From Patescibacteria group bacterium (lineage in GTDB: Bacteria > Patescibacteriota > Patescibacteriia > UBA9934), in contig JAGORL010000002.1 of assembly GCA_018062825.1 (NCBI GenBank), forward strand, positions 129,629 to 193,628: a DNA stretch of 64,000 nt, written 5' to 3'. The notes under the pieces are model-generated. The model saw only the letters and a program-made list of their open reading frames with translations, did not search any database and had not been told where the DNA came from. Positions within the stretch are counted from its first letter, which is position 1; the number at the start of each line of letters is the position of its first letter. The translations under genes were made by a program, and so were the position numbers. This document shows positions 1 to 64,000 of this stretch, piece by piece.

Positions 1-99
1 AGAGCAGCGAGCGGAGCAAGGACTCCGGTCGCGGCTGGAAGCGCAACAAGCCCCTCTCCGCCCGCGAGCGCAAGCAGCTCGTCCGGAGCGCCGCCTAGG
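1..99 (+). CDS. 3' end of an acidic protein gene (partial). Its C-terminus 'DSGRGWKRNKPLSARERKQLVRSAA*' is paralogous to the C-terminus of the 615..1361 product.
   Basis: Frame-3 translation ends at TAG 97-99. The C-terminus carries an RGWK basic tail similar to '...DRGWKSKRQWQKGRDNRLSRHEARAGLNSIVRRQSA*' of the downstream gene. A terminator follows. Confidence 0.35.
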
Positions 100-124
100 T
101 CGCCTCGCGACCAAGCAGGCACAC

Positions 125-170
125 GCCACCTTATTTCCTCGCACGGAAGTAGGGTGGCTTTCTTTTTATC
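125..170 (+). terminator. Rho-independent terminator: GCCACC...GGTGGC hairpin followed by a T-tract.
   Basis: gccaccttatttcctcgcacggaagtagggtggc followed by tttctttttat, immediately after the partial ORF stop. Confidence 0.6.
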
Positions 171-240
171 CCTACTCCCTACCTACAGCCCCAACGTAGT
201 CCGGCCCTACCGGACGAAGTGGGCCTATACCCCACCCCCT
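168..240. repeat. Dispersed structured repeat, copy A. Core CAGCCCCAACG-gtccgg/ccggac hairpin-CGAAGTGGGCC, with CCCTACTCCCTA flanks.
   Basis: Core 186-225 recurs at 16086-16119, 31252-31291 and 46164-46203 with the same flanks but compensatory stem changes. Confidence 0.75.
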
Positions 241-243
241 CCA

Positions 244-272
244 TTGACTTTTTCGCTAATTTCTGCTATGAT
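244..272 (+). promoter_or_regulatory. Sigma70-type extended -10 promoter: TTGACT-N17-TGcTATGAT.
   Basis: ttgactttttcgctaatttctgctatgat. The spacer and -10 are nearly identical to the promoter at 46089-46117, with a shared 'ttttcgctaatttctgctat' motif. Confidence 0.6.
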
Positions 273-315
273 CCTCGGTTGCTCACTTTTCAGAAATGAA
301 AAGATTGGGCACAAT

Positions 316-489
316 CATCACCATGTTTTCGGAGGATAGTGATGGCGTTCTGGGCTGGTTCTGCTAGTCCTTAACGCCGGCAGGCAGGTACCTCACCGGG
401 CTCCGGCTCGCTGATGGCACGCGCGCTTGTCACGGCATACATCGTTTTCGAACGATCACTGCGCCCCTGCCTCCGAAAACATGGTGATG
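316..489 (+). other. Structured 5'-leader element bounded by a perfect 20-bp inverted repeat (316-335 and 470-489). An internal UUCG hairpin lies at 441-456. It could be a cis-regulatory RNA or a MITE-like insertion.
   Basis: catcaccatgttttcggagg and cctccgaaaacatggtgatg are exact reverse complements. The internal hairpin is atcgtt-ttcg-aacgat. The element lies between the 244-272 promoter and the ATG at 615. Confidence 0.35.
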
Positions 490-614
490 ATTGTTTTTAA
501 CGAAGTTAAAAAACATCCCGAACAACATGAGGGATCCTGTGCCATAAACACAGGACATCATTACCACCGCCCCTTTCACTCAGTCATCCGCAACCCCGCA
601 CCCAGGAGCACGCC

Positions 615-1361
615 ATGTTCTTCACCTCCCTCTCCAGCGACCACGAAGGTAACGAGCTGCTCACCGTGTACGTCGGCAACGGCCTCAACCTCGCCGTCCT
701 CATGACGGCAATCGAGAACCCCGATCTCAGCGATGAGATCGACGAAGCGATCGAGGAGGGGCGCAACGTCGTCACGACGATGATCCTCATCGAAGACGAA
801 CCCCACGAGCAGCCGTTCGACGGCGTTGGCGGGTGGTCTACCGAGGACATCCCCCTGGAAAATGTCTTCATCTCTGAGGACCTCCCGCGCGTCTGGACCT
901 TGGAGGACGACGGGATGACGTGCTACATCTTCATCCCGGTCATCGCGCTCGATGAAGCGGATCAGGAGGAAGAGCTGCCGCCCCCGAGCGAGCCCTTCTT
1001 CCGACAGAATGACGAGCGTGAAGACGCGGTCTACAACGAGGAATGGGCACCGGTCTCGACCAACGATCTGATGACGGACGACGAGACCGACAGCATCGAC
1101 CCCGCCGATCTGGAGTGGTGGAGCGAGGAGGAGCTCAACGCCATCCTCATTCCCGTCGAAGAAGACGAAGAGCCCAACGAGCTCGCGGATCTGGACGTGG
1201 ATCTCACCAAGAACGACGCGCCCGACCCCAAGAAGGGCCAGCGTATCAGCGATCGCGGCTGGAAGAGCAAGCGTCAGTGGCAGAAGGGACGGGACAACCG
1301 TCTCTCCCGCCACGAGGCCCGAGCTGGCCTCAACTCCATCGTCCGGCGCCAGAGCGCCTGA
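615..1361 (+). CDS. Highly acidic (D/E-rich) hypothetical protein, GC-rich.
   Basis: 248-aa ORF with plausible composition. The antisense 264-aa ORF is L/V/G/R-rich junk. A + strand promoter lies upstream and a + strand terminator downstream. Confidence 0.6.
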   Translation: MFFTSLSSDHEGNELLTVYVGNGLNLAVLMTAIENPDLSDEIDEAIEEGRNVVTTMILIEDEPHEQPFDGVGGWSTEDIPLENVFISEDLPRVWTLEDDGMTCYIFIPVIALDEADQEEELPPPSEPFFRQNDEREDAVYNEEWAPVSTNDLMTDDETDSIDPADLEWWSEEELNAILIPVEEDEEPNELADLDVDLTKNDAPDPKKGQRISDRGWKSKRQWQKGRDNRLSRHEARAGLNSIVRRQSA

Positions 1362-1371
1362 CGACAACACG

Positions 1372-1412
1372 CCACCTCACTCCCCCGCGCGGGCGTGAGG
1401 TGGTTTTCTTTT
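1372..1412 (+). terminator. Rho-independent terminator: 9-bp stem CCACCTCAC/GTGAGGTGG followed by TTTTCTTTT.
   Basis: Directly after the TGA stop at 1359-1361. Confidence 0.7.
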
Positions 1413-1414
1413 AA

Positions 1415-1441
1415 AACAAAAAACGCCGATTTTTTCGGCGC
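1415..1441 (-). terminator. Rho-independent terminator for the minus-strand glycosyltransferase gene.
   Basis: Minus strand reads aaagcgccgaaaaaatcggcgtttttt, a hairpin followed by a T-run. Confidence 0.55.
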
Positions 1442-1459
1442 TTTGTCAAAATGTAAAAA

Positions 1460-2578
1460 TCACTGAAGAAGTACACCTAAGGTCTTTTGAGCAGTTGCTT
1501 CCCAAGAAAAATGCGCAACGCGCAACTTCCCTTTCTCAATCAGCTCATCACGCTTAACGCCCGAAAAAACAAGTTCGGAAAGCCTGGCCGCAAATGCCGG
1601 AGCATCACTTGGCGCCGCATAAAGCGCCGCCTCTCCGCACACCTCATGCATCACCGGAATATCACTCGCAATGACCGGCGAACCAAAACGCATCGCTTCA
1701 AGTACCGGCAAACCGAAACCTTCACCAATTGAAGGGAGAACTGTAGCAAAGGCCCCAGAATACAAAGCTAAGAGCTGCTCATCACGCACAAAACCAAGCT
1801 CAACAATATCTTCTTTCACCAGTGAATCAGCAATCTCGGCCTGAATCTTTTCATACTGATACCCTCGAGAACCAACAAGTACGAGCTTAAGCGGATGTCC
1901 AACCCCAAGCCGTTCTTTCAAAAGCGTAAAAGCACGAACAAGCGTGGCTACGTTCTTCTTAGCCTCTAGTCGACCAACGTATAAAACATAAAACGACGGA
2001 GCTAGTCGCAATGCACGAAGCGTGGCACCAACATCTAAAACCGCCACATCATCGGCAAATCCTGAGGCAAGTGGCGTCACCGTAATGCGATCAGCGTCAG
2101 CTTTAAAAAAACGAACGAGATCGGATTTAGTAGAAGCCGAAACCGCTAAAATTGACTCCGCTTCTTTTACCGCACGCTTCGTAGCCCAGTTAAGCCGCTT
2201 AAGTAACGACGGTTGATACACCTGCGGCGCAAATGCCTGCACCACATCATGAACAGTAGTCACTATGCGAGTACCTCGATGCAAAAAAGGAATCTCGTGC
2301 GCTGGCGCAAAGTAAACGTCCGGCGGTCGCACGAGCAGCTCCAGTGAGAGTCGGACGTGAGTAAAGCCTTTTTTGAGCGGATAGCTAAGCGAACGCCAAA
2401 GCCACTGTGGCGGAAGTGCAATATCAGCCGGCAAAGCGCCCTTAGCAACAAGTTCAAAAATAACGCCTGCCGGTACGGGTAATCTCATCATGGCTAAAAG
2501 AAGCTGACGCGCATAGCGCTCAACTCCTGTTGGATGAGATTTAAGAAGTGCGCTAGCGTCGATCATGATCCGCTTCAT
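1460..2578 (-). CDS. Glycosyltransferase family 1 (GT-B, GT4-like).
   Basis: The C-terminal 'EGFGLPVLEAMRFGSPVIASD' EX7E-type motif is typical of GT1. The start was trimmed to MKRIMIDASALL to avoid overlapping mreB; the ORF track gives 1460..2653. Confidence 0.75.
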   Translation of the reverse strand: MKRIMIDASALLKSHPTGVERYARQLLLAMMRLPVPAGVIFELVAKGALPADIALPPQWLWRSLSYPLKKGFTHVRLSLELLVRPPDVYFAPAHEIPFLHRGTRIVTTVHDVVQAFAPQVYQPSLLKRLNWATKRAVKEAESILAVSASTKSDLVRFFKADADRITVTPLASGFADDVAVLDVGATLRALRLAPSFYVLYVGRLEAKKNVATLVRAFTLLKERLGVGHPLKLVLVGSRGYQYEKIQAEIADSLVKEDIVELGFVRDEQLLALYSGAFATVLPSIGEGFGLPVLEAMRFGSPVIASDIPVMHEVCGEAALYAAPSDAPAFAARLSELVFSGVKRDELIEKGKLRVAHFSWEATAQKTLGVLLQ

Positions 2579-2600
2579 ATCGCTAGCTATCCTAACAATC

Positions 2601-3608
2601 TTATGACGAGCTGAAAAGCGAACGCTTGTAAGCATCAAGGTTCTCAAGCGCAAGTCCAGTGCCTCGAGCTACACAAAGCTGCGGATCTTCTGCCACGTAA
2701 CAAGGAACACTCGTAGCTTCCGTAATGAGTCGATCAAGGTTGCGTAACTGACTAGAGCCACCAGAAAGCACAATACCCTTATCCATCACATCTGCTGAAA
2801 GTTCAGGCGGCGTTTGGTTAAGCACCTCCTTCAAAGCAATAATAATACCGTTCAAGAGCTCATGAATCGCCTCAGTCACGTCATCAGAAGTCACCTCAAT
2901 GATCTTCGGTAATCCAGTAATCATGTCGCGACCCTTCACCTCAAGGCGCAATTTCTCCTGCAAATACATCGCGGAACCGCAACGAATCTTAATCTCTTCT
3001 GCCGTACGCTCACCAATCGCCAAGTTATAGGTTCGACGCACGTATTCCATAATGGCGTAATCAAACTTCACCCCACCAATACGCACCGAGGTAGAGGCAA
3101 CGATACCGCCCAAAGAAATAACCGCCATCTCACTTGTTCCGCCTCCAATTTCAACAATCATGTGCCCATTCGGGCTACCGATTGGAATGTTCGCGCCGAT
3201 TGCCGCCACAATCGGCTGCTTAATGATATAAGCCGCCTTAGCTCCGGCAGAAATAGCCGCATCAATAACAGCACGTCGCTCAGTGGAAGTAATACCGCCA
3301 GGAACCGCGATCATGACCTCTGGACGCAGTAAACGAACGCCACCAAGCGCTTTATTAATAAAATACCGAAGCATAGCTTCAGTTGTACCGTAGTCAGCAA
3401 TAACGCCATCTTTAAGCGGACGGCGCGCAACAATTGTGTCAGGCGTACGGCCAAGCATGTCTTTTGCCTCCTTGCCAACTGCAAGCACACTCCTGTCACC
3501 CTTTGAAATAGCAACAACCGACGGTTCATTAATAATAATGCCGCGCTTAGGTACGTAGACAAGTACCGTGGTCGTACCAAGGTCAATACCAATTTTTTTG
3601 CCAAACAT
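2601..3608 (-). CDS. mreB: Rod-shape determining actin homologue MreB.
   Basis: MFGKKIGIDLGTTTVLVYV...NEPSVVAI is an actin-fold MreB signature. Confidence 0.9.
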   Translation of the reverse strand: MFGKKIGIDLGTTTVLVYVPKRGIIINEPSVVAISKGDRSVLAVGKEAKDMLGRTPDTIVARRPLKDGVIADYGTTEAMLRYFINKALGGVRLLRPEVMIAVPGGITSTERRAVIDAAISAGAKAAYIIKQPIVAAIGANIPIGSPNGHMIVEIGGGTSEMAVISLGGIVASTSVRIGGVKFDYAIMEYVRRTYNLAIGERTAEEIKIRCGSAMYLQEKLRLEVKGRDMITGLPKIIEVTSDDVTEAIHELLNGIIIALKEVLNQTPPELSADVMDKGIVLSGGSSQLRNLDRLITEATSVPCYVAEDPQLCVARGTGLALENLDAYKRSLFSSS

Positions 3609-3610
3609 AG

Positions 3611-5668
3611 CTACCGCTTCAGCCGCACGCGGAAATGCTGATCTTGAGTAAGAACAGCATCAACAACATACGAGGTATTGAAATATTCTGCCGCAGCTTC
3701 ACCCGGAGTGGCAGTTGCCACCGTCGTACCAAAGTCCAAGTGCAGTGTCAAAAGAGTTTCCCCCGATCCCATCTGCTTCAGAGCCGTTAATTGATAATCA
3801 CCTCGAGAAATAGCCTCAATGACGCCAGGGGCAAGATCGTATTCAAACGTGACAGCATGCATATCCCCCGGTTCAACAGCAAAAAATCCACCAAACGTAG
3901 CAAAGCCTCGATCAACACCAAGTACAACCGGCGCCGCTAACGCTTGTGGATTCTCAATGGCGTCCCCAGCTAAAAAACCACTCGCTGAAATAAGTCGAGA
4001 ACCTTCGGGAACATACAGCTGCACATAATTTCGATACGCAGCGTCATTAAGTCCGCCTGTATGATCATACGTAACTCGAACCGTGGCTCGATAACCCTCA
4101 CCGTGCGGAGTCAGAGAGTACTCAATCGATCGATCAATAAGTGCATCGCTCACCGTGCTTACATTTGCGTCAACAACAAGTAACGTATCTTGGAACTGAT
4201 GAGCGACAAGTGAACCGCTCCAATTTTGAAGGTCAAAAGTTGACTGGGTAGCGGCATCACTACTAACAACCGCCAATTCTTTAGCGGCAAAGGCCTCATG
4301 CATCAAAGAAAAACCATCTGACCACCTACTTGGAGAAAGTGCGAACAATCGATCGGTTAACGCCAAGAATAAAGTCTGCAAAACCGCTGGATCCTCAAGG
4401 CTAAGCGCTAAAAGGTCAGGTAAATCCTGACGAGCATAGGTAACCCCATCAATCTGAACCGAACCTACAAGAAGAAATAATCGCTCAAAAAAGGCAGGTG
4501 TAACCGCAATCACCCCATCTACCTGCGGCGGCGTTAAACCAAGAAACGCCATCTCCTGACGAGTTAGCGCCGTAACTACCCGCGCCGTTTCCGGCATATG
4601 GGCCGACCAAGCGCTGTCAGCAATAAGCCAACTGGAAACGTCATGATATTCACGCAGTACATCAGGAACGGTAGCCGTATAGCCTGCAAAAAGCGCGGAA
4701 CTATCAAGCGTCTGTACATCTGTCGCTGCAAAAGAAACTATCTCTCCATCACGAATAAGAAGCTGGCCAACAATGGCAACAACACCTCCACCCGGACGAA
4801 GAGCGCCATCATCAAGGTACGCAACAAGTAACCGCTGATCAGTATTAAGTCCCGCAAACTCCGGAGCTATAGCAGCAAGCGGCTGCAAAACTTCAACCGT
4901 AGCAACCAGTTCCGGCAGCATAGACTGAAGTGGCAGCACAGCCTCAGTAATACGAGGATGAGCATTGAGTGCGTCAAGTCGCGCTAAATCATCTTGAGCC
5001 AATCGCAACCGAACCTCCATAGAACGCAAAGCGCCACTCGCGTTCGACAGCGCCCATAAAAGACGCTCTTTCTCAAGAGTAGAAAGGTCAGCATAGGGCC
5101 GAACGTCACCGGCGCCTGTAACAAGCACACCAGACAAACCATCAACACTTGCAAAAATATCTTCAGCAACCACAAAGCCATCAAGAAGAACGCTCACCGT
5201 GTGACTCGCGGCCGACGTCGCTCTACCTCCAGCCTCAAGTTGATCACCAAGGCCTGGCACGATCTTTAGATAGCTTAAACGCGACAATCCTCGCTCCATG
5301 CGTAAAAGGCCCGACTGAGCATCGGTGAGTGCTGTTCGCACCATAGGTAAATCAAGCTCTTCGCCAGACTCCTGTGCCACCGTTAAAGCCGTACGCGCGA
5401 GAACAGCGCCCTGAACAACGTCAACAAGCGCCACAACCGTAAGAATAGTAGCCGTTACCATCGATAGAAACGCTACAAGAAGCAGCTGCTTCAGTCCCCG
5501 TGACCAAACACGTCGCGGCCCACCCCCTGTACTTCCAACAATCGGCACCGGCGGCACAAAATCAAGCGAAGGCTTGGCTAAAAAAAGATCAGGCTCAGGC
5601 GTATGAAGCGCTCGAGGGGGCTGGCCAGGAACAAAAGAAACGCCACGAGAAGACATACTACTCGTCAA
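3611..5668 (-). CDS. Large membrane-anchored protein with an 'LRPGGG' motif (DUF4012-like). Paralog of 5658..7688.
   Basis: N-terminal TM helix. Motifs shared with the neighbour: LRPGGGVVAIVG, GYRATV and TFGGF. Confidence 0.5.
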   Translation of the reverse strand: MTSSMSSRGVSFVPGQPPRALHTPEPDLFLAKPSLDFVPPVPIVGSTGGGPRRVWSRGLKQLLLVAFLSMVTATILTVVALVDVVQGAVLARTALTVAQESGEELDLPMVRTALTDAQSGLLRMERGLSRLSYLKIVPGLGDQLEAGGRATSAASHTVSVLLDGFVVAEDIFASVDGLSGVLVTGAGDVRPYADLSTLEKERLLWALSNASGALRSMEVRLRLAQDDLARLDALNAHPRITEAVLPLQSMLPELVATVEVLQPLAAIAPEFAGLNTDQRLLVAYLDDGALRPGGGVVAIVGQLLIRDGEIVSFAATDVQTLDSSALFAGYTATVPDVLREYHDVSSWLIADSAWSAHMPETARVVTALTRQEMAFLGLTPPQVDGVIAVTPAFFERLFLLVGSVQIDGVTYARQDLPDLLALSLEDPAVLQTLFLALTDRLFALSPSRWSDGFSLMHEAFAAKELAVVSSDAATQSTFDLQNWSGSLVAHQFQDTLLVVDANVSTVSDALIDRSIEYSLTPHGEGYRATVRVTYDHTGGLNDAAYRNYVQLYVPEGSRLISASGFLAGDAIENPQALAAPVVLGVDRGFATFGGFFAVEPGDMHAVTFEYDLAPGVIEAISRGDYQLTALKQMGSGETLLTLHLDFGTTVATATPGEAAAEYFNTSYVVDAVLTQDQHFRVRLKR

Positions 5669-7688
5669 GAACTACCCAGAAATGACGATCGGTGTGAAGA
5701 TCAGTTCTAAATATATAAGAGTCATCACCAAAATCATCCTCACGTTCAGGTGGCGAAGCAAAGCGAACCACCTGATCAAAACCAAGATCAAGATTGACTC
5801 GATTATCGTAACCACCCATCTGCTTCAAAAGTTGCAGCGTGTAATAACCACGATCAATCGCCGCCACCACTGTTTGCGGTAAGTCGTACACAAAACGAAC
5901 GGTGTGCGTAGCACCCAAATCCACAAAGGCAAAACCGCCAAAACTCGTTAAACCGAATTCATCTGCAACCGCCACTGCTCCCGGAGAACGCGTCGGATCA
6001 CGATCCGGTGAATCCTTCATAATCCCCTGCGCGTAAACAAGCTCAGAACCACGAGGCACAAAAAGTCGCAAATATGTACGGTAGCGATTCGTTTTGTAAT
6101 CAGCAACTGTTGCCGTATTTTCATACACGATCGTTACCGTTGCCCGGTAGCCACCGTTATATGGTCGCAACTGGTACGTAACATCACGCTCCATGACAAG
6201 ATCAGTCTTCAAGCCACCAAGATTAGCGTCAACAAGCATGAGCGTGTCATCAGCAAGTCCTGGGTTAATGACAGCTGCCCAATGAGCATCGATAAGCGCC
6301 TTTTGAGTAGCGTCATCGTAGCTCATAAGAGCAATGGATTTTTGCGCGAACTCTTCATTGAGAAGCTCAAAAAACTCCGGCCAATCTGACGGTGAAAGAT
6401 CAAGAAGCGCATCAACTGCCGCCTCAGTTACTGGACCAAGAATTGATTTACGATCCTCTTCAGACAATCCTTGATCAACATAGTCTTGCTCAACTTGATG
6501 CTGCAAAATCTCATACAAGTTCTCCGAAGTATAGGTAATATCATTCACCGTAATCGGACCAGTGAGCGTAAGAAGATCGGAAATGAACGTTGGCGTAATA
6601 CCAACAACGCCGTGAATCTCCGGCACCGGAACGCCAGCATGCGCATGCTCTTGTCTAAAAAGCTGCACAGTATCACGTGACGTCTGCTCAAAATCAGGAG
6701 CCCACGTACCGTCTCTGAAATACCAGTTGTACTGATCAAGAAAACTTCGGTATGGCGGTGGCGGATTTACAAAATACGGCACCGGACAATTTGATTGATC
6801 GTAGCGTGGCGGACGACCACATACAAGATCATCAACCGCATACGAGTCATCAGTAACAAGATCAACGATCTGACCATCTTTTGTAGTTAAAAGTCCGTAA
6901 TAGCCAATAAAGCCGCCGCCCGGACGCAGCTCAGCATTATTCAAGAAAAGAATAAGGAACTGACGCTCAGCACCAACGCCACCAAACTGCTCAGCGATCG
7001 CTGAAAATGGTGTAAGGACATCAACAAGCGAGATAACTTTCGGTAGCAACTCAACGACCTCATCAACCTGAGTAGCAAGCGCCGGGTGCACTCCAAGCGA
7101 CTGCACACGCTCTAAATCCTGTTCTGCAAGCTGTAAATCGCTCTGCATATCCCGAAGAAGCGGGGTGAATCGAGCAAAAACCGTAATAAGCGCCGCGCGT
7201 TCCGCATCACTAAATGATCCGTACCCAACCTCGGCAATATCATTATTTGCAAACAACTCCTCCTCAAGTCCGGCTTCAGCAAAAACATCCTCAACAATCG
7301 CTACGCCATCTGCCGCAGTATCAAGCATGGTGTCCGCAATACCAAGCACCAGAACAACCGCCTGATAATTATCACGAGTGAGCGTAACATTCTCTAAATA
7401 ACTAAAATAGGAAACACCGTAACGCAGTTTATCCAAGCCTTTACGCGCACGAACAACGGCTGACTCAGCCTTGCGCATATCAACCTCCTCAAGCGCAACC
7501 ATTACATCATTTTTCGATTGCAACAGGAGCTGCGCTCCACGAGCAATGTGCCAAAAGCCAATACCAAAGTACAAAACAACGATCGCAACCGCCGAAACAA
7601 ATGATAAAAATAAAAAGCGTGCGAACGTTAATCGTCGCGGCTTTCGCTCATAAGATTGTGGGAGCTCAGGAAAAGCGGTCACAGGCAA
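5658..7688 (-). CDS. Large membrane-anchored protein with an 'LRPGGG' motif (DUF4012-like). Paralog of 3611..5668.
   Basis: ELRPGGGFIGYYG, GYRATV and TSFGGF motifs, with an N-terminal TM segment. Confidence 0.5.
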   Translation of the reverse strand: MPVTAFPELPQSYERKPRRLTFARFLFLSFVSAVAIVVLYFGIGFWHIARGAQLLLQSKNDVMVALEEVDMRKAESAVVRARKGLDKLRYGVSYFSYLENVTLTRDNYQAVVLVLGIADTMLDTAADGVAIVEDVFAEAGLEEELFANNDIAEVGYGSFSDAERAALITVFARFTPLLRDMQSDLQLAEQDLERVQSLGVHPALATQVDEVVELLPKVISLVDVLTPFSAIAEQFGGVGAERQFLILFLNNAELRPGGGFIGYYGLLTTKDGQIVDLVTDDSYAVDDLVCGRPPRYDQSNCPVPYFVNPPPPYRSFLDQYNWYFRDGTWAPDFEQTSRDTVQLFRQEHAHAGVPVPEIHGVVGITPTFISDLLTLTGPITVNDITYTSENLYEILQHQVEQDYVDQGLSEEDRKSILGPVTEAAVDALLDLSPSDWPEFFELLNEEFAQKSIALMSYDDATQKALIDAHWAAVINPGLADDTLMLVDANLGGLKTDLVMERDVTYQLRPYNGGYRATVTIVYENTATVADYKTNRYRTYLRLFVPRGSELVYAQGIMKDSPDRDPTRSPGAVAVADEFGLTSFGGFAFVDLGATHTVRFVYDLPQTVVAAIDRGYYTLQLLKQMGGYDNRVNLDLGFDQVVRFASPPEREDDFGDDSYIFRTDLHTDRHFWVVLDE

Positions 7689-7738
7689 TGCGAGAGATAC
7701 TCAAAACACTGCAAGTATACCATTCAAACAACTACACA

Positions 7739-8785
7739 CTATCGGCCAATGTACGATCGTATAACTGCCCCGCTGACACGTTGAGTTTTCTTAAGCGCAA
7801 GTCGCTTGGCAAACATTGACGAAAAAACTGCGCGCGAAGACCAAAGCATCCGACGTGTTTCAGGCTCGAGCAAGATCGCATAAAGCAAACGAATAGCTTC
7901 ACCGGGAAAAACACGCCATCCATAACGTAGCGCATCGCCACAGCCAAAGTGCTTAATCAAGAAGTACAGCTGATTACGCGTTGCAAGTGCCGCAGTAAAC
8001 GGACTACGCCCCCTGCGATCCGCCAAAACCTGACGAACTGAGCGCTTATTAGCGCCATACATGCCACGATAATGCCAAGCCTTAGCCGCTGGAACAAAAC
8101 GCGTCTCATGCCCAGCCTTCCGCATTCTAAGCGCTAAATCACAATCCTCTCGATAAGCAAAAAAATCACCATCAAAAAGCTCACCATTTTCTAAAAGCTC
8201 CTTAACAACCGTAGCACGCATCATGAAAAGCGCACCCGCTGGCCCAATAATGTCCCGACGCTCATCATACTGACCCTTATCAACCTCACCAGCGCCACGA
8301 TCAACAAATCGCCACGATGCCTGCAGTTGCAAACCAGTCGTATCTAAAACGTCAGAAAGCGATGGCGTCTGTGACTCAGGATCAGCTCCCCCCTCCGCAG
8401 CAAACGCCCGATAAAGCTTTGGTTGCACTGCTGCCACTGAAACATCTTGCATTAACGCCTCGTACAATTGCCCTAAACATCCGGCATCAAAAATAAGATC
8501 GTAGTTTGAAAAAACGATCGCTTTATCAGACAGGTCATCACCCCAACGCTCTAAAGCGACACGTACAAGTTGATTGTGACCAGTAGCAAAACCTAAATTC
8601 TTAACATTCCGAGCCACAAGGTACTGCGGAAAGTGATCTTGCATGTACGTAAGGGAGCCGTCAGAACTCCCATTATCAAGCACACGAATCGTAAAATCAC
8701 GATACGACTGCTGCGTGAGGCTAGAAAAAAGTTCCGGCAAATATTTCACGCCGTTCCAGGTGAGCATGTGCAAACTAATCTTCAT
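7739..8785 (-). CDS. Glycosyltransferase family 2.
   Basis: The N-terminal 'LTWNGVKYLPELFSSL...RVLDNGSSDGS' is GT-A/GT2 DXD-region architecture. Confidence 0.75.
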   Translation of the reverse strand: MKISLHMLTWNGVKYLPELFSSLTQQSYRDFTIRVLDNGSSDGSLTYMQDHFPQYLVARNVKNLGFATGHNQLVRVALERWGDDLSDKAIVFSNYDLIFDAGCLGQLYEALMQDVSVAAVQPKLYRAFAAEGGADPESQTPSLSDVLDTTGLQLQASWRFVDRGAGEVDKGQYDERRDIIGPAGALFMMRATVVKELLENGELFDGDFFAYREDCDLALRMRKAGHETRFVPAAKAWHYRGMYGANKRSVRQVLADRRGRSPFTAALATRNQLYFLIKHFGCGDALRYGWRVFPGEAIRLLYAILLEPETRRMLWSSRAVFSSMFAKRLALKKTQRVSGAVIRSYIGR

Positions 8786-8790
8786 AGGAT

Positions 8791-10314
8791 CTAGGAACGC
8801 CGTGATGACGCATTCTTGTTAGTCACATTAAAGCCAAGGTACTTACCGAACATGAAACGCGTTTGAGCATCAAGCGCCGGAAAAGCTCCGAACAAAATAA
8901 AGGTGATCGGTAAAAACATCCACTGCAACAACATCACAAACCACTGCACCCTACTTAATGAATTTGGCCGCGGTGGCAACATCATAAAGTTCAATGCGCC
9001 TGTTACAAAAACACCAAACGTCGCGCCGCGCATCATGAATTCCAAGGTATATGGGGAGTTAACCATGAGCGCACTTTGGGCATCGTGCGTAGTTAAAAAC
9101 GGCAAATAACCGAGAATAAAAATAAGAAGCGGCGCAGTAGCCCAAGTAAACATACCCTCAACATGATTGAAGATATACTTCGCTTTTACAAAAAAGGAGA
9201 TCTCTGGACGATTACGAAACTGACGAATCATGTACGGAAAGTGCTCAACGCCCCATGCCCATCGGCGCTGCTGCTTATAAAGCGCAACAAGACTTTGCAT
9301 ATATGTTCCCTCAGCAACCGTATCCATTGATACAGGCAAGAAAATAGGCACAACGCGGTACTTACCGTTGTAGTGCAAAAACGCCTGCATAAAAATACGA
9401 GAATCCTCACTCACCAGATCAGGCTCCCAGTAGCCAACGTCAACAAGCATGCGCCACGGCATGGAGTGACTAGAGAAAGTCCACAGTCGCTCTGGGCGAA
9501 CAAGTTCACCAAGAAGCCAGAACGTTGTACCAAAAGCCGTCACGCGAACAGGAATAGTAGCCGACCAAATGTTGTTAGAAAAAACCGTCACTGGCTGGAA
9601 AGAAGCGCGGGTTGGATTTGGAATCGTAAGGTACGTATGCGCCAACTTAGCAAAGTACTGCGGATGCGCCACGGTATCAACGTCAAATGCCGAAACGACA
9701 ATATCGTCATACGGGATCTGACGCTCATCAACAACCTTACGCACCTGCGACGCAACAAATTTAAGATTTGATCCCTTACCAGGAATCTCTCCTGGTAAAT
9801 CTTTAGGGTGCACGGTAAATAAAAGCTCCGCAAAAACACCAGAATACTTCTCTTCAAGAACCGCTTGGCACTTTTTAAAATGCTCCTGATCACGCTCCTC
9901 TCCGCCAAAAACCACAATCATCCTATCCTTCCGATACTTAGCCCGAATGAGCGCTTCGCACGCCTCCTCTAAAATCGACAGCTCTTCCTTGTACGTCGGT
10001 AAAAGGATCATGTGGTACACCCGCTCATAACCCGCAATCTTCTGCACCTCTTGCTCCCAATCAACGGAAATTGTACGTCTAAATTGCGAATATGCCGCAA
10101 TGACATGAATAACGAAATAAAAAACCCGCAACATCCAGTACAGGTCAAAAATAATGATGAAAACAATCGCTACTGCCGGAGCAAACAACGAAAGAATAAT
10201 GGCGCCAATAATAATCGACCAAGAAAAAAGCCCGGGGAGTATTTCGAGGAATCGAGACTGACCGTATTGTCCAAAACGTTGTGCCACACGCTTAGATATT
10301 TCGTCGTAATGCAT
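8791..10314 (-). CDS. Membrane-embedded processive GT2-family glycosyltransferase (cellulose/chitin-synthase-like) with a QxxRW motif.
   Basis: Multiple TM segments plus 'SAFDVDTVAHPQYF' and 'YKQQRRWAWG' (Q-x-x-R-W). The start is probably the internal Met MHYDEIS; the ORF track gives 8791..10458. Confidence 0.6.
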   Translation of the reverse strand: MHYDEISKRVAQRFGQYGQSRFLEILPGLFSWSIIIGAIILSLFAPAVAIVFIIIFDLYWMLRVFYFVIHVIAAYSQFRRTISVDWEQEVQKIAGYERVYHMILLPTYKEELSILEEACEALIRAKYRKDRMIVVFGGEERDQEHFKKCQAVLEEKYSGVFAELLFTVHPKDLPGEIPGKGSNLKFVASQVRKVVDERQIPYDDIVVSAFDVDTVAHPQYFAKLAHTYLTIPNPTRASFQPVTVFSNNIWSATIPVRVTAFGTTFWLLGELVRPERLWTFSSHSMPWRMLVDVGYWEPDLVSEDSRIFMQAFLHYNGKYRVVPIFLPVSMDTVAEGTYMQSLVALYKQQRRWAWGVEHFPYMIRQFRNRPEISFFVKAKYIFNHVEGMFTWATAPLLIFILGYLPFLTTHDAQSALMVNSPYTLEFMMRGATFGVFVTGALNFMMLPPRPNSLSRVQWFVMLLQWMFLPITFILFGAFPALDAQTRFMFGKYLGFNVTNKNASSRRS

Positions 10315-10720
10315 CTTTAGTGCCCTGCGTGATACGCGCCTCATGAGCATACACCGGAACCGCCACGCGTGTAGACCTGACCTCTGACTGAGTAAAAACA
10401 CCAGCATCAGCAAGAGTAGCCTCCTTCTCAATACTATATACAGGAATTGAGCGAGCAAAACTCAGAGCATTTACAAGTGCGTGTGCTGCTCGAAGCGCGG
10501 TAGCCGAGCCAGGTCCAGCAACAAGAACAAATCCTTGAAGCGAGGCAAGTGCAGTGCCTTGCGCCACTATATAGGCATCAATCGCCGATAAGTAGGCTTC
10601 AGGAGATACCGAAATAACTTCCGGGGTATGTGAAAATGACCAGCCCCCCGTGTCACTAACTGCGCAAAGGCCAAGAACCAAACGACCAATATCCTGACCG
10701 TTCACGTACAAAAAACTCAT
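10292..10720 (-). CDS. Short TsaB/YeaZ-like protein (t6A biosynthesis partner, inactive Kae1 paralogue).
   Basis: 'VLVAGPGSATALRAAHALVNALSFARSIPVYSIEKEA' matches the TsaB GPGSFTGLR region. Only 142 aa, so C-terminally minimal. Confidence 0.5.
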   Translation of the reverse strand: MSFLYVNGQDIGRLVLGLCAVSDTGGWSFSHTPEVISVSPEAYLSAIDAYIVAQGTALASLQGFVLVAGPGSATALRAAHALVNALSFARSIPVYSIEKEATLADAGVFTQSEVRSTRVAVPVYAHEARITQGTKDALRRNI

Positions 10721-11475
10721 ACCCCAGGCGCCTGGAACAAAATAATGCGCGGTCCAGCCAAAATAGCGTTCAAGAATCGATCACCAACATCTCGACGATA
10801 CATAAACTCCTCTAGAGGCATGAACGTGTAGTTAACCTCTCGACCAATCTCCTTCTCGTAAGCCAAAACCGCTTCCTGAACCTTCGCAAGAGAAAGTGTG
10901 CCAATGATAAGAACATCAGTCGGCACCTCGTGGTTATCCGTAAAACGACCGGTCAAAACAAGTAGGTGCAGCTGCTTGGTTTTCTTAAGCTCATCAAGGA
11001 GCGCTCGATTCATCAAAACACCGACCTTCTTCATGACGCCCTTAAGCTCCTCATAAATAGGAAACTCCAGGTTAGCCTTATAGTATTTACGCTTTTCGGT
11101 CTTCTCTACCTCTTCATCGTCATCTTCATTAACCACTGCCTCCACCTCAAGAACAACCCCAATATCAACAAGATTTTTAAGCTCACGACGCACCGAGTTA
11201 AGCTGTGCATCAACGCGTCGAGCTACTTCACGTACATAATAGGCTCGATCTGAATTTTCCAAAAAAAGCCCAAGCAAGCGAGCACGCGTACGAGATCCAA
11301 AAAGCTGCTCAATTTGAAAGACTTCGTCCTCGGTTGGCGTAACTGTTTTTTTAACTTTTGGTCTAACGTCAGCCTCAATTTCGTCCTCAGCTTCAGGAAG
11401 ATCAAGCTCAACCGACACAACTGGTAGTTGCGTTTCTTCTGACGGATTTGTGGACAACGGCGTTGGGGTATCCAT
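10717..11475 (-). CDS. Hypothetical protein with an acidic N-terminus and a probable winged-helix DNA-binding domain.
   Basis: 'ARLLGLFLENSDRAYYVREVARRVDAQLNSVRRELKNLVDIGVV' is wHTH-like. Confidence 0.4.
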   Translation of the reverse strand: MDTPTPLSTNPSEETQLPVVSVELDLPEAEDEIEADVRPKVKKTVTPTEDEVFQIEQLFGSRTRARLLGLFLENSDRAYYVREVARRVDAQLNSVRRELKNLVDIGVVLEVEAVVNEDDDEEVEKTEKRKYYKANLEFPIYEELKGVMKKVGVLMNRALLDELKKTKQLHLLVLTGRFTDNHEVPTDVLIIGTLSLAKVQEAVLAYEKEIGREVNYTFMPLEEFMYRRDVGDRFLNAILAGPRIILFQAPGV

Positions 11476-11525
11476 ACAACAGTCAATTTAGGTATACTGT
11501 ACTTAGGAAATGCGTCGCTGACAAC

Positions 11526-13694
11526 ATGGAAACAAAAATATTCCCCATCAAAGCTGCTGACCTCGTCATGAGCCCGCCAAGAAGCGAGCAAGGTATTCGA
11601 GGTATTTTGCACCAACTCGCCAAGGGGCGCGGGTATGTTTTTGGTCTGGCTCAGATAGACCACAAGGATGATATCGCACGTGAACGACTCCTGCACATCA
11701 TCGGTAGCCACCTTGAACACCTAGCCACCGATCTTACCGGCGAAAGCAATCCCGTACGCCGTTTTGAACAAACTCTAGAACGGCTCAATGCTGACATCGG
11801 ACGCGTAGGACAAGAAATCTCGCTACGCACAGACCGCTTTCACGCCGTTGTCGGTGTCATGGTGCGTAACCAAATATTTCTCTCTGGCCTTGGCGATCTC
11901 GTGGCTCTTTACCTACATAAAACAGGAGAGCGAAAATACAGCGTGTATGAACTACACGCGCAACTAAAACCGGAAGATACAACCACTTGGGAAAAACCTT
12001 TCTCAGCCGTGCTTGATGGCGAACTGCATCCAGGCGATCTTTTTTACGTTGCCACCCGCATTCCCCCACACGCAATGAGCGGTAGCGAACTGCAAGAAAC
12101 CCTCATCACCCTTCCACCCGCTGGCGCACTCCAGCGCTTGCGTCAGTTTCTCCCCGCCACAAGCGCCTATGCCGGCATTTGCGCACAAGTTGGTGAAGAA
12201 GAACGAGTAACTATCCTCAAAACCACCAACTCGATCGGATCAGTAAATGAACTCAAAGCCTCCCAAGAACGCACAGCTGCCTATCTTGGCGATCACGAAT
12301 CCGAGGTCGCTTCCACAATCAAAAATCTTACAGCTAGCGTATCCTCCAAACTTTCCATGCCAGGCGCGCGAGACGTAGGCGCCACTGCCAAAAAAGTTCT
12401 TGGTCTACTTATTAAAATTAGTGGCATTGTCGCCGCCACGCTAGTAAAAGCCGGACAAGCTGCCGGAAAAGGTATAAAAAGCCTCGTAGAACGCTTCTCC
12501 TCTCGAGGAACAAGGCGCAACACCAGGGAACGCGGCAATGGACTAAAACAAACTTTCAAATTTTCACTGGAAGATCTTGGCAATCCAAAGAAAGTGATTA
12601 TTTTAAGCTTATTGCTCATTGCGGTCATTGCTAGCGGCATGCTTTTCTTAAACTCACGCGGTAAAAAAGAATCACCGGATACCGTCGTCTTCGCCGATAC
12701 CGTAAAAGCGATCGAAGATAAAACGCTCGCGGCTGAAGCAAGTCTGATTTACAAAAACACGGTCACCGCTCGCGCTGCAGTGAATGAAGCGCTAACCGCC
12801 CTTGCCACCCTAAACCCAACCACTAGCGAACAACAACGAATCTTCGACGACCTCAAAACACGCCTAAGCGATCTGCAAGCAAAAATCCGCGGATTCACCG
12901 CTGTAAAACCAACTATACTCGCAACAATGCCGGCCTCAGAAGGAAACGCCAAGATAACTTCCGCGGTTTACAACGGAACAACTCTCTACGTCTTTGCGGA
13001 TAACCTTTCCCTTTATCGCTATAACGGCCTAGAAAAGCAATTGGTAAAAGAGCCAGCCGTTGTCGGAAGTATTTCACGCATCACTGATGCTACTGCAGAA
13101 AGCGCAAACGGCATCTTCCTTGATGCTGCTCAACGCCTTGGCCGAGCAGATTTTGCAAAGCTAACCGTTAATCCAATCGCAAGCGGTGCAGAAAACATGG
13201 CAAGCACAGAAGACGTCGCACTCTACGCCGGGAACGCCTACGTACTAACCGCAGCCGGCAAGCAGATCGTAAAAATGCGACCGCAGGGCGAGGGCTTTGA
13301 AGCAGGCACAGCCTGGATCACCACCGCAAATAGCGATCTAAGTACCGCACGCTCTTTCGCAATTGATGGCGATATCTACATCCTCACCGCTAATGCCGTT
13401 GTCCGCTTCCGCTCAGGCAAAGAGCAGCCATGGCCATATGCCCCAATCGATCCACCACTTACCGGCGCCACGGACATCTGGACAGACGCTGTAAGCCAAT
13501 ACGTCTACATCCTCGATCCAATCGAAGGCCGCGTACTAGCCTTTGTTAAAGAAACCGGATCACTCGTAGCGCAGTACACAGATGACTCATTCAAAGGCGC
13601 ACTCGCCATGATCATAGACGAACCAGGAAATCGCATAGTACTCACCACCGAATCAGCCATCCTGGAATTCACGCCCGATCACCTCATTGAGTAA
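11526..13694 (+). CDS. Large hypothetical membrane protein: cytoplasmic N-domain, one central TM helix, extracellular C-domain.
   Basis: ORF 11448..13694 trimmed to METKIF to avoid a head-on overlap with 10717..11475. TM segment 'VIILSLLLIAVIASGMLFL'. Confidence 0.5.
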   Translation: METKIFPIKAADLVMSPPRSEQGIRGILHQLAKGRGYVFGLAQIDHKDDIARERLLHIIGSHLEHLATDLTGESNPVRRFEQTLERLNADIGRVGQEISLRTDRFHAVVGVMVRNQIFLSGLGDLVALYLHKTGERKYSVYELHAQLKPEDTTTWEKPFSAVLDGELHPGDLFYVATRIPPHAMSGSELQETLITLPPAGALQRLRQFLPATSAYAGICAQVGEEERVTILKTTNSIGSVNELKASQERTAAYLGDHESEVASTIKNLTASVSSKLSMPGARDVGATAKKVLGLLIKISGIVAATLVKAGQAAGKGIKSLVERFSSRGTRRNTRERGNGLKQTFKFSLEDLGNPKKVIILSLLLIAVIASGMLFLNSRGKKESPDTVVFADTVKAIEDKTLAAEASLIYKNTVTARAAVNEALTALATLNPTTSEQQRIFDDLKTRLSDLQAKIRGFTAVKPTILATMPASEGNAKITSAVYNGTTLYVFADNLSLYRYNGLEKQLVKEPAVVGSISRITDATAESANGIFLDAAQRLGRADFAKLTVNPIASGAENMASTEDVALYAGNAYVLTAAGKQIVKMRPQGEGFEAGTAWITTANSDLSTARSFAIDGDIYILTANAVVRFRSGKEQPWPYAPIDPPLTGATDIWTDAVSQYVYILDPIEGRVLAFVKETGSLVAQYTDDSFKGALAMIIDEPGNRIVLTTESAILEFTPDHLIE

Positions 13695-13695
13695 A

Positions 13696-13731
13696 ACAAA
13701 AAACTACCCGATTGCTCGGGTAGTTTTTTTT
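13696..13731. terminator. Bidirectional rho-independent terminator between the + strand ORF and rplL.
   Basis: aaaacaaaaaa-ctacccgattgctcgggtag-tttttttt. Confidence 0.8.
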
Positions 13732-13743
13732 ACTGAAGGGTGA

Positions 13744-14148
13744 TTACTTAAGGTTTACCTTACCACCAGCCTCTTCAATCTTCTTCTTCATCTCCTCAGC
13801 CTCAGCCTTGGCGACGTTCTCCTTTACAGCCTTTGGAGCTGCATCAACGATGTCCTTAGCCTCTTTAAGGCCAAGACCTGTAACCTCACGAACGATCTTG
13901 ATCACGTTGATCTTGTTGTCGCCAGCGGCGGCCAACTCAACAGTGAAAGAGCTCTTCTCCTCTACAGCGGCAGCACCGCCAGCAGCTGGAGCAGCCATCA
14001 TCATGGCAGGAGCAGCAGCAGAAACGCCGAACTTGTCCTCAAGGAGCTTAACAAGCTCAGCAAGATCAAGAACGGTCATCTTCTCAATGGACTCTACGAG
14101 ATCCTTGAACTTAGCAGGAACCTCTACATTCTTCATTTCGTCGGACAT
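13744..14148 (-). CDS. rplL: 50S ribosomal protein bL12 (L7/L12).
   Basis: '[22 protein letters not shown]...' with an Ala-rich hinge and the conserved C-terminal domain. Confidence 0.95.
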
Positions 14149-14172
14149 ACCTTGTGATTAACGTGGTACTAA

Positions 14173-14697
14173 TTAAACTTTCTTCTCCTCAATGGCCTTG
14201 AGCACCGTTACAAGACCGCGGAGATTACCTGCAAGCACATTAACGAATCCAGAGATTGGCGCGTTAAGCGTACCAACAAGCTGACCAAGAAGTTGCTGTT
14301 TGGTTGGTAGCGCAGCGAGGTGGGTAACCTCAGCAGTACCAATCAACTTCCCTTCGAGTACACCGGCAATAAGCTTGATGGATTCCTTCTCTTTCGAGAG
14401 ATCCTTCAACAAGCGAGCGGCGGCCACTTCATCACCATAACCAACTGCTGTAAGGATAGAACCCTCAAAGCCCTGGCTTGTAACACCCTCGATACCAGCC
14501 TCTTTCGCGGCAAGTACAAGTAATGTCTTTTTGGCAACGAAGACCTCGACGTTTGCTTCTGCTGCTTTAGAGCGAAGCTTATCTGCATCTTCCATGGTGT
14601 AGTTAGCAACCTGGGAGAATGCAGCACCCTTCATGCGCTTCAACCGATCCGCCAATTTCGTGACGATCTCAGCTTTTTGCGCTCGAGTCTTTGCCAT
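14173..14697 (-). CDS. rplJ: 50S ribosomal protein uL10.
   Basis: MAKTRAQKAEIVTKLADRLKRMKGAAF... is the L10 N-terminus. Located immediately upstream of rplL. Confidence 0.9.
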   Translation of the reverse strand: MAKTRAQKAEIVTKLADRLKRMKGAAFSQVANYTMEDADKLRSKAAEANVEVFVAKKTLLVLAAKEAGIEGVTSQGFEGSILTAVGYGDEVAAARLLKDLSKEKESIKLIAGVLEGKLIGTAEVTHLAALPTKQQLLGQLVGTLNAPISGFVNVLAGNLRGLVTVLKAIEEKKV

Positions 14698-14895
14698 ACG
14701 TCGTGACCTTTAATAAAGAAACAGCCCAACGAGGGGCCGCATGTGGAAGGAAAACGCCAGAAATGGCGCTTTCTGATTTCCTCGACAGGACTTCTGATTT
14801 TTGGCGAATATTCGCCAAAGACCGGCCTGTTGTCTGCGGATCTCGTAAGCTGACGGTAGAGTAACGAAAAGCGCGGTAGCCGTCAAGCTCACCGC
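14698..14895 (-). promoter_or_regulatory. rplJ 5' leader, a candidate L10 autoregulatory leader, with a TTGACG-N17-TACTCT promoter at its upstream end.
   Basis: About 200-nt untranslated region before rplJ. The minus strand reads ...gagcTTGACGgctaccgcgcttttcgtTACTCT.... The leader assignment is by position only. Confidence 0.35.
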
Positions 14896-14930
14896 GCCCT
14901 ATTCCCTAATGCCATAACCCCTATTCCCTA
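14896..14930. repeat. Two CTATTCCCTA direct repeats, the flank-type motif of the dispersed repeat family without a core.
   Basis: ctattcccta at 14899-14908 and 14921-14930. The second copy supplies the TAG stop (minus strand) of 14928..16010. Confidence 0.55.
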
Positions 14931-16010
14931 CAGCTGCACCCTCGCGTTATCCCCTACGATCAGCTCATGACCACGCGGCAAGGCGCTCGGCATTTTCTCA
15001 ATAAGCGCATTCTTACCAATGAGCGCATTTGCCAATCGGCACGCACCACGAATTGTGGCGCCTGCAAAAATAAGCGACTGCTCAACATCAGCTCCATCAA
15101 TAATAGTGCCGTCACCAACACTTGTATAAGGACCAACGTAACAGCTCTTCAAAACACAGTTTTCACCAATAGCAACAGGCCCACGAATCACAACATCCTT
15201 ACCAATAATAGTTCCCTTGCCAACACTAACCTCGCCACGTAAAACAGCACCCTCTTCAACCATCCCATCAATACGAATCTGCCAATGCGGACGCTCGTTC
15301 AGTAGCAAGGAATTGCCTTCCAAAAGATCAGTTGGCGTTCCAGTATCTTTCCACCAACCGGTAATTTCTTCATAGCCAACAACAGCGCCAGCATCAATGA
15401 GCCATGAGTGTACATCAGAAATCTCATATTCTCCCCGCGGCGAAGGCTGTATTGCTTCAACAGCATCAAACACGCGCGTTGAATAAAGATAGATACCAGT
15501 AACAGCAAAATCTGACGGCGGTACTTCCGGCTTCTCAATAACTTTAGTGATGCGGCCATTCTCAAGAACCGGTACCCCGAAACGCTGTGGATCCTTTACA
15601 CGCGATAGCGCAAGAAGCGCATCCATCTTGCCAGACTCAAATCGCTCAACAAAACGACGCAAACTACCAAGAATAATATTGTCCCCTAGATAGAAAAGAA
15701 AAGGCTCGTTACCAAGAAATCCTTTGGCATTCTTAATAATATGCGCTAACCCAAGCGGGCCACCCGCCTGCTCCAAATACGTAATTCTGGCGCCAAACTT
15801 GGAACCATCGCCAAAAGCAGCCTGAATCTCGCGCTCGCCAACGTTTACATTGATACCGATCTCGGTAATACCGGCGTCGACCAGCTTCTCAATGGCGTGC
15901 GCTAACATTGGCTTATTCGCAAGAGGAATAAGATGCTTATTAATTGTCCAAGTAATTGGGCGTAAACGCGTTGCGCGTCCACCAGCTGTCAAAAGCGCCT
16001 TCATAGCCAA
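14928..16010 (-). CDS. Sugar-1-phosphate nucleotidylyltransferase (RmlA/G1P-thymidylyltransferase-like) with a C-terminal left-handed beta-helix.
   Basis: N-terminal 'LLTAGGRATRLRPIT...KHLIPLANKPM' G-x-G-T-R-L motif. C-terminal hexapeptide repeats. Confidence 0.75.
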   Translation of the reverse strand: MAMKALLTAGGRATRLRPITWTINKHLIPLANKPMLAHAIEKLVDAGITEIGINVNVGEREIQAAFGDGSKFGARITYLEQAGGPLGLAHIIKNAKGFLGNEPFLFYLGDNIILGSLRRFVERFESGKMDALLALSRVKDPQRFGVPVLENGRITKVIEKPEVPPSDFAVTGIYLYSTRVFDAVEAIQPSPRGEYEISDVHSWLIDAGAVVGYEEITGWWKDTGTPTDLLEGNSLLLNERPHWQIRIDGMVEEGAVLRGEVSVGKGTIIGKDVVIRGPVAIGENCVLKSCYVGPYTSVGDGTIIDGADVEQSLIFAGATIRGACRLANALIGKNALIEKMPSALPRGHELIVGDNARVQL

Positions 16011-16070
16011 GAGACCTTACGTAATTGAGCCAACCTTCGTCAAGATCACCGCCCTTAAACAAGACCTAGG

Positions 16071-16140
16071 CCATTCCCTACTCTCCAGCCCCAACGAAGC
16101 CCGAAGGGCAAAGTGGGCCTACTCCTTATTCTCTCCTCGC
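16071..16140. repeat. Dispersed structured repeat, copy B. Core 16086-16119 has a variant stem gccc-gaa-gggc.
   Basis: cagccccaacgaagcccgaagggcaaagtgggcc with ccattccctactctc and ctactccttattctc flanks. Overlaps the stop of 16119..16976. Confidence 0.7.
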
Positions 16141-16976
16141 TTCAAAGCCGCGTACTTCTGCATCGTGTCCCGGAGGGCCTCATTCGCTGGTCGCATGGCA
16201 ATATCAAACTCCGCTAGACGCTCAGAAGCAAGGAAATTGTTTGATCGCAATTTAGTCGCCAATCCCTCTTCAACAAGCTGTTCAGCCGTAATCCACTCAT
16301 TCGTATGAGCTGGATCAACCAGCTCCTCATACATCGCAATAATCTCACGGTGCTTCACTGTGCCCGGATTTGTTACATGAAAAATTCCGGTCGCCTTCTT
16401 CTCAAGAAGCTGTCTAAAAACCTGCACCATGTCGTCCACAATCGTGACGCTATTCTCAACATCAATGACCTTCGGATAACGAGCGAGCTTATCAATAAGA
16501 TTTGCCGGACCAGGGGTGTAATCAATAGGCATGCGAATGCGTGCAATACCCACATGCGGGAGCGTAGACAAAACCAGATCAGCCGCCCATTTTGAACGAG
16601 AATATGTTGGAAGCGGATTACCGAAATCATGTTCACGCCACGCCTTATCCGGATGAGCAGAGTCACCGTAATAAATACAACCAGACCCGATGTGCAAAAG
16701 ATAAACCCCTGCCTCAGATGTAGCCTGCGCTAAATAGATCGGCAAAACTGCATTTCCAACAACCGTCTTCATACGATTCTCAGAAATGTCACACCAATCC
16801 ACGTTCGGCTTACCAGTAACTCCGGCAGCGTTTAAAACAACATCCGGTTTATGCTCAGCTAAAACTCGACGCGCATCTTCCAGCGTTTCAATCTTTTGCG
16901 CAGCAACAACCGCATCAGGCCAGGCCTTTGCCACCCTGTCACCAACCATGCCGCGACCAATAATTAAAATTTTCAT
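16119..16976 (-). CDS. NAD(P)-dependent reductase of the RmlD (dTDP-4-dehydrorhamnose reductase) family.
   Basis: MKILIIGRGMVG Rossmann motif and a YSRSK (YxxxK) catalytic motif. The start was trimmed to MKILIIG. Confidence 0.6.
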   Translation of the reverse strand: MKILIIGRGMVGDRVAKAWPDAVVAAQKIETLEDARRVLAEHKPDVVLNAAGVTGKPNVDWCDISENRMKTVVGNAVLPIYLAQATSEAGVYLLHIGSGCIYYGDSAHPDKAWREHDFGNPLPTYSRSKWAADLVLSTLPHVGIARIRMPIDYTPGPANLIDKLARYPKVIDVENSVTIVDDMVQVFRQLLEKKATGIFHVTNPGTVKHREIIAMYEELVDPAHTNEWITAEQLVEEGLATKLRSNNFLASERLAEFDIAMRPANEALRDTMQKYAALKRGENKE

Positions 16977-16978
16977 AG

Positions 16979-17995
16979 TTAGGTTGTAATGTGATGATTG
17001 GCACCATTTGCACGCTCTACTGCCCGCTTTGCCCAATCTTGATTCGCCTCAAACCAAGCAATCGTTTCCTGAAGTCCCTTCTCAAATTGCTCAGCACCAT
17101 ACTTTGGCTGCCAGCCGAGATCGTTACGAATCTTTTCAGAAGAAATCGCGTAACGTCGATCATGACCCGGACGATCCGTCACAAACGTCAGAAGCGTTTC
17201 AGGCTTACCAAGAAGCTTTAAAATCATCTTTGCTACATCAATATTCGCGCGTTCATTATCTGCTCCGATGTTATAAGTCTCACCAATCACGCCCCGCTCA
17301 ACAGCAGCAAGAATACCTGCACAATGATCATCAACATGCAGCCAATCGCGCACATACTTACCATCACCATAAAGTGGCAACGACTGATCTTGCATTGCTC
17401 GCATGATAAAAAATGGGATCAACTTCTCTGGGAAGTGCCATGGACCGTAATTATTAGCCGCATGCGTTACAACGAGAGGCACGCCGAATGTCTTGACATA
17501 CGATCGACCCAAAAGATCACCGCCTGCTTTACTTGCTGCATAAGGTGAATTAGGCGCAAATGCTGTTTCCTCGGTAAATGGCGTACCACTTTCTAAAGGC
17601 AGGGCACCATACACTTCATCTGTTGAAACATGCACCATACGTGGCACGCCACCTTTGCGCACTGCCTCTAATAGCGCATGCACGCCCCCAACGTTAGTGT
17701 GAATAAACGCTGCTGCTCCATCATGAATAGAGCGATCAACATGTGTCTCGGCCGCAAAGTTAACAACAACGTCTGGTCGGTGCTGACTAAAAAGCGCTTC
17801 TAACTTTTTCTGATCAGCAATATCGCCCTGCACAAAAGTATGCCGAGGGTCATGAGCAAATTCCGCCAAATTATCTGGGTTACCGGCGTAGGTGAGCAAA
17901 TCATAACTAACAACATGCCACTGTGGACGTTCACGGAAAATATGACGAACAAAGTTCGAACCAATAAAACCAGCGGAGCCTGTTACAAAAATCTT
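16979..17995 (-). CDS. rfbB: dTDP-glucose 4,6-dehydratase.
   Basis: MKIFVTGSAGFIGSNFVRH...YDLLTYAGN. Strong RmlB signature along the full length. Confidence 0.85.
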   Translation of the reverse strand, partial: KIFVTGSAGFIGSNFVRHIFRERPQWHVVSYDLLTYAGNPDNLAEFAHDPRHTFVQGDIADQKKLEALFSQHRPDVVVNFAAETHVDRSIHDGAAAFIHTNVGGVHALLEAVRKGGVPRMVHVSTDEVYGALPLESGTPFTEETAFAPNSPYAASKAGGDLLGRSYVKTFGVPLVVTHAANNYGPWHFPEKLIPFFIMRAMQDQSLPLYGDGKYVRDWLHVDDHCAGILAAVERGVIGETYNIGADNERANIDVAKMILKLLGKPETLLTFVTDRPGHDRRYAISSEKIRNDLGWQPKYGAEQFEKGLQETIAWFEANQDWAKRAVERANGANHHITT

Positions 17996-17999
17996 CATA

Positions 18000-18440
18000 T
18001 TATTCATGATAAATTGCAAACGATTCACCGCGAGCACGCGCTTGAAGCACTAGTGGAACATTGTCGATAGCCGCTTCAGGCAGCGCATCAATTGAGTACC
18101 AATTTAAATCGTCACACTTCTCGGGCTCCATGTTGCACAGATCCCCACTAAACTTCTTGACGCTAAAGTACGTATCAAGTCGATCACCATCAGAAGCAAA
18201 CGGACGATGAATAAGAAAAGCAAAATCCAAATCGTTTGGATCAATAGTGATCCCAAGTTCTTCATGCGCCTCACGAGCTGCCGCTTGCTTTATATCTTCA
18301 CCGCCGTCATGGTGGCCAGCTGGAAAACCATACATACCATCCATGTACCCAGTATTTGCCCGACGCATGAGAAGAATCTTCCCATCACGCTCAATGAGCA
18401 AATAAACAGCAACGATAACCTTGAAACGTTCTTTTGCCAT
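18000..18440 (-). CDS. NUDIX hydrolase.
   Basis: Nudix box 'GFPAGHHDGGEDIKQAAAREAHEELGI'. Confidence 0.8.
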   Translation of the reverse strand: MAKERFKVIVAVYLLIERDGKILLMRRANTGYMDGMYGFPAGHHDGGEDIKQAAAREAHEELGITIDPNDLDFAFLIHRPFASDGDRLDTYFSVKKFSGDLCNMEPEKCDDLNWYSIDALPEAAIDNVPLVLQARARGESFAIYHE

Positions 18441-18442
18441 AT

Positions 18443-18853
18443 CTATGCAAGAAGTGAGGTGATTTTTTCAGCAACTTGAGCAATAACCTCAGGAGTTGGA
18501 TGTGTCTTTGCAAACGATCGCGGTTCACCATCTTTGCGCGGCATAATGTGAACATGCGTATGCATCACCTCTTGGCCGGCAACCACCCCATGATTCATGC
18601 CCAGGTTATAACCAGCAGCCCCAACCGCCTCCATGATCTTGGGCGCCAAGTAATGAACGGCTTTCATGATCGCCTCCGCAGAAGCGGCACTGCCAGCAGA
18701 CAAATTATCTGCGTGCTCTTTAGGAATAACAAGCGCATGCCCCTCACTTACCGGACCAATATCAAGAAACGCTAAAACATGCTCATTCTCATAAATAATG
18801 CCTGCGGGAATCTCACGAGCAATAATGCGACAAAATAAACAGGTAGAAGCCAT
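18443..18853 (-). CDS. HIT-family (histidine triad) protein.
   Basis: HTHVHIMPR histidine-triad motif. Confidence 0.85.
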   Translation of the reverse strand: MASTCLFCRIIAREIPAGIIYENEHVLAFLDIGPVSEGHALVIPKEHADNLSAGSAASAEAIMKAVHYLAPKIMEAVGAAGYNLGMNHGVVAGQEVMHTHVHIMPRKDGEPRSFAKTHPTPEVIAQVAEKITSLLA

Positions 18854-18862
18854 ATTGAACGT

Positions 18863-19057
18863 TTATACTCCTTTCTTTACGGTTTGCGAAGGCTCAGAAA
18901 ACACAAGAAGTACAAACCCAAAAACAATCGGCAAAAGCACCACTAGGAAAAACGGTATCTCGGAAGAAACAAAGCCCGGAACACGCCATTCAATAAAAGC
19001 CGCAAAAAGCGCGTTGAGACTAAAAAGTGAAGTGGCAAATCGAAGAAAAGAGATCAT
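18863..19057 (-). CDS. Small membrane protein with two predicted TM helices.
   Basis: 64-aa hydrophobic ORF packed between two genes. Weak support. Confidence 0.3.
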   Translation of the reverse strand: MISFLRFATSLFSLNALFAAFIEWRVPGFVSSEIPFFLVVLLPIVFGFVLLVFSEPSQTVKKGV

Positions 19058-20526
19058 AGGCCAAATATCTGCTTGATGAACTTTTTAGTCATAAAAGTAA
19101 ACCGATCAAATCCTCGCACATCGCTTGTTAGCGTCACGCGAATCTCATACAGTCGCAAAGACTCTTCGTAACTGGAGACCTTTGGTACTGATATAAGAAA
19201 CTTATATGCCCCTCGCTCGGTTGCAAGTGATGAAAGCGGCCAGGTAGCAATCGCTTCTCGCACACCGCTTTCACTAAGTTGTGAGTCGGGCAAACGAGCA
19301 AGTACCGCACCACCAACATCCTCCGGGAAGCGCATACCAAGCGGTGGCGACTGCGGTGAAAAAAGTGCCCGCTCATGAAAGGCAAATGTTCCATCACCCG
19401 TAATGCGTATTAAGCCACCTGGAACAAGCAAAGCATCTCCGTCAAGTTCGACTTCATATTTCTCGCCAACGCGTGCAAGTTCCACCACCAAAGAACCTGA
19501 GCGCACCTGACCAAGCGCCTCAGCAGATAACGGCTCAATCACAACGCTACGTGCTGTCGTAAAAATCTCCATCTCGTCATCATAATCAAACTGCACACGA
19601 TTCTTAAACGCAAACTTACCAGTCGTTATTTCATAATTCGCAAAACGAATATCGCTCGTTGCCGTAAGCACCAAACGATATACACCCTCGGAGAGATTCG
19701 TCGCGGACAACTGAATCACACGAGCGTCTGACAAAATGCCATCAGTTGAAATATCACCATCATCAACAAGTGTCGCACTAGAAACCGCAGAGCCCTGCGC
19801 ATCAAAAAGCGCGACCACAACATCGTCCTGACCGTAAACAAGATTCGCATCAGAAGCAGTAAGCTCTAAAGTAATCGTCCCCTCCTGAACATAGACATAC
19901 GCCTCATGCGCACCAAAAAGAACTGCCTCACTCGTATAAAAACGATCAAGCGCTGCTCGCGCGCCTTCCCTATACTGCACCGGCCATGCGGCACGATACG
20001 TCGCAACCTGCGCTGGTGAAACATTACTTACTACTGCAGATGCCATTGATTCACCATCAGCTGGAATATACAAAGCAGCTACGCCATCTACAAGCTCAAC
20101 ACGCTCACCGGTAGCGCCCTCAAGACCAGCGTGAAACATCGGCACGAGATCATAGGCCTGCGCAAACAAATCCTTCAGGGCGCCAAGTTCGAAAAGCGGT
20201 GTACCCCCTTCTAAAAACACCACTTCAACCTGCGCAGCATCAAAATCTCCGTATGGCGGCGTAACTGTAAAATAAAGTGGCTCATCTTCAACAATCACAA
20301 AGGCGCCACGACCATCGCTTTGCACATCACTAAGCCGATCGCTCGGAAGTGGGCTATGAAGCCAAGTGCTTTCTTCACCAGGGCGCCAAACAAGAACGCG
20401 CTCTCCATCAAGTTGCGCATACTGCAAAAAAAGCCACAGCCAAAAAAAGGCTACAAGAAGCGAGAGAAATAATTTCACAATGAGAGTACGCATACTATCG
20501 AGATGAAATCTGATAAAGCGTCTCAT
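19054..20526 (-). CDS. Hypothetical membrane-anchored or secreted protein.
   Basis: N-terminal TM/signal 'LIVKLFLSLLVAFFWLWLFL' with a large extracytoplasmic domain. Confidence 0.5.
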   Translation of the reverse strand: MRRFIRFHLDSMRTLIVKLFLSLLVAFFWLWLFLQYAQLDGERVLVWRPGEESTWLHSPLPSDRLSDVQSDGRGAFVIVEDEPLYFTVTPPYGDFDAAQVEVVFLEGGTPLFELGALKDLFAQAYDLVPMFHAGLEGATGERVELVDGVAALYIPADGESMASAVVSNVSPAQVATYRAAWPVQYREGARAALDRFYTSEAVLFGAHEAYVYVQEGTITLELTASDANLVYGQDDVVVALFDAQGSAVSSATLVDDGDISTDGILSDARVIQLSATNLSEGVYRLVLTATSDIRFANYEITTGKFAFKNRVQFDYDDEMEIFTTARSVVIEPLSAEALGQVRSGSLVVELARVGEKYEVELDGDALLVPGGLIRITGDGTFAFHERALFSPQSPPLGMRFPEDVGGAVLARLPDSQLSESGVREAIATWPLSSLATERGAYKFLISVPKVSSYEESLRLYEIRVTLTSDVRGFDRFTFMTKKFIKQIFGL

Positions 20527-22102
20527 CGCCTATTGTTTGCACTTCATCAATCCGCAAATCTAGATCAGCCAACTTTACTTCATTAAGATAGTCAATATCT
20601 TGCTGCGGCAACGTTATACCAAAGTAGTACAACGGAACCTCAGAAACGATAAGTGGCATTGCGGCGTATGTTGTTTCAGCCCGTAACGGCTGCACAACAC
20701 GTCGGTATGGAAAGAGAAATTTATCTGCTCGATCAACAACCACAACCGCCTCTGGCTCCGTAAGACGCACGATCTCAGCACGTTTTGCAGCCGAAGCCGC
20801 TAAAACCTCACGACTCCTAAGAAAACCATCATCGCCGCCAAAGACCGTCATAGCGCCTGACACAAGTAAGGCAAGTGAAACGACACCTATAACAAGAGAC
20901 TCCGGGATATACGGCTTAAGTCGTTGAGCAAATGAAGTGATCGCATATGCTCCAAGTGGGGCGCTAAACAAAAAGAGTGGCAAGAAATAACGAACATACG
21001 AATTACCAACAGTAACCACAAACGGATCGGGGTTATCATTAAATGTCCAACTGCCGTAAAGGGCGATTAACCACAAGCTAGCAAATGCGATGGTTACAAC
21101 ATACGCAAAACGAACGCGGCGATCAGAAGGCGCCTGCACGAAAAGAATCGCTCCAATAACCATGAGTGCTGAGAACAACGGGTACAGTAAAAACCCATAC
21201 TGAACCGCATGCTTCACCATTGCTTTGACTACGATGCCAAACGGAAATATGAGTGAAAAAAGTTTCGTCACAAAACTCGGCGTAATAATTTCGGCAGATG
21301 AAACGCCGCTACTCGTGAGAACAGCCGTGGTCTGCAAATAACCAAATGAAAAAGCGTTGCCATACGTAACCTCCTGCAACCCCAACAATGCAACAAGTGA
21401 CAAGAGTGAGAAGGCGGCAAAAACAGCGATGTCAAAAAGACGAAGGCGGCGCCACAAGCCGGAAAGACAAGCAAAGAGGAAGACGGATAAAATAATCCAC
21501 GGTGCCTCAGAAGGACGAATACATAACGCTGAACCAATCGTAAGCCCCGAGAACGCCGCATTGATAGCGACACGAGAAAACGGCTGACGCACACCAAACC
21601 AAACACCAATAACAAGTAGTGCTGCAAAAGCCACGTTATGCATGAGTGGTCGAGCAGCGTAATACCACAGTGCCGGATGCACAGCAGCAATAAAGCCTGC
21701 AAGCACGGCCGTTACCCGCTGGCGTGTGATGCGCCATGTCATATCTCCAATCGCAAACACAGCGATTACCGCGAGAAGCGGCGTAACCATGTAAATAGCA
21801 GCGGTACCAAAATATTTCAGTATCGTACCAAGAAGCGCCGGGAACAAGAGAAAGGTAGTTGGTACAAGACCTTGAGGAGCAGGGATAGCGCTACGTGGGA
21901 ATAAAAGAAACTGAACTGAAGCATTCAAAGGCTCGGCAAGAACAAAAGATCCCGTCTGCGCATACGCACGAGCAAAAACAAAAACCGCATTCTCATCAGG
22001 TGAAAGAAAAACCGCCTGTGTGCCAAATGACAAAAAGAAAAGCGTCGCGCACCACAGCGCAAGAAGCCCTCCAAGCGCAAGTTGCGCTTGAGAAATACGC
22101 AT
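20495..22102 (-). CDS. Polytopic membrane protein, possibly a GT-C-fold glycosyltransferase or polymerase.
   Basis: At least 10 predicted TM helices. Located within the glycan locus. Family assignment is by architecture only. Confidence 0.45.
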   Translation of the reverse strand: MRISQAQLALGGLLALWCATLFFLSFGTQAVFLSPDENAVFVFARAYAQTGSFVLAEPLNASVQFLLFPRSAIPAPQGLVPTTFLLFPALLGTILKYFGTAAIYMVTPLLAVIAVFAIGDMTWRITRQRVTAVLAGFIAAVHPALWYYAARPLMHNVAFAALLVIGVWFGVRQPFSRVAINAAFSGLTIGSALCIRPSEAPWIILSVFLFACLSGLWRRLRLFDIAVFAAFSLLSLVALLGLQEVTYGNAFSFGYLQTTAVLTSSGVSSAEIITPSFVTKLFSLIFPFGIVVKAMVKHAVQYGFLLYPLFSALMVIGAILFVQAPSDRRVRFAYVVTIAFASLWLIALYGSWTFNDNPDPFVVTVGNSYVRYFLPLFLFSAPLGAYAITSFAQRLKPYIPESLVIGVVSLALLVSGAMTVFGGDDGFLRSREVLAASAAKRAEIVRLTEPEAVVVVDRADKFLFPYRRVVQPLRAETTYAAMPLIVSEVPLYYFGITLPQQDIDYLNEVKLADLDLRIDEVQTIGDETLYQISSR

Positions 22103-22107
22103 AATAG

Positions 22108-22701
22108 CTATAACGAGTAAGTCAGAACTGCGATAAGCGAGAACAGAAGCGAAACGCCAAGCGTAATCTCACCAGCCAAAATAAGACCACTTGATTCAAA
22201 AATAAGTCCAAGCAGAAGGAGGGTAATCGAAGCAAATTGAAGGAACATTTTTGTCTTGCCCCAAATGTTAGCCATCATCACTGTGCCAACATTGCGACTA
22301 GACGCCCACCGAATTGCTGGCAGCGTATCAAAAAAGATCGCGGTAAAAACAATCGCCGGATGATAATGCTTGAGCGCCACAAGAAGCGCCACGGAGCCAA
22401 TAAGAAGCTTATCAGCAACCGGATCAAAAAAGATTCCCCACGGGGTGATCTGGTTACGCGTACGAGCCAAAGAACCATCTATCGCATCAGTAAACGCCGT
22501 GATCACAAAAAGCGGTACCGCCCAGGTATACATCTCCGCAAAAAGAAGCGCCAAAACAAATGGCGTCAACAGCATGCGTAAAACAGTCACCTGATTCGGC
22601 GTTACAAAACGAGGCACCAGGCGCAAAACCGTGGCTGCCATGAAGGCATCATGTGGAAATAGCTTTGGTTCAGTTGACATACCTTCCCTAAGATAAGCCA
22701 A
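22108..22701 (-). CDS. CDP-alcohol phosphatidyltransferase.
   Basis: 'DAIDGSLARTRNQITPWGIFFDPVADKLL' D-G-x2-A-R...G-x3-D-x3-D motif. Confidence 0.85.
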   Translation of the reverse strand: MAYLREGMSTEPKLFPHDAFMAATVLRLVPRFVTPNQVTVLRMLLTPFVLALLFAEMYTWAVPLFVITAFTDAIDGSLARTRNQITPWGIFFDPVADKLLIGSVALLVALKHYHPAIVFTAIFFDTLPAIRWASSRNVGTVMMANIWGKTKMFLQFASITLLLLGLIFESSGLILAGEITLGVSLLFSLIAVLTYSL

Positions 22702-22749
22702 ATCTCCATCATTCGCAAGTCAAAAATAACTTGCCAACACAGCCAGCAT

Positions 22750-24789
22750 TTGGGAAGCTACTGCCATATGGGTCGATTATACGTACTTGCAATTTTTGGG
22801 CTAATATTAGCACTTATTGCACCAATTATCTCCCAATTTTTCACCCTTGGCGCACAACTTGCCGGCCTGGGCTACCTTGGAATACTAGCGATCTTGGCAA
22901 AACCACCCCAAGGCTCAAATAGCGCTAGCCGACTAGCAACCGGCGCCTTAACGGGAATAAGCCTTCTCGCCATTGCCACAAGTGCAGTTTATTACCTCTC
23001 ATCAATCACCGTGACAACACTCTCTTTTGCCACAATAACGACCCTCACGATCTGCCTTGCGATAGCTTATAAAAACAGCACCCACGCAAAGGACGTTGAG
23101 AAAAGTAACTGGCGATCAATACTCGCTACTGTGATCGTTACACTACCACTTATCGCGAGCCTCTTCGCCATGAGTTCACATCCTATTCTCGATGCCGTTC
23201 GCACGCCATGGACAGCGCAAAATATCTTTCCAGTTCTTGCGCCAATTGCTCTAAGCGTCTTTCTCACCATCACCCTTCGCGCAAAAAAAATACTCACACC
23301 GTCAGCAGTAACACTACTCATCGGACTGACCGCCTTTACCATTACTAGTTTTGCCGCACTCGCCTACCCGCTTGGCTACGGATTTGATCCACATGTGCAC
23401 CGTGCCACGCTAGAACACATTGCAGAACACGGAACAATCACCCCCAAGCCACCGTACTACATCGCCATGTACGGCCTAGAACTTACGGCAAACATGCTTT
23501 TTGGCTTCACGCTAAGTGCCGTAGACCCGTTACTTGCTCCTATGCTTTTCGCGCTCACTGTCATGATCGCAATCGGCACACTCATGCACCAGAAAATAAG
23601 CGGACTAGTAACCCTTGCCCTAGTGCCACTAAGTGCCTTTATTCAAACCACCCCAAACGCGGTAAGCCTAGCGCTCCTTGTAGCTACAATTGTCAGTTCA
23701 GTATCTAAAGACATCTCACGATCATGGCTTTTTGCTTTTGCCGCCCTGCTCGCTCACCCGATTGCAGGGCTACCAGCGCTCATAGTTGCGTTAACCGCAA
23801 CCATAACAAGCAAACTTCCAGAACGTCACAAAAACATCGCGCTTATTTCTGCATTCTTCATAAGCGCCTTCACGCTCCCAGCGGCTTTTGTCATGGATGC
23901 GCATCTTGCACAACGCTCACTTGAATTCGTAATTCCAACCATAACCACACTGACTCAAAACATAACCCCAACAATAAACCTCCTCAAGCAAGGAAACGCC
24001 CCGTTGGATACCATATACAGTCTCGCCAGTATCCTAAGCCTCATCACATTCGCACTTGTCGTCTACGGCTACAAACACGCCTCAAAAAACGAGCGCCTCT
24101 TTGGTGCACTGTCACTTGGCACGCTGTGCTCAGCGCTCATCATCACAACCACATTACGCTTTTCGTACCTCATCTCGTACGAACAAAATGACTTTGCACT
24201 ACGAGCCGTAACAATCGCGAACCTACTAGCACTCCCATTACTTCTCAAAGGGTCCGAGGAGCTTTATAAAAAAGTAACCTTACAAAAAACAGGCTTCCAG
24301 ATTGGCACCGCCGCGGTGGTAGCACTCATCCTCGCTGTAAGCACCTACCTTGCCTATCCGCGCCATGATGCTTATGCAAATAGCTCCGGCTTCAATGTTT
24401 CGCAATCAGATGTACAAGCAGTGCAAATAATTGAAACATACGCTAATCAAAAAACGTATGCCGTACTTGGCAATCAAGCCATTTCAGCAGCCGCAATCAC
24501 CACCTTTGGCTTTAGCAATCGCTACCTAGCAAACGACACATACTTCTACCCAATTCCAACAAGTAGCCCACTCTACGCTGACTTTCTAGCCTTTACGGAA
24601 ATCGAGCAGTCACAAAAAGTAATCGATCAAGCTTTTGAACGCACCGACGCTGAACTGATCATTGTTGTTGTACACGATTACTGGTGGGACACTAAAAATA
24701 TAACGCAAAACGCCACCGCAATTGCCGATGACGTCTTGCAACTCCCCGATGGTTTACACGGATTTGCGTTTACAAAGAACGCTCCTTAG
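22750..24789 (+). CDS. Large polytopic membrane protein with a C-terminal soluble domain. Possibly a GT-C/YfhO-like glycosyltransferase.
   Basis: 679 aa with many TM helices. Function inferred from context and architecture only. Confidence 0.45.
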   Translation: MGSYCHMGRLYVLAIFGLILALIAPIISQFFTLGAQLAGLGYLGILAILAKPPQGSNSASRLATGALTGISLLAIATSAVYYLSSITVTTLSFATITTLTICLAIAYKNSTHAKDVEKSNWRSILATVIVTLPLIASLFAMSSHPILDAVRTPWTAQNIFPVLAPIALSVFLTITLRAKKILTPSAVTLLIGLTAFTITSFAALAYPLGYGFDPHVHRATLEHIAEHGTITPKPPYYIAMYGLELTANMLFGFTLSAVDPLLAPMLFALTVMIAIGTLMHQKISGLVTLALVPLSAFIQTTPNAVSLALLVATIVSSVSKDISRSWLFAFAALLAHPIAGLPALIVALTATITSKLPERHKNIALISAFFISAFTLPAAFVMDAHLAQRSLEFVIPTITTLTQNITPTINLLKQGNAPLDTIYSLASILSLITFALVVYGYKHASKNERLFGALSLGTLCSALIITTTLRFSYLISYEQNDFALRAVTIANLLALPLLLKGSEELYKKVTLQKTGFQIGTAAVVALILAVSTYLAYPRHDAYANSSGFNVSQSDVQAVQIIETYANQKTYAVLGNQAISAAAITTFGFSNRYLANDTYFYPIPTSSPLYADFLAFTEIEQSQKVIDQAFERTDAELIIVVVHDYWWDTKNITQNATAIADDVLQLPDGLHGFAFTKNAP

Positions 24790-25990
24790 TAACCGCAATC
24801 GCCTCTTCAAGCGCCTGCACAAAACGAATAGCGTATTTTTCTAGTGAGTAGTCAGCAACCGTGGCGTGAATAGCGGCTCGAGCATGAGAGAAAGCCTCTT
24901 TCTGCTTATCCATAAGTTGAATGGCCTCAAGTAAGGCCTGCGGATTACCAGGCTCAATAAGAAGCCCGCTCTTACCCTCCACGAGAAGCTCGGCAACCCC
25001 ACCGATACGAGAAGCAATAACCGGAATACCGGATTGCAACGCCTCATAAATCACTGTTGGTGAATTCTCATAACACAATGACGGCACAACAACCGCATCA
25101 ACAACCTGAAAGACCTTTGGCATCTCTTCACTTGGCGTGTACCCAAGGTAAATAATGCGCTTATCAGCAAGCGCCCTACGCTCAACAAGGGAACGCAACT
25201 GCCCGTCACCAGCGATAAGAAGTCGAGCCTCACCAGAGTAGCTCGCAAAAACATCCAGCAAGAAACGAATGCCTTTATGGGCAGCTAACTGACCAACGAA
25301 CAAAAGCTTAAGGGGCCCAGGCGAACGTGCTCGATCAAGTGGATCGGCATAATTTGGTGCCGGATTCGGCATCAAGACCATCTTAGACCGAGAAAACAAA
25401 CCAGAATCCGTGTACATCTCTTCAAGATACCGTGACGGCGAAATAACAATTGGTGGATTTCCAAACAACAACGAACACACCATCTGATACAACTTCAGAA
25501 GCGGTCGCAAAAAGATTGATTGCCGCTCCTTACCGTGCATGATTAAGCCCGACGGATGAATAAGCTGAACATCATGCACAACGTGCACGTGCGGCACGCC
25601 AAGAGAACGCAAAACCATCGGAATGGTAAGACCAATTCCCTTCAAGTTATGAGTAACAACAACGTCCGGGCGTTCATCCTCAACAATCTCCCGAACAGCA
25701 CGCGCTGCACTCCAGCCAAAAGCATCAATCACATGCCATAACAATCGAGTTGCTCGACTGTATTTATGGTCATCAAGAGTGAAGTAGATGTTTTTAGAAC
25801 GAACCCGGTAAACACGTTCAGTACTTGATCGATCAAGCTCAACATAATTACCAGCTGATTTTGGCTTTCCCGTTATCACAAAAACATCGTGACCCATCGC
25901 TAAAAGCTGCCCAACGGTACGCACAATAACCTGCTCAGCGCCGCCGCGGGTGTATGGGGGGTACAAATTTGTGATAATGCCGATCTTCAT
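24770..25990 (-). CDS. Glycosyltransferase family 1.
   Basis: MKIGIITNLYPPYTRGGAEQV... is a GT4-type N-terminus with a GT-B C-terminal domain. Confidence 0.8.
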   Translation of the reverse strand: MKIGIITNLYPPYTRGGAEQVIVRTVGQLLAMGHDVFVITGKPKSAGNYVELDRSSTERVYRVRSKNIYFTLDDHKYSRATRLLWHVIDAFGWSAARAVREIVEDERPDVVVTHNLKGIGLTIPMVLRSLGVPHVHVVHDVQLIHPSGLIMHGKERQSIFLRPLLKLYQMVCSLLFGNPPIVISPSRYLEEMYTDSGLFSRSKMVLMPNPAPNYADPLDRARSPGPLKLLFVGQLAAHKGIRFLLDVFASYSGEARLLIAGDGQLRSLVERRALADKRIIYLGYTPSEEMPKVFQVVDAVVVPSLCYENSPTVIYEALQSGIPVIASRIGGVAELLVEGKSGLLIEPGNPQALLEAIQLMDKQKEAFSHARAAIHATVADYSLEKYAIRFVQALEEAIAVTKERSL

Positions 25991-26000
25991 AACCTCATTT

Positions 26001-27146
26001 TCAACACACTTCAGCAGCTTTGTAAACTGAGATCAGGCTTTCACGCTCCATTGCTGTGCTATAGCGCTTAACAGCCCGTTCACGGGCAGCTTTACCCATA
26101 GTTTGCAAAAGAACCGGATCAAGACTAGCTCGTACCAAGGCTCGAGACCAAGCCTCAACGTCACACACCGGAACGCGCCATCCAGTCTCCTCTGGAACAA
26201 CAAGCGTACGAACTCCAGGAAGATCACTAACAAGGGACGGCAACCCACACGCAGCTGCCTGAAGAGTAACAAGTCCATACGCCTCAGCCTGGGAGATAGA
26301 TGGCAGAACATGCGCATCACATACCTGGTATGCCCGCACTAATTCCTCATCACTTACTGCACCAAGAAAACGCACAGATGAACTAAGGCCAAGATCCTCA
26401 GCAAGCCCTTCGTAAAACGAGCGCAATCCGCCGTCACCAACAAAAACAGCTTTAATATTTTGCTGCTGCTCACGCGCTTGAGAAAGTGCCCGTAAAAATA
26501 GTTCAACACCTTTAAAATGATGTGCGGCATCCATGCCACCAACAAATAAAAAGAGACGATCACCTTTTGAGAATTTCCAAATCTCTTCTCGCATCTGCGT
26601 ACGCAAAAGATCACCCTCAAGTGACGGCTTAAATAACTCTGCATCAACGCCAAACGGCACCGCAACAAGTCCGTGATGGCGAACACCTAAGGACTGCGCA
26701 TACTCAAGTGAACTAACAATAACCGCACGCGCCGTTCTTAAAACAATCGGCTCAAGAAACCATCGATGAAGTTTAAATAGAATTCCTAAAATACCCTTAC
26801 CGCGGGCCTGCATGTGATACGTAACAACAAGAGGAATCCCCCACCACCAAGCAGCAGCCGTAACCACAAGATCACTCCCGTAAAACGGATAGTGAAGGTG
26901 AATAACATCCGTTTGACGCAACTTAAAAAACAATCCCAAACACAGTGCAGCGTTACCATATTGCCACTGTGTATCAAGCAAATGCACCTGAGCATCAGAC
27001 GCTTGCAATTGGTCACGAGTATACCGAGGCGTAAAAACCCGAGCAGCAACACCAGCATCACGCAAAAGCGCGTACTCTCGCGCCGCCACCACACCCATGC
27101 CGCCCTTATACGGTGGAAACACTGGAGAGACAATATGAACACGCAT
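26001..27146 (-). CDS. Glycosyltransferase family 1.
   Basis: MRVHIVSPVFPPYKGGMGVV... The start was trimmed from 27185. Confidence 0.75.
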   Translation of the reverse strand: MRVHIVSPVFPPYKGGMGVVAAREYALLRDAGVAARVFTPRYTRDQLQASDAQVHLLDTQWQYGNAALCLGLFFKLRQTDVIHLHYPFYGSDLVVTAAAWWWGIPLVVTYHMQARGKGILGILFKLHRWFLEPIVLRTARAVIVSSLEYAQSLGVRHHGLVAVPFGVDAELFKPSLEGDLLRTQMREEIWKFSKGDRLFLFVGGMDAAHHFKGVELFLRALSQAREQQQNIKAVFVGDGGLRSFYEGLAEDLGLSSSVRFLGAVSDEELVRAYQVCDAHVLPSISQAEAYGLVTLQAAACGLPSLVSDLPGVRTLVVPEETGWRVPVCDVEAWSRALVRASLDPVLLQTMGKAARERAVKRYSTAMERESLISVYKAAEVC

Positions 27147-27150
27147 ACGT

Positions 27151-27486
27151 TTACTCCTTACGCTCCTTGGCCTGCTCAATAGCAATCTTACGCGTCAAAA
27201 CCGTAATATCACGTTCAAGTTTTTGCTGAGTAACAAGCAAACGATACACGGCATAAATAAGAACAACGATCGCGCAGTACACCAAAAGATCAGCACCGCG
27301 CCCCACGCCAACAAGCGAAGCGATGATATCAGTTGCCCATGGCACAAAAGCCACAACAAGGACCGCCAACCACAAAACACCAAAGCTCAATAGCCACTGA
27401 AGCGACACCTGCTTTTTGCGGTACTGCAAAAAAACACGACTAAGCGCAAAGACAGCAAAAATTCCTAAGGCAATTTGAAAAACCAT
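27151..27486 (-). CDS. Small membrane protein (DUF2304-like) that often accompanies GT2 genes.
   Basis: 111 aa with three TM helices, immediately downstream of the GT2 gene. Confidence 0.4.
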   Translation of the reverse strand: MVFQIALGIFAVFALSRVFLQYRKKQVSLQWLLSFGVLWLAVLVVAFVPWATDIIASLVGVGRGADLLVYCAIVVLIYAVYRLLVTQQKLERDITVLTRKIAIEQAKERKE

Positions 27487-27488
27487 AA

Positions 27489-28166
27489 TTAGCCAATAAC
27501 ACTCTTCTTAGCAAGATCTTTCAAAATCTTGAATCCTCCAAAAAAACTGCTCCCCTTCTTCAGCGAATCGGCGCTATAAAAAATAGTCACCGGTCGCTCG
27601 CAAAAACGTAACTTACGCGCTGCAATAAGATCCAAGATCTCAGAAGCATGCGCCATACGATCAAGCGTAATACGAACCTCAGTGCAGGCTTGCTTGTTAA
27701 AAGCTCGAAATCCATTGTGGGTATCAGTGATGCGAATACCGGAAGTAAGGCGCGTGAAAAGCGTTGCGAGCTTCAGGGTGAGGCGCCGAGTGAGCGGCAT
27801 GTTCTGAGCCTCCTTACCAAGAAAACGACTCCCAAGAACAACATCGGCCTCGCGGGCTAAAAGTGGCGCAACAAGGGCGGCAACATCCTCTCCCTGCATC
27901 TGGCCATCGGCATCAAAATGCACAATCGCGTCAGCGCCAAGCGCCTCAATAGCAAAATCCATGCCCGTCTGAAGCGCCGCCCCCTGCCCTCGATTAAGCG
28001 GATGAATGACAACAAACGCTCCCGCGGCCTGAGCGGCCCGCGCCGTATCATCCAAGCTACAATCATCAACAACCACAACGCCATCAACAAAACGAATAAC
28101 GTCACGCACGCTAGCGGCAACGCGTGGACCTTCGTTATATGCTGGAATAATGGCGATTATCTTCAC
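27489..28166 (-). CDS. Glycosyltransferase family 2 (polyprenyl-phosphate sugar synthase-like).
   Basis: MKIIAIIPAYNEGPRV...VVVDDCSLDDT. Confidence 0.8.
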   Translation of the reverse strand: MKIIAIIPAYNEGPRVAASVRDVIRFVDGVVVVDDCSLDDTARAAQAAGAFVVIHPLNRGQGAALQTGMDFAIEALGADAIVHFDADGQMQGEDVAALVAPLLAREADVVLGSRFLGKEAQNMPLTRRLTLKLATLFTRLTSGIRITDTHNGFRAFNKQACTEVRITLDRMAHASEILDLIAARKLRFCERPVTIFYSADSLKKGSSFFGGFKILKDLAKKSVIG

Positions 28167-28189
28167 AGGGGATGACTGTACAAAATTGC

Positions 28190-29191
28190 CTAGGAACCCG
28201 TCAATAAGAGCTTATTGGCCCGAACGTCATCGATCGTTTTTCGCAAACCGTCATCTAAACGCACAAGTGGCAACCAACCCAGACGTTCTTTAGCCTTTTT
28301 AAGCGATGGTAGACCCAGTGGAACCATAAATGGCGCTGCTGGCTCAAAAGTAATAGGCACCTCATGACCAGCAAGCTCCATAATCTTCTTTGCTACATCT
28401 ACAATTTTGAGCGAAGCATCTGAACCCAGATTTACCGGGCCAATACCACTCTCAGCACGCATGAGGCGCATGAGACCATCAACTGCATCGGCTACATATA
28501 AAAGCGATGTAGCGCTCTGGTCGTCACCGCTCATGGTCAAAGGCTTACCATCAAGAACGTTGAGGATGAAATCTGGAATCTGATGACCTTGGAAAAGCGG
28601 CATACGCGGACCGTACACCCGAAAAACACGTGCAATCTTCAAATCAAGATTGTGAACATCTGCGTACGTAGCAAACATGGTCTCAGCAAACTTTTTTCCT
28701 TCATTAAAACAAGCACGAGCATTCAAGTGATCAAGAACGCCAAGCGCAGTCTCTTCAATAGCGCCCTCATGATTAGGAATATTGCCGTACACCGAACCCG
28801 CGGAAACAAGTACCGCTTTTGATCGATACTTAGCAGCGATATCAAGCACATGACGCGTACCAATCGCGTTAGCAAGCAAAGCCTGCATGCGGTACTGCTC
28901 ATATCCCTTAACCGCCGTCGGCACAGCAAGATGATAGATTTCTTGAATACCAACAAATTTCACTTTATAGGTATCGAGTTCAGAAAAAGTCTCAAGATCA
29001 AACGGCACGCTGATATCAAGACGCAAAAACTGAAAATCCGGGTTACGCAAAAGCGGCTCGATATTACGAACGTTACCCGTTGAGAAATTATCGATACAAA
29101 TAACACGATTTCCTGCCTTCAGAAGCGCTTCACACAAAAACGATCCAATAAAGCCCGCTCCCCCGGTTACTAGCACGTTTTTCTTCTCCAT
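28190..29191 (-). CDS. NAD-dependent epimerase/dehydratase, UDP-glucuronate decarboxylase (UXS)-like.
   Basis: VLVTGGAGFIGSFLCEALLKAGNRVICIDNFSTG. Confidence 0.7.
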   Translation of the reverse strand: MEKKNVLVTGGAGFIGSFLCEALLKAGNRVICIDNFSTGNVRNIEPLLRNPDFQFLRLDISVPFDLETFSELDTYKVKFVGIQEIYHLAVPTAVKGYEQYRMQALLANAIGTRHVLDIAAKYRSKAVLVSAGSVYGNIPNHEGAIEETALGVLDHLNARACFNEGKKFAETMFATYADVHNLDLKIARVFRVYGPRMPLFQGHQIPDFILNVLDGKPLTMSGDDQSATSLLYVADAVDGLMRLMRAESGIGPVNLGSDASLKIVDVAKKIMELAGHEVPITFEPAAPFMVPLGLPSLKKAKERLGWLPLVRLDDGLRKTIDDVRANKLLLTGS

Positions 29192-29203
29192 ATTACTCGT
29201 ATT

Positions 29204-31219
29204 TTACCACGATGCTATCGATCCTCCGGCTAAAAGAGATGCGAGACTCGTTGGTAATAAAACCGCGTCGCCGCTAGCAAAAACCGCGGAGAGTCCACTA
29301 GGAACGCTGAACAAAATGTCAGGAATTTCGTCCTGAGAAACATCAACCACGTGCACCGTAGCACCCACCGGAACAGTCACCGCAAAATTAAATGCTCCAA
29401 TACGATTGTAAGCGAAAACCGTACCACTTGAAGACGAAACAACAATTTCATCACGACTATCGTCATCAAAATCACGCGCTTGCAGGCCAGTAATTACCGC
29501 GCCACTAGGCACTCCAGAAAACGATCCTCGATCGGTGCCATCAATGTCATACGTAGCGACTCTGCTGCCACCAAGCTCTGCAACCGTAATCTCCCAATCC
29601 CAATCGTCATCAACGTCCGCGATCGCAACCATAAGCGGAGCTCCCACCGTAAAGCCCTGCGGAGTAAAGCGAGCAAGCTCAATACCCGTATCCGAATACA
29701 CAATGACATCCTCCCCACCAACCGTTGCGGTCACAATGTCGTAATACGTGTCGCCAATAATATCGCCAACCGCAATACGAACGCCATGCGTATCAATGGC
29801 TTCACCAGCGTAAAACGCTCGAGCCAACTGACCACCCGTTGTAAACACGCGAACAAGCGGCGGCGCACCAACGCCAACACCAGTAACAATTTCCGGAACC
29901 TCACTACCGGCAACGTCACCAAGATCAACGTAAATGCCTACATTCAGATCCTGAGCGTAAGGAGCGAAACTTGCTAACTCCATGCCAACGCCATCATACA
30001 AACGAACAAGCGGCACTTCACCAGCTGCCGATCCAAAGACAAAGTAATCAAGACCAAGACGCGCCGGTGGCCGAACAACTATCGCCTCATCAGGTAGCGC
30101 CTCAGCTGTCGAGAAAGCAGCCCCCACACTAAGCGCACGCGCCACGTTTAATCGACCAACACCAATCGCATTCATGGCGCTTAAATGTGAACTCACCGGA
30201 TCAACTGACAGTTTCAAAATAATGCGCACCTCTTCCGGAGTTAAATCTGGGTAACGAGCCAACAGCAAGGCTGCACCACCTGCAACAAGCGGTGCGGACG
30301 CTGAAGTACCGGTCCATGTCACATCCCCGCCCTCAGGCCGATCCTCACCATAAACCGATAAACCGAGCATATCTTCCCCGGGAGCGCTCAAATCAGCACA
30401 AGTAGCACCATAGTTTGTAAAATCCGTCTCGCCATCAAAGTAATCCGTCGCAGCTACGCCGATCACCCAATCCGCGGTGTCGTTCCCCAAACAAGCCGGG
30501 TACACCGGGTAATCATCAACGTTCAGGGCCTCGTTACCCAAAGATGCGACTATCACCACGCCAGCGTCATATGCTCTCCTGATCGCCGTACGCAAGCGCG
30601 AGGAAATATCTGAACCCGCAATACTTAAATTAATCACCCGCGCCCCTTGTGCTACGGCATAATCAACTGCTTCCGCCGCATCCTCCTCCGTGCCGTTACC
30701 ATTCGCATCCAAAATACGCAGCGGCAACAGTGCCGTCTGATGAGCTACTCCAATATAACCAGTGGCATTATTAGCTTCAGCTGCAATTAGCCCTGCCACA
30801 AACGTCCCGTGTGAGAGCTCGTCATCTTGAGAAAAATCCGGGCGGACATCGGCATCCTCATCCACAAAATCCCAACCGGATACGTCATCAATAAAACCAT
30901 TATTATCGTCATCAATATCATTGCCAGCAACCTCAAGAGGATTAATCCAAATATTAGCGGCAAGATCCGGATGATCCGTTGAGATCCCTGAATCAAGGAC
31001 CGCAACAATCACCTGAGCACTTCCCGCCGTAGTCTCCCAAGCAAGTTCAGAAGAAATACGCTCCAGGTACCACTGATCCAAATAACCTGGATCATCAAAG
31101 GTAGCGGCCTGCACAAGCGATGGCGTAAGAACTGCAAACAAACTCAACCAAACCAAGAAGCCGCGTACAAAAGACATATATACGCAGTATACGGCCTTAC
31201 CTAAATAAAAAAAGAGCAC
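29204..31219 (-). CDS. Secreted subtilisin-like serine protease (peptidase S8) with C-terminal FG-GAP/VCBS-like repeats.
   Basis: Catalytic D (VLDSGI), H (HGTFVAG) and S (GTSASAP). The ORF as drawn begins with GTG. An ATG 14 codons downstream (MSFVRGFLVW...) gives a clean signal peptide. Confidence 0.85.
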   Translation of the reverse strand: MLFFYLGKAVYCVYMSFVRGFLVWLSLFAVLTPSLVQAATFDDPGYLDQWYLERISSELAWETTAGSAQVIVAVLDSGISTDHPDLAANIWINPLEVAGNDIDDDNNGFIDDVSGWDFVDEDADVRPDFSQDDELSHGTFVAGLIAAEANNATGYIGVAHQTALLPLRILDANGNGTEEDAAEAVDYAVAQGARVINLSIAGSDISSRLRTAIRRAYDAGVVIVASLGNEALNVDDYPVYPACLGNDTADWVIGVAATDYFDGETDFTNYGATCADLSAPGEDMLGLSVYGEDRPEGGDVTWTGTSASAPLVAGGAALLLARYPDLTPEEVRIILKLSVDPVSSHLSAMNAIGVGRLNVARALSVGAAFSTAEALPDEAIVVRPPARLGLDYFVFGSAAGEVPLVRLYDGVGMELASFAPYAQDLNVGIYVDLGDVAGSEVPEIVTGVGVGAPPLVRVFTTGGQLARAFYAGEAIDTHGVRIAVGDIIGDTYYDIVTATVGGEDVIVYSDTGIELARFTPQGFTVGAPLMVAIADVDDDWDWEITVAELGGSRVATYDIDGTDRGSFSGVPSGAVITGLQARDFDDDSRDEIVVSSSSGTVFAYNRIGAFNFAVTVPVGATVHVVDVSQDEIPDILFSVPSGLSAVFASGDAVLLPTSLASLLAGGSIASW

Positions 31220-31238
31220 CGACCACAGTCAGGTGCCC
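31203..31238 (-). terminator. Rho-independent terminator downstream of 31291..31980.
   Basis: Minus strand reads gggcacc-tgactgtggtc-ggtgct-ttttttt. Confidence 0.5.
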
Positions 31239-31239
31239 T

Positions 31240-31310
31240 ATTCTCTTCCTCCAGCCCCAACGTAGTCCGGCTCTGCCGGACGAAATGGGCCTATTCCCTA
31301 CACGCTCCCT
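31240..31310. repeat. Dispersed structured repeat, copy C. Core 31252-31291 has the hairpin gtccggc-tct-gccggac.
   Basis: cagccccaacgtagtccggctctgccggacgaaatgggcc with ccctattctc and ctattccctac flanks. The flank supplies the TAG stop of 31291..31980. Confidence 0.75.
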
Positions 31311-31980
31311 TCGCATCCCTGTGCTCATTAGCAATCTCCACGTTCTCAGGAGCGAGACGCTCAGCGTTATCATAATGTGCACTCATAGCTGCACAATCCT
31401 TCTGATCCTTGTAATAACGCCCGAGCATAACCATGTTCCACTGAGTTGCTCCCTGCTCTTCCACTGAGCGTTCAAGCATGGCAAAACGATCAGCCGTACG
31501 TTCAGGATAGCGACGCTCTAAAAGAACAATGTAGTCACGATAAAATTCTTCAATAGCTGCACCAGAATAAATAGCTCGCAAGTAAGCATCTTCAGCTCCC
31601 TCGTAATCCGTCATGAGCTCAAGAACTGAACCGTAAAAATTCCAAGCTGTGTAATTTAAGGGATTACCATCAAGCTGCTTCTCAATCGCTTCACGCGCAG
31701 TAATAAGATCACCAAGAACCATGGCGTCATTAGCAACAGACAGATAGAGATCGAGGTCAACAACCTCTCCACGCGCTTCAAGCGCAGCAATGGAAGCCTT
31801 CGTGGTTGCTAAACGCTGTTCCATAAGTTGCACAATCTCAGGGTCACTCTGCACCTCAATTGAAGTCACCAAGCCTTTATAAGGATCTTGATGCGTGTAG
31901 TTCCAAACGGCAATACCGGCAAAAATAACCGCTACCACCGCTACAATCCCAACAATCACCGATGTTCGATTCCATTGCAT
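31291..31980 (-). CDS. Membrane-anchored hypothetical protein, possibly with TPR-like helical repeats.
   Basis: N-terminal TM 'VIVGIVAVVAVIFAGIAVW'. Confidence 0.45.
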   Translation of the reverse strand: MQWNRTSVIVGIVAVVAVIFAGIAVWNYTHQDPYKGLVTSIEVQSDPEIVQLMEQRLATTKASIAALEARGEVVDLDLYLSVANDAMVLGDLITAREAIEKQLDGNPLNYTAWNFYGSVLELMTDYEGAEDAYLRAIYSGAAIEEFYRDYIVLLERRYPERTADRFAMLERSVEEQGATQWNMVMLGRYYKDQKDCAAMSAHYDNAERLAPENVEIANEHRDAKGACRE

Positions 31981-32075
31981 ATGGCACGAATGTTAGTTGA
32001 AAATTGAGAAAAAAGCAACAAAACCATCCTACCTTCCGTTTCCCCCTTTCCACCCTTCCGCCTTTCCGCCAACAC

Positions 32076-32102
32076 AAAAACCGCCCCGAAGGGCGGTTTT
32101 TG
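32076..32102. terminator. Bidirectional rho-independent terminator.
   Basis: aaaaa-ccgccccgaagggcgg-ttttt. Confidence 0.8.
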
Positions 32103-32145
32103 CTATACCTGTTGAGTAATCACTCAAGCAGCTACACGATCGTCA

Positions 32146-35100
32146 TTAGAAGACGAGGGTGTTGCCGTTAAGGGTGATGTTGTCAACAAGGTATGAACCC
32201 CACCAGCTGTTAGCAGTGGTAGAGGTCGTAGAACCATCATCCTTCCAGAAGAAGCTTGATGGCATACGATCCAAGTCATCACCAGCATCGTTAGCTGAAG
32301 ATGAATCTGGGTAGGTACCGAGGTATCCACGAACAACGGTGAGGTCATTCGTAGCGATGCCTGTAACAAGCATCTTTTCGTCGGTAGCACCACAGTTGTT
32401 GTCAGCCGTATCCATACATACTACGTCACCTACCAAGTATGCAGCGCCACTGGTTACCGAAATGGTGGTATCGGTAGCGGTGAGGTTGGACTCAGTAAGG
32501 TCAGAAGCCGTAATGAACGTTGAAACGATAGGATCTGTTCCGATGTCGAAACGGATAGAATCGTCATCATTTGAGGAAGCACCGGTGGAGTCAAAGTACA
32601 ACGAGAACGTGTACGAGCTACCAGCAGGCACAACTTCGGAAGTCGCAAGATCAAGCTTGGCGAACTTCACGACGTCAGTGTCATCGGTACAAACCGTACC
32701 ATCCGTTGTAAGAAGTGACCATTCACCGTCTGCTGCATCGAGGGTCTGGCTCGTACCATCAACCGTAAGGTTGTAAAGGTCAAAGTCAGAAGCCTGCATG
32801 TTACCTGCGCCGCCATCGTTAGCGTCACAGATATTCCAGGTACCACTGTTGTTAGCGGTAGAAGTCATGGTGAATACCAACTGGTCAAGTACTACATCCT
32901 CGTTAGAAGAAGCAGCTACGTTGAAGCGGTAAACCTCAGAACGACCTGGAACAGCGGAACCGGAAGGGCTAGCGGAAGACAACGTTACGGTTGGCTTGGA
33001 CTCACGAACTACGAAGGTCTTAATGCCATCAGTAGAATCGTCACCAAGAACAGTCAAGTTGTCGTCATCAAGCGTCTCACCAGAACCGATACCTGTAGCA
33101 CGGAAGTTGTCATCGTTCGTGGTGTCAGCGAAGAGACCCATGCGGATCTTCTCGTTTGAGGTGGCAGAACCACCGGAGTCACGATCGGTGAGAGGAACAT
33201 TTACGTAAACCTTCACATCCTCTGGTGAACCAGTTGGAACATGGAAGGAAAGGTTTGAGAACTTTGCCTCATTGCCACTCATAGAAGCCGTTGCAGTAAG
33301 CATGGTGCCAGCTGCATTTGGGTATTCAATGGTAACAAGTGAGATGTTGTTCGTGTATGCAGTGGACTCTGAAACACCTGTGTTGTCCTCACCTTCCTCT
33401 TCAGAAAGGGTCAAGGTCTTCACATCAAATCCTTCGTTGGTAGCCGTAAAGCGGTACGTCGCAACATGGTTCATCGAAGATGAGCTCATGACGAAGTCTG
33501 CAGAAGGCGTGTCAGAACCAACAGTGATAGCAAGGGTACCAGAAGCCGCTACGGTAAGAACCGTGGTAGGCGTGGTGCCGCCGTTAACATCTGTACCGGA
33601 AGCGTCAATGGAATCACCATCGTTGTCCTCAGCAACTACGTCAGTAGCTGCATCGTTGATGTCAAGCGCGAAGAAGCGGTTTGAAGCATCTGATGGGTTA
33701 GCCAAGTTACACATTACGGATACGTTCTCAGACTGGCCGGCCGCAATGGTCCAAGCAAAGTCATCGAAGCTGATTGACTGACCGTTTGTGGTAGGAGCCT
33801 CTGGACCAGCAACCAAGGTATCACCCTGGTAGAGGGAACAGGACTCAATGAAATCGTTAACATCAGATGCAGCCTCACCACCTGCGGTGAATCCACCTGA
33901 ATTGTCGTCATCACCGTAGGCAGCAAGGGTAAGGTCAGTGACCGTTACCTCTGAAGCATCGCCGGCGGTAGCGGTGAAACCAACTACGCCAACGTTGTCA
34001 GAACCCTGAACTGTTGTGGTGTCTGAAGGTGTGCTTGACAAGGTGAATGCCAAGGAAGCGCTCTTTGCCGTGTGGGAGAAACCAACAAGGTCAGAGCTAG
34101 GAACGATATCGGAAGAAACAAGCTCATCGCCGTTCTCATCCTCAATCTCAAGACCAGAAAGATCAAGTGTTGCACCAAACTCAGTACCAGACGTGATGTC
34201 GGCATTGAGGTCAGCGGTAACAGCAAGATTCAAGGTCTCACCAGCTTCAACGGTGAAATCATCGTTGAAACCAAGTGTCTGTACAGCATCATTGCCACTG
34301 GTAGAAAGTTCTACTGGACCCATGAGAACTGCACCGGTATCAGCGTTAACGATCTTGATATCTTCAAGAGCGCCCTCTGATGTACCAATGAGAAGACCAT
34401 CGTTATCAGAACCACCTGCCTCAGCGCCATCAAATGGATCGTTGTCGGCATCGTCATCACCGTAAACAAGAACATCAAGATCCTTGATCGTGATCTCCTG
34501 AGAAGCAGTGATAGAGAACTCGAAGATGGACTGGTCATCACCATCAATCTGCAAGTCACCAGCGGAAGGACCATTGAAAGCGAGTGTTACATCGCCGCCC
34601 TGGATTTCGCTGTATGAACAGTTGCCAGATGAAGAGGTACATGAAGCACCATCGTAGGTACCGGAGGAATCAGTGTCTACCGCTACGCCGAAGCCGAAGT
34701 CATCGCCGATGGCAACAACGTCTACTGCGTCGTCAACGTAAACCTTGATCTCATCCTGTGCCTGACCACCGATGTCGGCAGTAAGCTTGAAGATGTTGCT
34801 GTCGCCATCCTCAATCATGAATGGATCGCTGGAGAGGTCGAAGAGAACGTAGTCTCCACCGATGTCCTCACCTTCTGCAAGCCAAGCGGAACCATCGTAA
34901 AGCTGGAAGTCAGAGTGATCTGCTGCATCCTCAACCTTCAAGGTGATGGATTCAACGGAAACTGGCTCAGAGCCGGCTTCGATCTTGAACTCTGCGATAT
35001 CAGCATCCTGCTCACCAAGAGTAGGATCAGAGATGGAACCGTTCTTCTTTACAACTGCGGTACCTGCTGAGGAACCGGAAAGTGTAAAGATGTTACCTGC

Positions 35101-36243
35101 TACTGGGAAAGAACCGTCTACATCACCAGAAGCTACTACATCACCTGCTGAGGCGATCTGGAAGCCAAAGGTGTCAGCTGCTGTAGCAGAGGTAGAAACC
35201 TCAACGCGAGCAGTAAGTACACGGGAGTCACCAGCATCAACAGCCAAGTTAAGGTTGTTGAAAGTCACCATGCGGGTAGAAGCGTTTACGGAACGTGCCT
35301 CAGTAAGGCGGGTGTTGCCCTCATAGAGGTATACGTTCTCGATGTTGCTGGTAGAACCAGCACCGATGAGCTTAAGCGCGATGTTGTCGAGCTCGCCATC
35401 AGTATCAGCCTCAACTTCGAAGCTGAAAACAGCTACGGAGTTTGCACCCTTTGGAAGGGTGGTACCAACTGGCATGGAAGAAGCCTCGGAGATCATAAGA
35501 TCGCCCATAACTCCATCATTACCAGACATGTCGGTCTCGGTCTGAGCTACGTCAACGAGAGCAAGAAGCTCGCCGGTAACGTCGTCGCCCATAGAAAGAG
35601 CGCTGTCGTCAATGCTCGAACCGTCCATAACGAACTTGTTCTGGAAGCCGTTAGCGGTCATGCCGTTTGCGGTTACCATCAACATTTCGCCATCCCAGAC
35701 GAGGTAGGTGTCACCACCCATCTCGTAAAGCATGCCTTCGTAAGCCTCAGAGCTCATAAGAGATGGGCCAACGGAGTAGTCAGTGAAGAAGACGTCCGCA
35801 ACGTCAACGATGCGGGACGCCCAGTCAGCGCCAGCCAAGCCTACAGCTACTGCCTCGGACTCGATCCAGTGGATCATACCGTTGCGAGCTACTGCGTAGG
35901 TCTTTGGATCAGACTGGACTTTAACCCAGTAAGAACCTGGACGCATAACAACGTTGCCACCGAGCGTGATCGCGGAAAGCGAGCTGTCGGAAATGGTCAT
36001 GACGCCACTGAAATCAGTGAACCAAGTCATGTACGTCGTCTCATTCGGGAACGTGTAGCGCATGCCGTCGTAACCGTAGTAGTAAACCGTGCTCAAGGAA
36101 GTACCCTTGATAAGGTCACCTGCGGTCGCGGCATGTGCGGTGGAAGGGCTCACAAGAGCGCCAGCACCAACGGAGAAAGCGATCGTCGCTGCTGCGATTG
36201 CGGCAGAGAAAGCGCGCTTGCCCATATAAAGCACATGTTGCAT
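32146..36243 (-). CDS. Giant (1365 aa) secreted S/T/D/G-rich surface protein, adhesin or S-layer-like.
   Basis: Signal peptide 'AAIAAATIAFSVGAGALVSPSTAHA' and long low-complexity beta-rich repeats. The antisense ORFs are junk. Confidence 0.7.
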   Translation of the reverse strand: MQHVLYMGKRAFSAAIAAATIAFSVGAGALVSPSTAHAATAGDLIKGTSLSTVYYYGYDGMRYTFPNETTYMTWFTDFSGVMTISDSSLSAITLGGNVVMRPGSYWVKVQSDPKTYAVARNGMIHWIESEAVAVGLAGADWASRIVDVADVFFTDYSVGPSLMSSEAYEGMLYEMGGDTYLVWDGEMLMVTANGMTANGFQNKFVMDGSSIDDSALSMGDDVTGELLALVDVAQTETDMSGNDGVMGDLMISEASSMPVGTTLPKGANSVAVFSFEVEADTDGELDNIALKLIGAGSTSNIENVYLYEGNTRLTEARSVNASTRMVTFNNLNLAVDAGDSRVLTARVEVSTSATAADTFGFQIASAGDVVASGDVDGSFPVAGNIFTLSGSSAGTAVVKKNGSISDPTLGEQDADIAEFKIEAGSEPVSVESITLKVEDAADHSDFQLYDGSAWLAEGEDIGGDYVLFDLSSDPFMIEDGDSNIFKLTADIGGQAQDEIKVYVDDAVDVVAIGDDFGFGVAVDTDSSGTYDGASCTSSSGNCSYSEIQGGDVTLAFNGPSAGDLQIDGDDQSIFEFSITASQEITIKDLDVLVYGDDDADNDPFDGAEAGGSDNDGLLIGTSEGALEDIKIVNADTGAVLMGPVELSTSGNDAVQTLGFNDDFTVEAGETLNLAVTADLNADITSGTEFGATLDLSGLEIEDENGDELVSSDIVPSSDLVGFSHTAKSASLAFTLSSTPSDTTTVQGSDNVGVVGFTATAGDASEVTVTDLTLAAYGDDDNSGGFTAGGEAASDVNDFIESCSLYQGDTLVAGPEAPTTNGQSISFDDFAWTIAAGQSENVSVMCNLANPSDASNRFFALDINDAATDVVAEDNDGDSIDASGTDVNGGTTPTTVLTVAASGTLAITVGSDTPSADFVMSSSSMNHVATYRFTATNEGFDVKTLTLSEEEGEDNTGVSESTAYTNNISLVTIEYPNAAGTMLTATASMSGNEAKFSNLSFHVPTGSPEDVKVYVNVPLTDRDSGGSATSNEKIRMGLFADTTNDDNFRATGIGSGETLDDDNLTVLGDDSTDGIKTFVVRESKPTVTLSSASPSGSAVPGRSEVYRFNVAASSNEDVVLDQLVFTMTSTANNSGTWNICDANDGGAGNMQASDFDLYNLTVDGTSQTLDAADGEWSLLTTDGTVCTDDTDVVKFAKLDLATSEVVPAGSSYTFSLYFDSTGASSNDDDSIRFDIGTDPIVSTFITASDLTESNLTATDTTISVTSGAAYLVGDVVCMDTADNNCGATDEKMLVTGIATNDLTVVRGYLGTYPDSSSANDAGDDLDRMPSSFFWKDDGSTTSTTANSWWGSYLVDNITLNGNTLVF

Positions 36244-36411
36244 AAAGAGATTTATTCATCCTTTAACCCGGATGAAGGGGTATATATAAGTTGTGGGCAT
36301 GCGTAAGCCTTGCGGCTCTCGACCTTTCGTACGCATACAAGGATGTATAGACATCCCTTTGCGAAAGACCTTGAGACAAGATCTTTCGGCAAGGAAAGAA
36401 GAGGAAACCTC

Positions 36412-37527
36412 TTATTGACCGGCGTTTTCTAACGGCACCGTTTCTACCACTTCTGGGACCACTTCAGCAACCGGAGCCGCTAAAGCCTGAACGACCGTAA
36501 ATTCTACCGCTGCAAGTTGAGCCTCAAGACCAAGGAGAGCGTCATCGATCTGATCAAGAATGACAAAGGCATTTCTGAATCCTCCAGCCGCCACGCTATC
36601 CATAGCATCCGGGATTCTGACAAGAACGTGGTCAGCAGTATACGTCAGCTCGTTAAACTCATCAGCCGTTGGAACAGCAACCTGTGTAAAGGCTTCCGGA
36701 CGAGAAGCGATAAGCCCCTGCAACTTAGCTATACGATGCAGATTAAAGGCCTGACGCGACTGCACATCCCCAAGTTCTCGCATGAACATCTCACGCATCT
36801 CACGCTCGGAAACTTGAGAACCTTCCTCTTCGTGAGCCACAACCGCTACCTCAGTAACCACTCCCTGCGCTTCCTGAATAGTTGCTTGAGCCGAGCGCAC
36901 ATCTTCTGAAACAACCTCACCCGCTCCCTCTTGCGCACCAACTGTAGCGTTTAACGCGTCATCAAGGACATCAAGCTTTTCTTGCACGCTTACCGCTACC
37001 GAGAGAACGGCACTGTTACCCGCAGATTGCTGTAACGTTTGAATGCTCTGCGTGGCTGAAGCTACCTCTTTCTTATATGCCTCAAGTGTTCCTTGGACGT
37101 AATCATTTTTCTGTGGATCAACCTTAGCGGCCTCTTGCAGCTGAGCGACCTCATACATACGACGCTGGGCAAACTCTGTATGCAGAACCGCTTGCTTATC
37201 TAAGGAAGCAAGCTTGAGCTGCGCCTGTTCAGTAATAATCTTTACTGAATAAAGCGTATCGCCCGGCAAACTGTCAGCCGCGGCGCTCACCGTAGTCATC
37301 CAGCCACCAAACACTACCGCCAAACTTGCAGCGCTAGCGGCCAGCGGACGAGAAACAAAAGCTCCAGTAGCCCAAGCTGGAAAAGCCATGAAAGATGGGG
37401 ACTGCGATTCTTCGATGCCCAAAGACGCAAAAAGACGAGCCTTCCCCTGCTCTTGGGCAGAGGCGGAAAGTGCTCCGAGTTCCGGAGCGTCTTTCAAAGC
37501 TCGTAATTTTTTAATCGCGTTGGACAC
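36412..37527 (-). CDS. Putative membrane-anchored anti-sigma factor (coiled-coil). Inferred from its position immediately downstream of the ECF sigma gene.
   Basis: Cytoplasmic N-terminus, a single TM helix (AASLAVVFGGWMTT) and an extracytoplasmic coiled-coil domain. Confidence 0.4.
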   Translation of the reverse strand: MSNAIKKLRALKDAPELGALSASAQEQGKARLFASLGIEESQSPSFMAFPAWATGAFVSRPLAASAASLAVVFGGWMTTVSAAADSLPGDTLYSVKIITEQAQLKLASLDKQAVLHTEFAQRRMYEVAQLQEAAKVDPQKNDYVQGTLEAYKKEVASATQSIQTLQQSAGNSAVLSVAVSVQEKLDVLDDALNATVGAQEGAGEVVSEDVRSAQATIQEAQGVVTEVAVVAHEEEGSQVSEREMREMFMRELGDVQSRQAFNLHRIAKLQGLIASRPEAFTQVAVPTADEFNELTYTADHVLVRIPDAMDSVAAGGFRNAFVILDQIDDALLGLEAQLAAVEFTVVQALAAPVAEVVPEVVETVPLENAGQ

Positions 37528-37535
37528 AGGATTGT

Positions 37536-38078
37536 TTATTGAGAAAGTTTATCTTCCAGAGCCTTACGTGCACGATGCAGAAGCACACGTACATTGTTTG
37601 AGCTCTTACCTAATACAGACGCTATTTCAGGCACAGTCATTTCACTAAGGAAGCGCATAACGAGAATTTCTCGATATTCTTCTTTAAGCGATCGAATGAC
37701 CTGAGCTACTTTTTCCGCTTCAGAACGCGCATCAACCTGACCTTCAAGTGAACTTGATTCCGGTAGCGTGCTCGCTACGTCGTCATTAAGTTCCAACTCT
37801 GGGCGACGTTCTTGCTTGCGATAATGATCAGCAACAAGATTGCGCGCTATCCTATATAACAAGGCTCCGGGGCTAGAAACCACACTTGCACGCATATACT
37901 CCCAGCCGCGCAGGAACACCTCACTTGTCAATTCATCAACGTCCTCCACTTTCGCTACCTTGAAGTAGATGTATTTGCGAACACGCGAAAAATGAAGGTC
38001 ATAGATCTGACCATAGGCGCGGGCATCTTGATAACGATGCACGCGGAAGGCGAGGAATTTTTCCTGGAGCGCCGACAT
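37536..38078 (-). CDS. RNA polymerase sigma-70 family, ECF subfamily.
   Basis: Region 2 'LYRIARNLVADHYR' and region 4 'EILVMRFLSEMTVPEIASVLGKSSNNVRVLLHRARKAL'. Confidence 0.85.
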   Translation of the reverse strand: MSALQEKFLAFRVHRYQDARAYGQIYDLHFSRVRKYIYFKVAKVEDVDELTSEVFLRGWEYMRASVVSSPGALLYRIARNLVADHYRKQERRPELELNDDVASTLPESSSLEGQVDARSEAEKVAQVIRSLKEEYREILVMRFLSEMTVPEIASVLGKSSNNVRVLLHRARKALEDKLSQ

Positions 38079-38285
38079 GTATTAAGTCGTTATAAAAAGA
38101 AGATCATTACACCACCCATAAAAAACCGCTAAACTGACTGCAAAACCTACCATAAACCGGTCTAAAAGAGCAATGGAGTGAAAAATGGCCATAAAACTTT
38201 TGGCTACACCTGTTTTGACAAACACCTTCAAGCACCGTAAAGTATGAAACATTAAGACGCGACGCTAAGCCAAACGTTACAGTCT

Positions 38286-38570
38286 ATGTCTACCACCTCA
38301 CAAATCAGGCTCTCAGTCTCAGAAGCCGCTAAGATCTTCGGTGTAAGCACTCGAACCGTACGTCGCGCCATTGCCGACGGCGAAGTTAGCTACATCGTCG
38401 TTCAAGGCAGATACAAGATCGCCTTCCCTTCCCTACTTGCCTGGTCACAACGCACCACAACCGTCAAAAACAAGCTGGCAAAAGAAGGCATTGGCCAATA
38501 CGTAGCCCAGTGGTCCATTAAGAACACACTCTACTCGCCAAAGGCGCCTGAAAAAGGACTTGAAGCCTAA
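38286..38570 (+). CDS. Small HTH DNA-binding protein (excisionase/MerR-like HTH_17).
   Basis: 'LSVSEAAKIFGVSTRTVRRAIADGEVSY'. Confidence 0.6.
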   Translation: MSTTSQIRLSVSEAAKIFGVSTRTVRRAIADGEVSYIVVQGRYKIAFPSLLAWSQRTTTVKNKLAKEGIGQYVAQWSIKNTLYSPKAPEKGLEA

Positions 38571-39699
38571 AGTGACTATGCGCGCCTATAAAGACAAGAT
38601 CTTAGCTCAATTCCTTGACGAACTCCCTGTCGTCTCACTTAAGACACTCCTCAAGCCACAAACAAATGAATTACGAGCACTACGAAACGCCCTTGAATCG
38701 GAAACAGGCGCTCTACCTCTATTGTCGTTCCCGAGGGTCAATTCATTTCAGGTAGCAGACGCAAAACAGGCAGCACACGCCATACACCAAAAAATAGCGA
38801 GCTCCCCCGCTCACCCGATCCTAGTACGCTTCTACCTTGAAAAACTTTCAGAGTACGAACTAAAAATCGATCTCATTGAAGCCGTACAAAAGGATGACTC
38901 GCTTGCCATTGGTCGCTTAACACAAAAAATCCACGGCCCAGTCACTATCACAACTAACAAATACGAAGAGTTGATCACGAAACGTCTACAAGACCACAAG
39001 GCGATCACACCGAAAAAGAAATCTAAAACCGTGAACGCTGAAACCTTTGCAAAACTAGCGCGACAAAAGCTAGACGCGATCGGCGGCCAAGACTGGGCAA
39101 TCAAGGTAATGAAACGAGATCGCATCCAGATCGCCTACAAAAGAGCCGGCTCCGCAACGCTACGCATTCCAGCTGACCTTGAACTAACGAAAAAGCGTGC
39201 AGAGCAAATTCTGCGTCATGAAATTGACGGACATGCAAAACGCACAATAAACGGCTTACAAAGCGGCTATAAAATCCTCGGTCGAGGACTAGCGTATTAC
39301 AAACGAACCGAAGAAGGCGTGGCAACGCACATCCAGAAAACGGTAAATAGCGGGCTCTGGGACGGATACGCCGCAAGCCTCCGTAAAGAACAAGATCTGC
39401 AAGAGGCCTACAATGCACTCGTAGAGAAAAAAATGCGGTACTATCAAAGCCTCAAAAAAACTGACGCTAAAGATCTCGCAAAAGCTAGCGCCTGGCGACT
39501 AATCAAGCGAACGCTCCGCGGAGTGCACGATCCTTCTCAGGCTGGAGCCGCCTTCTTCCGCACGCATATTTACTTTGAAGGTAAAGAAGAGGTGCGCAAA
39601 GCAATTAAAAAAAATCCACTCATCATGAACGATCTCATGATCGGCAACATCGGCCTACAGCACGTACACGAAGTCAAAGAACTCTTAGCGACAAAATAA
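38560..39699 (+). CDS. DUF1704-like protein with an HExxxH motif and a QEGLA-like motif.
   Basis: 'RHEIDGHAKR' (HExxxH) and 'EEGVATH' resemble the QEGLA-motif family. Confidence 0.45.
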   Translation: MKPKVTMRAYKDKILAQFLDELPVVSLKTLLKPQTNELRALRNALESETGALPLLSFPRVNSFQVADAKQAAHAIHQKIASSPAHPILVRFYLEKLSEYELKIDLIEAVQKDDSLAIGRLTQKIHGPVTITTNKYEELITKRLQDHKAITPKKKSKTVNAETFAKLARQKLDAIGGQDWAIKVMKRDRIQIAYKRAGSATLRIPADLELTKKRAEQILRHEIDGHAKRTINGLQSGYKILGRGLAYYKRTEEGVATHIQKTVNSGLWDGYAASLRKEQDLQEAYNALVEKKMRYYQSLKKTDAKDLAKASAWRLIKRTLRGVHDPSQAGAAFFRTHIYFEGKEEVRKAIKKNPLIMNDLMIGNIGLQHVHEVKELLATK

Positions 39700-39728
39700 A
39701 AATTCCCCAATTGGGGAATTTTTATTTA
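39700..39728. terminator. Bidirectional rho-independent terminator.
   Basis: aaaaattcccc-aatt-ggggaattttta. Confidence 0.75.
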
Positions 39729-40895
39729 CTCTGTTGCAAGTGCTGGCAGATCTGAGGCGTAAATCGTTTCGTTCCCACGATAACATCGCAGAACATCGAT
39801 CGCGATATCATCCCAGTTAAAGGAAGTCTCAACATACGCTCGACCAGAATGACCAAGGGAAGCCGCATGCATCGGATCCTTCAAAAGATCGGCAATTTCA
39901 CGAGCAAGAGCTTTTTCATCTGACTTCGGCACAATAATGCCGTGATCAGCAACAACCTCTTTATTCTCTGGAATGTCGGCAGCGATAACTGCCTTGCCGT
40001 AGCTCATGGCTTCAAGAAGTGCAATCGGCAAACCCTCACTTACTGAAGGGTGCACTACAAATCGCGTACCCATAAAAAGCGCTTGAAGCGCTGGGCCTGA
40101 CTGATTACCCGTAAAGACAATCGAGTCGTCACCCTGCGCGAGCTCTTTTAATTCACGAACGTAGGTGTCGGTAAATGCACCGTCACCGATGATCGCAAGC
40201 TTCATGCCTTTGATTGCCGAGGCATTGTGCTTTTGCAAATACTTCCAAGCAGCAATGAGCGTATGCTGACCTTTATGGCGAACCAGGCGTGAAACCATGG
40301 CAATGTAACGGAAGCTCACTAAACCAAATTGTTCAAGAAGGTCATCATTGACACTGGCGCGCACAGGAGTAATGCCATTTGGCACATACGTCGCTCGCGC
40401 TCCGTACTCTTTCTTTACATAGGAAGCAATCGACTGACTCACGGCAATTGTCTGATGCGGAAAGGCTACAGCCGCCCGCTCTCCAAGCTTCAACATGAAG
40501 CGTGCAAAGAAACTCCACTTAGCATGTGTTCGATCAACGCTATGAAACGTTGAAAGCACAGTTGCACGAGGAGCAAGAATGCGGGGCAAAAAAGCCAAGA
40601 GCGACGGGCCTACGCCATGAAAGTGATAAACATCTGGACGCTCAACAAAAAGCGCATGAACCGTTGCCAAAAAAGTATGCGTAATGGCATCAAGGTTTTT
40701 CGTGTGAATGCTCGGCAAGCGAACAACCCGCACCTGAAAATACGAACGAACAGTCTTTGGCGTATACCAATAACGCGCATAAGCCACGACATCGTGACCA
40801 AAGCGTGCCAAACGAGGGGCTAATTCAGCAACGTGTGTTTCAACGCCACCAAACTTACCCGGAAGACCTTTTTGACCGATCATGGCAATTTTCAT
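39726..40895 (-). CDS. Glycosyltransferase family 1.
   Basis: MKIAMIGQKGLPGKFGGVETHVAELAPRLA... Confidence 0.85.
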   Translation of the reverse strand: MKIAMIGQKGLPGKFGGVETHVAELAPRLARFGHDVVAYARYWYTPKTVRSYFQVRVVRLPSIHTKNLDAITHTFLATVHALFVERPDVYHFHGVGPSLLAFLPRILAPRATVLSTFHSVDRTHAKWSFFARFMLKLGERAAVAFPHQTIAVSQSIASYVKKEYGARATYVPNGITPVRASVNDDLLEQFGLVSFRYIAMVSRLVRHKGQHTLIAAWKYLQKHNASAIKGMKLAIIGDGAFTDTYVRELKELAQGDDSIVFTGNQSGPALQALFMGTRFVVHPSVSEGLPIALLEAMSYGKAVIAADIPENKEVVADHGIIVPKSDEKALAREIADLLKDPMHAASLGHSGRAYVETSFNWDDIAIDVLRCYRGNETIYASDLPALATE

Positions 40896-40903
40896 AACCG
40901 GCT

Positions 40904-40932
40904 ATAATAGCAGAAATTTGGCTAACTGTCAA
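40904..40932 (-). promoter_or_regulatory. Extended -10 promoter TTGACA-N17-TGcTATTAT giving a leaderless or near-leaderless mRNA.
   Basis: Minus strand: cgTTGACAgttagccaaatttcTGcTATTATagccggttATG. The -10 ends 8 nt before the ATG. Confidence 0.6.
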
Positions 40933-40987
40933 CGAAAAATGGCTAAATGTGCGTCAAGATATTTAGCTAACTTTAGCTAAATAATGA

Positions 40988-42238
40988 CTATTTTTGCACT
41001 ACCTGTTGATAAATAGCCATCACCGCCTCATTGTGCACTTGCGGATCCCCTACCTCCTCAGCCCTGCTGCGCGCTGCCTGAGCGGTTAAACGCGCCGCCT
41101 CAACATCATTGTTAAGCGCAAAGTGGCGAACCGCTTTTTTATAACCTTCTATATCCTGCGCTCGCACAACTGCGCCGTGCGCAACTACCTCGGGCTTATC
41201 GGTTAAACCAAGCACCTCAGGTAAACCACCACGATCACTCACCACAACCGCCGCTCCTGTCGTTAAGCCTTCAAGGGCCACTAAACCAAATGGCTCGTAC
41301 CACTGCGATGGCACAAGCACTACCCGTACCTGCGCCATCATGGCCCACAAGGCTTCGCTGCGTAAAAATCCTACATAGGTCACATTTTTACGCAGTGCAG
41401 CAATGCGCTGCACTTCCAAAGCAAGCGGTCCTGTACCGGCAAAATAAAACTGTATTCCAGGCAGCACCTCAGCAAGTCGCAACGCTAATTGCACACCTTT
41501 ATAGTCTTCAAGTCGCCCAGCAAATAAAACCCCTGATCGCTCCCCCGTCTCAAGAGGCATATTACGAACAAGAGGTTCAGAAAACGGTGGAATAACAACG
41601 CACTTCTCTTTTGCAATACCAGACGTAATAAGTTCACCACGAACGAATGTCGACAACGTAATGTAATAAGAAATAGCGCTATCAAAATAACGCCGTGCTC
41701 GCTGAAAACGCACAATGCCCTCCAAAGCAAAGGTGGCCAAACGCGAGCCTTTAATAAAGCGAGTGCCGACAATGGAGAAAAAACCACGTTCATCATCTCG
41801 CAAAGGATGATCACCTCCCCATAAAGAGTAGTTAGCGCTAACAAGCGCATAATCGTGTGCCGTCATCACAACAGGAATACCTCGCCGCTTACACTCCCAA
41901 AGAACTGACGGAGAAAGATGCGTGTAAATATTGTGAACATGAACAACATCCGGCGAAAATGCCTCCAATATACGTCGCATGTATCTTGCAGATTCAAACG
42001 ACCACAGCGCCCGTTGCATCTGTCTAAGTGCACCAAGCCCGCGAGCAATACCACTTGTCTTCATTTCCGGAACAAAAAACTCGCTCCATGGCGTTGGAAG
42101 ATTTCGATCCTCGTGCATGGCAAACGGCGCAACCGTATGCCCCGCCGCCTCCTGCATGCGCATAAGCCCAATCATGTAACGACTGGCGCCGTCCTGATCA
42201 TGGTAATACTTGTGCACGTGCAGAATTCTCATATGCAA
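40988..42238 (-). CDS. Glycosyltransferase family 1.
   Basis: The N-terminal 'ILHVHKYY...' is GT4-like. The C-terminal domain carries the GT-B motif. Confidence 0.8.
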   Translation of the reverse strand: MHMRILHVHKYYHDQDGASRYMIGLMRMQEAAGHTVAPFAMHEDRNLPTPWSEFFVPEMKTSGIARGLGALRQMQRALWSFESARYMRRILEAFSPDVVHVHNIYTHLSPSVLWECKRRGIPVVMTAHDYALVSANYSLWGGDHPLRDDERGFFSIVGTRFIKGSRLATFALEGIVRFQRARRYFDSAISYYITLSTFVRGELITSGIAKEKCVVIPPFSEPLVRNMPLETGERSGVLFAGRLEDYKGVQLALRLAEVLPGIQFYFAGTGPLALEVQRIAALRKNVTYVGFLRSEALWAMMAQVRVVLVPSQWYEPFGLVALEGLTTGAAVVVSDRGGLPEVLGLTDKPEVVAHGAVVRAQDIEGYKKAVRHFALNNDVEAARLTAQAARSRAEEVGDPQVHNEAVMAIYQQVVQK

Positions 42239-42257
42239 AGTATATCAGGCGCACCAC

Positions 42258-42280
42258 TATTCCCTATACCCTATTCCCTA
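42258..42280. repeat. CTATTCCCTA-type direct repeats (flank motif only).
   Basis: ctattccctataccctattcccta. On the minus strand this lies at the -35 region of the TGaTATACT extended -10 promoter of 40988..42238. Confidence 0.5.
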
Positions 42281-42331
42281 AAAAGAAAACCGGCGCACCC
42301 CTCCCACCCGAAGGTAGAAGAAGTGCGCCGG
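42281..42331 (-). terminator. Intrinsic terminator with a UUCG loop and G-U wobble pairs (minus-strand specific), followed by a U-tract.
   Basis: Minus strand: ccggcgcac-uucuucuacc-UUCG-ggugggagggg-ugcgccgg-uuuucuuuuu. Confidence 0.7.
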
Positions 42332-42356
42332 TGCGTGCCGCGCGGAGTCGTGTCCG

Positions 42357-45218
<2,862 letters not shown>

Positions 45219-45287
45219 GAGAACCTCGGGCTACAGGGTGAATAGGAACGTGATTTTTCACACGCTAATTGTGAACGAACTAGGCTA

Positions 45288-45316
45288 AATATAGCAAAAA
45301 AATGGCATTTTGTCAA
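45288..45316 (-). promoter_or_regulatory. Extended -10 promoter TTGACA-N17-TGcTATATT.
   Basis: Minus strand: gaTTGACAaaatgccatttttttGcTATATTtagcc, about 63 nt upstream of the ATG at 45218. Confidence 0.6.
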
Positions 45317-45317
45317 T

Positions 45318-45360
45318 CAAAAAAAGAACTCCCGTACCGCCTTTTCAGGTGGTACGGGAG
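45318..45360 (-). terminator. Rho-independent terminator: 10-bp stem CUCCCGUACC/GGUACGGGAG followed by a U-tract.
   Basis: Minus strand: ctcccgtacc-acctgaaaaggc-ggtacgggag-ttcttttttt. Confidence 0.7.
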
Positions 45361-45366
45361 CACGCG

Positions 45367-46071
45367 TCACGCGCAACGCTTGCGGCGCAACAAGTAACCG
45401 ACGAAGGGCAGCAGGATTACCGGGAAGCCGCCACTCGAGTCGCACCGACAACCCGGATCACCCAGGAAGGGCGGCGGACTCGTGGAGCACCGGCAGCCGG
45501 TTGCGGGAAAGCCACCGGTGTCACCAGAGCACTCGCCCTCGATCTCATCCACACAACCGTCGCAGTTGTTGTCACGACCGTCCTCCGGAATCTCGGGCGC
45601 ACCAGGGTAGGTGGCCGCGTCCCAGGGATCGCAGTCGTCGAGCGCCTCGTAGACGTCGAGCGCCACGAAGCCATCGCCGTCGCAGTCGTTGTCGAGCACG
45701 TCAGCGTCGCCCTCATCCCAGAGGCCGTCGCAGTCGTTGTCGATCCCGTCACACACCTCCACGGCGCCCGGATTGGTCTCCGAGTCGCCGTCGTTGCAGT
45801 CGTGTACGGCGGGATTGAAATTGCCGTAAACGTAGGCCGTGGCCATAGGGGCGTTCGGATCATCCGGATCCTCGTGCCACTCCGGCCCCTCCTCCAGGCA
45901 CCCAAACGGGTCCGCGTAGCGGGGCCACTTCTTCGTGGCCTCGTGACAGTTCACGAAGCCGTCGCCATCGACGTCATCTTCGGTCTTGTTACACCCCCCA
46001 AGGAGGGTGAAGAGCAGGAACAGGAACATGGTAAAGAGCGTCTTCACGGCGCCTCCAGGGTTGGGGTTCAA
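45367..46071 (-). CDS. Acidic lipoprotein with three MopE-like repeats and a C-terminal Cys / hydrophobic / Arg-rich tail (PEP-CTERM/MYXO-CTERM-like).
   Basis: Lipobox 'LLGGC'. 'PGAVEVCDGIDNDCDG' repeats. C-terminus 'GCRCDSSGGFPVILLPFVGYLLRRKRCA*'. Confidence 0.7.
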   Translation of the reverse strand: MNPNPGGAVKTLFTMFLFLLFTLLGGCNKTEDDVDGDGFVNCHEATKKWPRYADPFGCLEEGPEWHEDPDDPNAPMATAYVYGNFNPAVHDCNDGDSETNPGAVEVCDGIDNDCDGLWDEGDADVLDNDCDGDGFVALDVYEALDDCDPWDAATYPGAPEIPEDGRDNNCDGCVDEIEGECSGDTGGFPATGCRCSTSPPPFLGDPGCRCDSSGGFPVILLPFVGYLLRRKRCA

Positions 46072-46088
46072 GAAATCGTGAAGAGTAA

Positions 46089-46117
46089 AATATAGCAGAA
46101 ATTAGCGAAAATGTAAA
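46089..46117 (-). promoter_or_regulatory. Extended -10 promoter TTTACA-N17-TGcTATATT.
   Basis: Minus strand: cTTTACAttttcgctaatttcTGcTATATTttactc. Shares 'ttttcgctaatttctgctat' with the promoter at 244-272. Confidence 0.6.
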
Positions 46118-46149
46118 GAGTCTAGGGTGTGGAGTATTCAGCCATTTAT

Positions 46150-46272
46150 CTACTCCCTACTTACAGCCCCAACGTAGTCCGGCTCCGCCGGACGAAGTGG
46201 GCCCTACTCCCTACTTACTACTCACTACTCTCTATCCCCTATTCCCTATTCTCTATACCCTATCCCCTAAAA
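46150..46272. repeat. Dispersed structured repeat, copy D (core 46164-46203), with an extended array of CTAYTCCCTA-type direct repeats.
   Basis: cagccccaacgtagtccggctccgccggacgaagtgggcc flanked by ctactccctac...ctatcccctattccctattctctataccctatcccct. Confidence 0.75.
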
Positions 46273-46321
46273 GAAAAAGCGCGCCCCTCACTCACCCCCG
46301 AAGGAATGAATGAGGAGCGCT
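46269..46321 (-). terminator. Intrinsic terminator with a UUCG tetraloop. The stem pairs only with G-U wobbles on the minus transcript.
   Basis: Minus strand: agcgcuccucauucauucc-UUCG-ggggugagugaggggcgcgcu-uuuucuuuu. Confidence 0.75.
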
Positions 46322-46346
46322 ACGTCACCTCACGAGCTCGACCGAC

Positions 46347-47705
46347 CTACAGGTCGATCTTGCAGATGAAGTGGTACTCGTCCGGGTGCTTGTTGCAGAC
46401 GCGAGCCGAGGGAGTGCTGTCCTCGGTCAGCGAGATCGTGTACGTATCGCCATCGATCTCGAGGCGATCCACGTGCTCCACCACGCTTCCGCCGCTGTTC
46501 TCGAGGCCCCAGGTCTCGTCGTCGCCGTCGAAGTCGCCGTCACCGTTCTCGTCGCACCAGAGCTGGAGACGGTACTCTTCGCCGTCGTCGAACTCGAGCT
46601 CGTCTTCGTGGGTGTTGGCGTCGTCGGGGTTGCCGACCTTCATCGGCCACTCGTCGCCCTCCTCGTAGTCGTCGTCGTGGACGAACATCGCCTGCCACTC
46701 CTCGCCGCTGCACCACGAGGACTGCTTGACCACGCTGACCTCGACCTCGTCCCCGTTGCTGGACTCGTCGCAGTCCTCGCAGTCGGAGTCGTCGTCGTCC
46801 TCGTCGCCGTCGCAGTCGTCGTCGACGCCGTTCTCGATCTCGTCCTCGTCCGGGTTCACGTCCGGGTCGTCGTCGTCGCAGTCCTCGTCGTTGCGGATCC
46901 AGCGCGAGGACGGCTGCTCGCCGATCTCGTACTCGTCGCAACGATCTTCGTCGCCGAAGCCGTCGCCGTCCGAGTCGTAGCAGTACTCGACCTCGTCGTC
47001 GCTCTGGCACTCGTCGTGCTCGTCCTCGTCGCCGTCGTCGCAGTCGTCGTCGTTGTCGACGTACCCGTTCGGCTCCTCGCCGTCCTGGTACATCGCGCAC
47101 TGGTCGGGGTCGCCGTACCCGTCGCCGTCGTCGTCGTCGCACCACTCGTCCTCGTCGTTGTCGTTGTCGTCGTCCGAGTCCTCGTCGAGGACTCGACAGA
47201 CGAGGTCTTCGCTGCGCGGGAGCTTCACGCACTCGCCGTAGTCGGGCGAGGCGCTCTCGTCGTCGCGGAGGTCCGAGACGTCGTACTCCTCACCGTCGAT
47301 CATGAGCTCCTCGATGTTGACGGTGATCCGCGAACTCGAGGAGCTGTTCTCCACGAGCCAGGTGTCGTCGTCCCCATCGCATCCGCCGTTCACGTAGATC
47401 AGGTCGCCGGCGTAGATGCCGATGACCCCTTCGAGCGTGTCGTCGTCCCCCTCTTCGAGCGGGTCGTCGTCCCAGCGGTCGGAGTTGTTGCGGCCGTTGT
47501 CGGTGATGTTGCGGACCCACAGCGACCAGTCGTCGTTCTCGCACCAGTCGCCGTCACGGGTGACGCTGATCTCAGCGTCCTCCCCGAGGCGCCAGAGCGC
47601 GTCGCTGTTGTCGGTGTTGTCGCTGCCGTCTCCCACGAGCTGGGTGGACGGGCTGCAGGCGCTCGTGGCGATGAGCGCCAGGAGGCCGAACGAGAAACGG
47701 GTCAT
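46347..47705 (-). CDS. Acidic D/C-rich lipoprotein: N-domain, MopE-like repeats, C-domain, ending in 'CKIDL'. Paralog of 48059..49315.
   Basis: Lipobox 'IATSAC'. 'DDDCDDGDEDEHDEC...DCDGDEDDDD'. C-terminus 'HFICKIDL*'. Confidence 0.7.
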   Translation of the reverse strand: MTRFSFGLLALIATSACSPSTQLVGDGSDNTDNSDALWRLGEDAEISVTRDGDWCENDDWSLWVRNITDNGRNNSDRWDDDPLEEGDDDTLEGVIGIYAGDLIYVNGGCDGDDDTWLVENSSSSSRITVNIEELMIDGEEYDVSDLRDDESASPDYGECVKLPRSEDLVCRVLDEDSDDDNDNDEDEWCDDDDGDGYGDPDQCAMYQDGEEPNGYVDNDDDCDDGDEDEHDECQSDDEVEYCYDSDGDGFGDEDRCDEYEIGEQPSSRWIRNDEDCDDDDPDVNPDEDEIENGVDDDCDGDEDDDDSDCEDCDESSNGDEVEVSVVKQSSWCSGEEWQAMFVHDDDYEEGDEWPMKVGNPDDANTHEDELEFDDGEEYRLQLWCDENGDGDFDGDDETWGLENSGGSVVEHVDRLEIDGDTYTISLTEDSTPSARVCNKHPDEYHFICKIDL

Positions 47706-47800
47706 GAGACCCTCCGTGCGGAAATGGCCCTAATGGCCGGTTGATTGGGAATGTTCCCCGTCGAAATCTGCAGGCTGATCCCGCCGAAATCGAACGGGCA

Positions 47801-47830
47801 ATACTACCAAAGAAACAGGAGCGATGTCAA
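47801..47830 (-). promoter_or_regulatory. Promoter TTGACA-N18-TAGTAT. An alternative TGGCAA-N16-TATAAT lies at 47851-47880.
   Basis: Minus strand: cTTGACAtcgctcctgtttctttggTAGTATtgcc, about 100 nt upstream of the ATG at 47705. Confidence 0.45.
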
Positions 47831-47969
47831 GCTTTTTGCTTAGGGTTAGCGATATTATAAGGAACAAAAAAGCGATTGCCAGATTGGGCGTCACAACCCC
47901 TCCAGTCAATCACTTGCACTAGTAATACGTTTGAAACATCAAAAAGTTTCACTAACCCACTAAAATATC

Positions 47970-48027
47970 CTTTAAAAGTAGAAGAGCGCCCCTCACTCAC
48001 TCCCGAAGGAATGAATGAAGAGCGCTC
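47970..48027 (-). terminator. Intrinsic terminator of the same family (UUCG loop, cctcactcactccc arm).
   Basis: gagcgcccctcactcactcccgaaggaatgaatgaagagcgctc. Its loop and arms are nearly identical to the 46269-46321 terminator. Confidence 0.65.
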
Positions 48028-48058
48028 ACGTGCCGTCTCGCTAGCTCAGCCAGTCGAC

Positions 48059-49315
48059 CTAGAGGTCGATCTTGCAGAGCCAGTCGAATCGGTCTTCGTC
48101 CTCGGGCAAGGTGCACTCGCCGGCGGAAGGGGTGTCGTCCCGATCGTCGCGGCGGATGTACTCCTGCCCGTCGATCTCGATCGACTCGAAGTTGTCCGCA
48201 CCGGACATGACGCCCCACGTGGTGGAGTCGTCCCACGGATCGTCGTTCTCGTTCGAGTCGCAGAAGGCCTGCACGGAGAAGATCTCCCCGTCCTCGACCT
48301 CGAGCTCGCCGGTCACGTCGTCGGTGCTGACCATGTCCATGGCCAGCTCCTCGTCCGCGTACCGATCGTCCTCGCCGTTCGCCTCGCGGTGAAAGCGGAC
48401 CTGCCACTGGTCGGAGTTGCACCAGGTTGCGTTCATCGCGACCATGACGTCGACGATGGTGCCACCGTTCGTGCAGTCCTCGCAGTTGCTGTCGTCCGTG
48501 TCGACGTCGCCGTCGCAGTCGTTGTCGACGTTGTCGTCGACTTCGTCTGCGTCGGGGTTGATCTCGTCGTCGGAGTCGTCGCAGTCGTCGTCGTTCGACA
48601 CGTAGTCGGAGGGTTCGTCACCCTCTTCGTACATGTCGCACTCGTCGCTGTCGCCGAAGCCGTCGCCGTCGTCGTCGAGGCAGAACTCGCTGGTCTCGCC
48701 GTCGGTCTCGTCCTCGTCCTGCTCGTCCTCGTCGGGAGTGCCGACGCGGCAGATCAGGTTGTGGTCGGAGTCGTCGTGGATCCGGCAGGTGCCGGCCGCG
48801 GGACTCGTGGTCGCCGCGGAGGAGACGTCGATGACGTACTCCACGTTGTCCACTTCGAGCCGGGAGATGTGGGTGATGTCCCCGTTCTCCACGAGCCAGA
48901 ACTGCTCGTCCATGACGCCGGTGCCGTTCAGGAGGAACTTGTCCCCCTCTTCGAGGTTGACGTCGCCGACCAGGATCCGGCTGTCACCGATCTCCACGAT
49001 GTTCGTCGGGAAGACGAAACCATCGAGATCGGTGGTGACCCAGAACTCCCAGTCGCCGTCGAGATCGTTGTACACGTCGGAGCTGAGCGTGACCTCGAAG
49101 GTCATCTCGCTGCCGGTCGTGTCGTCGGTCTCGTCGTCGGTGTCGTCCTCGTCCGAGTCGCTGCCGATCGTGTCGACGTTGTCGTCGTTCGGCACGACCC
49201 CGTTGCCGGGGCTCATGCTCTCGTCGTCGGTGTCGCCACCGACGCGCTCCACAGAGGGGACGCCGCAAGCGGCGAGAGACACGAAGGACAGGGTGAACAG
49301 GATGCTGCGGAACAT
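48059..49315 (-). CDS. Acidic D/C-rich lipoprotein ending in 'CKIDL'. Paralog of 46347..47705.
   Basis: Lipobox 'LAAC'. Shared N- and C-domain motifs (WLVEN, IEIDG, TWG). C-terminus 'FDWLCKIDL*'. Confidence 0.7.
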   Translation of the reverse strand: MFRSILFTLSFVSLAACGVPSVERVGGDTDDESMSPGNGVVPNDDNVDTIGSDSDEDDTDDETDDTTGSEMTFEVTLSSDVYNDLDGDWEFWVTTDLDGFVFPTNIVEIGDSRILVGDVNLEEGDKFLLNGTGVMDEQFWLVENGDITHISRLEVDNVEYVIDVSSAATTSPAAGTCRIHDDSDHNLICRVGTPDEDEQDEDETDGETSEFCLDDDGDGFGDSDECDMYEEGDEPSDYVSNDDDCDDSDDEINPDADEVDDNVDNDCDGDVDTDDSNCEDCTNGGTIVDVMVAMNATWCNSDQWQVRFHREANGEDDRYADEELAMDMVSTDDVTGELEVEDGEIFSVQAFCDSNENDDPWDDSTTWGVMSGADNFESIEIDGQEYIRRDDRDDTPSAGECTLPEDEDRFDWLCKIDL

Positions 49316-49414
49316 GGTGCCTCCAAGGCAGGGTGGCCGGAATGGCCGAAGTCACAGTAACTATGTGGAAAGGTTCGCGTCGAAACCGATGTTGCCATCA
49401 ATCTCGAACAGTCT

Positions 49415-49443
49415 ATAGTAACAGAAATTTAGGAAAATGTCAA
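49415..49443 (-). promoter_or_regulatory. Extended -10 promoter TTGACA-N17-TGtTACTAT.
   Basis: Minus strand: ccTTGACAttttcctaaatttcTGtTACTATagact. Confidence 0.6.
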
Positions 49444-49474
49444 GGGTGAACGTATGTATTTAGGCTAATATAAG

Positions 49475-49520
49475 CCATAAAAGAAGAATTCCCCCACGCA
49501 GCCGAAGCTGGTGGGGGAAC
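49475..49520 (-). terminator. Rho-independent terminator with a UUCG tetraloop.
   Basis: Minus strand: guucccccac-cagc-UUCG-gcug-c-gugggggaa-uucuucuuuuau. Confidence 0.7.
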
Positions 49521-49541
49521 GAGCGTCGACCGAAGTCGATG

Positions 49542-50183
49542 CTAGAACGTGTGGTCGCAGGTCGTCGGACCTGGCTCGAGGACTTCGCCGTCGGAGAAGA
49601 GGAAACAGGCGGAACCGCGAGCGAACTGGTCCTGCCAGTAGTACTGGCTGGAGTTCGGCACCTCCGCCCACTCGAGCCGCGACGTGTCGTCGAGGTCGTT
49701 GAGGGCGCGGAAGTTCACGCGGTGTGGGCCTTCGAGGGTGAGGTTGGCGCAACGCCAGGTCTCCCCCGCGTGCTCCCACACATACGCCTCGACGGCCGAG
49801 GTGACCCAGTCGCCGCAAGCGGAGTTGGGATCCTCGGAGTCGGGGACGCCGTCGTTGTCGCAGTCCTCGTCCTCGTCGACCCACGGCTCTCCGGACAGGC
49901 CGTAGCCCACCAGGTATCCGACCTCGGAGTACCCGAACAGATCGTTCCGCCCGCAGAAGCTGGCGACCTGACCGTTCTCGTTCGTGAACGCCAGGTGGTA
50001 CTGCTTCCCGTCGGGCTCGCCGTTCTCGTCGAAGTCGGACGACTCGTCGCCGGCGTCGCGGTCGGGACGGTCGCTGCTCTCGCAGGCGACCTCCTCCCCG
50101 GCGCTGTTGGTGCACACCGGCTGTTGGCAGCCGATGAGGAACAGGGACGCGAGGATGGTGTTCAGGAACAAGCTGCCATTCAT
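49542..50183 (-). CDS. Acidic secreted lipoprotein (about 213 aa) with Asp/Cys-rich segments.
   Basis: The start was trimmed to MNGSLFLNTILASLFLIGC (lipobox). The 37-residue N-terminal extension in the ORF track lacks signal-peptide character. Confidence 0.6.
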   Translation of the reverse strand: MNGSLFLNTILASLFLIGCQQPVCTNSAGEEVACESSDRPDRDAGDESSDFDENGEPDGKQYHLAFTNENGQVASFCGRNDLFGYSEVGYLVGYGLSGEPWVDEDEDCDNDGVPDSEDPNSACGDWVTSAVEAYVWEHAGETWRCANLTLEGPHRVNFRALNDLDDTSRLEWAEVPNSSQYYWQDQFARGSACFLFSDGEVLEPGPTTCDHTF

Positions 50184-50376
50184 GGCGGACTCCAGGATGT
50201 AGGGTTTTCGAACCGGTGGTGAGCATCCACGCCGCTTGCGCAGCGCAGAAGGCGGCGAAGACACTCGCCCGAAAAGCGCTCTAGAGTAAAGCATTTTTCG
50301 GGAGAGACCTTCGCCACTGCTCGCCAGATATAAATCCGTGGAAGTGGGGCCAGAATGGCGCTGTAAAGAACGTAAG

Positions 50377-50405
50377 TTTATACCATTTTTTTACAGAAAT
50401 GTCAA
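50377..50405 (-). promoter_or_regulatory. Extended -10 promoter TTGACA-N17-TGgTATAAA.
   Basis: Minus strand: ccTTGACAtttctgtaaaaaaaTGgTATAAActtac. Confidence 0.5.
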
Positions 50406-50467
50406 GGGTGAAGGGTACAAATGCAGCTAAAATTGGCGGAAATAGCCGTAAAGACGAACAGCATCAT

Positions 50468-50585
50468 AAACCCCTTCCCGAACGAAAGTGCCTCGCCTGT
50501 AGGCTACGGCCGAAGGAGGGATCTGGCTTTCGCGTTAGTCTAAAGTACAGGACCAAGACCCCTCACTTACGTTCGGGGAAGGACC
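50468..50585. other. Candidate structured RNA: 13-bp inverted repeat (ccccttcccgaacg / cgttcggggaagg) closing about 90 nt with internal helices.
   Basis: Seen directly in the 370-nt intergenic region between the lipoprotein promoter and the tsf terminator. Strand and identity are unresolved. Confidence 0.25.
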
Positions 50586-50596
50586 CCTGATTGGTG

Positions 50597-50639
50597 AAAA
50601 AATAAAAACAAAAGAGCATCGGTTTTATCCGAATGCTCT
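50597..50639 (-). terminator. Rho-independent terminator of tsf.
   Basis: Minus strand: agagcauucgg-auaaaa-ccgaugcucu-uuuguuuuuauuuuuu. Confidence 0.7.
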
Positions 50640-50661
50640 TTCATTAACACTTTCTACTCCC

Positions 50662-51255
50662 CTACCCACCCAAAACGATACGAACAAAACGACCAATTTT
50701 GAGATTTTCACCAATCTTAGCGATCTTGCTCTCCAAAAGTTGAGAAATCGTCATGGAATCGTCCTTTACGAACTTCTGGTCCAAAAGACAGATCTCCTCA
50801 TAAAACTTGGTCATCTTGCCTTCCAAGATCTTGGAAACTACCTCAGCTGGCTTGCCTTCGGCAGCGAGCATATCGCGGTGAACAGCCTCTTCACGAGCTA
50901 CAAGGTCAGCTGGCACCTGATCACGAGAAACGTACTGCGGAGCTGCTGCTGCAATGTGCATAGCAAGATCCTGACAAAACTCGACAAAGCCCTCATTGCG
51001 AGCTACGAAGTCCGTTTCACACATGACCTCAATAAGAACTGCGAGCTTACCAGTGCCGTGGGTGTAAGTATGCACACGACCCTCAGCTGTAGCGCGATCC
51101 GCCTTCTTAGCGGCCTTCATAGCGCCACTCTTACGCAAAACGTCTACTGCTTTTTCAAGATCGCCACTAGCTTCAGTAAGCGCCTTCTTGGCGTCCATCA
51201 TGCCAGCTCCGGTCATCTCACGTAGCTTCTGAACATCTGCTGCTGTAAAACTCAT
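50662..51255 (-). CDS. tsf: Elongation factor Ts (short form, 197 aa).
   Basis: MSFTAADVQKLREMTGAGMMDAKKALTEASGDLEKAVDVLRKSG... Confidence 0.9.
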   Translation of the reverse strand: MSFTAADVQKLREMTGAGMMDAKKALTEASGDLEKAVDVLRKSGAMKAAKKADRATAEGRVHTYTHGTGKLAVLIEVMCETDFVARNEGFVEFCQDLAMHIAAAAPQYVSRDQVPADLVAREEAVHRDMLAAEGKPAEVVSKILEGKMTKFYEEICLLDQKFVKDDSMTISQLLESKIAKIGENLKIGRFVRIVLGG

Positions 51256-51313
51256 AGAAAGAAAGAGTTACGCAGGAAAGCGCCAAAGCGGCGCTTTCTC
51301 TACCTAAAATAAG

Positions 51314-52054
51314 TTACTTACTAGCGTCGAGCTTCTGGATCTTGTCCTTCTTGGCTTCCGCTGGAACAACAGACTGCTTCTTGCCTTCAAGGGCAGCAGC
51401 ACCAATCGTGTTAGCAATAAGCTCCAAAGAACCACGAGCGTCATCGTTTGCTGGGATAACGTACGTAATACCAACTGGGTTTACGTTTGTGTCGACCGCA
51501 GCAATAACAGGAACGCCCATAGCGATCGCCTCACGAACAGCGGTCTTCTCAACGCGAGCGTCAAGAACGAAAATCGCGTCCGGCAAACGAGTAACTGTGG
51601 ACATACCACCAATCTTCTCATCAAGTTCAGCGATCTCACGATCAAACTGCAACTGCTCAAGCTTGGTGTACTTCTTCAAATCACCCTTCTCACGCTTATC
51701 CTTCAAATCAAGGTAGTGGCGAATAAGGCGCTGAATCTGAGCAAAGTTCGTAAGGGTACCACCAAGCCAACGAGTGTTGACGTATGGCATACCTGCCTCC
51801 TTTGCAGCCTTGGCAACGATATCCTGTGCCTGAGCCTTGGTTCCTACAAAAAGGATAGAACCACCGCGGCTTGTTGCCGCTGTCACAAAGGAGCCTGCGC
51901 GCTGAAGCGCCTCAGCTGTCTTCTCAACATTGATAACGTGAACACCGCTCTTAACGCCGTAAATAAACGGCTTCATCTTTGGATGCCAGCGGCTCTTTTG
52001 GTGACCGAAGTGGACACCGGCCTTGAGCATCTCAAGGGAAGATGGAATCTTCAT
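51314..52054 (-). CDS. rpsB: 30S ribosomal protein uS2.
   Basis: MKIPSSLEMLKAGVHFGHQKSRWHPKMKPFIYG... Confidence 0.95.
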   Translation of the reverse strand: MKIPSSLEMLKAGVHFGHQKSRWHPKMKPFIYGVKSGVHVINVEKTAEALQRAGSFVTAATSRGGSILFVGTKAQAQDIVAKAAKEAGMPYVNTRWLGGTLTNFAQIQRLIRHYLDLKDKREKGDLKKYTKLEQLQFDREIAELDEKIGGMSTVTRLPDAIFVLDARVEKTAVREAIAMGVPVIAAVDTNVNPVGITYVIPANDDARGSLELIANTIGAAALEGKKQSVVPAEAKKDKIQKLDASK

Positions 52055-52200
52055 AGTTTACTTTCCTTTTTACCACGATAGTGCCCGACAAAGGGCCCAA
52101 GCAAGTGCCTGGGAGGAACCTTTGGGAAAACGCACTATCTGCGTTGAATAAATGTGTTTGAGAGGAAATCTCAGAACGGGGCGAATAGTAGCGAAGAATG

Positions 52201-52247
52201 AATAAAATGGCAAATAAAGAGGTCGACCACCGTGAAAGCAGTCGACC
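52201..52247 (-). terminator. Putative terminator: 7-bp stem GGTCGAC/GTCGACC followed by a U-rich tract.
   Basis: ggtcgaccaccgtgaaagcagtcgacc followed on the minus strand by tctttatttgccatttt. Confidence 0.4.
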
Positions 52248-52259
52248 ACGCTAAGGCCG

Positions 52260-52739
52260 TCATGAAGACCGCGCCTTAGAAAACAACTCATCAACCACCC
52301 GCTCCTGCTCCTGCGCGTAGGCGTTATGCGCCCAAACAAGTCGGCCGCAGCGCAAGCACAGCACACACGTAGTGCCATGACGCTTGGGGGTAACGCTGAA
52401 CCTATCAAGTGCGCTCGGCAGGTAGACGTCAACAAGCTGCTCAGCATGCGATGGCCCGCAGGCAGAGCATGCCGCCGGACGTTCCACCGGACTCGTGAAC
52501 GCATCGAAAAGCCGCATGCACACACGCTCGAGCGTGAGATCAGCCCAACGAGCTTCGAACATCGCCGCGCACCGGTCACACCGCAGATGCGCAACAACCG
52601 ACTGCGTCACCGGCAAGCCGATAACGCCCCGATTGGTCTCCCCCATCTTCTGCATGCGCGTACGAAGCGCAAGTACGCCATCGGCGTACACACACCCTTC
52701 GTGCACCTCACCCGGCATTCGACCAGACCGCCTGACCAT
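52260..52739 (-). CDS. GC-rich Cys-rich hypothetical protein (2x CxxC), possibly DUF177/YceD-like.
   Basis: 'CDRC...CSAC...CVLCLRC' Cys pairs. This is the best of several overlapping ORFs in a GC-rich patch. Confidence 0.35.
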   Translation of the reverse strand: MVRRSGRMPGEVHEGCVYADGVLALRTRMQKMGETNRGVIGLPVTQSVVAHLRCDRCAAMFEARWADLTLERVCMRLFDAFTSPVERPAACSACGPSHAEQLVDVYLPSALDRFSVTPKRHGTTCVLCLRCGRLVWAHNAYAQEQERVVDELFSKARSS

Positions 52740-52760
52740 GAGCCACCTCCAGAAACGATC

Positions 52761-53771
52761 TTACCGAAGAAACATCGCGTCGCCAAATGAAAAGAAGCGA
52801 TACTCCAAACGCTTCGCTTCCTCGTATGCCGCAAGCACTCGCTCACGACCGACAAAAGCCGAAACAAGCACAAGAAGCGTAGACTTTGGTAAATGAAAGT
52901 TTGTAATCAGTCCATCAATCATCAAAAACGTATATCCCGGCTTAATGAACATGTTCACCTCGCCAGCATAAGCAACAAGTTCGCCACCATGAAGTGACGC
53001 CACGCCTTCAAGAACGCGTGTCGTGGTCGTACCAACCGCAACAATCCGCCGACCTTCACGCTTCGCAGTCATGATGCGCGTACTAGCTCCTTCTGAAACA
53101 CTAACCCATTCGCTATGCATCTCATGACCCTCAAGCGTTTCTGACTGCACGGGCCGAAACGTACCAATGCCAACGTGCAAAAGCACGTACTCAATCTGCA
53201 CGCCCTTCGTACGAAGCTTATGCAAAAGTTCATCTGTAAAATGAAAACCTGCCGTTGGAGCCGCTACCGAGCCAACATCTTTGGCGTACACCGTCTGATA
53301 ATCTTTTTCACTCGTAGACGCATCCTTTACGTACGGAGGTGTTGGAATCTGACCAAACTCATTACAAAAAGCGAGCATCTCCCCGGCAGTCATCGTTGTT
53401 TTCAATCGAACAACGCCATCATTAGCTTTGGCAGTAATAACAAATGACTGACCAAAAATACGAACCGTACCTTTTACTGAGAACTTCTTACCCGGCTTAA
53501 GCAAACACTCAACCTCGCCGTCAGCAATTCTCAAAACAAACACTTCAACTCCCCCATCAATCAAACGGGCCTTAAAAACCTTCGAACGATTAAAAACAAG
53601 AACATCTCCGGCGTTAAGTTCATCAATAATGTTAAAAAACTGCCTATGCTCAATAGCGCCCGTGGCTCGATCCATTATTAAAAGCTTGGAGTGATCCCGT
53701 GGATTAACCGATCGCTGAGCGATAAACTCAGGGGGCAATTCGTAGTCAAAATGACTGATCGGCGTTGGCAT
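52761..53771 (-). CDS. queA: S-adenosylmethionine:tRNA ribosyltransferase-isomerase.
   Basis: MPTPISHFDYELPPEFIAQRSVNPRDHSKLLIMDR... with full-length similarity to QueA. Confidence 0.9.
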   Translation of the reverse strand: MPTPISHFDYELPPEFIAQRSVNPRDHSKLLIMDRATGAIEHRQFFNIIDELNAGDVLVFNRSKVFKARLIDGGVEVFVLRIADGEVECLLKPGKKFSVKGTVRIFGQSFVITAKANDGVVRLKTTMTAGEMLAFCNEFGQIPTPPYVKDASTSEKDYQTVYAKDVGSVAAPTAGFHFTDELLHKLRTKGVQIEYVLLHVGIGTFRPVQSETLEGHEMHSEWVSVSEGASTRIMTAKREGRRIVAVGTTTTRVLEGVASLHGGELVAYAGEVNMFIKPGYTFLMIDGLITNFHLPKSTLLVLVSAFVGRERVLAAYEEAKRLEYRFFSFGDAMFLR

Positions 53772-53842
53772 AAGTGGGCATCATGACAAAAAGTCAGGAA
53801 AAAGAAAAGCCCGCCACCAAGATCGCTTGATGGCGGACTGCG

Positions 53843-55087
53843 TCAGACGACGACCTTGCGCTCGGCGTCTGCAAGAAGCGCGCGAGCGTCAGCAAGGATC
53901 TGCTCCTCTTCGCTCAGAGCATGCGCGCAGCGCTCGTACTCCACACAGGTCTGCTCGTAGAGCGCCTTGAGTCGATCCCGCTCCGCTGCAGCCGACTTCT
54001 CGGCGCCGGAAGCGCGCTTCACTGCGCTCGTTGCGTCCTTCACCTGCCGGCGCAAGCCAGCAACGCTCTGCAGAAGCTCCGTCCGCTCCCGCAACCCCCG
54101 AAGCTCCTCCTCGAGATCGTCATCCGACAGCCGAAGCGCTGTCGGTACGACAAGCGGCTCGACGGTGCAACCAGGGGGTTCACGAGTCATGATGGCAGGA
54201 TCCTCCGAGACGAAGTCGTCGACAGACGGAAAGACAGGAACGGGAGACTCTTCAAGCACGATTGCCACCCGCTCGACCACGACCTTGCTCAGGTGTGCGA
54301 TGGCGGCATCGTACTGCTGCGGATCGGGATAGATCCGACTCAGATCCACTTCTCCCTGCACCGCATTCAGTGCCGGCAGCTCAGCAAAGCGCTTCTGCAT
54401 GCGCTCTGGCCGCAAGACGTACACGTTCCCGCGCTTATGGCGCTGGTACACGCGAATCGCCTTCAGCTTGGTGAAGTACTCGAGCGCCTCCCGCTCCGTC
54501 ACCTCACGGAACTCCGGAAGTCCGCACAGCGTTTGCACGAAGTCAGCCGTGAAGACTTCATCTGTCGGGTACGTAGCCTCTACCCGCACCACGACCGCGA
54601 TCAGGTTGCGCAGGCTGGCGTACAGCCTCATGCACACATTGACCACGTCAGTCTGCGAATCTGGTGGTTGGTTCGGCGCCGTTTGCGCCGCCACCGGCTT
54701 CGCGCCCTCATCACCAGCCTCGTCCACGGTGATGTACGAGCCATACTCCTTGATCATCTCGCGCCAGACCTGTAGGCAGGCTGGGCTGAAAGATGCAGTC
54801 TGCACATCCGGGTGTTCCGGGTTCAGGATGAACTCAGGCTCACCCATGTTCGGCCGATCGATCTTGACGACCATGGCCGGTCGGCCAAGTGCCACGTTCG
54901 GTCGTAGCGACACTTGGCGCAGAATATTCGCTGCCGACCGCGTCTCGCGGTTCACGGAGCGCAGACTCTGAAACCGCTTCACTGCGTCTTCCAGACCACC
55001 GATGTAGTCGGAAAGGCCCATCGGCCCGTTTCGCAGCAAGCTCAGCAGAGCCTCCTTGAGGTCCTGTATTGACTCGGACGTTCGCAA
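53843..55087 (-). CDS. GC-rich hypothetical protein with a C-terminal coiled coil. Probable TTG start.
   Basis: 414-aa ORF. An in-frame TGA lies immediately upstream of TTG with the SD-like sequence agaggtg. A promoter lies upstream. Confidence 0.45.
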   Translation of the reverse strand: MRTSESIQDLKEALLSLLRNGPMGLSDYIGGLEDAVKRFQSLRSVNRETRSAANILRQVSLRPNVALGRPAMVVKIDRPNMGEPEFILNPEHPDVQTASFSPACLQVWREMIKEYGSYITVDEAGDEGAKPVAAQTAPNQPPDSQTDVVNVCMRLYASLRNLIAVVVRVEATYPTDEVFTADFVQTLCGLPEFREVTEREALEYFTKLKAIRVYQRHKRGNVYVLRPERMQKRFAELPALNAVQGEVDLSRIYPDPQQYDAAIAHLSKVVVERVAIVLEESPVPVFPSVDDFVSEDPAIMTREPPGCTVEPLVVPTALRLSDDDLEEELRGLRERTELLQSVAGLRRQVKDATSAVKRASGAEKSAAAERDRLKALYEQTCVEYERCAHALSEEEQILADARALLADAERKVVV

Positions 55088-55120
55088 TCGTCACCTCTCA
55101 TATCCCGATTGGGACAGCGA

Positions 55121-55149
55121 ATATTAGCAAAATAAAGGCTCGCAGTCAA
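55121..55149 (-). promoter_or_regulatory. Extended -10 promoter TTGACT-N17-TGcTAATAT.
   Basis: Minus strand: aaGTTGACTgcgagcctttatttTGcTAATATtcgc, about 27 nt before the start. Confidence 0.55.
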
Positions 55150-55214
55150 CTTGATACCCAGCTTGACAACACGGCCCCCATCCCTTACCCTTCCCCCATC
55201 ATAAAAATAACCGT

Positions 55215-55526
55215 ATGAAAGCGGAAATACACCCAGACTACTTCCCAAAGGCCACAATCGCTTGCGCTTGTGGTGCCACCTACACTGTAGGAACAATTAA
55301 GGAACGCATTGATATTGAACTTTGCGCTGCCTGTCACCCATTCTTTACCGGTAAGCAGAAGATCGTTGACTCTGCACGTCGTGTTGAAAAGTTCACCACG
55401 CGTTCAACCGGTCAAGCAGAGGTAAAGGACGCCAAGGCAAAGGCCGCAGAAAAGGCTGCTCGTGCCCAAAAGAAGGCCGAGAAGCGTGCAAACCGCGACG
55501 TCAGCATCCGCTCCGTCAAGGCGTAA
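55215..55526 (+). CDS. rpmE: 50S ribosomal protein bL31 with a Lys/Ala-rich C-terminal extension.
   Basis: MKAEIHPDYFPKATIACACGATYTVGT...CAACHPFFTGKQK. Confidence 0.9.
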   Translation: MKAEIHPDYFPKATIACACGATYTVGTIKERIDIELCAACHPFFTGKQKIVDSARRVEKFTTRSTGQAEVKDAKAKAAEKAARAQKKAEKRANRDVSIRSVKA

Positions 55527-55595
55527 CCACGCTTAGTAAAACGCTTCGTCGCTCCCGCGATGAAGCGTTTTATATTATCCTGATAGTACTATCGT

Positions 55596-56684
55596 ATGGA
55601 CTACTCCCCTATCATCAACGAAAAACGCGCAGAAAAGGAACGCCTAGAAGCAGCGCTCGTTGATCCCGCAAACCTAACAGACACCAAAAAACTCCGCGAA
55701 ATCAATACCGCCTATATTGCGATCCAAAAAATCATGACGATCGCAGAGGCGTATGAGCACATCGCAAACAACCTCAAAAGCGCAGAGACGATGCGAGAAG
55801 ATGCGGATGAAGAGGTGCGCGCCATGGCTGAAGCAGAAATCACAGAACTAAACGCCGCACTCCCAGCTGCACAACGAGCACTAGAACTCGCGCTCGTGCC
55901 AAAAGATCCTGTTGATGACAATGATGCAATCATTGAAATACGTGCCGGAACCGGCGGAGATGAAGCAGCACTTTTTGCGGCCGATCTTTTCCGCATGTAC
56001 AACCGCTTTGCTGAACGCAACAACTGGAAAGTATCACTTATTTCCCAAAGTCAGAACGATCTCGGTGGCTTTAAAGAAATTATCTTTGAAATAAAAGGCG
56101 AAGGCGTGTACGGCACCATGAAACTGGAAAGTGGTGTGCATCGTGTACAACGTGTACCAAGCACCGAAAAAGCCGGTCGCATTCACACCTCAACAATCAC
56201 AGTCGCTGTCCTTCCTAAACTTGAGGAGGAAGAATTTGAAATCAATCCCAAGGACATTTCGATTGAAGCGACAACAAGTACCGGAGCCGGTGGCCAAAGT
56301 GTAAACACCACTTATTCGGCCTGTCGTGTTGTACACGTTCCCACAGGAACAATGGTGTACTGCCAAGACGAGCGATCCTTTAGTCAAAATAAAGAGCGAG
56401 CACTTTCAGTGCTGCGTGCCCGTGTTTACGCCGCAGAACAAGAAAGAAAACAAGCGGCTCTTGATGCCGATCGCCGCGGTCAAATTGGCGGTGGTGAACG
56501 CTCCGAAAAAATCCGCACCTACAACTACCCGCAAGACCGCATTACTGATCACCGTCTCAAGCGTACCTGGCACAACTTGCCAGGAGTTCTCGATGGCGAC
56601 CTACAAGAAGTCGTTGAAGCGCTCAAGCTCGCCTCCCGTGACGCAAAATTTGCTGAACTCGGGCCAGACGAAGACGACGAATAA
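55596..56684 (+). CDS. prfA: Peptide chain release factor 1.
   Basis: GGQ motif ([12 protein letters not shown]) and RF-1 domains. Confidence 0.9.
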
Positions 56685-56686
56685 TT

Positions 56687-57598
56687 GTGACAATAGCCCC
56701 CGAAACCATACTCGCCGCCTTAAACCGCGGTGGCGCAGAACTCAAAGCCGCCTGGATCGGGCAATACTTTGCCGTTGAGCAAAGTCCAAAACTAGATGCG
56801 CAGGTACTCATGTGTGCTGCGCTAGGCTATACCTCGGCACAACTCTTTAGTCACGGCAACGAAGCGCTTGTACCGGAAGCGCTTGTTCGTTTTACCGACA
56901 TGCTCGAACGCCGAAAAAAACGCGAACCAATCGCCTATATTCTCGGACAAAAAGAATTTTACGGTCGGACTTTCACAGTAAGTAAATACACGCTCATTCC
57001 TCGCCCTGAAACTGAAATAATCATCGATGAGGTTAAGAAAATCCTCACCTGTGACGATGTTGTGCTTGATATCGGAACGGGCAGTGGCGCGATCGCGATA
57101 ACATGTGCGAGCGAAGGCGCTGAAGGCGTCATTGCAACAGACGTCAGCAAAGAGGCATTAAAGATTGCCAAACGTAACGCCGAACAGCTGTCAGTTGCCG
57201 ATAAAATCATGTTTCTCCATGGCAATCTTGCAGCACCAATTATCCAGGCCTGGCCGCACCTCTTCCCCAAAACCGCCCCGCAACACCTTATCGTCTGCGC
57301 CAACTTACCGTATCTTTCTAAAAATCAATGCGACGCACTTGATGCTGATGTTAAGTTTGAACCACTCAATGCCCTACTTGGCGGCACCGATGGTCTAACA
57401 CTCTACAAAGATCTCTTTTCGCAATTAGCGTCAGCAAAAAATCGCCTTCCTCAAAAAATAACCGTCCTGTGCGAAATCGATCCTTCACAAAAAGAAAAAC
57501 TCACACAAGCTGTGCGTGAGTTTTTTCCGAAAGCAGAAATAGGTATCGTAAACGATCTTGCCAAGCACCCGCGCGTACTTATTGCGACGTTGCGCTAA
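56687..57598 (+). CDS. prmC: Release-factor glutamine N5-methyltransferase (PrmC/HemK).
   Basis: SAM motif 'VLDIGTGSGAIAI' and 'NLPY' (NPPY-type). Immediately downstream of prfA. Confidence 0.85.
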   Translation: MTIAPETILAALNRGGAELKAAWIGQYFAVEQSPKLDAQVLMCAALGYTSAQLFSHGNEALVPEALVRFTDMLERRKKREPIAYILGQKEFYGRTFTVSKYTLIPRPETEIIIDEVKKILTCDDVVLDIGTGSGAIAITCASEGAEGVIATDVSKEALKIAKRNAEQLSVADKIMFLHGNLAAPIIQAWPHLFPKTAPQHLIVCANLPYLSKNQCDALDADVKFEPLNALLGGTDGLTLYKDLFSQLASAKNRLPQKITVLCEIDPSQKEKLTQAVREFFPKAEIGIVNDLAKHPRVLIATLR

Positions 57599-58634
57599 AC
57601 GTCTCTGCACGCGAAAGAGCATCAACAACCTCAATCCACGTGATACCCGCATTAAAGACGATCTCGTCACCAGTATCCATACGATAAAACCGCAGCCTAC
57701 TCGTGCGATCCTCTTTTTGCCAAGTAGCTAAAATGGCATTGCCATTTTGCACCACAAGCGCGTCACCCTCCCCTACAGTACGAATACTTCGTCTGCCGAT
57801 ACTATCAATGACTGAAATATCCGTTGCTAGCACAATAATATTGTCGGCCATTACTAAGCCATCACCTTCAACCGGATATGTGTCTCCGGCCTGTTCGCGC
57901 AAGTAACGATTAAGAACCGCGTCATAATGCCACGTAACGTCATACGCCCCACCAAGCCCAATCGACAACGATCGATCAAGGCCGCTAGGAGCGCCATCTG
58001 CAAACAACCAGGCGTCATAATTCGGAACAAGCTCTGAAAACTCATCAAGCGCCTCGGTGAGATTATCAGTTGATGTATATACGTTATGAGGAGCGTAACG
58101 CGGTGGGGCTCCACGCCAATAATACTCACCCTGGTAAAACTCATTTAAGTCCGGTGTCTGAACTGCGGCAATTTTATCAAGCGCCTCAGGTGAGCCACCA
58201 ACATGAGCGTAAAGCGCATCGAGTTCATCATTCCAATCTACATAATATGGTCGAGCCGAACGCACCGGCCCGATCTTAGCCACATCTTGATCGCTCGAGT
58301 AAAAAGCTAAAAACCGCGGGATACCACCCTCAACCGGCGCTTCGATGACAAGAAATGCTTCTTCAATGCCAGTAAGTGGCCAGGCGTCTATACTGTTTTC
58401 AATCATGACACCAAAAACCTGTGGCAATTCAGGTAACGGTGCATCAATAAGCGTACCCGTGAGCGGATGACGAAAACTTACTTCGGGCTCCGGAGAAAAA
58501 GTTTCCTCAATAACTTCGGCCGGTGAAGGAAGAAAAAGAATGGCTAAGCCAACCAAGATAACAACAAGAAACGCCCCAACTGCCGCACTAGCGGCGCGAA
58601 CTTCCGGCTTCTTAAAAAGTTTTTTGAGATGCAT
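57579..58634 (-). CDS. DUF3048 (YerB-like) membrane-anchored lipoprotein-type protein.
   Basis: N-terminal TM, then 'RHPLTGTLIDAP...MIENSIDAWPLTGIEEAFLVIEAPVEGGIPRFLAFY'. Confidence 0.55.
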   Translation of the reverse strand: MHLKKLFKKPEVRAASAAVGAFLVVILVGLAILFLPSPAEVIEETFSPEPEVSFRHPLTGTLIDAPLPELPQVFGVMIENSIDAWPLTGIEEAFLVIEAPVEGGIPRFLAFYSSDQDVAKIGPVRSARPYYVDWNDELDALYAHVGGSPEALDKIAAVQTPDLNEFYQGEYYWRGAPPRYAPHNVYTSTDNLTEALDEFSELVPNYDAWLFADGAPSGLDRSLSIGLGGAYDVTWHYDAVLNRYLREQAGDTYPVEGDGLVMADNIIVLATDISVIDSIGRRSIRTVGEGDALVVQNGNAILATWQKEDRTSRLRFYRMDTGDEIVFNAGITWIEVVDALSRAETFSATSQ

Positions 58635-58708
58635 ACAGTACGATAAGTGTAGCGCACGATACAAAAATCCCCGTCATGCACAAGGTGCAGACGGGGATTT
58701 TTAATGTA

Positions 58709-59380
58709 TTACTCGGACTTCTTAGCTGCGTCAGCGCCCTCAGCTGCGTCTTCCTTCTTTTCGGTAAGAACTTCAACCTTAGAGATGTCCGCATCAACTG
58801 CGCTATCAAGCGCTGCCATCTCTTCTTCAGAACGAGGAGGCTGTACAGAGGCGATAGCTGCATCAAGATCGGTCAAGATCGTGATACCAGCTGGAATAAC
58901 GATATCGCTTACGCGAATAACGTCATCAAAGGTAGTAAGCTTGCTGATATCTACCTGGATCTCGTGAACAAGAGCATCCGGCAAAGACTCAACTTCTACT
59001 TCTTCCAAAGACTGAATAAGGGTACCGCCAAGGGTCTTAACAGCTGGCGCGTCACCCACAAGGGACAACTGAATGCTGGCCTCAATGGTCTTCGTAAGGT
59101 CAACACGACGGAAATCAGCGTGGGAGAAGAAATCAGTCAAAACATCACGCTGAATGTCAGCGATCAATACCGGGTGGGACTTACCACCAAGCTCAAGATC
59201 AATAACGGTACTCGCACCGGCCTGAGCGTAGATCTTGTTAAAAGCGTTGCGATCAACAACGATCTTAGTTGGTTCGACACCAAAACCGTACAAAATTGCA
59301 GGAACCTTGGCCTCGGCACGCAAAGCGTTGACGTGGCGACCGTTTTCGGAACGGTTTTCAGCGGAAAGTCGGGCGTGTTG
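58709..59380 (-). CDS. rplY: 50S ribosomal protein bL25 (general stress protein Ctc form).
   Basis: MQHARLSAENRSENGRHVNALRAEAKVPAILYG... The start was trimmed to avoid overlap with the SEDS gene. Confidence 0.8.
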   Translation of the reverse strand, partial: QHARLSAENRSENGRHVNALRAEAKVPAILYGFGVEPTKIVVDRNAFNKIYAQAGASTVIDLELGGKSHPVLIADIQRDVLTDFFSHADFRRVDLTKTIEASIQLSLVGDAPAVKTLGGTLIQSLEEVEVESLPDALVHEIQVDISKLTTFDDVIRVSDIVIPAGITILTDLDAAIASVQPPRSEEEMAALDSAVDADISKVEVLTEKKEDAAEGADAAKKSE

Positions 59381-59418
59381 CATAATGCGCGCTATTTTTC
59401 CGGAATTCAGTAAAATTG

Positions 59419-60555
59419 TCAAATCCTAGCGGTGGATTGCTCCCCAGAACCTGCAGTTGGCAAATGAACCGCAGCACTTTGCAAAATACCTATAAGAATA
59501 ATTGAAAAAATAAGTGAACTGCCACCATAGCTCACAAAAGGCAGGGCAATGCCTGTAGCCGGCAACAAAGCGAGGTTAGCACCCATATGAACAATGGCTT
59601 CAACAAGGAATAGTGAAAAAATCCCCACCGCAAGATAGGTCGAAAAGTGATCAACACTACGTGAAGCAATAGAAAAAGTACGCCACAATAAAATAGTATA
59701 GGCCAAAACAACAAGAGAAACCCCTATAAAACCAAGCTCTTCTGCAATAACCGCAAAGATAAAGTCAGTCTGACTTTCCGGCAAAAAGCGCAATTGACTC
59801 TGGCTACCAGCCCCAAGCCCTCGCCCACCCCAACCGCCAGCACCAATAGCGATCTGAGCCTGGAGCACGTTGTAACCAGTGCCCTGCGGATCTGATAAAG
59901 GTTGCAAAAAAGTCAGAATGCGTTCGCGCTGGTAGTTCGCAAAGAGCAAAAACCAACCGATAATAGCCGAAACGCCGCCAAAAGCCGCAAGAACTGCTAC
60001 GTGCCGAACTCTAATGCCCGCAAAAAGAACAATACTCGCCCAAGTTGCAAATAAAATAGCTGCTCCGCCCATATCTGGCTGCAAAAACAGTAAAGAAGCA
60101 GGAATCGCAACCCGCAAAAATGAACTGAACAACTCACGCCAGCCAAAAGAGCGCCGGGCATCTTGGGCAAAATAACGAGCTAACTCAAGAATGACAACAA
60201 CCTTAGCGTACTCAACCGGCTGGAAAGCAAAATTACCAAAAACGAACCAACCCGTTGCACCATTCAGCTCTCGACCAAAAAACAACACACCTATAAGAAG
60301 GAGGACTCCGCTCACGTAAGCTAAACGAGCATAAGCACGAAAAAATGAAACATGAAGCGTGGCACAAATAATCGCAACCGTTGCACCAATGCCAAAAGCG
60401 ATAAACTGTTTTTGTAAAAATGAAAACTCCCCCGTCCCTCGTGACAACTCAACTGAAGTGATCGCCGCCAAGCCAAAAGAAAAAAGTGCAAAAACACTCA
60501 ATAGGACTCCCCAGTCAAATCGTTGGAGGATTCGTAGTGATCGTTCAAAGCGCAT
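59419..60555 (-). CDS. SEDS-family peptidoglycan polymerase (FtsW/RodA). Probably RodA, given the presence of mreB.
   Basis: 10-TM protein with 'GIALPFVSYGGSSL'. Confidence 0.85.
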   Translation of the reverse strand: MRFERSLRILQRFDWGVLLSVFALFSFGLAAITSVELSRGTGEFSFLQKQFIAFGIGATVAIICATLHVSFFRAYARLAYVSGVLLLIGVLFFGRELNGATGWFVFGNFAFQPVEYAKVVVILELARYFAQDARRSFGWRELFSSFLRVAIPASLLFLQPDMGGAAILFATWASIVLFAGIRVRHVAVLAAFGGVSAIIGWFLLFANYQRERILTFLQPLSDPQGTGYNVLQAQIAIGAGGWGGRGLGAGSQSQLRFLPESQTDFIFAVIAEELGFIGVSLVVLAYTILLWRTFSIASRSVDHFSTYLAVGIFSLFLVEAIVHMGANLALLPATGIALPFVSYGGSSLIFSIILIGILQSAAVHLPTAGSGEQSTARI

Positions 60556-60592
60556 GCAGCCATGCTAACAGGCCACAGGTTGATCAACAAGC

Positions 60593-61537
60593 TTAATCAA
60601 GAAGATAAATATCCCGCACGTCTTGCAACTGAGCTCCCCGAGGAGACATGTAGGCCTGTGGATCAAAAAATGGAATGACCGGCGTAACAACAACAGTGGC
60701 GGTAGCAGGAAGCGTGCCAAAAAATCGCACTTGAATCTCCCGAGTTTCGCCAGACATAAAACGAGGAATCGTGACTGACGTTAGGCCGACGATCGACGAT
60801 CCACGCATGAGTGAAACAAGAAACGTAGGCTCCCAGTAACTATAGGAGCTACGGTTAGTGACAGAAAAAGTAGCCGTAGCACTTGAGGTGCTCTGTGCAT
60901 CAGGAAGAAAAACCGTCTGATCAATAGAGAAATCACGATGCTTTTCAAGGTAATCACCAATATCACCAACCTGAGCTCGATCAACAAGTGAGAACGCCAC
61001 ATTCTCAAGAACAAGACGTGCATTCTGTGGTCGACCCGCACTTTCAACCGCATACTGCGTAAGGGTGACCGTCTCACCTGGATTAGCAAAACCTTCAATC
61101 AGAACGATTTCACCAGCATCAGAAGTAAAACCGTAATCAAAGGTCACGACATGATGCGTATTAGGGTTCTCAAGCGTTGCATAAAGATCGTATCTTCCAC
61201 CACCAGTATCCAAAACCGCAACCGACCCTAACGCTAACTGCTGCGGAGCAAGCGACAACGCTGCCGCGCGAGTGAAGCGTGAATTCAATGAAGTAGTGGC
61301 TGAAAGACGTACATCAGCAAATGACCCTTGAACTACATAAACTCCAACTGTAGCAAGAGTAAACAACAAAAGAATGGCATCTATAAAGAAGAATACCCCT
61401 AAAAAAGCCTGCTCAACCTTTGGTCGAGCTTCTAAGAAAGTGACCTTACGCCTGTAGTCACGCTCGATCTGAGCGTACTCAGTCGCTAGGCCACTTGAAA
61501 AATCTGGTGGCCGTCGCTCCTCCATTTCTCCCGCCAT
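60593..61537 (-). CDS. Hypothetical membrane-anchored protein.
   Basis: One N-terminal TM (FLGVFFFIDAILLLFTLATVGVYVV) and a large extracytoplasmic domain. Confidence 0.5.
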   Translation of the reverse strand: MAGEMEERRPPDFSSGLATEYAQIERDYRRKVTFLEARPKVEQAFLGVFFFIDAILLLFTLATVGVYVVQGSFADVRLSATTSLNSRFTRAAALSLAPQQLALGSVAVLDTGGGRYDLYATLENPNTHHVVTFDYGFTSDAGEIVLIEGFANPGETVTLTQYAVESAGRPQNARLVLENVAFSLVDRAQVGDIGDYLEKHRDFSIDQTVFLPDAQSTSSATATFSVTNRSSYSYWEPTFLVSLMRGSSIVGLTSVTIPRFMSGETREIQVRFFGTLPATATVVVTPVIPFFDPQAYMSPRGAQLQDVRDIYLLD

Positions 61538-61617
61538 ATATATTCATTTTATCACACCCACACCTTGTTCTGAGCAAAATCGGCATGGTACGCTTCCCGC
61601 CGAATCACCTTCTTTGA

Positions 61618-63633
<2,016 letters not shown>

Positions 63634-63640
63634 GAATTAA

Positions 63641-63672
63641 AATCCGCCCCACCCGGGCGGATTTGATTTTTC
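63641..63672 (+). terminator. Rho-independent terminator of gyrB.
   Basis: aatccgcccc-accc-gggcggatt-tgatttttcg. Confidence 0.7.
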
Positions 63673-63726
63673 GTAAAACATAAGCTACTCTTACTCGTCG
63701 CACCTTCAAACCACTCGGAGCACACT

Positions 63727-64000
63727 CATGCCCAATACCCTAAGGGAAATCTTCCGTCAGCCAGAGATGGCGATCACAACGAGGAACTTGGCGCTCGAAC
63801 TCTCAGAACTCCTCGCGCCCTACGAGAGCTTCATGCTCGCGGTCGATCACGCCGATCACAACGAAGTCCTGATCGCGCAGGGGCTACTGCGTGAAGAGGT
63901 TCTCACCGCAGACTTCTTCCGCAAGCTCGACCTGCTGGTCAATTCGATTTCCGAACACCTCACGTTCGTTGCGAGCAAGTCCGGACAGTCGCCCTCGCGC
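63727..64000 (+). CDS. 5' part of an unknown ORF (truncated by the window end).
   Basis: ATG at 63727 opens a frame that runs without a stop to the window end (MPNTLREIFRQPEMAITTRNLALELSE...). Confidence 0.3.

Follow-up and report, generated by a model that had tools for sequence, protein, structure and literature searches.

GC-rich genes in a Patescibacteria chromosome as probable moron-like cassettes acquired recently from a GC-rich gene pool

We analyzed a 64,000-nucleotide stretch of Patescibacteria contig JAGORL010000002.1 (referred to as the window) in which GC-rich segments interrupt a backbone of lower G+C content. These segments are probably moron-like cassettes that were acquired recently, by horizontal transfer, from a pool of GC-rich genes. 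They would represent individual accessory genes set among the housekeeping genes of a chromosome of ~48% GC, located between GT and holB, downstream of tsf, between queA and rpsB, between rpmE and queA, and between gyrB and secE. Most island genes are self-contained expression cassettes: a sigma-70-type promoter, in many cases of the extended -10 kind, is followed by a leader carrying a GGAGG ribosome-binding site, then by a coding sequence (CDS) with nearly all of its G+C surplus in synonymous third positions, and finally by a long terminator made of a hairpin and a T-run. Such units probably arrived by horizontal transfer, either as complete cassettes or in small arrays of them, from an essentially unsampled donor pool, and the acquisitions would be evolutionarily recent rather than ancient, with the window copies early in their decay. 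A related genome pair suggests that active maintenance may keep third-position G+C (GC3) high in hosts of low GC. Composition, the anatomy of the cassettes, their presence or absence, the continuity of the assembly, and the direction of drift are direct observations, whereas the donor, the integration route, and what the proteins do are inferred.

The four segments flagged in the original prediction, islands 1 to 4, are indeed GC-rich (0.61 to 0.66 versus 0.485). Sliding G+C is 0.58 to 0.59 at positions 1-1500, 0.59 to 0.66 at 42001-50500, 0.54 at 52001-53000, and 0.62 at 54001-55000, with the backbone at 0.46 to 0.53. Per gene, GC3 is 0.443 ± 0.043 (range, 0.37 to 0.54) for 44 backbone genes and 0.66 to 0.94 for island genes (z = 5 to 12 against the backbone), a spread that suggests several events differing in age or source. 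The mosaic extends beyond those four segments to GC-rich genes at both window edges, and at least 10 accessory GC-rich genes were found in the ~82 kb examined. The surplus is restricted to CDSs and third codon positions, with GC1 and GC2 backbone-like, and it ends at CDS boundaries; gene after gene, the compositional shifts coincide with start and stop codons. Spacers within island 2 have a GC content of 0.45 to 0.50; their AT-richness would reflect a dense packing of conserved regulatory signals rather than host origin. The islands are also outliers in their GC-normalized dinucleotide signature (delta* z = 2 to 12), and their proteins show a high-GC amino acid signature, with R/(R+K) of 0.76 versus 0.57 and FYMINK of 0.17 versus 0.23; combined with atypical codon usage, these features support foreign or accessory DNA. 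The use of GAC for nearly all Asp residues holds for islands 1 and 2 (0.68 to 0.95) and breaks down in island 3 (0.29, n = 7) and island 4 (0.50, n = 24). The long antisense ORFs are real, and public annotation took antisense ORFs for genes.

Table 1. Coordinates of genes, regulatory signals, and repeat elements in the window
Feature	Position	Strand	Remarks
Left-edge gene, 418-aa acidic orphan, 3' end	1..98	+	Runs off window; L124 13511-14767-
Left-edge gene terminator	125..175	+	Hairpin GCCACC...GGTGGC and T-run; read from sequence
D16/D20 spacer repeat element copy	165..245		Host-specific
Island-1 gene, 248-aa acidic orphan	615..1361	+	25% D+E; GC3 0.84 (z = 9.4)
953-aa gene terminator	42289..42332	-	20-bp stem, UUCG loop
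953-aa acidic lipoprotein	42357..45218	-	Lipobox LTGC; GC3 0.82 (z = 8.8)
Promoter-like, upstream of 953-aa gene	45288..45316	-	TTGACA-17-TATATT, TG-extended
MopE-repeat lipoprotein, about 220-234 aa	45367..46071	-	Lipobox LGGC; GC3 0.80 (z = 8.3)
Promoter-like	46089..46117	-	TTTACA-17-TATATT, TG-extended; conserved in L122
D20+D16 repeat element	46109..46269		Between terminator and promoter
452-aa gene terminator	46281..46320	-	18-bp stem, UUCG loop; conserved in L122
452-aa very acidic lipoprotein	46347..47705	-	Lipobox TSAC; 35% D+E; GC3 0.94 (z = 11.7)
Promoter-like	47801..47830	-	TTGACA-18-TAGTAT, TG-extended; then leader of about 100 nt
418-aa gene terminator	47984..48027	-	20-bp stem, UUCG loop
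418-aa acidic lipoprotein KBC55_03060	48059..49315	-	Lipobox LAAC; GC3 0.93 (z = 11.5)
Promoter-like	49415..49443	-	TTGACA-17-TACTAT, TG-extended; whole spacer conserved in L082
213-aa lipoprotein	49542..50183	-	Lipobox LIGC; GC3 0.91 (z = 10.9)
Terminator-like hairpin after island-3 gene	52221..52247	-	
Island-3 gene, 159-aa Cys-rich orphan	52260..52739	-	GC3 0.66 (z = 5.1)
Terminator hairpin after island-4 gene	53808..53839	-	
Island-4 gene, 414-aa orphan	53843..55087	-	GC3 0.74 (z = 6.8)
Promoter-like, upstream of island-4 gene	55121..55149	-	TTGACT-17-TAATAT, TG-extended
Right-edge gene, 448-aa orphan, 5' part	63727..64000	+	GC3 0.73

Promoter-like sites number 9 against 3.7 expected, and every island-2 gene, like the island-4 gene, lies between a promoter and a terminator (Table 1). 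The genes had been thought to be rewired to host promoters after their arrival. Spacers containing the terminator, promoter, leader, and ribosome-binding site are kept along with the genes in L082 and L122, and L014 and L013 differ by the presence or absence of a complete promoter-CDS-terminator unit of ~640 nt next to which lies an intergenic terminator. Because of this joint conservation and the presence or absence of the whole unit, the regulatory parts belong to the cassette, and rewiring is dismissed because promoters travel with genes. The D16/D20 repeat, which occurs in spacers of both the islands and the backbone, was inserted secondarily; the D20+D16 element of island 2 is missing from the orthologous spacer of L122.

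The five island-2 proteins carry lipoboxes and 17 to 35% D+E, as expected from the original prediction that the islands encode only acidic or secreted proteins, but the products of islands 3 and 4 are not secreted and have no unusual acidity. The island-2 products, acidic lipoproteins that combine beta-sandwich domains with Asp/Cys-rich MopE-type repeats, are putative surface proteins that would bind metal or calcium and make the surface of an episymbiont cell variable. Twelve MopE-type repeats (PF11617, E = 2.4e-94) and a rare beta domain at the C terminus are present in the 953-aa protein, 2 repeats of the 234-aa protein exceed the Pfam threshold, and the 418- and 452-aa proteins, which are encoded by paralogs, have degenerate repeats; in KBC55_03060, an acidic Cys-motif linker lies between two beta-sandwich domains. 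Orthologs have a GC3 of 0.79 (234-aa gene) and 0.96 (452-aa gene) in L122, 0.97 (KBC55_03060) in L082 and L083, and 0.95 (213-aa gene) in L082. Outside island 2, the left-edge protein has no Pfam family (GC3 of its gene, 0.97 in the visible part and 0.92 overall), the island-1 protein has no signal peptide, and the C terminus of the island-4 protein is coiled-coil-like. The island-3 gene lies 21 nt downstream of queA, and the right-edge gene precedes secE-nusG-rplK-rplA.

An accessory status is further supported by the phyletic distribution of the genes, as the island proteins are orphans or members of tiny families. In the close relatives L002, L003, and L004, rpmE-queA-rpsB-tsf is contiguous, with no gene at the island-3 site and the island-4 gene missing from its site. 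The island-4 protein has a positional homolog in L026 (25 to 28% identity), and island 4 may be older because of it. Islands of this type occur at 9 of 72 rpsB loci, all 9 in Patescibacteria, a group in which genomic islands and horizontal gene transfer make up as much as 13% of the genome by length (PMC12455944). Independent assemblies that are 99.8 to 100% identical cover every junction of islands 2 to 4 (L127 39698-43148, L001 46156-50577, L088 49329-51606, L089 50223-51347, L086 50552-55708, and L087 50552-53012); only a single assembly covers the junctions of island 1 and of the right edge.

The acquisitions had been considered ancient, whereas the window GC3 of 0.91 to 0.94 is almost unameliorated compared with 0.96 to 0.97 in orthologs. 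Third-position changes on the window branch are 18 S>W, 1 W>S, and 14 S<>S, compared with 8 S>W, 3 W>S, and 67 S<>S summed over the two remaining branches (Fisher p = 1.7e-6). Orthologs elsewhere remain at a GC3 of 0.95 to 0.97, with AT-ward decay in the window copy only, and the window copies are only beginning to decay toward host composition.

It is possible, though on balance unlikely, that high GC3 is held inside low-GC Patescibacteria genomes by a force on the coding region and is not a fading donor imprint. Such a force could be GC-biased conversion linked to recombination or selection acting on mRNA, whether on its G+C content, its stability, or its structure, and the cassettes could be either mobile or immobile. 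L013 and L014, two genomes of ~45% GC, share a syntenic cassette gene in a surrounding block that is 89.8% identical, and AT-ward changes are depleted in this gene. Its four-fold sites show 5 S<>S and 5 S<>W changes, compared with 6 and 61 in rpsB/tsf (p = 0.004, based on only 10 substitutions in a single gene), and dS is lower in it than in its neighbors (0.205 versus 0.54 to 0.61), although later cassette exchange between the two lineages would likewise cut divergence. The G<>C rate per G/C site (0.028) is like that of rpsB and tsf (0.026 to 0.038). Among window-family orthologs, on contigs of only 1.4 to 2.3 kb, four-fold sites are 54 to 89% saturated, with GC3 still at least 0.93. The high-GC3 CDSs of these orthologs adjoin spacers of 0.44 to 0.51 GC, but the spacers are constrained (divergence, 0.10 to 0.32), so their AT-richness is no proof of a CDS-specific force. 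The island-4 gene and its distant L026 homolog have a GC3 of 0.74 and 0.63, respectively, and such cassettes recur in hosts of 36 to 48% GC. The L013/L014 and island-4/L026 data fit active maintenance better than import followed by decay. However, the preponderance of S>W changes on the window branch means that maintenance would be weak or lost in the window copy, codon preference opposes the G-avoiding translational set of the host, and the mechanism is putative.

For import from a GC-rich gene pool, which we favor, the original prediction had pointed to Myxococcota. It is quite improbable that the genes came directly from Myxococcota or a different well-sampled phylum of high GC, or that they are phage-borne morons remaining from a prophage. 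Judging by the names of matching proteins, Myxococcota proteins are rich in MopE-type repeats; 21 of 32 metagenome MopE-motif loci lie in contigs of 0.64 to 0.76 GC, and the cassette anatomy agrees with the definition of morons (PMC3594210). However, the match to Myxococcota proteins consists of the ~30-residue motif alone (9 to 20% of the query), no full-length homolog of the island proteins was found among 5.8 billion proteins, and among billions of proteins the non-repeat domains have 4 to 12 relatives, all unannotated. The choice of C versus G per codon family also places the islands closer to Patescibacteria (r = 0.81 to 0.88) than to most high-GC MopE contigs (r = 0.24 to 0.80), a weak comparison of only eight families. 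Searches of PHROG, 50,697 phage records, and IMG/VR gave no match. No donor was found, with no full-length homolog in any high-GC organism, and the nearby DNA contains no integrase, tRNA, att-like repeat, or phage gene; these results, together with island spacers of 0.44 to 0.51 GC, were counted as evidence against import. Intergenic GC in sampled high-GC Patescibacteria is about 0.55 to 0.63 by a crude ORF picker, above that of the island spacers. Transfers in Patescibacteria are mostly within the phylum (PMC12455944). We infer that a source among other Patescibacteria, or among mobile elements of theirs, is likelier than Myxococcota.

There is very little to recommend the view, raised as an alternative in the original prediction, that these are native genes made GC-rich by Asp/Gly/Cys-rich acidic repeats or by optimal-codon selection in highly expressed surface proteins. 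Protein composition is extreme (up to 35% D+E), near-consensus promoters, GGAGG sites, and strong terminators are present, and host translation genes likewise prefer C-ending two-fold codons (codon-shift correlation, r = 0.45). However, island amino acids under backbone codon usage predict a GC3 of only 0.42 to 0.45, far below the observed values, so the objection that GC3 is uniform after amino acid control fails. Constraint by amino acid composition is rejected because MopE-motif genes elsewhere share the GC content of their contig (0.37 to 0.47 or 0.64 to 0.76), those of low-GC contigs being low-GC themselves. Secreted acidic backbone proteins also have a normal GC3 (0.43 and 0.51), whereas the island-3 and island-4 genes are GC3-rich though non-acidic and non-secreted. 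Translational selection is rejected because host translation genes shun GCG, CCG, CGG, GTG, ACG, CTG, and GAG, which are heavily used in the islands, and absence from close relatives is likewise at odds with native genes. Least credible of all is an assembly or binning chimera joining high-GC and low-GC organisms, which the metagenome-assembled source and abrupt compositional shifts might suggest, since the shifts fall on start and stop codons gene by gene, the same architecture is present in unrelated MAGs, and independent assemblies exclude misassembly at every junction of islands 2 to 4.

In the framework reportedly put forward by Lawrence and Ochman, compositionally atypical islands stem from horizontal transfer and then ameliorate. 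In bacteria, ORFans and foreign DNA usually exceed the host in AT content, whereas the window islands are GC-richer than their host. They resemble ameliorating genomic islands or islets (PMC12455944 for Patescibacteria) in atypical composition and codon usage, sporadic phyletic spread, drift toward host composition, and cargo that is accessory, surface-related, or without known function. Unlike genomic islands, the window units are single genes that lack an integrase, a tRNA, and att repeats, their G+C surplus is confined to third positions, and their co-transferred regulatory spacers are AT-rich. Integron gene cassettes also form arrays of single-gene units of foreign composition with an imperfect palindrome after each, but every window unit has its own promoter, no integrase was seen, and the palindromes are hairpin/T-run terminators without an attC consensus. 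The 953- and 234-aa proteins are like MopE-type "putative metal-binding motif" proteins; unlike those abundant in Myxococcota, they are encoded by Patescibacteria, metal binding is putative, and they combine an N-terminal lipoprotein signal with non-repeat beta domains almost without relatives. Phage morons are transcribed independently from a promoter of their own, end in their own terminator, deviate in GC, and are located between adjacent genes (PMC3594210). Although the window cassettes sit in a bacterial chromosome among housekeeping genes rather than in a phage or prophage, and phage homologs were not found, they share with morons the promoter-gene-terminator arrangement, a GC content unlike that of their neighbors, insertion between genes that are adjacent in related genomes, and products that are often small lipoproteins or surface proteins.

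Sliding-window composition confirmed the original prediction that four segments of the window (islands 1 to 4) are GC-rich, with the backbone at 0.46 to 0.53. In a per-gene analysis, GC at third codon positions (GC3) was 0.443 ± 0.043 across 44 backbone genes (range, 0.37 to 0.54) and 0.66 to 0.94 in the eight island genes (z = 5.1 to 11.7), whereas GC1 and GC2 of the island genes are indistinguishable from those of the backbone. Codons ending in C or G are raised in every codon family of the islands (AAG, 98%; ATC, 95%; TTC, 90%; GAC, 80%, compared to 30% GAC in the backbone), and the GC-normalized dinucleotide signature is aberrant (delta* z = 2 to 12). The G+C excess ends at start and stop codons, and the five spacers inside or beside island 2 have a GC of 0.45 to 0.50, compared to 0.457 for backbone intergenic DNA. 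Island proteins also bear a high-GC amino-acid signature, with an R/(R+K) of 0.76 versus 0.57 (p = 0.005) and a FYMINK content of 0.17 versus 0.23 (p = 5e-5). The mosaic is larger than first described, with extra GC-rich genes at both window edges.

Assembly breaks were not found at the edges of islands 2 to 4. Every junction was reproduced by independent assemblies at 99.8 to 100% identity, and mis-assembly of these islands is therefore excluded. One of these assemblies, L088 (2,278 nt; 99.8% identical), has just four differences from the window. RpsB is 70 to 73% identical to that of four MAGs and 50 to 60% identical to that of Uhrbacteria and Magasanikbacteria, and the backbone DUF4012 and DUF5667 proteins are consistent with CPR bacteria. 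In three relatives (L002, L003, and L004), rpmE, queA, rpsB, and tsf are contiguous, and the sites of the sporadic islands 3 and 4 hold no gene; synteny is broken at the island 1 and island 2 sites, so that the empty-site comparison covers islands 3 and 4. L026, the nearest relative for every backbone gene, encodes a 361-aa positional homolog of the island 4 protein (25 to 28% identity; GC3, 0.63), given which island 4 may be older. The spread of GC3 among the islands suggests different ages or sources.

Locations of the GC-rich genes and associated features (window positions unless another locus is named)
Feature	Location	Observation
Island 1	615-1361 (+)	248-aa gene; sliding-window GC of 1-1500, 0.58-0.59
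Island 2	42357-50183 (-)	genes of 953, 234, 452, 418, and 213 aa; sliding-window GC of 42001-50500, 0.59-0.66
Island 3	52260-52739 (-)	159-aa gene; sliding-window GC of 52001-53000, 0.54
Island 4	53843-55087 (-)	414-aa gene; sliding-window GC of 54001-55000, 0.62
Edge gene, 418-aa orphan, 3' end	1-98	GC3, 0.92; distinct from the island 2 gene of 418 aa
Edge gene, 448-aa orphan	starts at 63727	GC3, 0.73; between gyrB and secE-nusG-rplK-rplA
Independent assembly L127	39698-43148	
Independent assembly L001	46156-50577	
Independent assembly L088	49329-51606	
Independent assembly L089	50223-51347	
Independent assembly L086	50552-55708	
Independent assembly L087	50552-53012	
Differences from L088	50403-50488 and 50170	island 2-tsf spacer and signal-peptide region of the 213-aa gene
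Leaders of the 452- and 418-aa genes	47706-47800, 49316-49414	~100 nt
Repeat element copies	46109-46269, 165-245, 31236-31311	86-90% identical
Sources of ortholog loci	L082; L083/L084; L122	GCA_044706975.1; SRR27710271/2; JGI 3300032144
Filled/empty site	L014 6985-7627 vs L013 7566-7615	~640-nt insert at bidirectional terminator
Antisense-ORF annotation	L085 11034-18776, L124 12239-14719	window 42480-50222 and 1-1370
Asparaginase-like gene and paralog	L017 5807-6910 and 7105-8133	asparaginase-like gene, GC3 0.88
Tandem-motif spacer	L009 16118-16701	
Backbone cluster	29204-38078	normal GC3
ECF-type sigma factor	37536-38078	
MATCAP-matching protein	38560-39699 (+)	E = 6e-21

GC-rich islands recur across the clade. 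They were detected at 9 of 72 rpsB-centered loci (loci of at least 6 kb with some window >0.12 above the locus median GC), and all nine belong to Patescibacteria; their backgrounds are 36 to 48%, island GC3 reaches 0.93, and several include lipoprotein genes. A related pair of loci, L013 and L014, share ~87% identity over the backbone; comparing them gives a clean filled/empty cassette site, at which no target-site duplication is visible. The L014 insert consists of a promoter (TTGACT-17-TGTGATAGT), a leader hairpin, AAGGAG, a coding sequence (CDS) for a 145-aa lipoprotein with a GC3 of 0.84, and a terminator hairpin, and its promoter side is only 0.33 to 0.35 GC. Because the insert runs from promoter through terminator, the unit gained or lost is the whole cassette, GC-rich in the CDS alone.

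Sigma-70-like sites of the type TTGACA-17-(TG)nTATATT lie upstream of the island 2 and island 4 genes, and a consensus scan found 9 promoter-like sites versus 3.7 expected by shuffling. Hairpins of 11 to 20 bp, several of them UUCG-looped, directly follow stop codons and lead into T-runs, and GGAGG-type ribosome-binding sites (RBS) precede the starts of island genes. Given a predicted promoter, RBS, and terminator around them, most island genes are read here as monocistronic units; the exception is the island 3 gene, which starts only 21 nt past queA. These promoter and terminator elements are conserved in orthologous loci. The ~100-nt leaders of the 452- and 418-aa genes, conserved in three loci that hold island 2 orthologs (L082, L083, and L122), terminate in a GGCC-N5-GGCC hairpin immediately 5' of GGAGG and may be regulatory or stabilizing. 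A GGCC-like hairpin also precedes the L014 cassette RBS. As a cassette hallmark, the shared GGCC-hairpin leader was rejected, since it is confined to these two paralogs and one L014 cassette.

D16 and D20, repeats that occur in island as well as backbone spacers, had raised the idea of native spacers around foreign genes. L122 holds an orthologous block with identical gene order (GC3 of the CDSs, 0.96 and 0.79; flanks of 0.48 to 0.51 GC), in which the terminator-to-promoter spacer is 158 nt, compared to 275 nt for its window counterpart; the D20+D16 element (window, about 46109-46269) accounts exactly for the difference. As the L122 spacer is without it, this element is a secondary, host-specific insertion and not a sign of native spacer DNA. 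What remains of each spacer (terminator, promoter, leader of ~100 nt, and RBS) is conserved in L082, L083, and L122 along with the genes, which further rules out native spacers, and it diverges by 0.10 to 0.32 compared to 0.29 to 0.49 at four-fold sites. Diverging less than four-fold sites and conserved with their genes, the spacers are functionally constrained parts of the cassettes, with promoters that were not borrowed from the host. The earlier proposal of re-wiring to host promoters is thus not supported. The window repeat element of ~160 nt combines 14-nt-period TAGGGAATAGGG-type repeats with a 76-nt core containing a GTCCGGC...GCCGGAC hairpin, and one of its copies sits between the terminator and promoter of an island spacer. 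Rfam holds no match to it, a check of 120 other loci turned up no copy, and it looks like a host-specific MITE-like element. In L009, from a related Patescibacterium, a spacer carries tandem CCCTGTTCCCTG motifs analogous to the CCCTATTCCCTA repeats of the window.

All five island 2 proteins are predicted lipoproteins, with a lipobox at residues 14 to 27 (LTGC, LGGC, TSAC, LAAC, and LIGC; called with the regular expression [LVI..][ASTG..][GAS]C and checked visually) and an Asp+Glu content of 17 to 35%. The MopE-type family PF11617 (Cu-binding_MopE; gathering cutoff, 27 bits) matches the 953-aa protein with 12 repeats (309.6 bits) and the 234-aa protein with 2 repeats (70.9 bits), and from this motif the MopE-repeat lipoproteins are putatively of a metal-binding type. 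The 418-, 452-, and 213-aa proteins fall below the cutoff, and the island 1, island 3, island 4, and edge proteins match no family among Pfam, NCBIfam, and PHROGs. The 418-aa protein was modeled as two beta-rich domains flanking a disordered acidic Cys-motif linker, and its family model has no significant fold match in the PDB; for the 953-aa protein, a single-sequence structure prediction of the C-terminal domain is poor (pLDDT, 39). Long antisense ORFs are present in the islands as predicted, and for seven island genes the public gene calls of GCA_020049755.1 even adopted them (921, 457, 449, 248, 227, 264, and 410 aa) over the true coding sequences. The lipoboxes, Pfam repeats, order of GC3>GC1>GC2, and orientation of promoters, RBS, and terminators all point to the GC3-rich strand as the coding one. 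Because gene callers choose the antisense strand, publicly annotated MAGs of this kind list spurious proteins and lack the real lipoproteins.

A foreign origin of the islands is supported by their atypical composition, the high-GC amino-acid signature, and the absence of islands 3 and 4 from close relatives; the ancient acquisition first envisaged is not borne out for island 2. Orthologs of the 418-, 452-, and 213-aa genes have a GC3 of 0.95 to 0.97 elsewhere and 0.91 to 0.94 in the window. Third-position changes among three 418-aa orthologs, polarized by majority rule (S, G/C; W, A/T), comprise 18 S>W, 1 W>S, and 14 S<>S on the window branch, compared to 6, 2, and 36 on the L082 branch and 2, 1, and 31 on the L083 branch (S>W against S<>S, Fisher's test, p = 1.7e-6), with no directional difference at first and second positions. 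The window copies have begun AT-ward decay, and their relatives stay in a GC3-preserving regime, as expected of a recent import into a genome of lower GC. We therefore favor, with some confidence, the reading that these moron-like expression cassettes were acquired recently, from a GC-rich pool that is unsampled. Single-gene cassettes ready for expression would insert at intergenic terminators, with the most conserved housekeeping genes on either side.

The Myxococcota donor suggested in the original prediction found no backing, and no other donor was found. Only three full-length relatives of the 418-aa protein were identified among 5.8 billion proteins, and ~350 other matches, many annotated as Myxococcota, cover 9 to 20% through the Cys/Asp motif. 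For the 953-aa protein, the C-terminal domain outside the repeats has 12 representatives among 1.84 billion, a third indexed protein search for a donor with the C-terminal domain as the query returned nothing, and a search with the island 4 protein found only the self-match. Relatives of island proteins number 3 to 12, all on short unclassified contigs. The choice of C versus G per four-fold family is closer to that of the host (r = 0.88) and of high-GC Patescibacteria loci (r = 0.81 to 0.84) than to that of most high-GC MopE-bearing contigs (r = 0.24 to 0.80), a comparison across eight families that is weakly informative on donor phylum. High-GC Patescibacteria exist (L012, 65%; L021, 62%), and most horizontal gene transfer (HGT) into Patescibacteria is reported to be from other Patescibacteria (PMC12455944). 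The high-GC loci L012 and L024 were rejected as carriers of homologous cassettes, having ordinary metabolic genes at the same hotspot. In Magasanikbacteria GW2011_GWC2_37_14 (L017; background, ~36% GC), a GC3-rich asparaginase-like gene lies directly beside a low-GC paralog; the two are a xenolog pair of a conserved enzyme family, the phylogeny of which could name a donor lineage.

The main rival is that a GC3 of ~0.85 to 0.97 is maintained in this class of cassettes, inside Patescibacteria genomes of 36 to 48% GC, by a CDS-specific force; the candidates are GC-biased conversion focused on the cassettes and selection acting on the stability or G+C content of mRNA. The foreign look would then be a kept property of self-expressing cassettes, often lipoproteins or orphans, and not a donor imprint, the opposite of bacterial mobile and orphan genes, which are usually AT-rich. 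In the one usable genome pair, L013 and L014, the syntenic cassette gene after tsf has a dS of 0.205 compared to 0.54 for rpsB and 0.61 for tsf, and its G<>C rate per G/C site matches the rpsB/tsf rate. At four-fold sites, this gene has 5 S<>S and 5 S<>W changes, ten events only, versus 6 and 61 in rpsB/tsf (p = 0.004). Cassette orthologs are 54 to 89% saturated at four-fold sites, and all still have a GC3 of at least 0.93; the L082, L083, and L122 contigs are just 1.4 to 2.3 kb, so that orthologs are seen without genome background. Maintenance is kept as the main rival because these two observations fit it better than import followed by decay. Nevertheless, the window copy is decaying AT-ward, as recent import predicts, and we consider maintenance rather unlikely.

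Other causes fared worse. Constraint from amino-acid composition, originally offered for native genes, was rejected: it predicts a GC3 of only 0.42 to 0.45 when island proteins are re-encoded with backbone codon usage, so GC3 is not uniform once composition is controlled. MopE-motif genes elsewhere follow the GC of their contigs: among 32 control loci gathered by a metagenome scan keyed on the MopE motif only (21 in contigs of 0.64 to 0.76 GC and 11 in contigs of 0.37 to 0.47 GC), the gene-minus-contig difference is near zero in both groups. The backbone cluster with the ECF-type sigma factor and a DUF5667 protein also encodes a secreted acidic S8 peptidase (GC3, 0.43) and a 1365-aa secreted acidic protein (GC3, 0.51), and this internal control indicates that such proteins need not be GC3-rich. 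Another backbone protein matches Pfam MATCAP, a microtubule-associated tyrosine carboxypeptidase family unexpected in a Patescibacterium. Translational selection was rejected because rpsB, tsf, rpmE, rplY, and prfA, in which C is preferred over T in two-fold families, avoid G-ending codons that islands favor (GCG, 0.16 versus 0.44 in islands; CCG, 0.17 versus 0.55; CGG, 0.00 versus 0.30; GTG, 0.11 versus 0.43; ACG, 0.15 versus 0.45; CTG, 0.04 versus 0.32; GAG, 0.40 versus 0.80). A phage origin found no support: PHROGs, phage records, and IMG/VR gave no matches, and the neighborhood lacks phage genes, the neighbors being rpsB, tsf, queA, rpmE, prfA, gyrB, secE, nusG, and holB.

CPR/Patescibacteria are considered dependent on contact between their cell surface and host microbes, and little is understood about how they alter their surface repertoire. 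One concrete route of such change is seen at this locus, by single-gene cassettes, many of them encoding acidic lipoproteins of a putative metal-binding type. The direction is unusual, with cassettes GC-richer than their host, an excess at silent sites, and AT-rich regulatory flanks. Since such cassettes recur across the clade, they point either to a donor pool or mobile element, GC-rich and unsampled, that trades genes with low-GC Patescibacteria or to a natural system for testing synonymous G+C selection.

Functionally and structurally, the cassettes are compositional islets from HGT. Like phage morons, they are independent units with their own predicted promoter and terminator and a GC content unlike that of flanking genes, but they lie outside any phage or prophage. 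They differ from integron cassette arrays, which have attC sites and an integrase, in that their post-stop palindromes are UUCG-loop hairpins with T-runs and an integrase is missing among the annotated genes, and from translationally optimized genes in favoring the G-ending four-fold codons and GAG that host translation genes avoid. With HGT genomic islands and islets they share deviant base composition and codon usage and same-site absence in close relatives (L002 to L004; L013 empty and L014 filled). However, the integrase or transposase, flanking tRNA, and direct repeats of such islands are absent: no tRNA or other Rfam family was found in the 64-kb window, spacers included, no flanking direct repeats of at least 10 nt or att sites around the islands, and no recombinase Pfam among annotated neighbors. 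Unlike typical bacterial islands, those of the window exceed the host in GC, consist of one gene per unit with no mobility genes, adjoin the most conserved translation and replication genes, and carry their G+C excess at silent sites only, between AT-rich conserved regulatory flanks.

Follow-up and report, generated by a model that had tools for sequence, protein, structure and literature searches.

Distribution of a hairpin element in a Patescibacteria contig

The element described here lies in a Patescibacteria (CPR) genome (contig JAHZTO010000049.1, assembly GCA_020049755.1), where its copies sit beside holB, a tRNA-Thr gene, RmlD and RmlA genes, TPR and S8 peptidase genes, and MopE genes. 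The sequence covered amounts to 77.5 kb and consists of the window, i.e. the whole 64,000-nucleotide stretch that was analysed, together with 13.4 kb of the adjacent contig to its left. A sequence-only reading of the window had reported a structured repeat at four positions. Near-identical cores of 34–40 nt were matched exactly at these four positions, all on the + strand (Table 1), and the core pattern found no match in 100 shuffled sequences. The search for further copies which that reading had recommended yielded three more cores in the adjoining 13.4 kb, namely copy 0 (at -1268 relative to the window) and the pair cA/cB (-9200 and -9154), which is arranged head-to-tail with 6 nt between the core matches and is the sole dimer present. 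The 77.5 kb thus hold seven cores at six loci, approximately one core per 11 kb, plus two core-less arrays. No inverted REPIN/BIME pairs (HH/TT) were found among the seven cores, all of which are direct.

The copies scored 68–94 bits with a covariance model (R1), and a scan of the window and of loci L117, L118 and L124 returned no other core-containing match above 15 bits. Furthermore, the hairpin family (D17) was the only non-coding dispersed one among the 20 largest of the 51 direct-repeat families of the window. All eight loci, i.e. the six core loci and the two arrays, have the element on the same DNA strand while their neighbours are transcribed either way, and they span about 55 kb of constant negative GC skew. 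A regular spacing of about 15 kb between the four in-window copies was considered and rejected: copy 0 lies 1454 bp from copy 1, cA/cB do not fit the pattern, and no copy occurs near 61 kb. The similarity between copies ends 15–25 nt outside the core, at the arms, and both the flanks beyond these and the neighbouring genes are unrelated. Consequently, the repeat is a dispersed element independent of duplicated gene ends, as had been proposed.

Table 1. Coordinates of the element and its parts in the window.
Feature	Position	Strand	Remarks
Copy 1, 5' arm ATCCCTACTCCCTACCTA	168..185	+	About 2 heptamers; directly after the T-run of the + strand terminator 125-168
Copy 1, core CAGCCCCAACG-TAG-TCCGG-CCCTA-CCGGA-CGAAGTGGGCC	186..225	+	91.6 bits; ssDNA z -3.6; loop of 5 nt owing to a C.A mismatch at the upper stem pair
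Copy 1, 3' arm TATACCCCACCCCCTCCA	226..243	+	Ends exactly at the -35 hexamer TTGACT (244-249) of a + strand promoter
Core-less array CCCTATT CCCTAAT GCCATAA CCCCTATT CCCTA	14897..14930	+	13.6 bits; a minus-strand RmlA-like gene has its native TAG stop in the last CTA (14928-14930); beyond it on the minus strand a hairpin, then TTTTCGTT, seen by eye and not flagged by the terminator scan
Copy 2, 5' arm GCCATTCCCTACTCTC	16070..16085	+	
Copy 2, core, short-stem GCCC-GAA-GGGC	16086..16119	+	72.2 bits; GAAG for GTAG; compensatory C-G where other copies have U-A; CTA (TAG) stop of a minus-strand RmlD-like gene begins with the last C of the core
Copy 2, 3' arm TACTCCTTATTCTCTCC	16120..16137	+	Shares sequence with the final 6 codons of the RmlD-like gene (...GENKE*)
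Copy 3, 5' arm CCCTATTCTCTTCCTC	31236..31251	+	Between the core and a minus-strand terminator-like hairpin, 31219-31232
Copy 3, core, loop TCT	31252..31291	+	94.4 bits; C.A at outer pair 29-53; last C starts the CTA (TAG) stop of a minus-strand TPR gene
Copy 3, 3' arm TATTCCCTAC	31292..31301	+	Within the last codons of the TPR gene
Core-less array CACTATT CCCTATA CCCTATT CCCTA	42255..42280	+	Abuts the T-run of the minus-strand terminator of a 953-aa MopE-repeat gene
Copy 4, whole module	46118..46271	+	154 bp; absent from the L125 spacer; 32 nt of unique sequence, 5' arm, core, ~10-unit array, one TAAA copy; flanked by direct TAAA at 46114-46117 (part of -35 TGTAAA) and 46268-46271
Copy 4, core, loop TCC	46164..46203	+	90.3 bits; z -3.9
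Copy 4, long heptamer array	46202..46269	+	~9.4–10 units; 21-bp super-period; CTA every 7 nt, giving TAG in all three minus-strand frames

Architecture and fold of the core

The unit of about 75 nt comprises heptamers, the box CAGCCCCAACG, an unpaired GTA(G), a stem-loop, the box CGAAGTGGGCC and a second set of heptamers. The core folds into a nested hairpin in which a GC-rich stem of 6–7 bp with a loop of 3–5 nt follows the unpaired GTAG, the whole lying within the boxes CAGCCCCAACG and GAAGTGGGCC. The inner stem measures 6–7 bp in five copies and 4 bp in two, and approximately 11 nt of additional conserved sequence on each side of the hairpin give a second, bulged stem. The tag at the 5' foot reads GTAG in five copies of this small sample of seven, and GAAG in copies 2 and cB. 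The outer boxes are nearly invariant, unpaired bases included, even in copy 2 with its remodelled hairpin; the core ends of the copies have in common only GCCC/GGGC.

The hairpin sequences previously read, GTCCGG(C)-loop-(G)CCGGAC with the loops CCCTA, TCT and TCC, and GCCC-GAA-GGGC in copy 2, were confirmed. The compensatory stem variation inferred from them also held, in that two pairs covary (U-A to C-G, and C-G to U-A with a C.A intermediate), though 28 of 500 shuffles do as well and the covariation support from seven cores is thin. In the stem alignment 94% of the cells were paired, compared with 29–43% when the partners were slid, and single-stranded DNA folds of the five long-stem copies gave z values of -3.4 to -5.0. 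RNAalifold recovered the inner stem and placed the outer stem one column off our register. The idea that copy 2 had its hairpin wholly replaced was correct as to the presence of GCCC-GAA-GGGC but not as to wholesale replacement, since four of the seven stem pairs are retained, one compensatory U-A to C-G change is present and the top of the stem is deleted. A cUUCGg tetraloop on the minus strand of copy 2 was rejected, as this register gives two pairs only and the predicted fold is the 4-bp triloop register. Also considered were a K-turn or loop-E motif in the GUA/GAA internal loop and a HutP/TRAP-type binding of UAG repeats; the orientation of the copies relative to transcription is inconsistent.

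Heptamer arms and gene context

The flanking repeat, initially taken as a direct repeat of 11–12 bp, proved to have a unit of 7 bp, CCCTAYT (TRF period 7 at 42257-42280 and 46202-46269, with a secondary period of 21 bp). The motif CTAYTCCCTAY corresponds to 1.5 of these units, and the flank sites are therefore not one helical turn apart, contrary to the suggestion of periodic protein-binding sites. Most copies carry about 1.5–2 units per side and only copy 4 about 10, and both core-less arrays that had been reported were found. On the minus strand the arms read TAGGGNN, and an incoming minus-strand ORF would be stopped within 21 nt. Among the five G-quadruplex-type motifs in the 77.5 kb are those that coincide with three of the eight element loci. 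Insertion of the core in phase into a pre-existing heptamer array was rejected, the register being restored at copy 4 only.

As had been noticed, three minus-strand ORFs (ends at 14928, 16119 and 31291) have as their stop codon a CTA (TAG) that belongs to the flank of the element. The accompanying suggestion of insertion into gene 3' ends was not borne out in RmlA, the one gene compared with homologues, whose C-terminus is native (...GDNARVQL, as in the homologues) and whose normal stop codon marks the beginning of the array. Nor do the copies always lie between a terminator or stop and the next promoter, as two loci to the left of the window are in divergent regions, copy 0 upstream of holB and pA, and cA/cB upstream of the tRNA-Thr gene. 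Copies 1 and 4 occupy the same position in paralogous junctions between a terminator and a -35 sequence, mutually inverted. No constant spacing of the elements to promoters or terminators was found. For annotation pipelines, TAG stops made by the arms and cores sitting on stop codons call for caution.

An orthologous empty site in a related contig

A related metagenomic contig (L125) has the same two flanking genes as copy 4 (68% amino acid identity) in identical gene order, and its terminator and promoter DNA is about 87% identical to the copy 4 locus. In L125 the T-run abuts the -35 sequence directly and the 154-bp module is missing, which constitutes an orthologous empty site and shows that the module is gained or lost block-wise, as a unit. 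The polarity is not strict, and the empty site may instead reflect a deletion in the relative. Paralogous spacers of the window, such as 45219-45366, are as compact as the element-free L125 spacer. The direct TAAA flanking copy 4, judged against this one empty site, is 4 bp long and lies in an A/T-rich context; it is suggestive of a staggered cut, a mechanism foreign to HUH transposition.

The ends of the 154-bp module show an inverted match of 10 out of 15, not seen at other copies, and no terminal inverted repeats common to the copies were found. The inverted repeat TAGGGTG at the left end of copies 1 and 4 was rejected as a terminal inverted repeat, since in copy 1 this sequence belongs to the pA terminator, as its 3' half, and that terminator is homologous to the element-free pB terminator. 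The hairpin family is absent from RmlA relatives that are 67–70% identical and keep the local gene order. At the locus L122, only 14 bp separate the genes annotated RmlD and RmlA, though that RmlD-like gene is not orthologous to the one in the window (27% identity). A sister-species contig (L123; 80% DNA identity, collinear over 48.0-50.3 kb) covers an element-free stretch only.

Database and literature searches

The pattern CAGCCCCAACGN{8,30}RAARTGGGCC matched 46 stretches in GTDB representative genomes, 68 in JGI metagenomes and none in viral contigs, all of them chance or coding matches without hairpin or heptamers. BLASTN of the copy 4 region against phage and plasmid collections gave no match. 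At the gathering threshold no Rfam family matched in the window, and around copy 4 only sub-threshold eukaryotic noise was seen. Pfam lists for the 77.5 kb contained no transposase of any kind, RAYT included, and our literature search found no REP or MITE family reported for Patescibacteria/CPR. The claim that the family is not a described one thus stands at the level of sequence, with no Rfam or collection match, but not at that of architecture, as an inner GTAG with a GC-rich stem and a 3-nt loop is the layout of GTAG-tagged REPs (PMC3733652).

Interpretation of the element

The reading we favour, to which we give about an even chance, is that of a lineage-specific, non-autonomous, GTAG-REP-like insertional element with microsatellite arms. 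It agrees with the REP/MITE-like mobile element first proposed and is the best account of the orthologous empty site, the dispersal and the covarying stem, because the empty site shows that the module was gained or lost as a unit. According to this proposal, the copies would have spread as DNA, most likely through a single-stranded hairpin recognised in trans by a RAYT or IS200-like HUH tyrosine transposase whose gene would lie in another part of the genome. New copies would insert into A/T-rich spacers that have a terminator or stop codon on one side and the next promoter on the other, and the heptamer arms would afterwards lengthen or shorten by replication slippage. The GTAG strand is the C-rich, A-rich strand and is probably the leading-strand template. 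If it is also the active strand, this would be the reverse of the IS608 paradigm. For a hairpin of RAYT type the outer boxes are conserved more strongly than necessary, and their near-invariance could just as well point to a site for a host protein, or to a spread that took place very recently.

Such a host site, a cis-acting DNA element whose boxes with hairpin or arrays bind a chromosomal protein (a nucleoid or gyrase/IHF-type protein as at E. coli BIMEs, or the reader of a KOPS/Chi-like replication-polar signal, with the strand bias reflecting function relative to fork direction), appears rather unlikely, even though it would account for the constancy of the boxes in copy 2, for the single orientation of all eight loci along the GC skew, and for arrays that are G-run-rich on the inferred leading strand, with G-quadruplex-type motifs at three loci. 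The copy 4 module is dispensable in a relative whose terminator and promoter are otherwise conserved, related genomes lack the family, consecutive units of a 7-bp repeat face different sides of the helix, the spacing to promoters and terminators varies, and density and context fit selfish intergenic repeats. E. coli REPs have reported roles in RNA, as 3'-end stabilisers, as processing sites or in termination and tmRNA recruitment. An element of this kind, i.e. a hairpin with or without UAGGGNN repeats that stabilises 3' ends, serves as a processing site or, close to a stop codon, modulates termination or tmRNA recruitment, is improbable here. It would suit the hairpins of copies 2 and 3, which start directly at the stop codon of the upstream gene, as well as copy 3 and the 14897 array, which lie between a stop codon and a terminator-like hairpin and would be transcribed; many REPs are indeed thought to act as RNA (PMC3733652), and the stem variation includes G.U-compatible changes. 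These changes are split, however, favouring the minus strand twice and the + strand once, and the orientation relative to transcription is inconsistent, with copy 1 following a + strand terminator in + sense, copy 4 and the 42255 array following minus-strand terminators, and copies 0 and cA/cB in divergent promoter regions. Moreover, there is neither an Rfam match nor a consistent promoter upstream of the cores.

That the copies are recombination sites like integron attC, placed at the borders of high-GC gene cassettes gained by horizontal transfer, is very unlikely. The 67% GC gene pA (-1059..98) is bracketed by copies 0 and 1, the MopE island of 60–63% GC (42.3-50.3 kb) begins at the 42255 array and holds copy 4, and the element occupies four of nine spacers beside high-GC genes versus four of about 28 others, an enrichment that is not significant (rough estimate p ~0.08). 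Against this stand the identical gene order around copy 4 in the module-less relative, the collinearity of L123 over 48.0-50.3 kb, the lack of an element at pB and at the right edge of the island, the position of copies 2, 3 and cA/cB between ordinary 48% GC genes, boxes (CAGCCCCAACG and GAAGTGGGCC) that do not fit the attC consensus RYYYAAC / GTTRRRY, and Pfam lists without an integrase among the annotated neighbours. Chance similarity or duplicated gene ends, with no independent element at all, have a negligible probability and are refuted by the shuffles, the unrelated neighbours and the end of the similarity at the arms; gene duplication could partly explain the arrays at the terminators of the two paralogous MopE genes (42283, 46272).

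A bolder variant of the insertional reading, itself quite unlikely, is that of a new composite class of elements. Conserved boxes and polar TAGGGNN microsatellite arms would here enclose a GTAG hairpin core, the copies would multiply in an ultra-small CPR genome through a single-strand mechanism coupled to replication, and the strict strand polarity, the G-run arms and the stops in all frames would have been co-opted as a chromosome-polar or transcription-unit-capping signal. Patescibacteria/CPR genomes measure about 1 Mb and are usually called streamlined. If the favoured insertional reading is true, a REP-like family at about one copy per 11 kb would mean that selfish hairpin repeats persist even in such genomes and, by implication, an HUH-type mobilising enzyme as well. 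The element would serve as a strain-typing and rearrangement marker, and its uniform orientation would allow a test of replication-coupled insertion in an uncultured lineage.

Comparison with known systems

Cyanobacterial STRR sequences are intergenic tandem arrays of heptanucleotides with CCCCAGT-type units and variable copy number. The element shares with them intergenic arrays of a 7-nt unit in variable number, but its unit is CCCTAYT, its arrays are coupled to a hairpin core and it belongs to another phylum. Integron attC sites differ from it in the box consensus, the accompanying integrase and the gene order, as set out above. With MITEs it has in common its small size, the lack of coding sequence, the insertion into A/T-rich spacers, the existence of an empty site in a relative and a possible 4-bp TAAA duplication at copy 4; in contrast to them, its copies lack common terminal inverted repeats, the arms are direct, and the ends are fuzzy as arm length varies.

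Where insertion depends on one particular template strand at the replication fork, a uniform orientation along constant GC skew is expected. In this orientation, and in being hairpin-based, the element resembles IS200/IS605-type single-strand transposition and its hairpin-bearing derivatives (PMC6006769). It differs in having a single hairpin rather than left-end and right-end hairpins, in lacking a conserved one-sided target of 4–5 nt (the left flanks read TTTTA, GTAAA, GGTG and others), in the possible 4-bp flanking duplication at copy 4, and in a GTAG strand that is apparently the leading-strand template.

The closest resemblance is to GTAG-tagged REPs, which are putatively mobilised by RAYT / TnpA_REP (Di Nocera et al. 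2013, PMC3733652; Nunvar et al. 2010, PMC2817692). Such REPs are units of 20–40 nt, often in more than 100 copies, with the terminal tag GTAG (GYAG / GTRG) in over 90% of members; the cognate RAYT (Y1 HUH) is usually flanked by REPs, and inverted dimers are frequent. They are described as having stems of 6–13 bp, short loops, an unpaired terminal GTAG and compensatory sub-families; ORFs beside them often take a TAG stop from their termini, conserved sequence surrounds the hairpin in some families, and head-to-tail dimers are rare (PMC3733652). The element likewise has an extragenic core of 34–40 nt with a GC-rich stem of 6–7 bp, a 3-nt loop and, in five of the seven copies, an unpaired GTAG at the 5' foot, compensatory stem sub-variants, a density of about one per 11 kb, a location mostly just downstream of ORFs, giving or abutting TAG stops, and a nesting in conserved flanking sequence like that reported for some families (PMC3733652). 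It differs in lacking a RAYT in the 77.5 kb, in being direct throughout without HH/TT dimers or BIMEs, and in its second bulged stem (about 11 nt per side), tandem heptamer arms and GAAG in two of seven copies; Patescibacteria are not among the phyla named in the abstract of that study (PMC3733652). The element looks like a repeat of an already known kind, the insertional REP type.

Copies and orientation of the repeat

The four cores that the sequence-only reading had placed in the window were recovered exactly there, all on the + strand, whereas the search pattern found 0 matches in 100 dinucleotide shuffles. With the window extended along the contig on both sides (coordinates -9424..68119, 77.5 kb), further copies were present in the adjacent contig: a fifth core (copy 0) and a head-to-tail core pair (cA and cB), with five heptamers and then the tRNA-Thr(TGT) gene to the right of the pair. 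In all there are 7 cores, spread over 6 loci, and 2 solo arrays, which are heptamer repeats lacking a core, and orientation is identical at 8/8 loci (two-sided binomial, about 0.008). A covariance model made from five of the copies, with search filters switched off, scored the core copies at 68-94 bits and the core-less arrays at about 14 bits, and returned nothing else across the 77.5 kb. The element is a dispersed, structured, strand-uniform unit.

The gaps between the in-window cores are strikingly even (15,900, 15,166 and 14,912 bp); copy 0 (1454 bp to the left of copy 1), cA/cB at -9.2 kb and the lack of a copy near 61 kb break any regular spacing of ~15 kb. The pair cA/cB lies directly upstream of tRNA-Thr(TGT), at its expected promoter place.

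Coordinates of repeat copies and associated features (negative values, contig left of the window)
Feature	Coordinates	Setting
cA; cB	-9200..-9161; -9154..-9120	Divergent region
tRNA cluster	about -9063 to -8416 (19787-20434 of the left contig stretch, L124)	tRNA-Tyr, tRNA-Thr(GGT), tRNA-Thr(TGT)
Copy 0	-1268..-1229	Divergent region
Copy 1	186-225	Between T-run of + strand terminator (125-168) and -35 TTGACT at 244
Solo array	14897-14930	Starts at RmlA stop; RmlA C-terminus matches homologues
Copy 2	16086-16119	Starts at TAG stop of RmlD-like gene
Copy 3	31252-31291	Starts at TAG stop of TPR gene; terminator-like hairpin next on minus strand
Solo array	42255-42280	Adjoins terminator T-run
Copy 4	46164-46203	Between minus-strand terminator T-run and -35 (TGTAAA, 46112-46117) of paralogous minus-strand promoter
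Long array	46202-46269	
TAAA repeats	46114-46117; 46268-46271	Both sides of copy-4 module
Quadruplex-type motifs in arms	170-207; 14897-14928; 46236-46267	Minus strand
High-GC genes	-1059..98 (left edge/outside); 615-1361; 42357-50294	
Promoter modules	244-272 (+); 46089-46117 (-); 49415-49443 (-); 45288-45316 (-)	Upstream of several high-GC genes
Untranslated leader	273-614	340 nt, from promoter 244-272 to start of pB (615)
23-codon ORF	296-367	Within the leader
Tandem 8-mer TTTCCGCC x4	32039-32070	Pyrimidine-rich spacer downstream of 1365-aa gene
C/T-rich tract	55175-55197	Resembles 8-mer spacer tract
MATCAP-matching gene	38560-39699 (+)	

Fold of the core and period of the arms

Alignment of the seven copies gave the consensus (CCCTAYT)1-2 - YTC - CAGCCCCAACG - TA - GTCCGGC - NNN - GCCGGAC - GAA - GTGGGCC - (TAYTCCC)n. 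The predicted fold, which agrees between RNA and DNA parameters, comprises an outer stem (GCCC/GGGC plus AC/GU, with a CA bulge), a purine-rich 3x3 internal loop (GUA/GAA) and an inner stem of 6-7 bp, the last also recovered independently by RNAalifold, whose outer stem sits one column off from our alignment. Pairing held in 94% of cells, compared with 29-43% when the 3' partners were slid. The proposal that the stem is kept as structure finds support in two pairs that change on both sides, one from U-A to C-G in copy 2 and the other from C-G to U-A in cA, with a C.A intermediate in copy 1; this support is genuine but thin, as 28/500 shuffles equalled the compensatory signal. Copy 2 and cB have a short stem of 4 bp, with GAAG in place of GTAG, and the boxes outside the hairpin are nearly invariant.

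The arms had been described as 11-12 bp direct repeats one helical turn apart. Tandem Repeats Finder instead returned a period of 7, to which the long array adds a 21-bp super-period, and CTA recurs every 7 nt (4 units at 42257, 10 units at 46204); the supposed repeat is therefore 1.5 heptamer units. The same spacing search never found reverse-orientation CTA with a 7-nt recurrence, and CCCTAYTCCCTA-like strings occur 11 times, on the + strand only, against 0.2 expected. On the gene-sense strand, the arms present TAG in all three frames. Five quadruplex-type motifs (G3+N1-12 x4) are found in the 77.5 kb, all on the minus strand, which is the inferred leading strand, and 3/5 lie in element arms. 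The G-runs of the arms could form quadruplexes.

Genomic setting

The window covers record positions 129,629-193,628 of a 197,747-bp Patescibacteria contig. Most of its genes lie on the minus strand, and along its whole length GC skew of the + strand is negative and AT skew positive. The genomic backbone has ~48% GC, with islands of 60-69% GC that hold genes for acidic proteins or MopE-repeat lipoproteins. Among the seven genes of this kind, the two on the + strand (pA and pB, mis-called in the public annotation as opposite-strand ORFs of 410 and 264 aa) encode acidic, cytoplasmic-looking products, and the five on the minus strand encode Asp/Cys-rich lipoproteins, with MopE motifs confirmed in two by Pfam; the closest homologues of the MopE proteins are mostly from Myxococcota. 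A near-consensus sigma-70 promoter and a strong terminator accompany every high-GC gene, and the 5' UTRs measure roughly 60-340 nt. The conserved spacer sequence inside the promoter module TTGACW-TTTTCGCTAATTTCTGC-TATRWT suggests a common regulator or recent duplication. Elsewhere in the window, a CPR bacterial protein matches Pfam MATCAP (microtubule-associated tyrosine carboxypeptidase, E 6e-21).

Occupied and empty sites

The claim that copies always sit between a terminator or stop and the next promoter does not fit copy 0 and cA/cB, which are in divergent regions. Upstream minus-strand genes do stop at the element, in that the stops of the RmlD-like, TPR and RmlA genes coincide with it, although the RmlA end is unaltered relative to homologues. 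As had been noted, copies occur in both orientations relative to neighbouring genes: copies 1 and 4 occupy an equivalent junction in inverted local contexts, their chromosomal orientation unchanged.

The most informative result is an empty site in a relative. On JGI contig Ga0315910_10094613 (L125), the gene of a surface protein (P0125), a 68%-identical orthologue of gene 46347..47705, is followed by the orthologue of gene 45367..46071, and the spacer is about 87% identical to that of the window across terminator, promoter and 5' UTR. There the terminator T-run passes straight into the -35 (...CTCTTTTGCTTTGACAAAATCGCTAATTTTTGCTATATT...), and window 46118-46271 (154 bp: 32 nt of unique sequence, 5' arm, core and long array) has no counterpart. 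The module, bounded in the window by a direct TAAA (4 bp, one locus), is present or absent as a block. It could alternatively have been lost in the relative; because paralogous spacers elsewhere in the window are as compact as that of L125, gain in this lineage is the simpler reading. Two more distant relatives (L120 and L122; RmlA 67-70% identical) keep the local gene order and carry no element; L122 has 14 bp between its genes annotated as RmlD and RmlA, but its RmlD-like gene is 27% identical to that of the window and not orthologous, so that the sites are not strictly comparable. No true core was returned from the JGI collection, of which the L125 contig is a part. These element-free distant relatives, the JGI null and the unchanged gene order around copy 4 fit a gain.

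Between window 46040-46360 and L125 1630-1840, flanking DNA is about 87% identical and the surface proteins (P0125 vs P0126) only 68% (aa); the sequences hint at diversifying selection on the MopE-like lipoproteins.

Possible origins of the element

An insertional reading of the element as REP-like (repetitive extragenic palindrome) has about even chances of being right. The element would have spread as a single-stranded hairpin, moved in trans by an HUH/RAYT-like enzyme and settling at stop codons or in the A/T-rich spacers between terminators and promoters; slippage may have changed arm length from 2 to about 10 units. Two caveats bear on the HUH route: the GTAG strand apparently serves as leading-strand template, and the TAAA repeat would not be a product of HUH transposition. 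Host consequences of the all-frame TAG arms, of the hairpin at two stop codons and of the G-runs are plausible.

A host protein site, putatively marked by the invariant boxes, is an alternative, although we consider such a host DNA site unlikely. An RNA element is more doubtful still: placement relative to transcription varies from copy to copy but the DNA strand never does, which speaks for a logic at the level of DNA, not of RNA. A site for cassette recombination is highly improbable, since the genes around copy 4 keep their order whether or not the module is there. The finding itself is solid and tidy and stands near known biology; the mechanism put forward for it is hypothetical.

Comparison with known systems

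Rfam holds no match to the element, which to that extent was rightly called undescribed; its inner unit nevertheless conforms to the definition published for GTAG-tagged REPs, being made up of GTAG (in 5/7 copies), a GC stem of 6-7 bp and a 3-nt loop. In the survey of these REPs (PMC3733652), stems are 6-13 bp and loops mostly 2-3 nt, the terminal GTAG is unpaired, sub-families carry compensatory changes, termini frequently supply TAG stops for flanking ORFs, some families are nested in conserved flanking palindromes, and RAYT transposases are the hypothesised mobilisers. No RAYT was seen within the 77.5 kb of contig. Unlike GTAG-tagged REPs, the element has conserved outer boxes, arms of direct heptamers, two copies with GAAG, and copies that are all direct, its single dimer being head-to-tail, which is rare in the same survey (PMC3733652). 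It lacks the shared TIRs of MITEs, the 4-bp TAAA at copy 4 being at most a possible TSD, and it also lacks the two hairpins and fixed target of IS200/IS605 derivatives, and the defining features of attC. The literature searched reports no REP for its phylum, Patescibacteria; the repeat family, which is real and had not been catalogued before, is best filed with the REP kind.

Follow-up and report, generated by a model that had tools for sequence, protein, structure and literature searches.

The lipoprotein encoded on the minus strand at 45367..46047 of the window (the whole 64-kb stretch of Patescibacteria DNA that was analyzed) ends in a tail that, to judge from its sequence, is a diverged form of the known MYXO-CTERM class. 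The explanation that we favor, although tentatively and with slightly less than even confidence, is that of a diverged MYXO-CTERM-derived tail on a CPR surface lipoprotein, serving as a stop-transfer anchor without a dedicated sortase system. It is only recently that such Cys-type sorting tails, together with the CPBP 'myxosortases', have been defined, and the experimental evidence on them so far comes from Myxococcus alone.

The Target Gene and Its Product

An earlier note on this DNA had described a lipoprotein of 234 aa with the C-terminus GCRCDSS-helix-RRKRCA. A minus-strand open reading frame with its end at 45367 and this very C-terminus was confirmed in the sequence, but its length was corrected to 226 aa: the true start is almost certainly not the TTG at 46071 but the GTG at 46047, preceded by GGAGG at a distance of 4 nt, and the resulting product is identical to NCBI MBP9828109.1 (Patescibacteria). 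The features of the gene and its product are as follows:

45367..46047 (-): target gene, encoding a 226-aa acidic Cys-rich lipoprotein identical to MBP9828109.1
45367-45369 and 46047 (-): stop codon (45369-45367) and GTG start
46089..46117 (-): sigma-70-like promoter TTTACA-N17-TATATT (10/12), conserved in the close relative L092
45319..45360 (-): intrinsic terminator, a hairpin (dG -27.4 kcal/mol) and then a U-run
45991..46047 (-): signal peptide and lipobox, MKTLFTMFLFLLFTLLGG followed by C, read from the sequence, with lipidation predicted at Cys19
45724..45804 (-): MopE repeat 1, HDCNDGDSETNPGAVEVCDGIDNDCDG, residues 82-108, Pfam PF11617
45553..45639 (-): MopE repeat 2, DDCDPWDAATYPGAPEIPEDGRDNNCDGC, residues 137-165, a family-specific variant of PF11617
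45478..45498 (-): first Cys motif, GCRCSTS, residues 184-190, aligned to GCDCDTS of the orthologue P0002
45433..45453 (-): second Cys motif, GCRCDSS, residues 199-205, abutting the hydrophobic segment; a target-specific internal duplication
45388..45432 (-): hydrophobic segment GGFPVILLPFVGYLL, residues 206-220, with 15 residues, 2 Pro, 3 Gly and no Ala
45370..45387 (-): basic cluster RRKR and terminal CA, residues 221-226

The description as an acidic lipoprotein was borne out: the lipobox LLGGC (L-G-G-C19), also kept in the L092 orthologue, fits the bacterial lipoprotein pattern [LVI][ASTVIG][GAS]C, and the mature protein has a pI of 4.05 and 16 Cys. The MopE-like repeats mentioned in the same note are two in number, and PF11617 matched them with 70.9 bits (E=9.8e-20, in two stretches; gathering cutoff, 27 bits). 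However, the notion that such repeats are typical of Myxococcota did not survive, as they were found in 26,033 representative clusters that include Bacteroidota, Nitrospirota, Acidobacteriota, a DPANN archaeon and other Patescibacteria. The AF2 model showed a helix at residues 2-16 (pLDDT ~90), but its mean pLDDT was only 64, with values below 50 in the stalk, and it was therefore too weak for a fold search.

The C-Terminal Tail and Its Relatives

The target C-terminus reads GCRCSTS-PPPFLGDP-GCRCDSS-GGFPVILLPFVGYLL-RRKRCA. The succession of Cys motif (199-205), hydrophobic segment (206-220) and RRKR (221-224), in a protein that starts with a signal peptide (1-19), is the tripartite layout of MYXO-CTERM proteins, and the GCRC sequence, present twice, agrees with the invariant Cys and frequent second Cys of that class. 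The single Cys motif before the helix proposed at the outset is thus present as GCRCDSS, but it has a second occurrence at 184-190. The helix itself is Pro/Phe/Tyr-rich and Ala-free. In Haft's description of the MYXO-CTERM logo, the transmembrane segment is free of proline and of charged residues, while GGFPVILLPFVGYLL contains two Pro; yet Pro is also present in 15 of the 29 Cys-type tails of giant MopE proteins, so that a Pro-free helix can only be regarded as a soft criterion.

The search with curated C-terminal sorting models, which had been suggested as a check of the class assignment, went against it and gave the first of the two results that the note had named as a joint refutation. Neither the whole protein nor its last 28, 31, 48 or 60 residues gave any match at E<=10 to the PEP-CTERM, MYXO-CTERM, GlyGly, PGF, Synerg or other models (among them TIGR04288, TIGR04564 and NF033191). 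The curated MYXO-CTERM cutoffs are 20 bits for TIGR03901 and 15.85 bits for TIGR03382; in the same run, seven of nine GCxC[DE]SS-type control tails, taken from giant MopE proteins, passed TIGR03901 with 20.7-27.8 bits. One tail that passes this model, at 23.3 bits, is that of P0139, whose heptad GCSCDSS is nearly identical to the GCRCDSS of the target. A local, unfiltered profile, built from 44 MopE-associated Cys tails, gave 10.3 bits for the target tail, compared with a median of 31.6 for true tails. A chimera joining the target motif to a typical helix reached 25.4 bits on this profile, whereas the reverse combination, a typical motif with the target helix, reached 13.9 bits, showing that the low score is due to the helix segment.

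P0002, 41% identical to the target, was the sole full-length orthologue found, and it retains the GCxC[DS][ST]S motif, a Pro-containing helix and RRR. A profile search with target plus P0002 returned, among the 150 matches listed, full-length matches to P0001 and P0002 only; the other listed matches were giant multi-repeat MopE proteins. Two metagenome scans yielded no further CPR orthologues. Cys-type tripartite tails end 29 of 148 giant MopE representatives, and a similar tail (…AGWIPLLLGV…RRRR) was observed in L098, on a contig of 66% GC.

An Anchor or a Sorting Signal

In the explanation that we tentatively favor, the target would be a cell-surface lipoprotein, one of five hyper-acidic Cys-rich MopE-type lipoproteins (putatively metal- or Ca-binding) encoded in a single island. 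Its tail would descend from the MYXO-CTERM class of Cys-containing tripartite domains, often found beside MopE repeats in GC-rich bacteria, and would have diverged in this lineage by keeping and duplicating the GCxC motif while recomposing the helix. Judging from the lipobox, the protein would be exported by Sec and then lipidated at Cys19; topology rules suggest that the C-terminal helix would halt in the single (cytoplasmic) membrane as a stop-transfer anchor, RRKR facing the cytoplasm, and that it would stay uncleaved. With both the helix anchor and the lipidated Cys19 in place, a short ectodomain would be tethered at its two ends, via a flexible stalk (residues 175-209), and a dedicated sortase system would be unneeded. 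Several points argue against an anchor. The conservation of G-C-x-C-x-[ST]-S at 41% overall identity, as well as its duplication in the target, exceeds what is required of a mere anchor; the 15-residue segment, containing 2 Pro and 3 Gly, is ill suited as a permanent transmembrane helix and resembles the substrates of intramembrane proteases; and it is unusual for a lipoprotein to be anchored at both ends.

In the main alternative, which is the reading of the earlier note and is possible although on balance doubtful in our opinion, the tail is a working sorting signal and the helix is removed at or near GCxC by an unrecognized intramembrane protease whose gene lies elsewhere in the genome. This protease would, by analogy, be CPBP/Rce1-like, and the Cys might become lipidated, as has been suggested for MYXO-CTERM and for the archaeal CGP-CTERM/MrtA pair of monoderm cells. 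The target motif is of the same type as that of accepted MYXO-CTERM tails, P0002 conserves it and the target has it in duplicate, and a Pro/Gly-rich helix is common to the target and the other members of the class (6% Pro and 16% Gly in the training helices of the local profile). In addition, MrtX cleavage relies on conserved cysteines, and Haft described Cys-type tails paired with CPBP enzymes across several unrelated lineages, archaea included.

Against a working signal stand the rejection of the tail by every curated model and the drift of the target helix from the class consensus, as well as the occurrence of the tail as a single copy. When other proteins with the same tail were looked for, as had been proposed, that of the target was the one found in the 64-kb window, and no gene stood out as a tail carrier in the two flanks read beyond it. 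Myxococcales genomes hold from 6 to 43 MYXO-CTERM members. As had also been stated beforehand, no cognate sortase-type gene was found in the window; extending the search to the 75.5 kb read (window plus two flanks) revealed no sortase, CPBP, rhomboid or exosortase gene and no PF02517 or Mrt-family protein. A pattern match to CPBP motifs at 576-1370(-) was discarded, since it is not hydrophobic and shadows, on the antisense strand, a GC3-rich ORF of the plus strand. Further substrates, as well as a CPBP or rhomboid enzyme, may lie outside the 75.5 kb read, in the other ~122 kb of the source contig (about 60% of it) or on other contigs of the genome.

The envelope and the taxonomic range of the known pathway also speak against this alternative. 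CPR cells are not known to possess an outer membrane, the destination of that pathway. The known myxosortase pathway requires type II secretion to the diderm cell surface, and its myxosortase core (model NF040914) is known solely from Myxococcota and Bradymonadales. On the other side, in our reading, the surveys restricting its range to Myxococcota drew on RefSeq representative proteomes, largely without CPR MAGs. Nothing relevant emerged from literature searches on sorting signals or codon-usage islands in CPR.

The Acidic-Lipoprotein Island

The target gene belongs to a GC3-rich island composed of the following:

42289..50345 (-): GC3-rich island with five separately transcribed acidic Cys-rich lipoprotein genes
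42357-45218 (-): island gene of 953 aa with 12 MopE repeats (E=2.4e-94), adjoining the target
46347-47705 (-): island gene of 452 aa
48059-49315 (-): island gene of 418 aa, paralogue of the 452-aa gene
49542-50183 (-): island gene of about 213 aa

All five island proteins carry a lipobox, and each gene has its own promoter and its own terminator. The GC3 of these genes is 0.80-0.94, compared with 0.38-0.52 in the backbone, and the island GC content (60-64% versus 47-50%) changes sharply at 42.0 and 50.3 kb. The shift is confined to coding sequences, the island spacers and promoters being host-like, with spacer GC as in the host. Amino-acid composition was ruled out as the source of the bias by the fact that GC1 and GC2 equal those of the backbone and that all 18 degenerate amino acids are affected. 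High expression was likewise ruled out, given that the GC3 of rpsB and tsf is only 0.48-0.52. The island misled gene callers, which picked the antisense strand. A repeat search of the island gave nothing but Asp-codon periodicity, and the conserved leaders (~100 nt) of the 452- and 418-aa genes showed no supported RNA structure (-3.3 kcal/mol). Neither tRNA genes nor Rfam families were found in the window, and no integrase or flanking repeats at the island, which is thus without the hallmarks of a mobile element.

An origin by horizontal acquisition had been proposed. The codon usage is indeed strongly foreign to the backbone, but a recent acquisition is unlikely: the same kind of island occupies the syntenic position in L059, a deeply diverged Patescibacteria MAG, and in the close relative L092 it shows no amelioration (GC3 about 0.95-0.96). 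Probably, the MopE-plus-tail module was exchanged long ago with a GC-rich, MYXO-CTERM-using lineage and is now inherited vertically within Patescibacteria.

For these reasons, it seems very improbable that the tail is a leftover, tolerated but without function, of a recent transfer whose donor resembled a myxobacterium. Such an origin would fit the contrast in GC3, the location of tail-bearing relatives on contigs of 66-71% GC and the existence of tail-less paralogues, one of which adjoins P0002. However, besides the synteny and the host-like promoters and spacers, C<->G changes account for 30 of the 57 third-position differences in the comparison with L092; the P0002 gene has an ordinary GC3 of 0.48, yet its tail is retained; and no near-identical donor-like sequence was found among 5.8 billion proteins, the best non-self match having 41% identity.

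A broader proposal, which we deem unlikely while granting it some weight, is that CPR run a hitherto unrecognized pathway of Cys-dependent C-terminal sorting in a single-membrane envelope. A MYXO-CTERM-derived tail would be cut by a CPBP-like or other intramembrane protease, and the substrates would be hyper-acidic lipoproteins whose GC3 of ~0.9 is due to selection and not to recent transfer.

Remaining Explanations

That the likeness arose by chance, the tail being a generic C-terminal membrane anchor placed after the cysteines of a Cys-rich domain, could be suspected from the abundance of Cys in the protein (16) and from the silence of the curated HMMs, but we find this quite improbable. On the local profile, 500 composition-matched shuffles scored -1.4 +/- 2.5 bits, with a maximum of 6.8 that lies below the target value, and the resemblance is more than chance. 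Moreover, the GCxC[DE]SS heptad occurs in many MopE proteins at the same distance from the helix as in the target, and the P0002 tail, with 29.7 bits, scores like a true member.

The earlier note had placed the tail among PEP-CTERM/MYXO-CTERM-like signals. Of this assignment, the tripartite layout and a motif shared with the MopE tails that pass TIGR03901 stood, while the PEP-CTERM/archaeosortase part fell, because the target contains, on reading its sequence, neither a PEP nor a PGF motif. A substrate of an exosortase (PEP-CTERM), an archaeosortase (PGF-CTERM) or a rhombosortase (GlyGly-CTERM) would agree with the layout and with the Gly-Gly pair and 'GGF' immediately N-terminal of the helix. 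Nevertheless, P0002 does not share the GG pair; TIGR02595, TIGR04126 and TIGR03501 did not match the target tail at E<=10 in a run in which control tails matched weakly; and the window showed no gene for EpsH, ArtA or a rhomboid. The PEP and PGF forms are effectively refuted, and taken as a whole this possibility appears extremely improbable.

Barely any credence is left for an assembly or binning artefact joining a foreign GC-rich fragment to a CPR contig, in spite of the sharp composition change at both edges and of independent assemblies that break within the island or at its edge, since the right (EF-Ts/island) junction recurs in the independent assembly GCA_020047435.1 (L090), the spacers and promoters inside the island are host-like, the same architecture is found in L059, L092 and L004 (from other studies) and the backbone on either side is of CPR type (DUF4012 proteins, many Pfam-less genes).

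Significance

A conserved, diverged CPR copy of the tail would either widen the system to single-membrane, ultra-small cells or show that the tail was re-used as a plain anchor after transfer; should Cys-dependent sorting in CPR prove true, the myxosortase paradigm would be extended to these organisms. CPR organisms are thought to live attached to hosts, and the target is a candidate surface factor that, acidic and Cys-rich as it is, may bind metal or calcium. The island, in turn, offers a clean case of two codon-usage regimes in one small genome, conserved across relatives, which the usual equation of atypical composition with recent horizontal transfer fails to explain.

Comparison with Known Systems

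The island resembles horizontally acquired atypical islands in its sharp GC shift, its Pfam-poor genes and its relatives in GC-rich taxa. It differs from them in that only coding sequences are shifted, integrase, tRNA and flanking repeats were not found, and it is syntenic in a distant relative and shows no amelioration. With the MopE surface proteins (PF11617, 'putative metal-binding motif'), the target shares clear repeats and an acidic, Cys-rich composition, but it is very small, at 226 aa, whereas the members with the highest scores have 1,000-6,000 aa, and it falls in a rare PWDAA[TV]YPGAPE sub-family with one other full-length member among the matches listed.

The closest counterpart of the tail is MYXO-CTERM (TIGR03901/TIGR03382), handled by the CPBP/Rce1-family enzymes MrtX, MrtC and MrtP. 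Both form the very C-terminal end of a secreted protein, combine an invariant Cys, often joined by a second one (GCxC), with a hydrophobic helix and an Arg-rich cluster, and are often attached to MopE repeats. The target departs from this class in that its tail falls below both curated models (no match at E<=10), its helix has two Pro, Phe and Tyr but no Ala, and the protein additionally bears an N-terminal lipobox; the host belongs to Patescibacteria (presumed monoderm) and not to Myxococcota or Bradymonadales, and a single copy and no myxosortase were seen in the 75.5 kb read. CGP-CTERM/MrtA of Thermococci, Synerg-CTERM/MrtS and JDVT-CTERM/MrtJ are likewise tripartite with an invariant Cys, although they belong to other lineages, and the target has neither CGP nor a DP immediately before the helix. 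Among them, CGP-CTERM provides the proof that tails of this kind can work in a single-membrane cell.

Identity of the lipoprotein and of its C-terminal tail

The minus-strand open reading frame ending at 45367 described in the earlier note is present, and its product ends, as stated there, in ...GFPATGCRCSTSPPPFLGDPGCRCDSSGGFPVILLPFVGYLLRRKRCA. Its length of 234 aa, counted from a TTG at 46071, holds for the mechanical ORF, but the product almost certainly starts at a GTG at 46047, preceded by GGAGG, and has 226 aa. From this GTG, the N-terminus (MKTLFTMFLFLLFTLLGGC...) is a textbook lipoprotein signal, and the 226-aa version, called in three assemblies, is identical to NCBI MBP9828109.1, entitled 'putative metal-binding motif-containing protein [Patescibacteria group bacterium]'. 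The protein carries two MopE repeats (Pfam PF11617, E=9.8e-20); in its mature form it has a pI of 4.05, with 49 Asp+Glu, 11 Lys+Arg and 16 Cys, and a stalk (residues 175-209) with a pLDDT <50 in the structure prediction. Its tail contains two Cys motifs:

Residues 184-190: GCRCSTS, Cys motif 1
Residues 199-205: GCRCDSS, Cys motif 2

These are followed by a 15-residue hydrophobic segment, including two Pro and three Gly, and then by RRKR-CA. No other ORF of the 64-kb window encodes a tail of the Cys-motif/helix/Arg type.

The layout and Cys motif that had been taken for a tripartite sorting tail are present, but the curated models give no match. The NCBIfam models for PEP-CTERM, MYXO-CTERM (two models), GlyGly-, PGF-, Synerg-, CGP- and JDVT-CTERM, LPXTG and many others gave no match at E<=10, neither to the full-length protein nor to its tail alone (28-60 aa), so that the recognition by PEP-CTERM or MYXO-CTERM HMMs proposed as a check was not observed; the tail is unlikely to be a substrate of other sortase systems. 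Many MopE proteins among the homologues end in a Cys motif, a helix and an Arg cluster, and the curated models are able to see such tails, since several of them lie at or near MYXO-CTERM cutoffs. Cys-type tripartite tails were found in 29 of 148 giant MopE representatives. When nine of these, with a GCxC[DE]SS-type signature like that of the target, were scanned alongside it, seven, including one with GCSCDSS, passed the curated MYXO-CTERM model TIGR03901 (20.7-27.8 bits; cutoff 20), whereas the target gave no hit.

A local profile, trained on 44 MopE-associated Cys tails and run unfiltered, gave the target tail 10.3 bits, compared to a median of 31.6 for the training tails; 500 composition-matched shuffles scored -1.4 +/- 2.5 bits, with a maximum of 6.8, and a chance resemblance is unlikely. 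A chimera of the target motif and a typical helix reached 25.4 bits, and that of a typical motif and the target helix 13.9 bits. These scores indicated a canonical signature motif of the MopE-associated Cys-tail class and a diverged helix, which is Ala-free and rich in Pro, Phe and Tyr, while class helices are rich in Ala, Leu and Gly.

Among 5.8 billion proteins and 1.84 billion representatives, the only other full-length family member was the orthologue P0002 (41% BLASTP identity, 83% of the query covered), which ends in ...SGCDCDTSSLNAAWIPLGILLMFTRRRIMMS. Its GCDCDTS aligns opposite the first GCRCSTS of the target, which has an additional motif copy, and both tails have (F/I)P(V/L)xILLxF and RR in common; the P0002 tail scored 29.7 bits on the local profile. 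The P0002 locus (L004) contains small MopE lipoprotein genes in tandem, all with a promoter and a terminator of their own, and one of them is a paralogue without the tail. Furthermore, a metagenome contig of 66% GC (L098) encodes a MopE protein with a very similar tail (...GGCSCAATGTSAGWIPLLLGVAVLARRRR). This evidence indicates that the tail is a heritable module travelling with MopE repeats, retained in at least two lineages of CPR (the Patescibacteria group) and lost from paralogues.

MopE motifs were also present in a 3541-aa protein, with ordinary GC3, from a Woesearchaeota (DPANN) MAG (L037:5738-16363), and thus in another ultra-small, presumably host-attached lineage.

Processing enzyme and possible fate of the tail

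The claim that the window lacks a cognate sortase-type gene was borne out. Motif scan, transmembrane inventory, Pfam and NCBIfam scans and precomputed Pfam annotation revealed no sortase, CPBP/Rce1, rhomboid, exosortase or archaeosortase in the window and both flanks (75.5 kb of the 197,747-bp contig JAHZTO010000049.1, GCA_020049755.1). Two polytopic membrane proteins with no Pfam/NCBIfam match, GT-C-like by eye only, lie inside a glycan-biosynthesis cluster:

20495-22102, minus strand: 9 predicted TM segments
22750-24789, plus strand: 15 predicted TM segments

Two readings of the tail are considered close in likelihood. The one tentatively preferred is that it acts as a stop-transfer anchor in a single membrane. 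The short ectodomain would then be tethered twice, by the N-terminal lipid and the C-terminal helix, via the flexible stalk, and a dedicated enzyme would be unnecessary. This fits a singleton tail, a drifted helix and the lack of a candidate enzyme nearby. It is also possible, if somewhat doubtful, that the tail is a cleaved signal whose helix is removed by an intramembrane protease encoded elsewhere in the genome, as favored by the conserved and duplicated GCxC motif and by the Pro- and Gly-rich helix.

A codon-biased lipoprotein island

The gene is part of a block with sharp borders (42.0-50.3 kb) and a GC content of 60-64%, versus 47-50% elsewhere. The shift is confined to third codon positions (GC3 0.80-0.94 versus 0.38-0.52; GC1 and GC2 do not differ; rpsB and tsf have a GC3 of ~0.5). 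It is seen for each of the 18 degenerate amino acids and along the whole of the target gene (signal peptide 0.84, repeats 0.82, tail 0.74). The spacers have a host-like GC of 45-51%, except for the short outermost one. The island comprises five lipoprotein genes, all on the minus strand, with strong terminator hairpins 3' of them. A formal scan placed near-consensus sigma-70-type promoters at four of the five (six such sites versus 1.7 +/- 1.3 expected), and a similar site was seen by eye at the fifth. The window contained no tRNA or Rfam RNA family, and neither an integrase nor flanking repeats were seen near the island. Three of its genes are:

46347-47705, minus strand: hyper-acidic lipoprotein, 452 aa
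48059-49315, minus strand: hyper-acidic lipoprotein, 418 aa
Fifth gene, minus strand: longest ORF 49542-50294, over-extended; plausible start ATG 50183, with GGAG upstream and the lipoprotein signal MNGSLFLNTILASLFLIGC

The 452- and 418-aa proteins (31-35% Asp+Glu) both end in ...CKIDL, and their paralogy, together with near-identical terminators, suggests a tandem duplication; only three full-length relatives were found among 5.8 billion proteins. Their ~100-nt 5' leaders (47706-47835 and 49316-49450, minus strand) are conserved with those of orthologues (L092:175-304; L093:1-87), with no evidence of a structured RNA, given a weak consensus fold of -3.3 kcal/mol.

Directly downstream of island terminators lie two 7-nt tandem arrays, at 46202-46269 (~9 copies) and 42257-42280 (~3 copies), with minus-strand units like TAGGGRA; the arrays are absent from the matching spacer of the close relative L092. 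A 13-mer rich in GC (CCGGCTCCGCCGG or its complement) is shared between 46179-46191 and a spacer (1663-2330) of L059, a contig of another Patescibacteria MAG (FW215_bin.11). Both sites are island spacers, the two MAGs are distant, and the 13-mer may represent a small repeated element.

Long antisense shadow ORFs arise from GC3-rich genes, and throughout the island the annotation of the 197-kb contig has them in place of the true MopE lipoprotein genes:

42480-45245, 45310-46095, 46371-47744, 47876-49360 and 49539-50222, plus strand: shadow ORFs
576-1370, minus strand: shadow ORF

Elsewhere in the window, a surface/regulatory cluster spans 29204-39699:

29204-31219: S8 subtilase
32146-36243: 1365-aa surface protein
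36412-38078: DUF5667 protein with ECF sigma factor
38560-39699: MATCAP/QEGLA-type metallopeptidase

Origin of the island

An assembly artefact is unlikely and was rejected: both sides of the island are CPR backbone genes (ribosomal proteins, SecE, NusG, GyrB, MreB, RodA), and an independent assembly (L090) shows the same EF-Ts/island junction. The horizontal acquisition proposed earlier, if recent, did not hold up either. In L059, three MopE lipoprotein genes lie side by side (GC3 0.85-0.92, versus 0.52-0.60 in the backbone) and adjoin best-hit orthologues of exactly both GT4 genes that flank the island of the window (48% identity, E=3e-122; 32% identity, E=5e-63). In L092, gene order and the target promoter are conserved, and the orthologue of the 452-aa protein (69% identity) has a GC3 of 0.96; at conserved residues, 30 of its 57 third-position-only differences are C<->G swaps. 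The orthologue of the 418-aa paralogue (L093) also has a GC3 of 0.96, and the genes of P0002 have an ordinary GC3 (0.48-0.61). Taken together, these results argue against a recent transfer, of which the tail is thus unlikely to be a relic, and point to an old island with actively maintained GC-ending codons.

Two codon-usage regimes coexist in this small genome: a Pfam-less set with GC3 0.73-0.96 (window 42289-50345, 615-1361(+) with 0.84 and 53843-55087(-) with 0.73), with spacers of host-like GC, and a backbone of 0.38-0.52. Further loci with the pattern are L005:12099-13445, L059:271-5981, L092:305-1654 and L093:88-1359. One gene past the right end of the window has a GC3 of 0.73, and the bias is probable in one past the left end, where the recorded call looks antisense too. 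Recent HGT, expression level and amino-acid content were rejected as causes, since the pattern is kept in close and distant Patescibacteria relatives. At a distance of 2.5 kb from the island is queA (52761-53771, minus strand), a gene for queuosine synthesis. When present at position 34 of a tRNA, queuosine changes how NAC/NAU codons (Asp, Asn, His, Tyr) are decoded, and these residues are abundant in island proteins, although a link to the codon bias is speculative.

Comparison with MYXO-CTERM

By itself, the tail extends a recently described system only modestly; more unusual is the conserved lipoprotein island with biased codon usage in which its gene lies. Among known entities, MYXO-CTERM and its myxosortase come closest. 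Experiments established a cysteine-dependent cleavage by MrtX, followed by type II secretion to the diderm cell surface; this pathway is unlikely to operate unchanged in a CPR cell. According to Haft, the MYXO-CTERM helix lacks Pro or charged residues, GCGC is frequent, and the signal, with many copies per genome, is restricted to Myxococcota and, as later added, Bradymonadales, singletons in other taxa being judged false. By these criteria the target is not a member. Its tail clearly resembles the MYXO-CTERM class and probably descended from it, but differs in curated score, helix composition and taxonomic range, and is therefore regarded as a variant of that class.

Follow-up and report, generated by a model that had tools for sequence, protein, structure and literature searches.

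The window, by which is meant the whole 64,000-nucleotide stretch of DNA that was analysed, carries on its minus strand two genes, A (46347..47705; 452 aa; MBP9828110.1, listed at NCBI as a 'hypothetical protein' of Patescibacteria group bacterium) and B (48059..49315; 418 aa; NCBI MBP9828111.1), with acidic products: that of A has 19 cysteines and 35% Asp plus Glu, that of B 13 cysteines and 31%. Each translation appears to begin with a lipobox-bearing signal peptide, MTRFSFGLLALIATSAC in A (47655..47705, minus strand; MTRFSFGLLALIATSA followed by the lipobox cysteine, Cys17) and MFRSILFTLSFVSLAAC in B (49265..49315, minus strand; MFRSILFTLSFVSLAA followed by Cys17). As read from the sequence, both signal peptides end in a lipobox of the type [LVI][ASTVI][GAS]C, the LAAC of B being classic and the TSAC of A atypical at position -3; P0002, the ortholog of A, has LNAC, and other members of the family described below have TSSC, LMGC, LVAC and TGGC. 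Neither Lgt nor LspA was seen in a Pfam scan of ORFs of the 64 kb. Upstream of A lies a sigma-70-like promoter match, TTGACA-18-TAGTAT (47801..47830), and upstream of B a second one (49415..49443), both on the minus strand and both matches to the consensus only. Downstream are intrinsic terminators, also on the minus strand, with an 18-bp stem, a TTCG loop and a T-run for A (46281..46320; -39 kcal/mol, z=-3.9) and a 20-bp stem and a TTCG loop for B (47984..48027; -44 kcal/mol, z=-6.0). The two terminators are homologous, 3'UTR and terminator are better conserved than the coding DNA, and no known RNA family was found in the 3'UTRs. With its promoter-like site and long-stem terminator, each gene would form a transcription unit of its own. 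Three further lipoprotein genes neighbour the pair on the same strand: w953 (42357..45218; 953 aa), with 12 PF11617 MopE repeats (309.6 bits) and a different C-terminal beta-rich region; w234 (45367..46071; 234 aa), with two PF11617 repeats (70.9 bits) and a C-terminus consisting of a hydrophobic helix and RRKRCA; and a gene for a 213-aa protein starting from MNGSLFLNTILASLFLIGC (49542..50183), which has no family match.

BLASTP aligns the products of A and B at 31% identity (E=1e-23), and identity over the MAFFT-aligned columns is 40%. A sequence-only reading of this DNA had described the two as paralogs of common architecture with internally duplicated terminal domains, and both points hold: each protein has a lipobox, two beta domains and a degenerate repeat core; the motifs W-C, TWG, (I/L)EIDG and WLVEN are all found in A and B; and the four domain copies match one another, and nothing else in the window, by tblastn; the N- and C-terminal copies of A match each other at E=3e-10. 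The copies occupy residues 38-174 (47184..47594) and 315-452 (46350..46763; placed by tblastn, domain alignment and AF2) of A and residues 66-193 (48737..49120) and 281-418 (48062..48475; tblastn and domain alignment) of B, all on the minus strand. The N-terminal copy of A ends in ...DLVCRVLD and is followed by an acidic linker, and that of B, in which the first pair of cysteines has been lost, ends in ...NLICRVGT.

Between the copies lie acidic, Cys-rich cores on the minus strand, with two degenerate MopE/PF11617-like units in A (46764..47183; DGDG[YF]GD ... DCDD ... DDDCDGD) and, by sequence comparison, one in B (48476..48736). PF11617 itself finds no match in either protein at E<=1, and the Pfam gathering score of 27 bits is not reached. 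The cores are nevertheless homologous to bona fide MopE repeats: residues 237-304 of A align with the PF11617-annotated repeats of P0005 (residues 89-155) at 44% identity and E=2e-12, residues 206-272 of B align with the same stretch at E=4e-13 (both BLASTP), and the core of A also matches the MopE proteins of two related loci, L004 and L007. Bona fide PF11617 proteins include the neighbours w953 and w234 and the homologs P0004, P0005 and P0007. A and B resemble such proteins in being secreted or lipid-anchored with tandem Asp/Cys units (DGDG[YF]G ... DCDD ... C.DG.DNDCDG; the repeat consensus is quoted in PMC3278476), but differ from PF11617 proteins in general in their flanking beta domain and in their degenerate cores, which do not reach the Pfam threshold. 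A search of the literature on MopE-type lipoproteins in Patescibacteria returned nothing relevant. PF11617 repeats occur in MopE of Methylococcus capsulatus, where copper binding uses a different site, and are very numerous in Myxococcota lipoproteins; like thrombospondin type-3-like motifs, they are known to bind calcium or other metals. By analogy, the repeats of A and B may bind calcium or another metal.

Among the 12 copies of the beta domain, just three columns are invariant, P118, C123 and C134 (numbering of the C-terminal domain of A), C134 being the cysteine of the terminal CKIDL and C123 lying 11 residues upstream of it. C18 and C70 are jointly present in eight copies and jointly absent in three (the N-terminal copy of B, P0005 and P0007); the twelfth, P0010, is truncated at its N-terminus and does not cover the C18 column. 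An AF2 model of the C-terminal domain of A from the 12-sequence alignment (pLDDT 87, pTM 0.83) is all-beta with 11 strands, the last two antiparallel strands, E122-125 and E132-135, placing C123 opposite C134. Mean pLDDT over the last eight residues is 96, and by DSSP the terminal IDL residues are outside strand. The domain is thus predicted to hold two disulfides, C18-C70 and C123-C134. Full-length A, modelled by AF2 from its single sequence, gave a pLDDT of 39 and was of no use. A Foldseek search of the PDB returned nothing significant (best E=0.13, TM 0.25-0.40, 8-14% identity), its top, non-significant matches being CBM25/CBM20/C2/Fn3 sandwiches. The domain is like these modules in its size of ~130 aa, its all-beta content and its place at the end of a surface protein, but unlike them in its two conserved disulfides; membership among them is unsupported, and no carbohydrate-binding-module family resembles it significantly in fold or sequence. 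Given the lack of any significant fold or sequence relative in the PDB or BFVD and of any relative in Pfam or NCBIfam, this ~130-aa beta domain represents a family that is new, very rare and previously undescribed.

The family was recovered only by exhaustive hmmsearch of 1.84 billion representative proteins, which yielded about eight members, a number small enough to make conservation statistics weak; word-indexed protein searches that started from the domain alignments recovered the fragment P0010 at best. A four-sequence alignment found no relative when GTDB species genomes were scanned, and the contig of P0002 as the sole relative when JGI metagenomes were scanned. A, B, P0002 and P0003 form the closest subfamily (30-56% identity). 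The members other than A and B have one copy of the domain each, always at the extreme C-terminus, its end falling within 2-4 residues of the protein terminus in every single-domain homolog, and all full-length distant members carry a lipobox. P0003 has a signal anchor and is genuinely single-domain; the possibility that it is a UGA-recoded fragment of a longer protein was rejected on account of an in-frame upstream TAG (tables 11, 25 and 4). Its contig is labelled Anaerolineales / Ca. Villigracilis vicinus, but the adjoining LigA has solely Patescibacteria among its named best hits, so the contig is probably mis-binned, and transfer across phyla was discarded as an explanation. The locus is syntenic with L007, in which P0006 takes the position of A and B as their positional ortholog and in which the counterparts of the neighbouring genes share 40% (GT4a), 58% (GT4b), 49% (sigma), 38% (DUF5667 protein), 62% (1365-aa protein) and 47% (w953, against the MopE protein that follows P0006) identity. 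P0004, P0005 and P0007 lie in similar loci with Wzy_C, GT4, Wzz-like and HtrA-PDZ genes. The family locus is a conserved Patescibacteria cell-envelope locus, marked by GT4s and ECF sigma/DUF5667 genes, with Wzy_C in relatives.

Both proteins end in the same pentapeptide, as the sequence-only reading had noticed: A in ...HFICKIDL (TGC AAG ATC GAC CTG, 46350..46364, then TAG at 46347..46349) and B in ...DWLCKIDL (TGC AAG ATC GAC CTC, 48062..48076, then TAG at 48059..48061), all on the minus strand. In a six-frame translation of the window, no other ORF ends in C[KR][IVL][DE]L-stop. A and B share eight identical runs of at least four residues, namely CKIDL, WLVEN, DDDGDG, NDDDCDD, DCDGD, CEDC, EIDG and TPSA, so CKIDL is conserved without being unique. 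In the closest subfamily [YF][HND][FLW][IL]C[KN]IDL is one of the two best-conserved stretches, which indicates a conservation of the tail beyond chance; this claim of the sequence-only reading stands for that subfamily, but not for the other homologs, in which the tails vary. CKIDL is found in A, B and P0002, CNIDL in P0003, CRVDM in P0007, CNVP in P0005, CQVE in P0006 and CQL in P0010, and CRRPL also occurs; the general form is C-x-hydrophobic followed by 0-2 variable residues, and six of the eight C-terminal copies close with L or M at the fourth position after the cysteine. Homologs without CKIDL, which that reading had named as evidence against itself, thus exist and include the positional ortholog, but P0002 and P0003 keep the tail, or all but one residue of it. 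In the N-terminal copies of A and B the homologous h-h-C-[KR]-[IV] lies in mid-chain, as LVCRV and LICRV, and linker follows it (LVCRVLDEDSDD, LICRVGTPDEDE). When 185,579 species genomes and 241 million JGI records were scanned for the tail pattern, no relative with the tail other than P0002 came to light.

It is scarcely credible that the ORFs of A and B are artefacts of GC-rich stretches or that their likeness is mere acidic low complexity. Long antisense ORFs (46371..47744 and 47876..49360, plus strand) do overlap the two genes, and a content of 31-35% Asp plus Glu makes a low-complexity likeness conceivable. However, such antisense ORFs are an expected by-product of a GC3 above 0.9, and this reading is refuted by the specific homologs that the domain profile finds (E down to 1e-21 and 8e-15 in the 1.84 billion proteins, with HMMER's correction for composition), by the conserved Cys, Trp and Pro columns, by the confident all-beta AF2 model, by the conserved synteny of the locus and by the minus strand being the one that carries the signal peptides, promoter-like sites and terminators. 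It is quite unlikely, too, that the identity of the tails is a by-product of gene conversion or of a conserved 3' RNA/DNA module that carries the last codons with it, even though A and B share 86% identity over ~85 nt of their 3'UTRs, compared with 59% in the coding DNA, agree at 21 of 22 nt in the stretch that spans the stop codon, and have 3'UTRs homologous to each other and to those of P0002 and P0003 (local alignments reach z of 8-34 relative to shuffled sequences). In P0002 a U-A pair of the hairpin has become C-G by compensatory change, and in P0003 the upper stem is entirely different between the same flanks; the hairpin itself is thus under selection. Yet the conservation is a mosaic of tail, ~30 diverged nt and hairpin, not a uniform conversion tract, and Cys-x-[IV] is conserved family-wide at the protein level; furthermore, P0002 and P0003 keep the tail on contigs from other samples, for which conversion within a genome cannot account. 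The identical tail codons, considered as a sign of selection at the DNA level and dismissed, are expected from amino-acid identity together with the extreme codon bias of these genes (TGC 95%, AAG 100%, ATC 99%, GAC 93%), and so add nothing beyond that identity.

A further possibility is that C[KN]IDL-COOH is a recognition signal, read for example by a PDZ domain of HtrA/Ctp type or by a sorting or attachment factor. The conservation of the tail in the close subfamily fits such a role, as do the position of the domain at the very C-terminus of the single-domain members, the CRVDM of P0007 as a conservative version of CKIDL, and the L or M that closes most C-terminal copies; given that IDL is invariant within the close subfamily though outside the DSSP strand, a role of the free C-terminus is conceivable. 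I-D-L-COOH and V-D-M-COOH also fit class II PDZ ligands (hydrophobic-x-hydrophobic-COOH), as bound by proteases of the HtrA/DegS/Tsp type; HtrA-PDZ genes occur in the syntenic loci of distant relatives, and in L004, in L007 and on the contig of P0007 the family gene has a Trypsin_2-PDZ protease gene 1-4 kb upstream of it. Nevertheless, this role is unlikely. CQVE, CNVP and CQL are not hydrophobic-x-hydrophobic and differ in length, several members end in E or P, and P0006, with CQVE, adjoins an HtrA-PDZ gene just as P0007 does. The internal N-terminal copies bear the same motif with no free terminus, and in the window the tail is confined to A and B. Neither HtrA/PDZ nor sortase, exosortase or rhombosortase genes were found among the Pfam-scanned ORFs of at least 150 aa in the window, and no specific protease or transporter, for which the sequence-only reading had suggested looking beside the tag, consistently accompanies the family genes. 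A MATCAP-like carboxypeptidase homolog (38560..39699), considered as a processor of the tail, was set aside: it lacks a signal peptide, and the synteny with L007 does not extend to it. LPXTG, PEP-CTERM, MYXO-CTERM and GlyGly-CTERM signals and the T9SS C-terminal domain are likewise conserved extreme C-termini of secreted, repeat-rich surface proteins, and MYXO-CTERM proteins often also carry MopE repeats. The tail of A and B, however, is, in the model, part of a folded domain and varies in homologs. NCBIfam, including its sorting-signal models, matched neither the complete proteins nor their tails nor the domain, even at E<=10; ...DEYHFICKIDL and ...DRFDWLCKIDL lack the hydrophobic helix and the Arg/Lys cluster of the CTERM signals, in contrast to the helix and RRKR end of w234; A and B have no LPXTG-like motif with a transmembrane segment and basic tail; and for the C-terminal domain of the T9SS, a secretion system of Bacteroidota type, there is no Pfam or NCBIfam match (Por_Secre_tail / T9SS CTD models), and the organism is a member of the Patescibacteria. 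It is improbable, as well, that in this Patescibacteria lineage the free C-terminus ...C-[KRN]-[IV]-D-[LM]-COOH, the end of a last strand that is otherwise structural, is recognised by an envelope factor and so serves CPR surface proteins of a new class as a signal for quality control or anchoring, which the CQVE, CNVP and CQL lineages have lost or replaced; candidate readers would be a PDZ-bearing protease of HtrA type or a surface-attachment factor of the Wzy_C/GT4 locus. With the motif in mid-chain in the N-terminal copies, its cysteine in a predicted hairpin and the tails of homologs variable, the tag hypothesis for CKIDL is largely refuted.

It is therefore proposed, with a probability of about 0.7 for the explanation as a whole, that A and B are tandem-duplicate acidic lipoproteins in which CKIDL is the structural end of a shared domain and not a portable tag. 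Most simply, and on the evidence of the model, CKIDL would be the last strand and disulfide cysteine of the beta domain: Cys134 would pair with Cys123 to close a terminal beta-hairpin, the K/R and I/V past Cys134 would extend the last strand, and just the final one or two residues would be free to vary. The pentapeptide would then be identical in A and B because the structure of the domain they have in common constrains its last strand. The products of the two genes, which would have arisen by tandem duplication, are probably surface proteins of an uncultured CPR (Patescibacteria) bacterium, exported, anchored by lipid, stabilised by disulfides and acidic in the extreme. In each, the lipobox is followed by an acidic linker and then by two beta domains with one or two degenerate MopE-type repeats between them. 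In such an arrangement the beta domains may be binding modules that act in surface architecture or in attachment to a glycan or to a host surface, with a rigid acidic stalk, stabilised by cations, holding them at a distance from the membrane; disulfide formation, surface location and cation binding are each inferred here, as is a binding function, which, given that no fold relative was found, is a guess. Patescibacteria are mostly uncultured and host-dependent, and their surface proteins, mostly annotated 'hypothetical', are prime candidates for host attachment. The analysis defines a new disulfide-stapled beta domain on lipoproteins of a conserved envelope-biogenesis locus, and reading a tempting C-terminal 'tag' as the last strand of that domain spares a vain hunt for a sorting system.

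A separate observation concerns codon usage. The GC3 of family coding sequences is 0.8-0.97, against ~0.45-0.5 for the genomes that carry them, in every relative sampled, and this bias is confined to these coding sequences and conserved across distant relatives. The codon anomaly is a more puzzling feature than the tail and may deserve a follow-up of its own.

The substance of the finding is a beta-domain family of Patescibacteria surface lipoproteins that is new and very rare, with two members encoded in the window. Six-frame translation of all ORFs in the window found a CKIDL-type ending only in A (46347..47705, minus strand, 452 aa, ending ...HFICKIDL; NCBI MBP9828110.1) and B (48059..49315, minus strand, 418 aa, ending ...DWLCKIDL; MBP9828111.1), confirming both ORFs of the sequence-only reading; NCBI places both on a contig of 197,750 bp, each under the title 'hypothetical protein [Patescibacteria group bacterium]'. 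Both begin with a signal peptide and a lipobox Cys17 (preceded by ATSA in A and LAA in B) and are extremely acidic, with a D+E content of 35% and 31% and 19 and 13 cysteines, respectively. Their proposed paralogy holds (BLASTP, 31% identity, E=1e-23), as does the proposed internal duplication: a ~130-aa domain occurs twice in each protein, the N-copy of A matches its C-copy at E=3e-10, and the four copies match one another and no other site in the window (tblastn). Given that the closest relative of the N-copy of A is the N-copy of B, and likewise for the C-copies, the internal duplication is older than the duplication of the genes. The Asp/Cys-rich core between the copies scores below threshold against Pfam PF11617 in both proteins, but related proteins have PF11617 (MopE-type) repeats to which it is homologous, with E=2e-12 and 4e-13 for the homologue P0005.

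Word-indexed protein searches failed for this domain family. When 1.84 billion representative proteins were searched exhaustively with a four-copy profile (hmmsearch), 11 matches reached E<=0.001, eight of which are real family members: B, an ortholog of A (P0002, 68.5% identity), a 164-aa protein with one domain after a signal anchor (P0003), four lipoproteins of 376-536 aa (P0004 to P0007) and a fragment (P0010). All eight are singletons at 90% clustering and carry the domain at the extreme C-terminus. Pfam and NCBIfam hold no family for it, no PDB sequence relative of the profile was significant (best E=1.3, an archaeal pilin), a Foldseek search of PDB folds gave nothing significant (best E=0.13, CBM25/CBM20/C2/Fn3-type sandwiches) and BFVD yielded no relative. 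P0003 lies on a 272,888-bp contig (L003; JADJDD010000003.1, GCA_016702885.1) labelled Anaerolineales / Candidatus Villigracilis vicinus; because the named best matches of its LigA fragment are all Patescibacteria (top 63%), it probably belongs to Patescibacteria and was misplaced in a Chloroflexota MAG during binning. Its ligA, pilM and prepilin peptidase genes look split, suggesting assembly frameshifts rather than recoding. Type IV pilus genes (PilM, A24 prepilin peptidase) and three small ORFs without annotation lie immediately upstream of P0003 (L003 6188..9958).

In the alignment of 12 domain copies only P118, C123 and C134 (numbering of A's C-domain) are invariant, C134 being the Cys of CKIDL. 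C18 and C70 are both present in 8 copies and both absent in 3, the pattern expected of a disulfide; P0010 is truncated N-terminally, does not cover the C18 column and lies outside this count. The AF2 model from this alignment is confident and all-beta (pLDDT 87, pTM 0.83; pLDDT 96 for the last residue block), and its final two strands, residues 122-125 and 132-135, would place C123 opposite C134 across an antiparallel hairpin. The motif also occurs in the internal N-copies, as DLVCRVLD... and NLICRVGT..., with linker after it, and h-h-C-[KR]-[IV] is therefore a feature of the domain for which a free C-terminus is not needed. The terminal pentapeptide would thus comprise the final part of the last strand and the two or three residues that trail it, and this model-based reading of the A and B tails is the best one, with a probability of about 0.7.

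The alternative first proposed was a conserved recognition tag serving sorting, processing or partner binding. This is not upheld, given that the tails of homologues differ, that mid-chain copies carry the motif and that no known sorting-signal model in NCBIfam matches A or B. CKIDL ends A, B and P0002, and the other members end in CNIDL (P0003), CRVDM (P0007), CRRPL (P0004), CNVP (P0005), CQVE (P0006) and CQL (P0010). Absence of CKIDL in related genomes, which would speak against a tag, is thus seen in the distant relatives. C[KN]IDL is retained in the closest subfamily, where only one other stretch is as well conserved as the tail, and the claim that its conservation goes beyond chance was sound. 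Neither tail has a transmembrane segment or a basic tail, and no sortase, exosortase or PDZ protease gene is among the Pfam-scanned ORFs of 150 aa or more in the window. That the free C-terminus itself has a role, for example as a PDZ-type ligand, is conceivable because the four closest sequences all have IDL, just beyond the DSSP strand, and because six of the eight C-terminal copies have L or M as their last residue, four positions after the Cys; it is considered improbable.

The likeness of the A and B 3' ends extends into the DNA. Four of the last five codons are identical and the fifth, Leu, varies in its third position, as expected from the amino-acid identity alone given the codon bias of these genes (TGC 95%, AAG 100%, ATC 99%, GAC 93%). 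Past the stop, identity between the two 3'UTRs (46260..46346 and 47965..48058, minus strand) reaches 86% over ~85 nt, against 59% in coding DNA, and both are homologous to those of P0002 (L002 1655..1745) and P0003 (L003 10496..10575), with local-alignment z of 8-34 against shuffles. The conserved element, which no Rfam family matches, forms a stable terminator hairpin (-39 kcal/mol, z -3.9, in A and -44 kcal/mol, z -6.0, in B) with conserved flanks, ACGTGAGCGCT ... GGCGCTCTTTTGCTTTT; P0002 shows a compensatory change and P0003 another upper stem within the same flanks. Gene conversion could produce such likeness between A and B, but the conservation is a mosaic rather than one conversion tract and reaches contigs from other samples, and conversion is therefore ranked as a minor contributor. 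Between A's terminator and the next gene's promoter-like site, ATAGGG-like units recur irregularly, GGGGATAGGGTATAGAGAATAGGGAATAGGGGATAGAG (46230..46270, minus strand); B's spacer lacks such a run.

A and B belong to five consecutive lipoprotein genes, with w953 (42357..45218, 953 aa, 12 PF11617 repeats), w234 (45367..46071, minus strand, 234 aa, two repeats) and a 213-aa product (49542..50183). A promoter-like site precedes each of A, B, w234 and w953, and a long-stem terminator with a TTCG loop follows each of A, B and w953. The last ~30 codons of w234, ...GCRCSTSPPPFLGDPGCRCDSSGGFPVILLPFVGYLLRRKRCA, encode a GCRC motif in two copies, then a hydrophobic helix and a basic cluster. In contrast to CKIDL, this end is built like a classical membrane anchor or sorting signal at the C-terminus, of the PEP-CTERM or MYXO-CTERM kind, and it matches no NCBIfam model.

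P0006 is the positional ortholog of A/B in a relative's locus, L007, ordered P0006, MopE protein, Wzy_C, GT4, GT4, HTH, sigma, 382 aa, 1400 aa. The window runs B, A, MopE, MopE, GT4, GT4, MATCAP-like (opposite strand), sigma, DUF5667, 1365 aa, with pairwise identities of 38-62% (62% for the 1365-aa protein) and, unlike L004, L006 and L007, without Wzy_C between the MopE protein and GT4 genes. The MATCAP (microtubule-associated tyrosine carboxypeptidase, PF08014) homolog (38560..39699, plus strand, E=6e-21) stands on the opposite strand within this syntenic envelope locus, where L007 has a small HTH gene instead; lacking a signal peptide and not being syntenic, it was rejected as a tail processor. 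Positions 1..42238 hold mostly cell-envelope and glycan biosynthesis genes, including six GT4-type and three GT2-type glycosyltransferases, RmlA/B/D-like genes, two DUF4012 proteins, MreB and a CDP-alcohol phosphatidyltransferase; an S8 subtilase (29204..31219), the 1365-aa protein, an ECF sigma factor and a DUF5667 protein are encoded there too. Together with the Wzy_C, Wzz-like and HtrA-PDZ genes near the relatives' homologues, the GT4s and ECF sigma/DUF5667 pair point to a conserved locus tied to cell-envelope or surface-glycan biology. A and B would be exported, lipid-anchored proteins in which the acidic MopE-like core, judging by PF11617 and TSP3-like motifs, is probably a cation-stabilised spacer and the disulfide-stapled beta domains are probably binding modules, a reading less firm than that of the tail. 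The DUF5667 and DUF4012 proteins, a 197-aa EF-Ts and the low RF1 identities (best named match a Patescibacteria MAG, 54%; an 'uncultured Gammaproteobacteria'-labelled MAG, 55%; Magasanikbacteria MAGs, 51-52%) fit a member of Patescibacteria without a close sequenced relative.

The five lipoprotein CDSs (42357..50183) have a GC3 of 0.80-0.94 (GAC 83%, ATC 97%, TGC 76%), against 0.43-0.52 (GAC 43%, ATC 44%, TGC 17%) in every gene of the flanks, rpsB, tsf, gyrB and the GT4s among them. Given that the spacers between them are genome-typical (GC 0.45-0.50) and that every syntenic relative shows the same contrast (0.84-0.97 against 0.47-0.69; L007 8553..12937, L004 4846..11562, L003 10001..10495), the high GC3 is conserved and belongs to the gene family at the codon level, and a recent foreign island or regional mutation bias was rejected as its cause. 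Long antisense ORFs on the plus strand (46371..47744, 457 aa; 47876..49360, 494 aa; 42480..45245, 921 aa) were rejected as genes, being an expected by-product of coding-strand GC3 above 0.8-0.9. GC3 is also raised in 576..1370 (minus strand, 0.66), which has no Pfam match, overlaps an opposite-strand ORF and may not be a gene, and in 53843..55087 (minus strand, 414 aa, 0.73), which has no Pfam match or signal peptide and a coiled-coil-like C-terminus.
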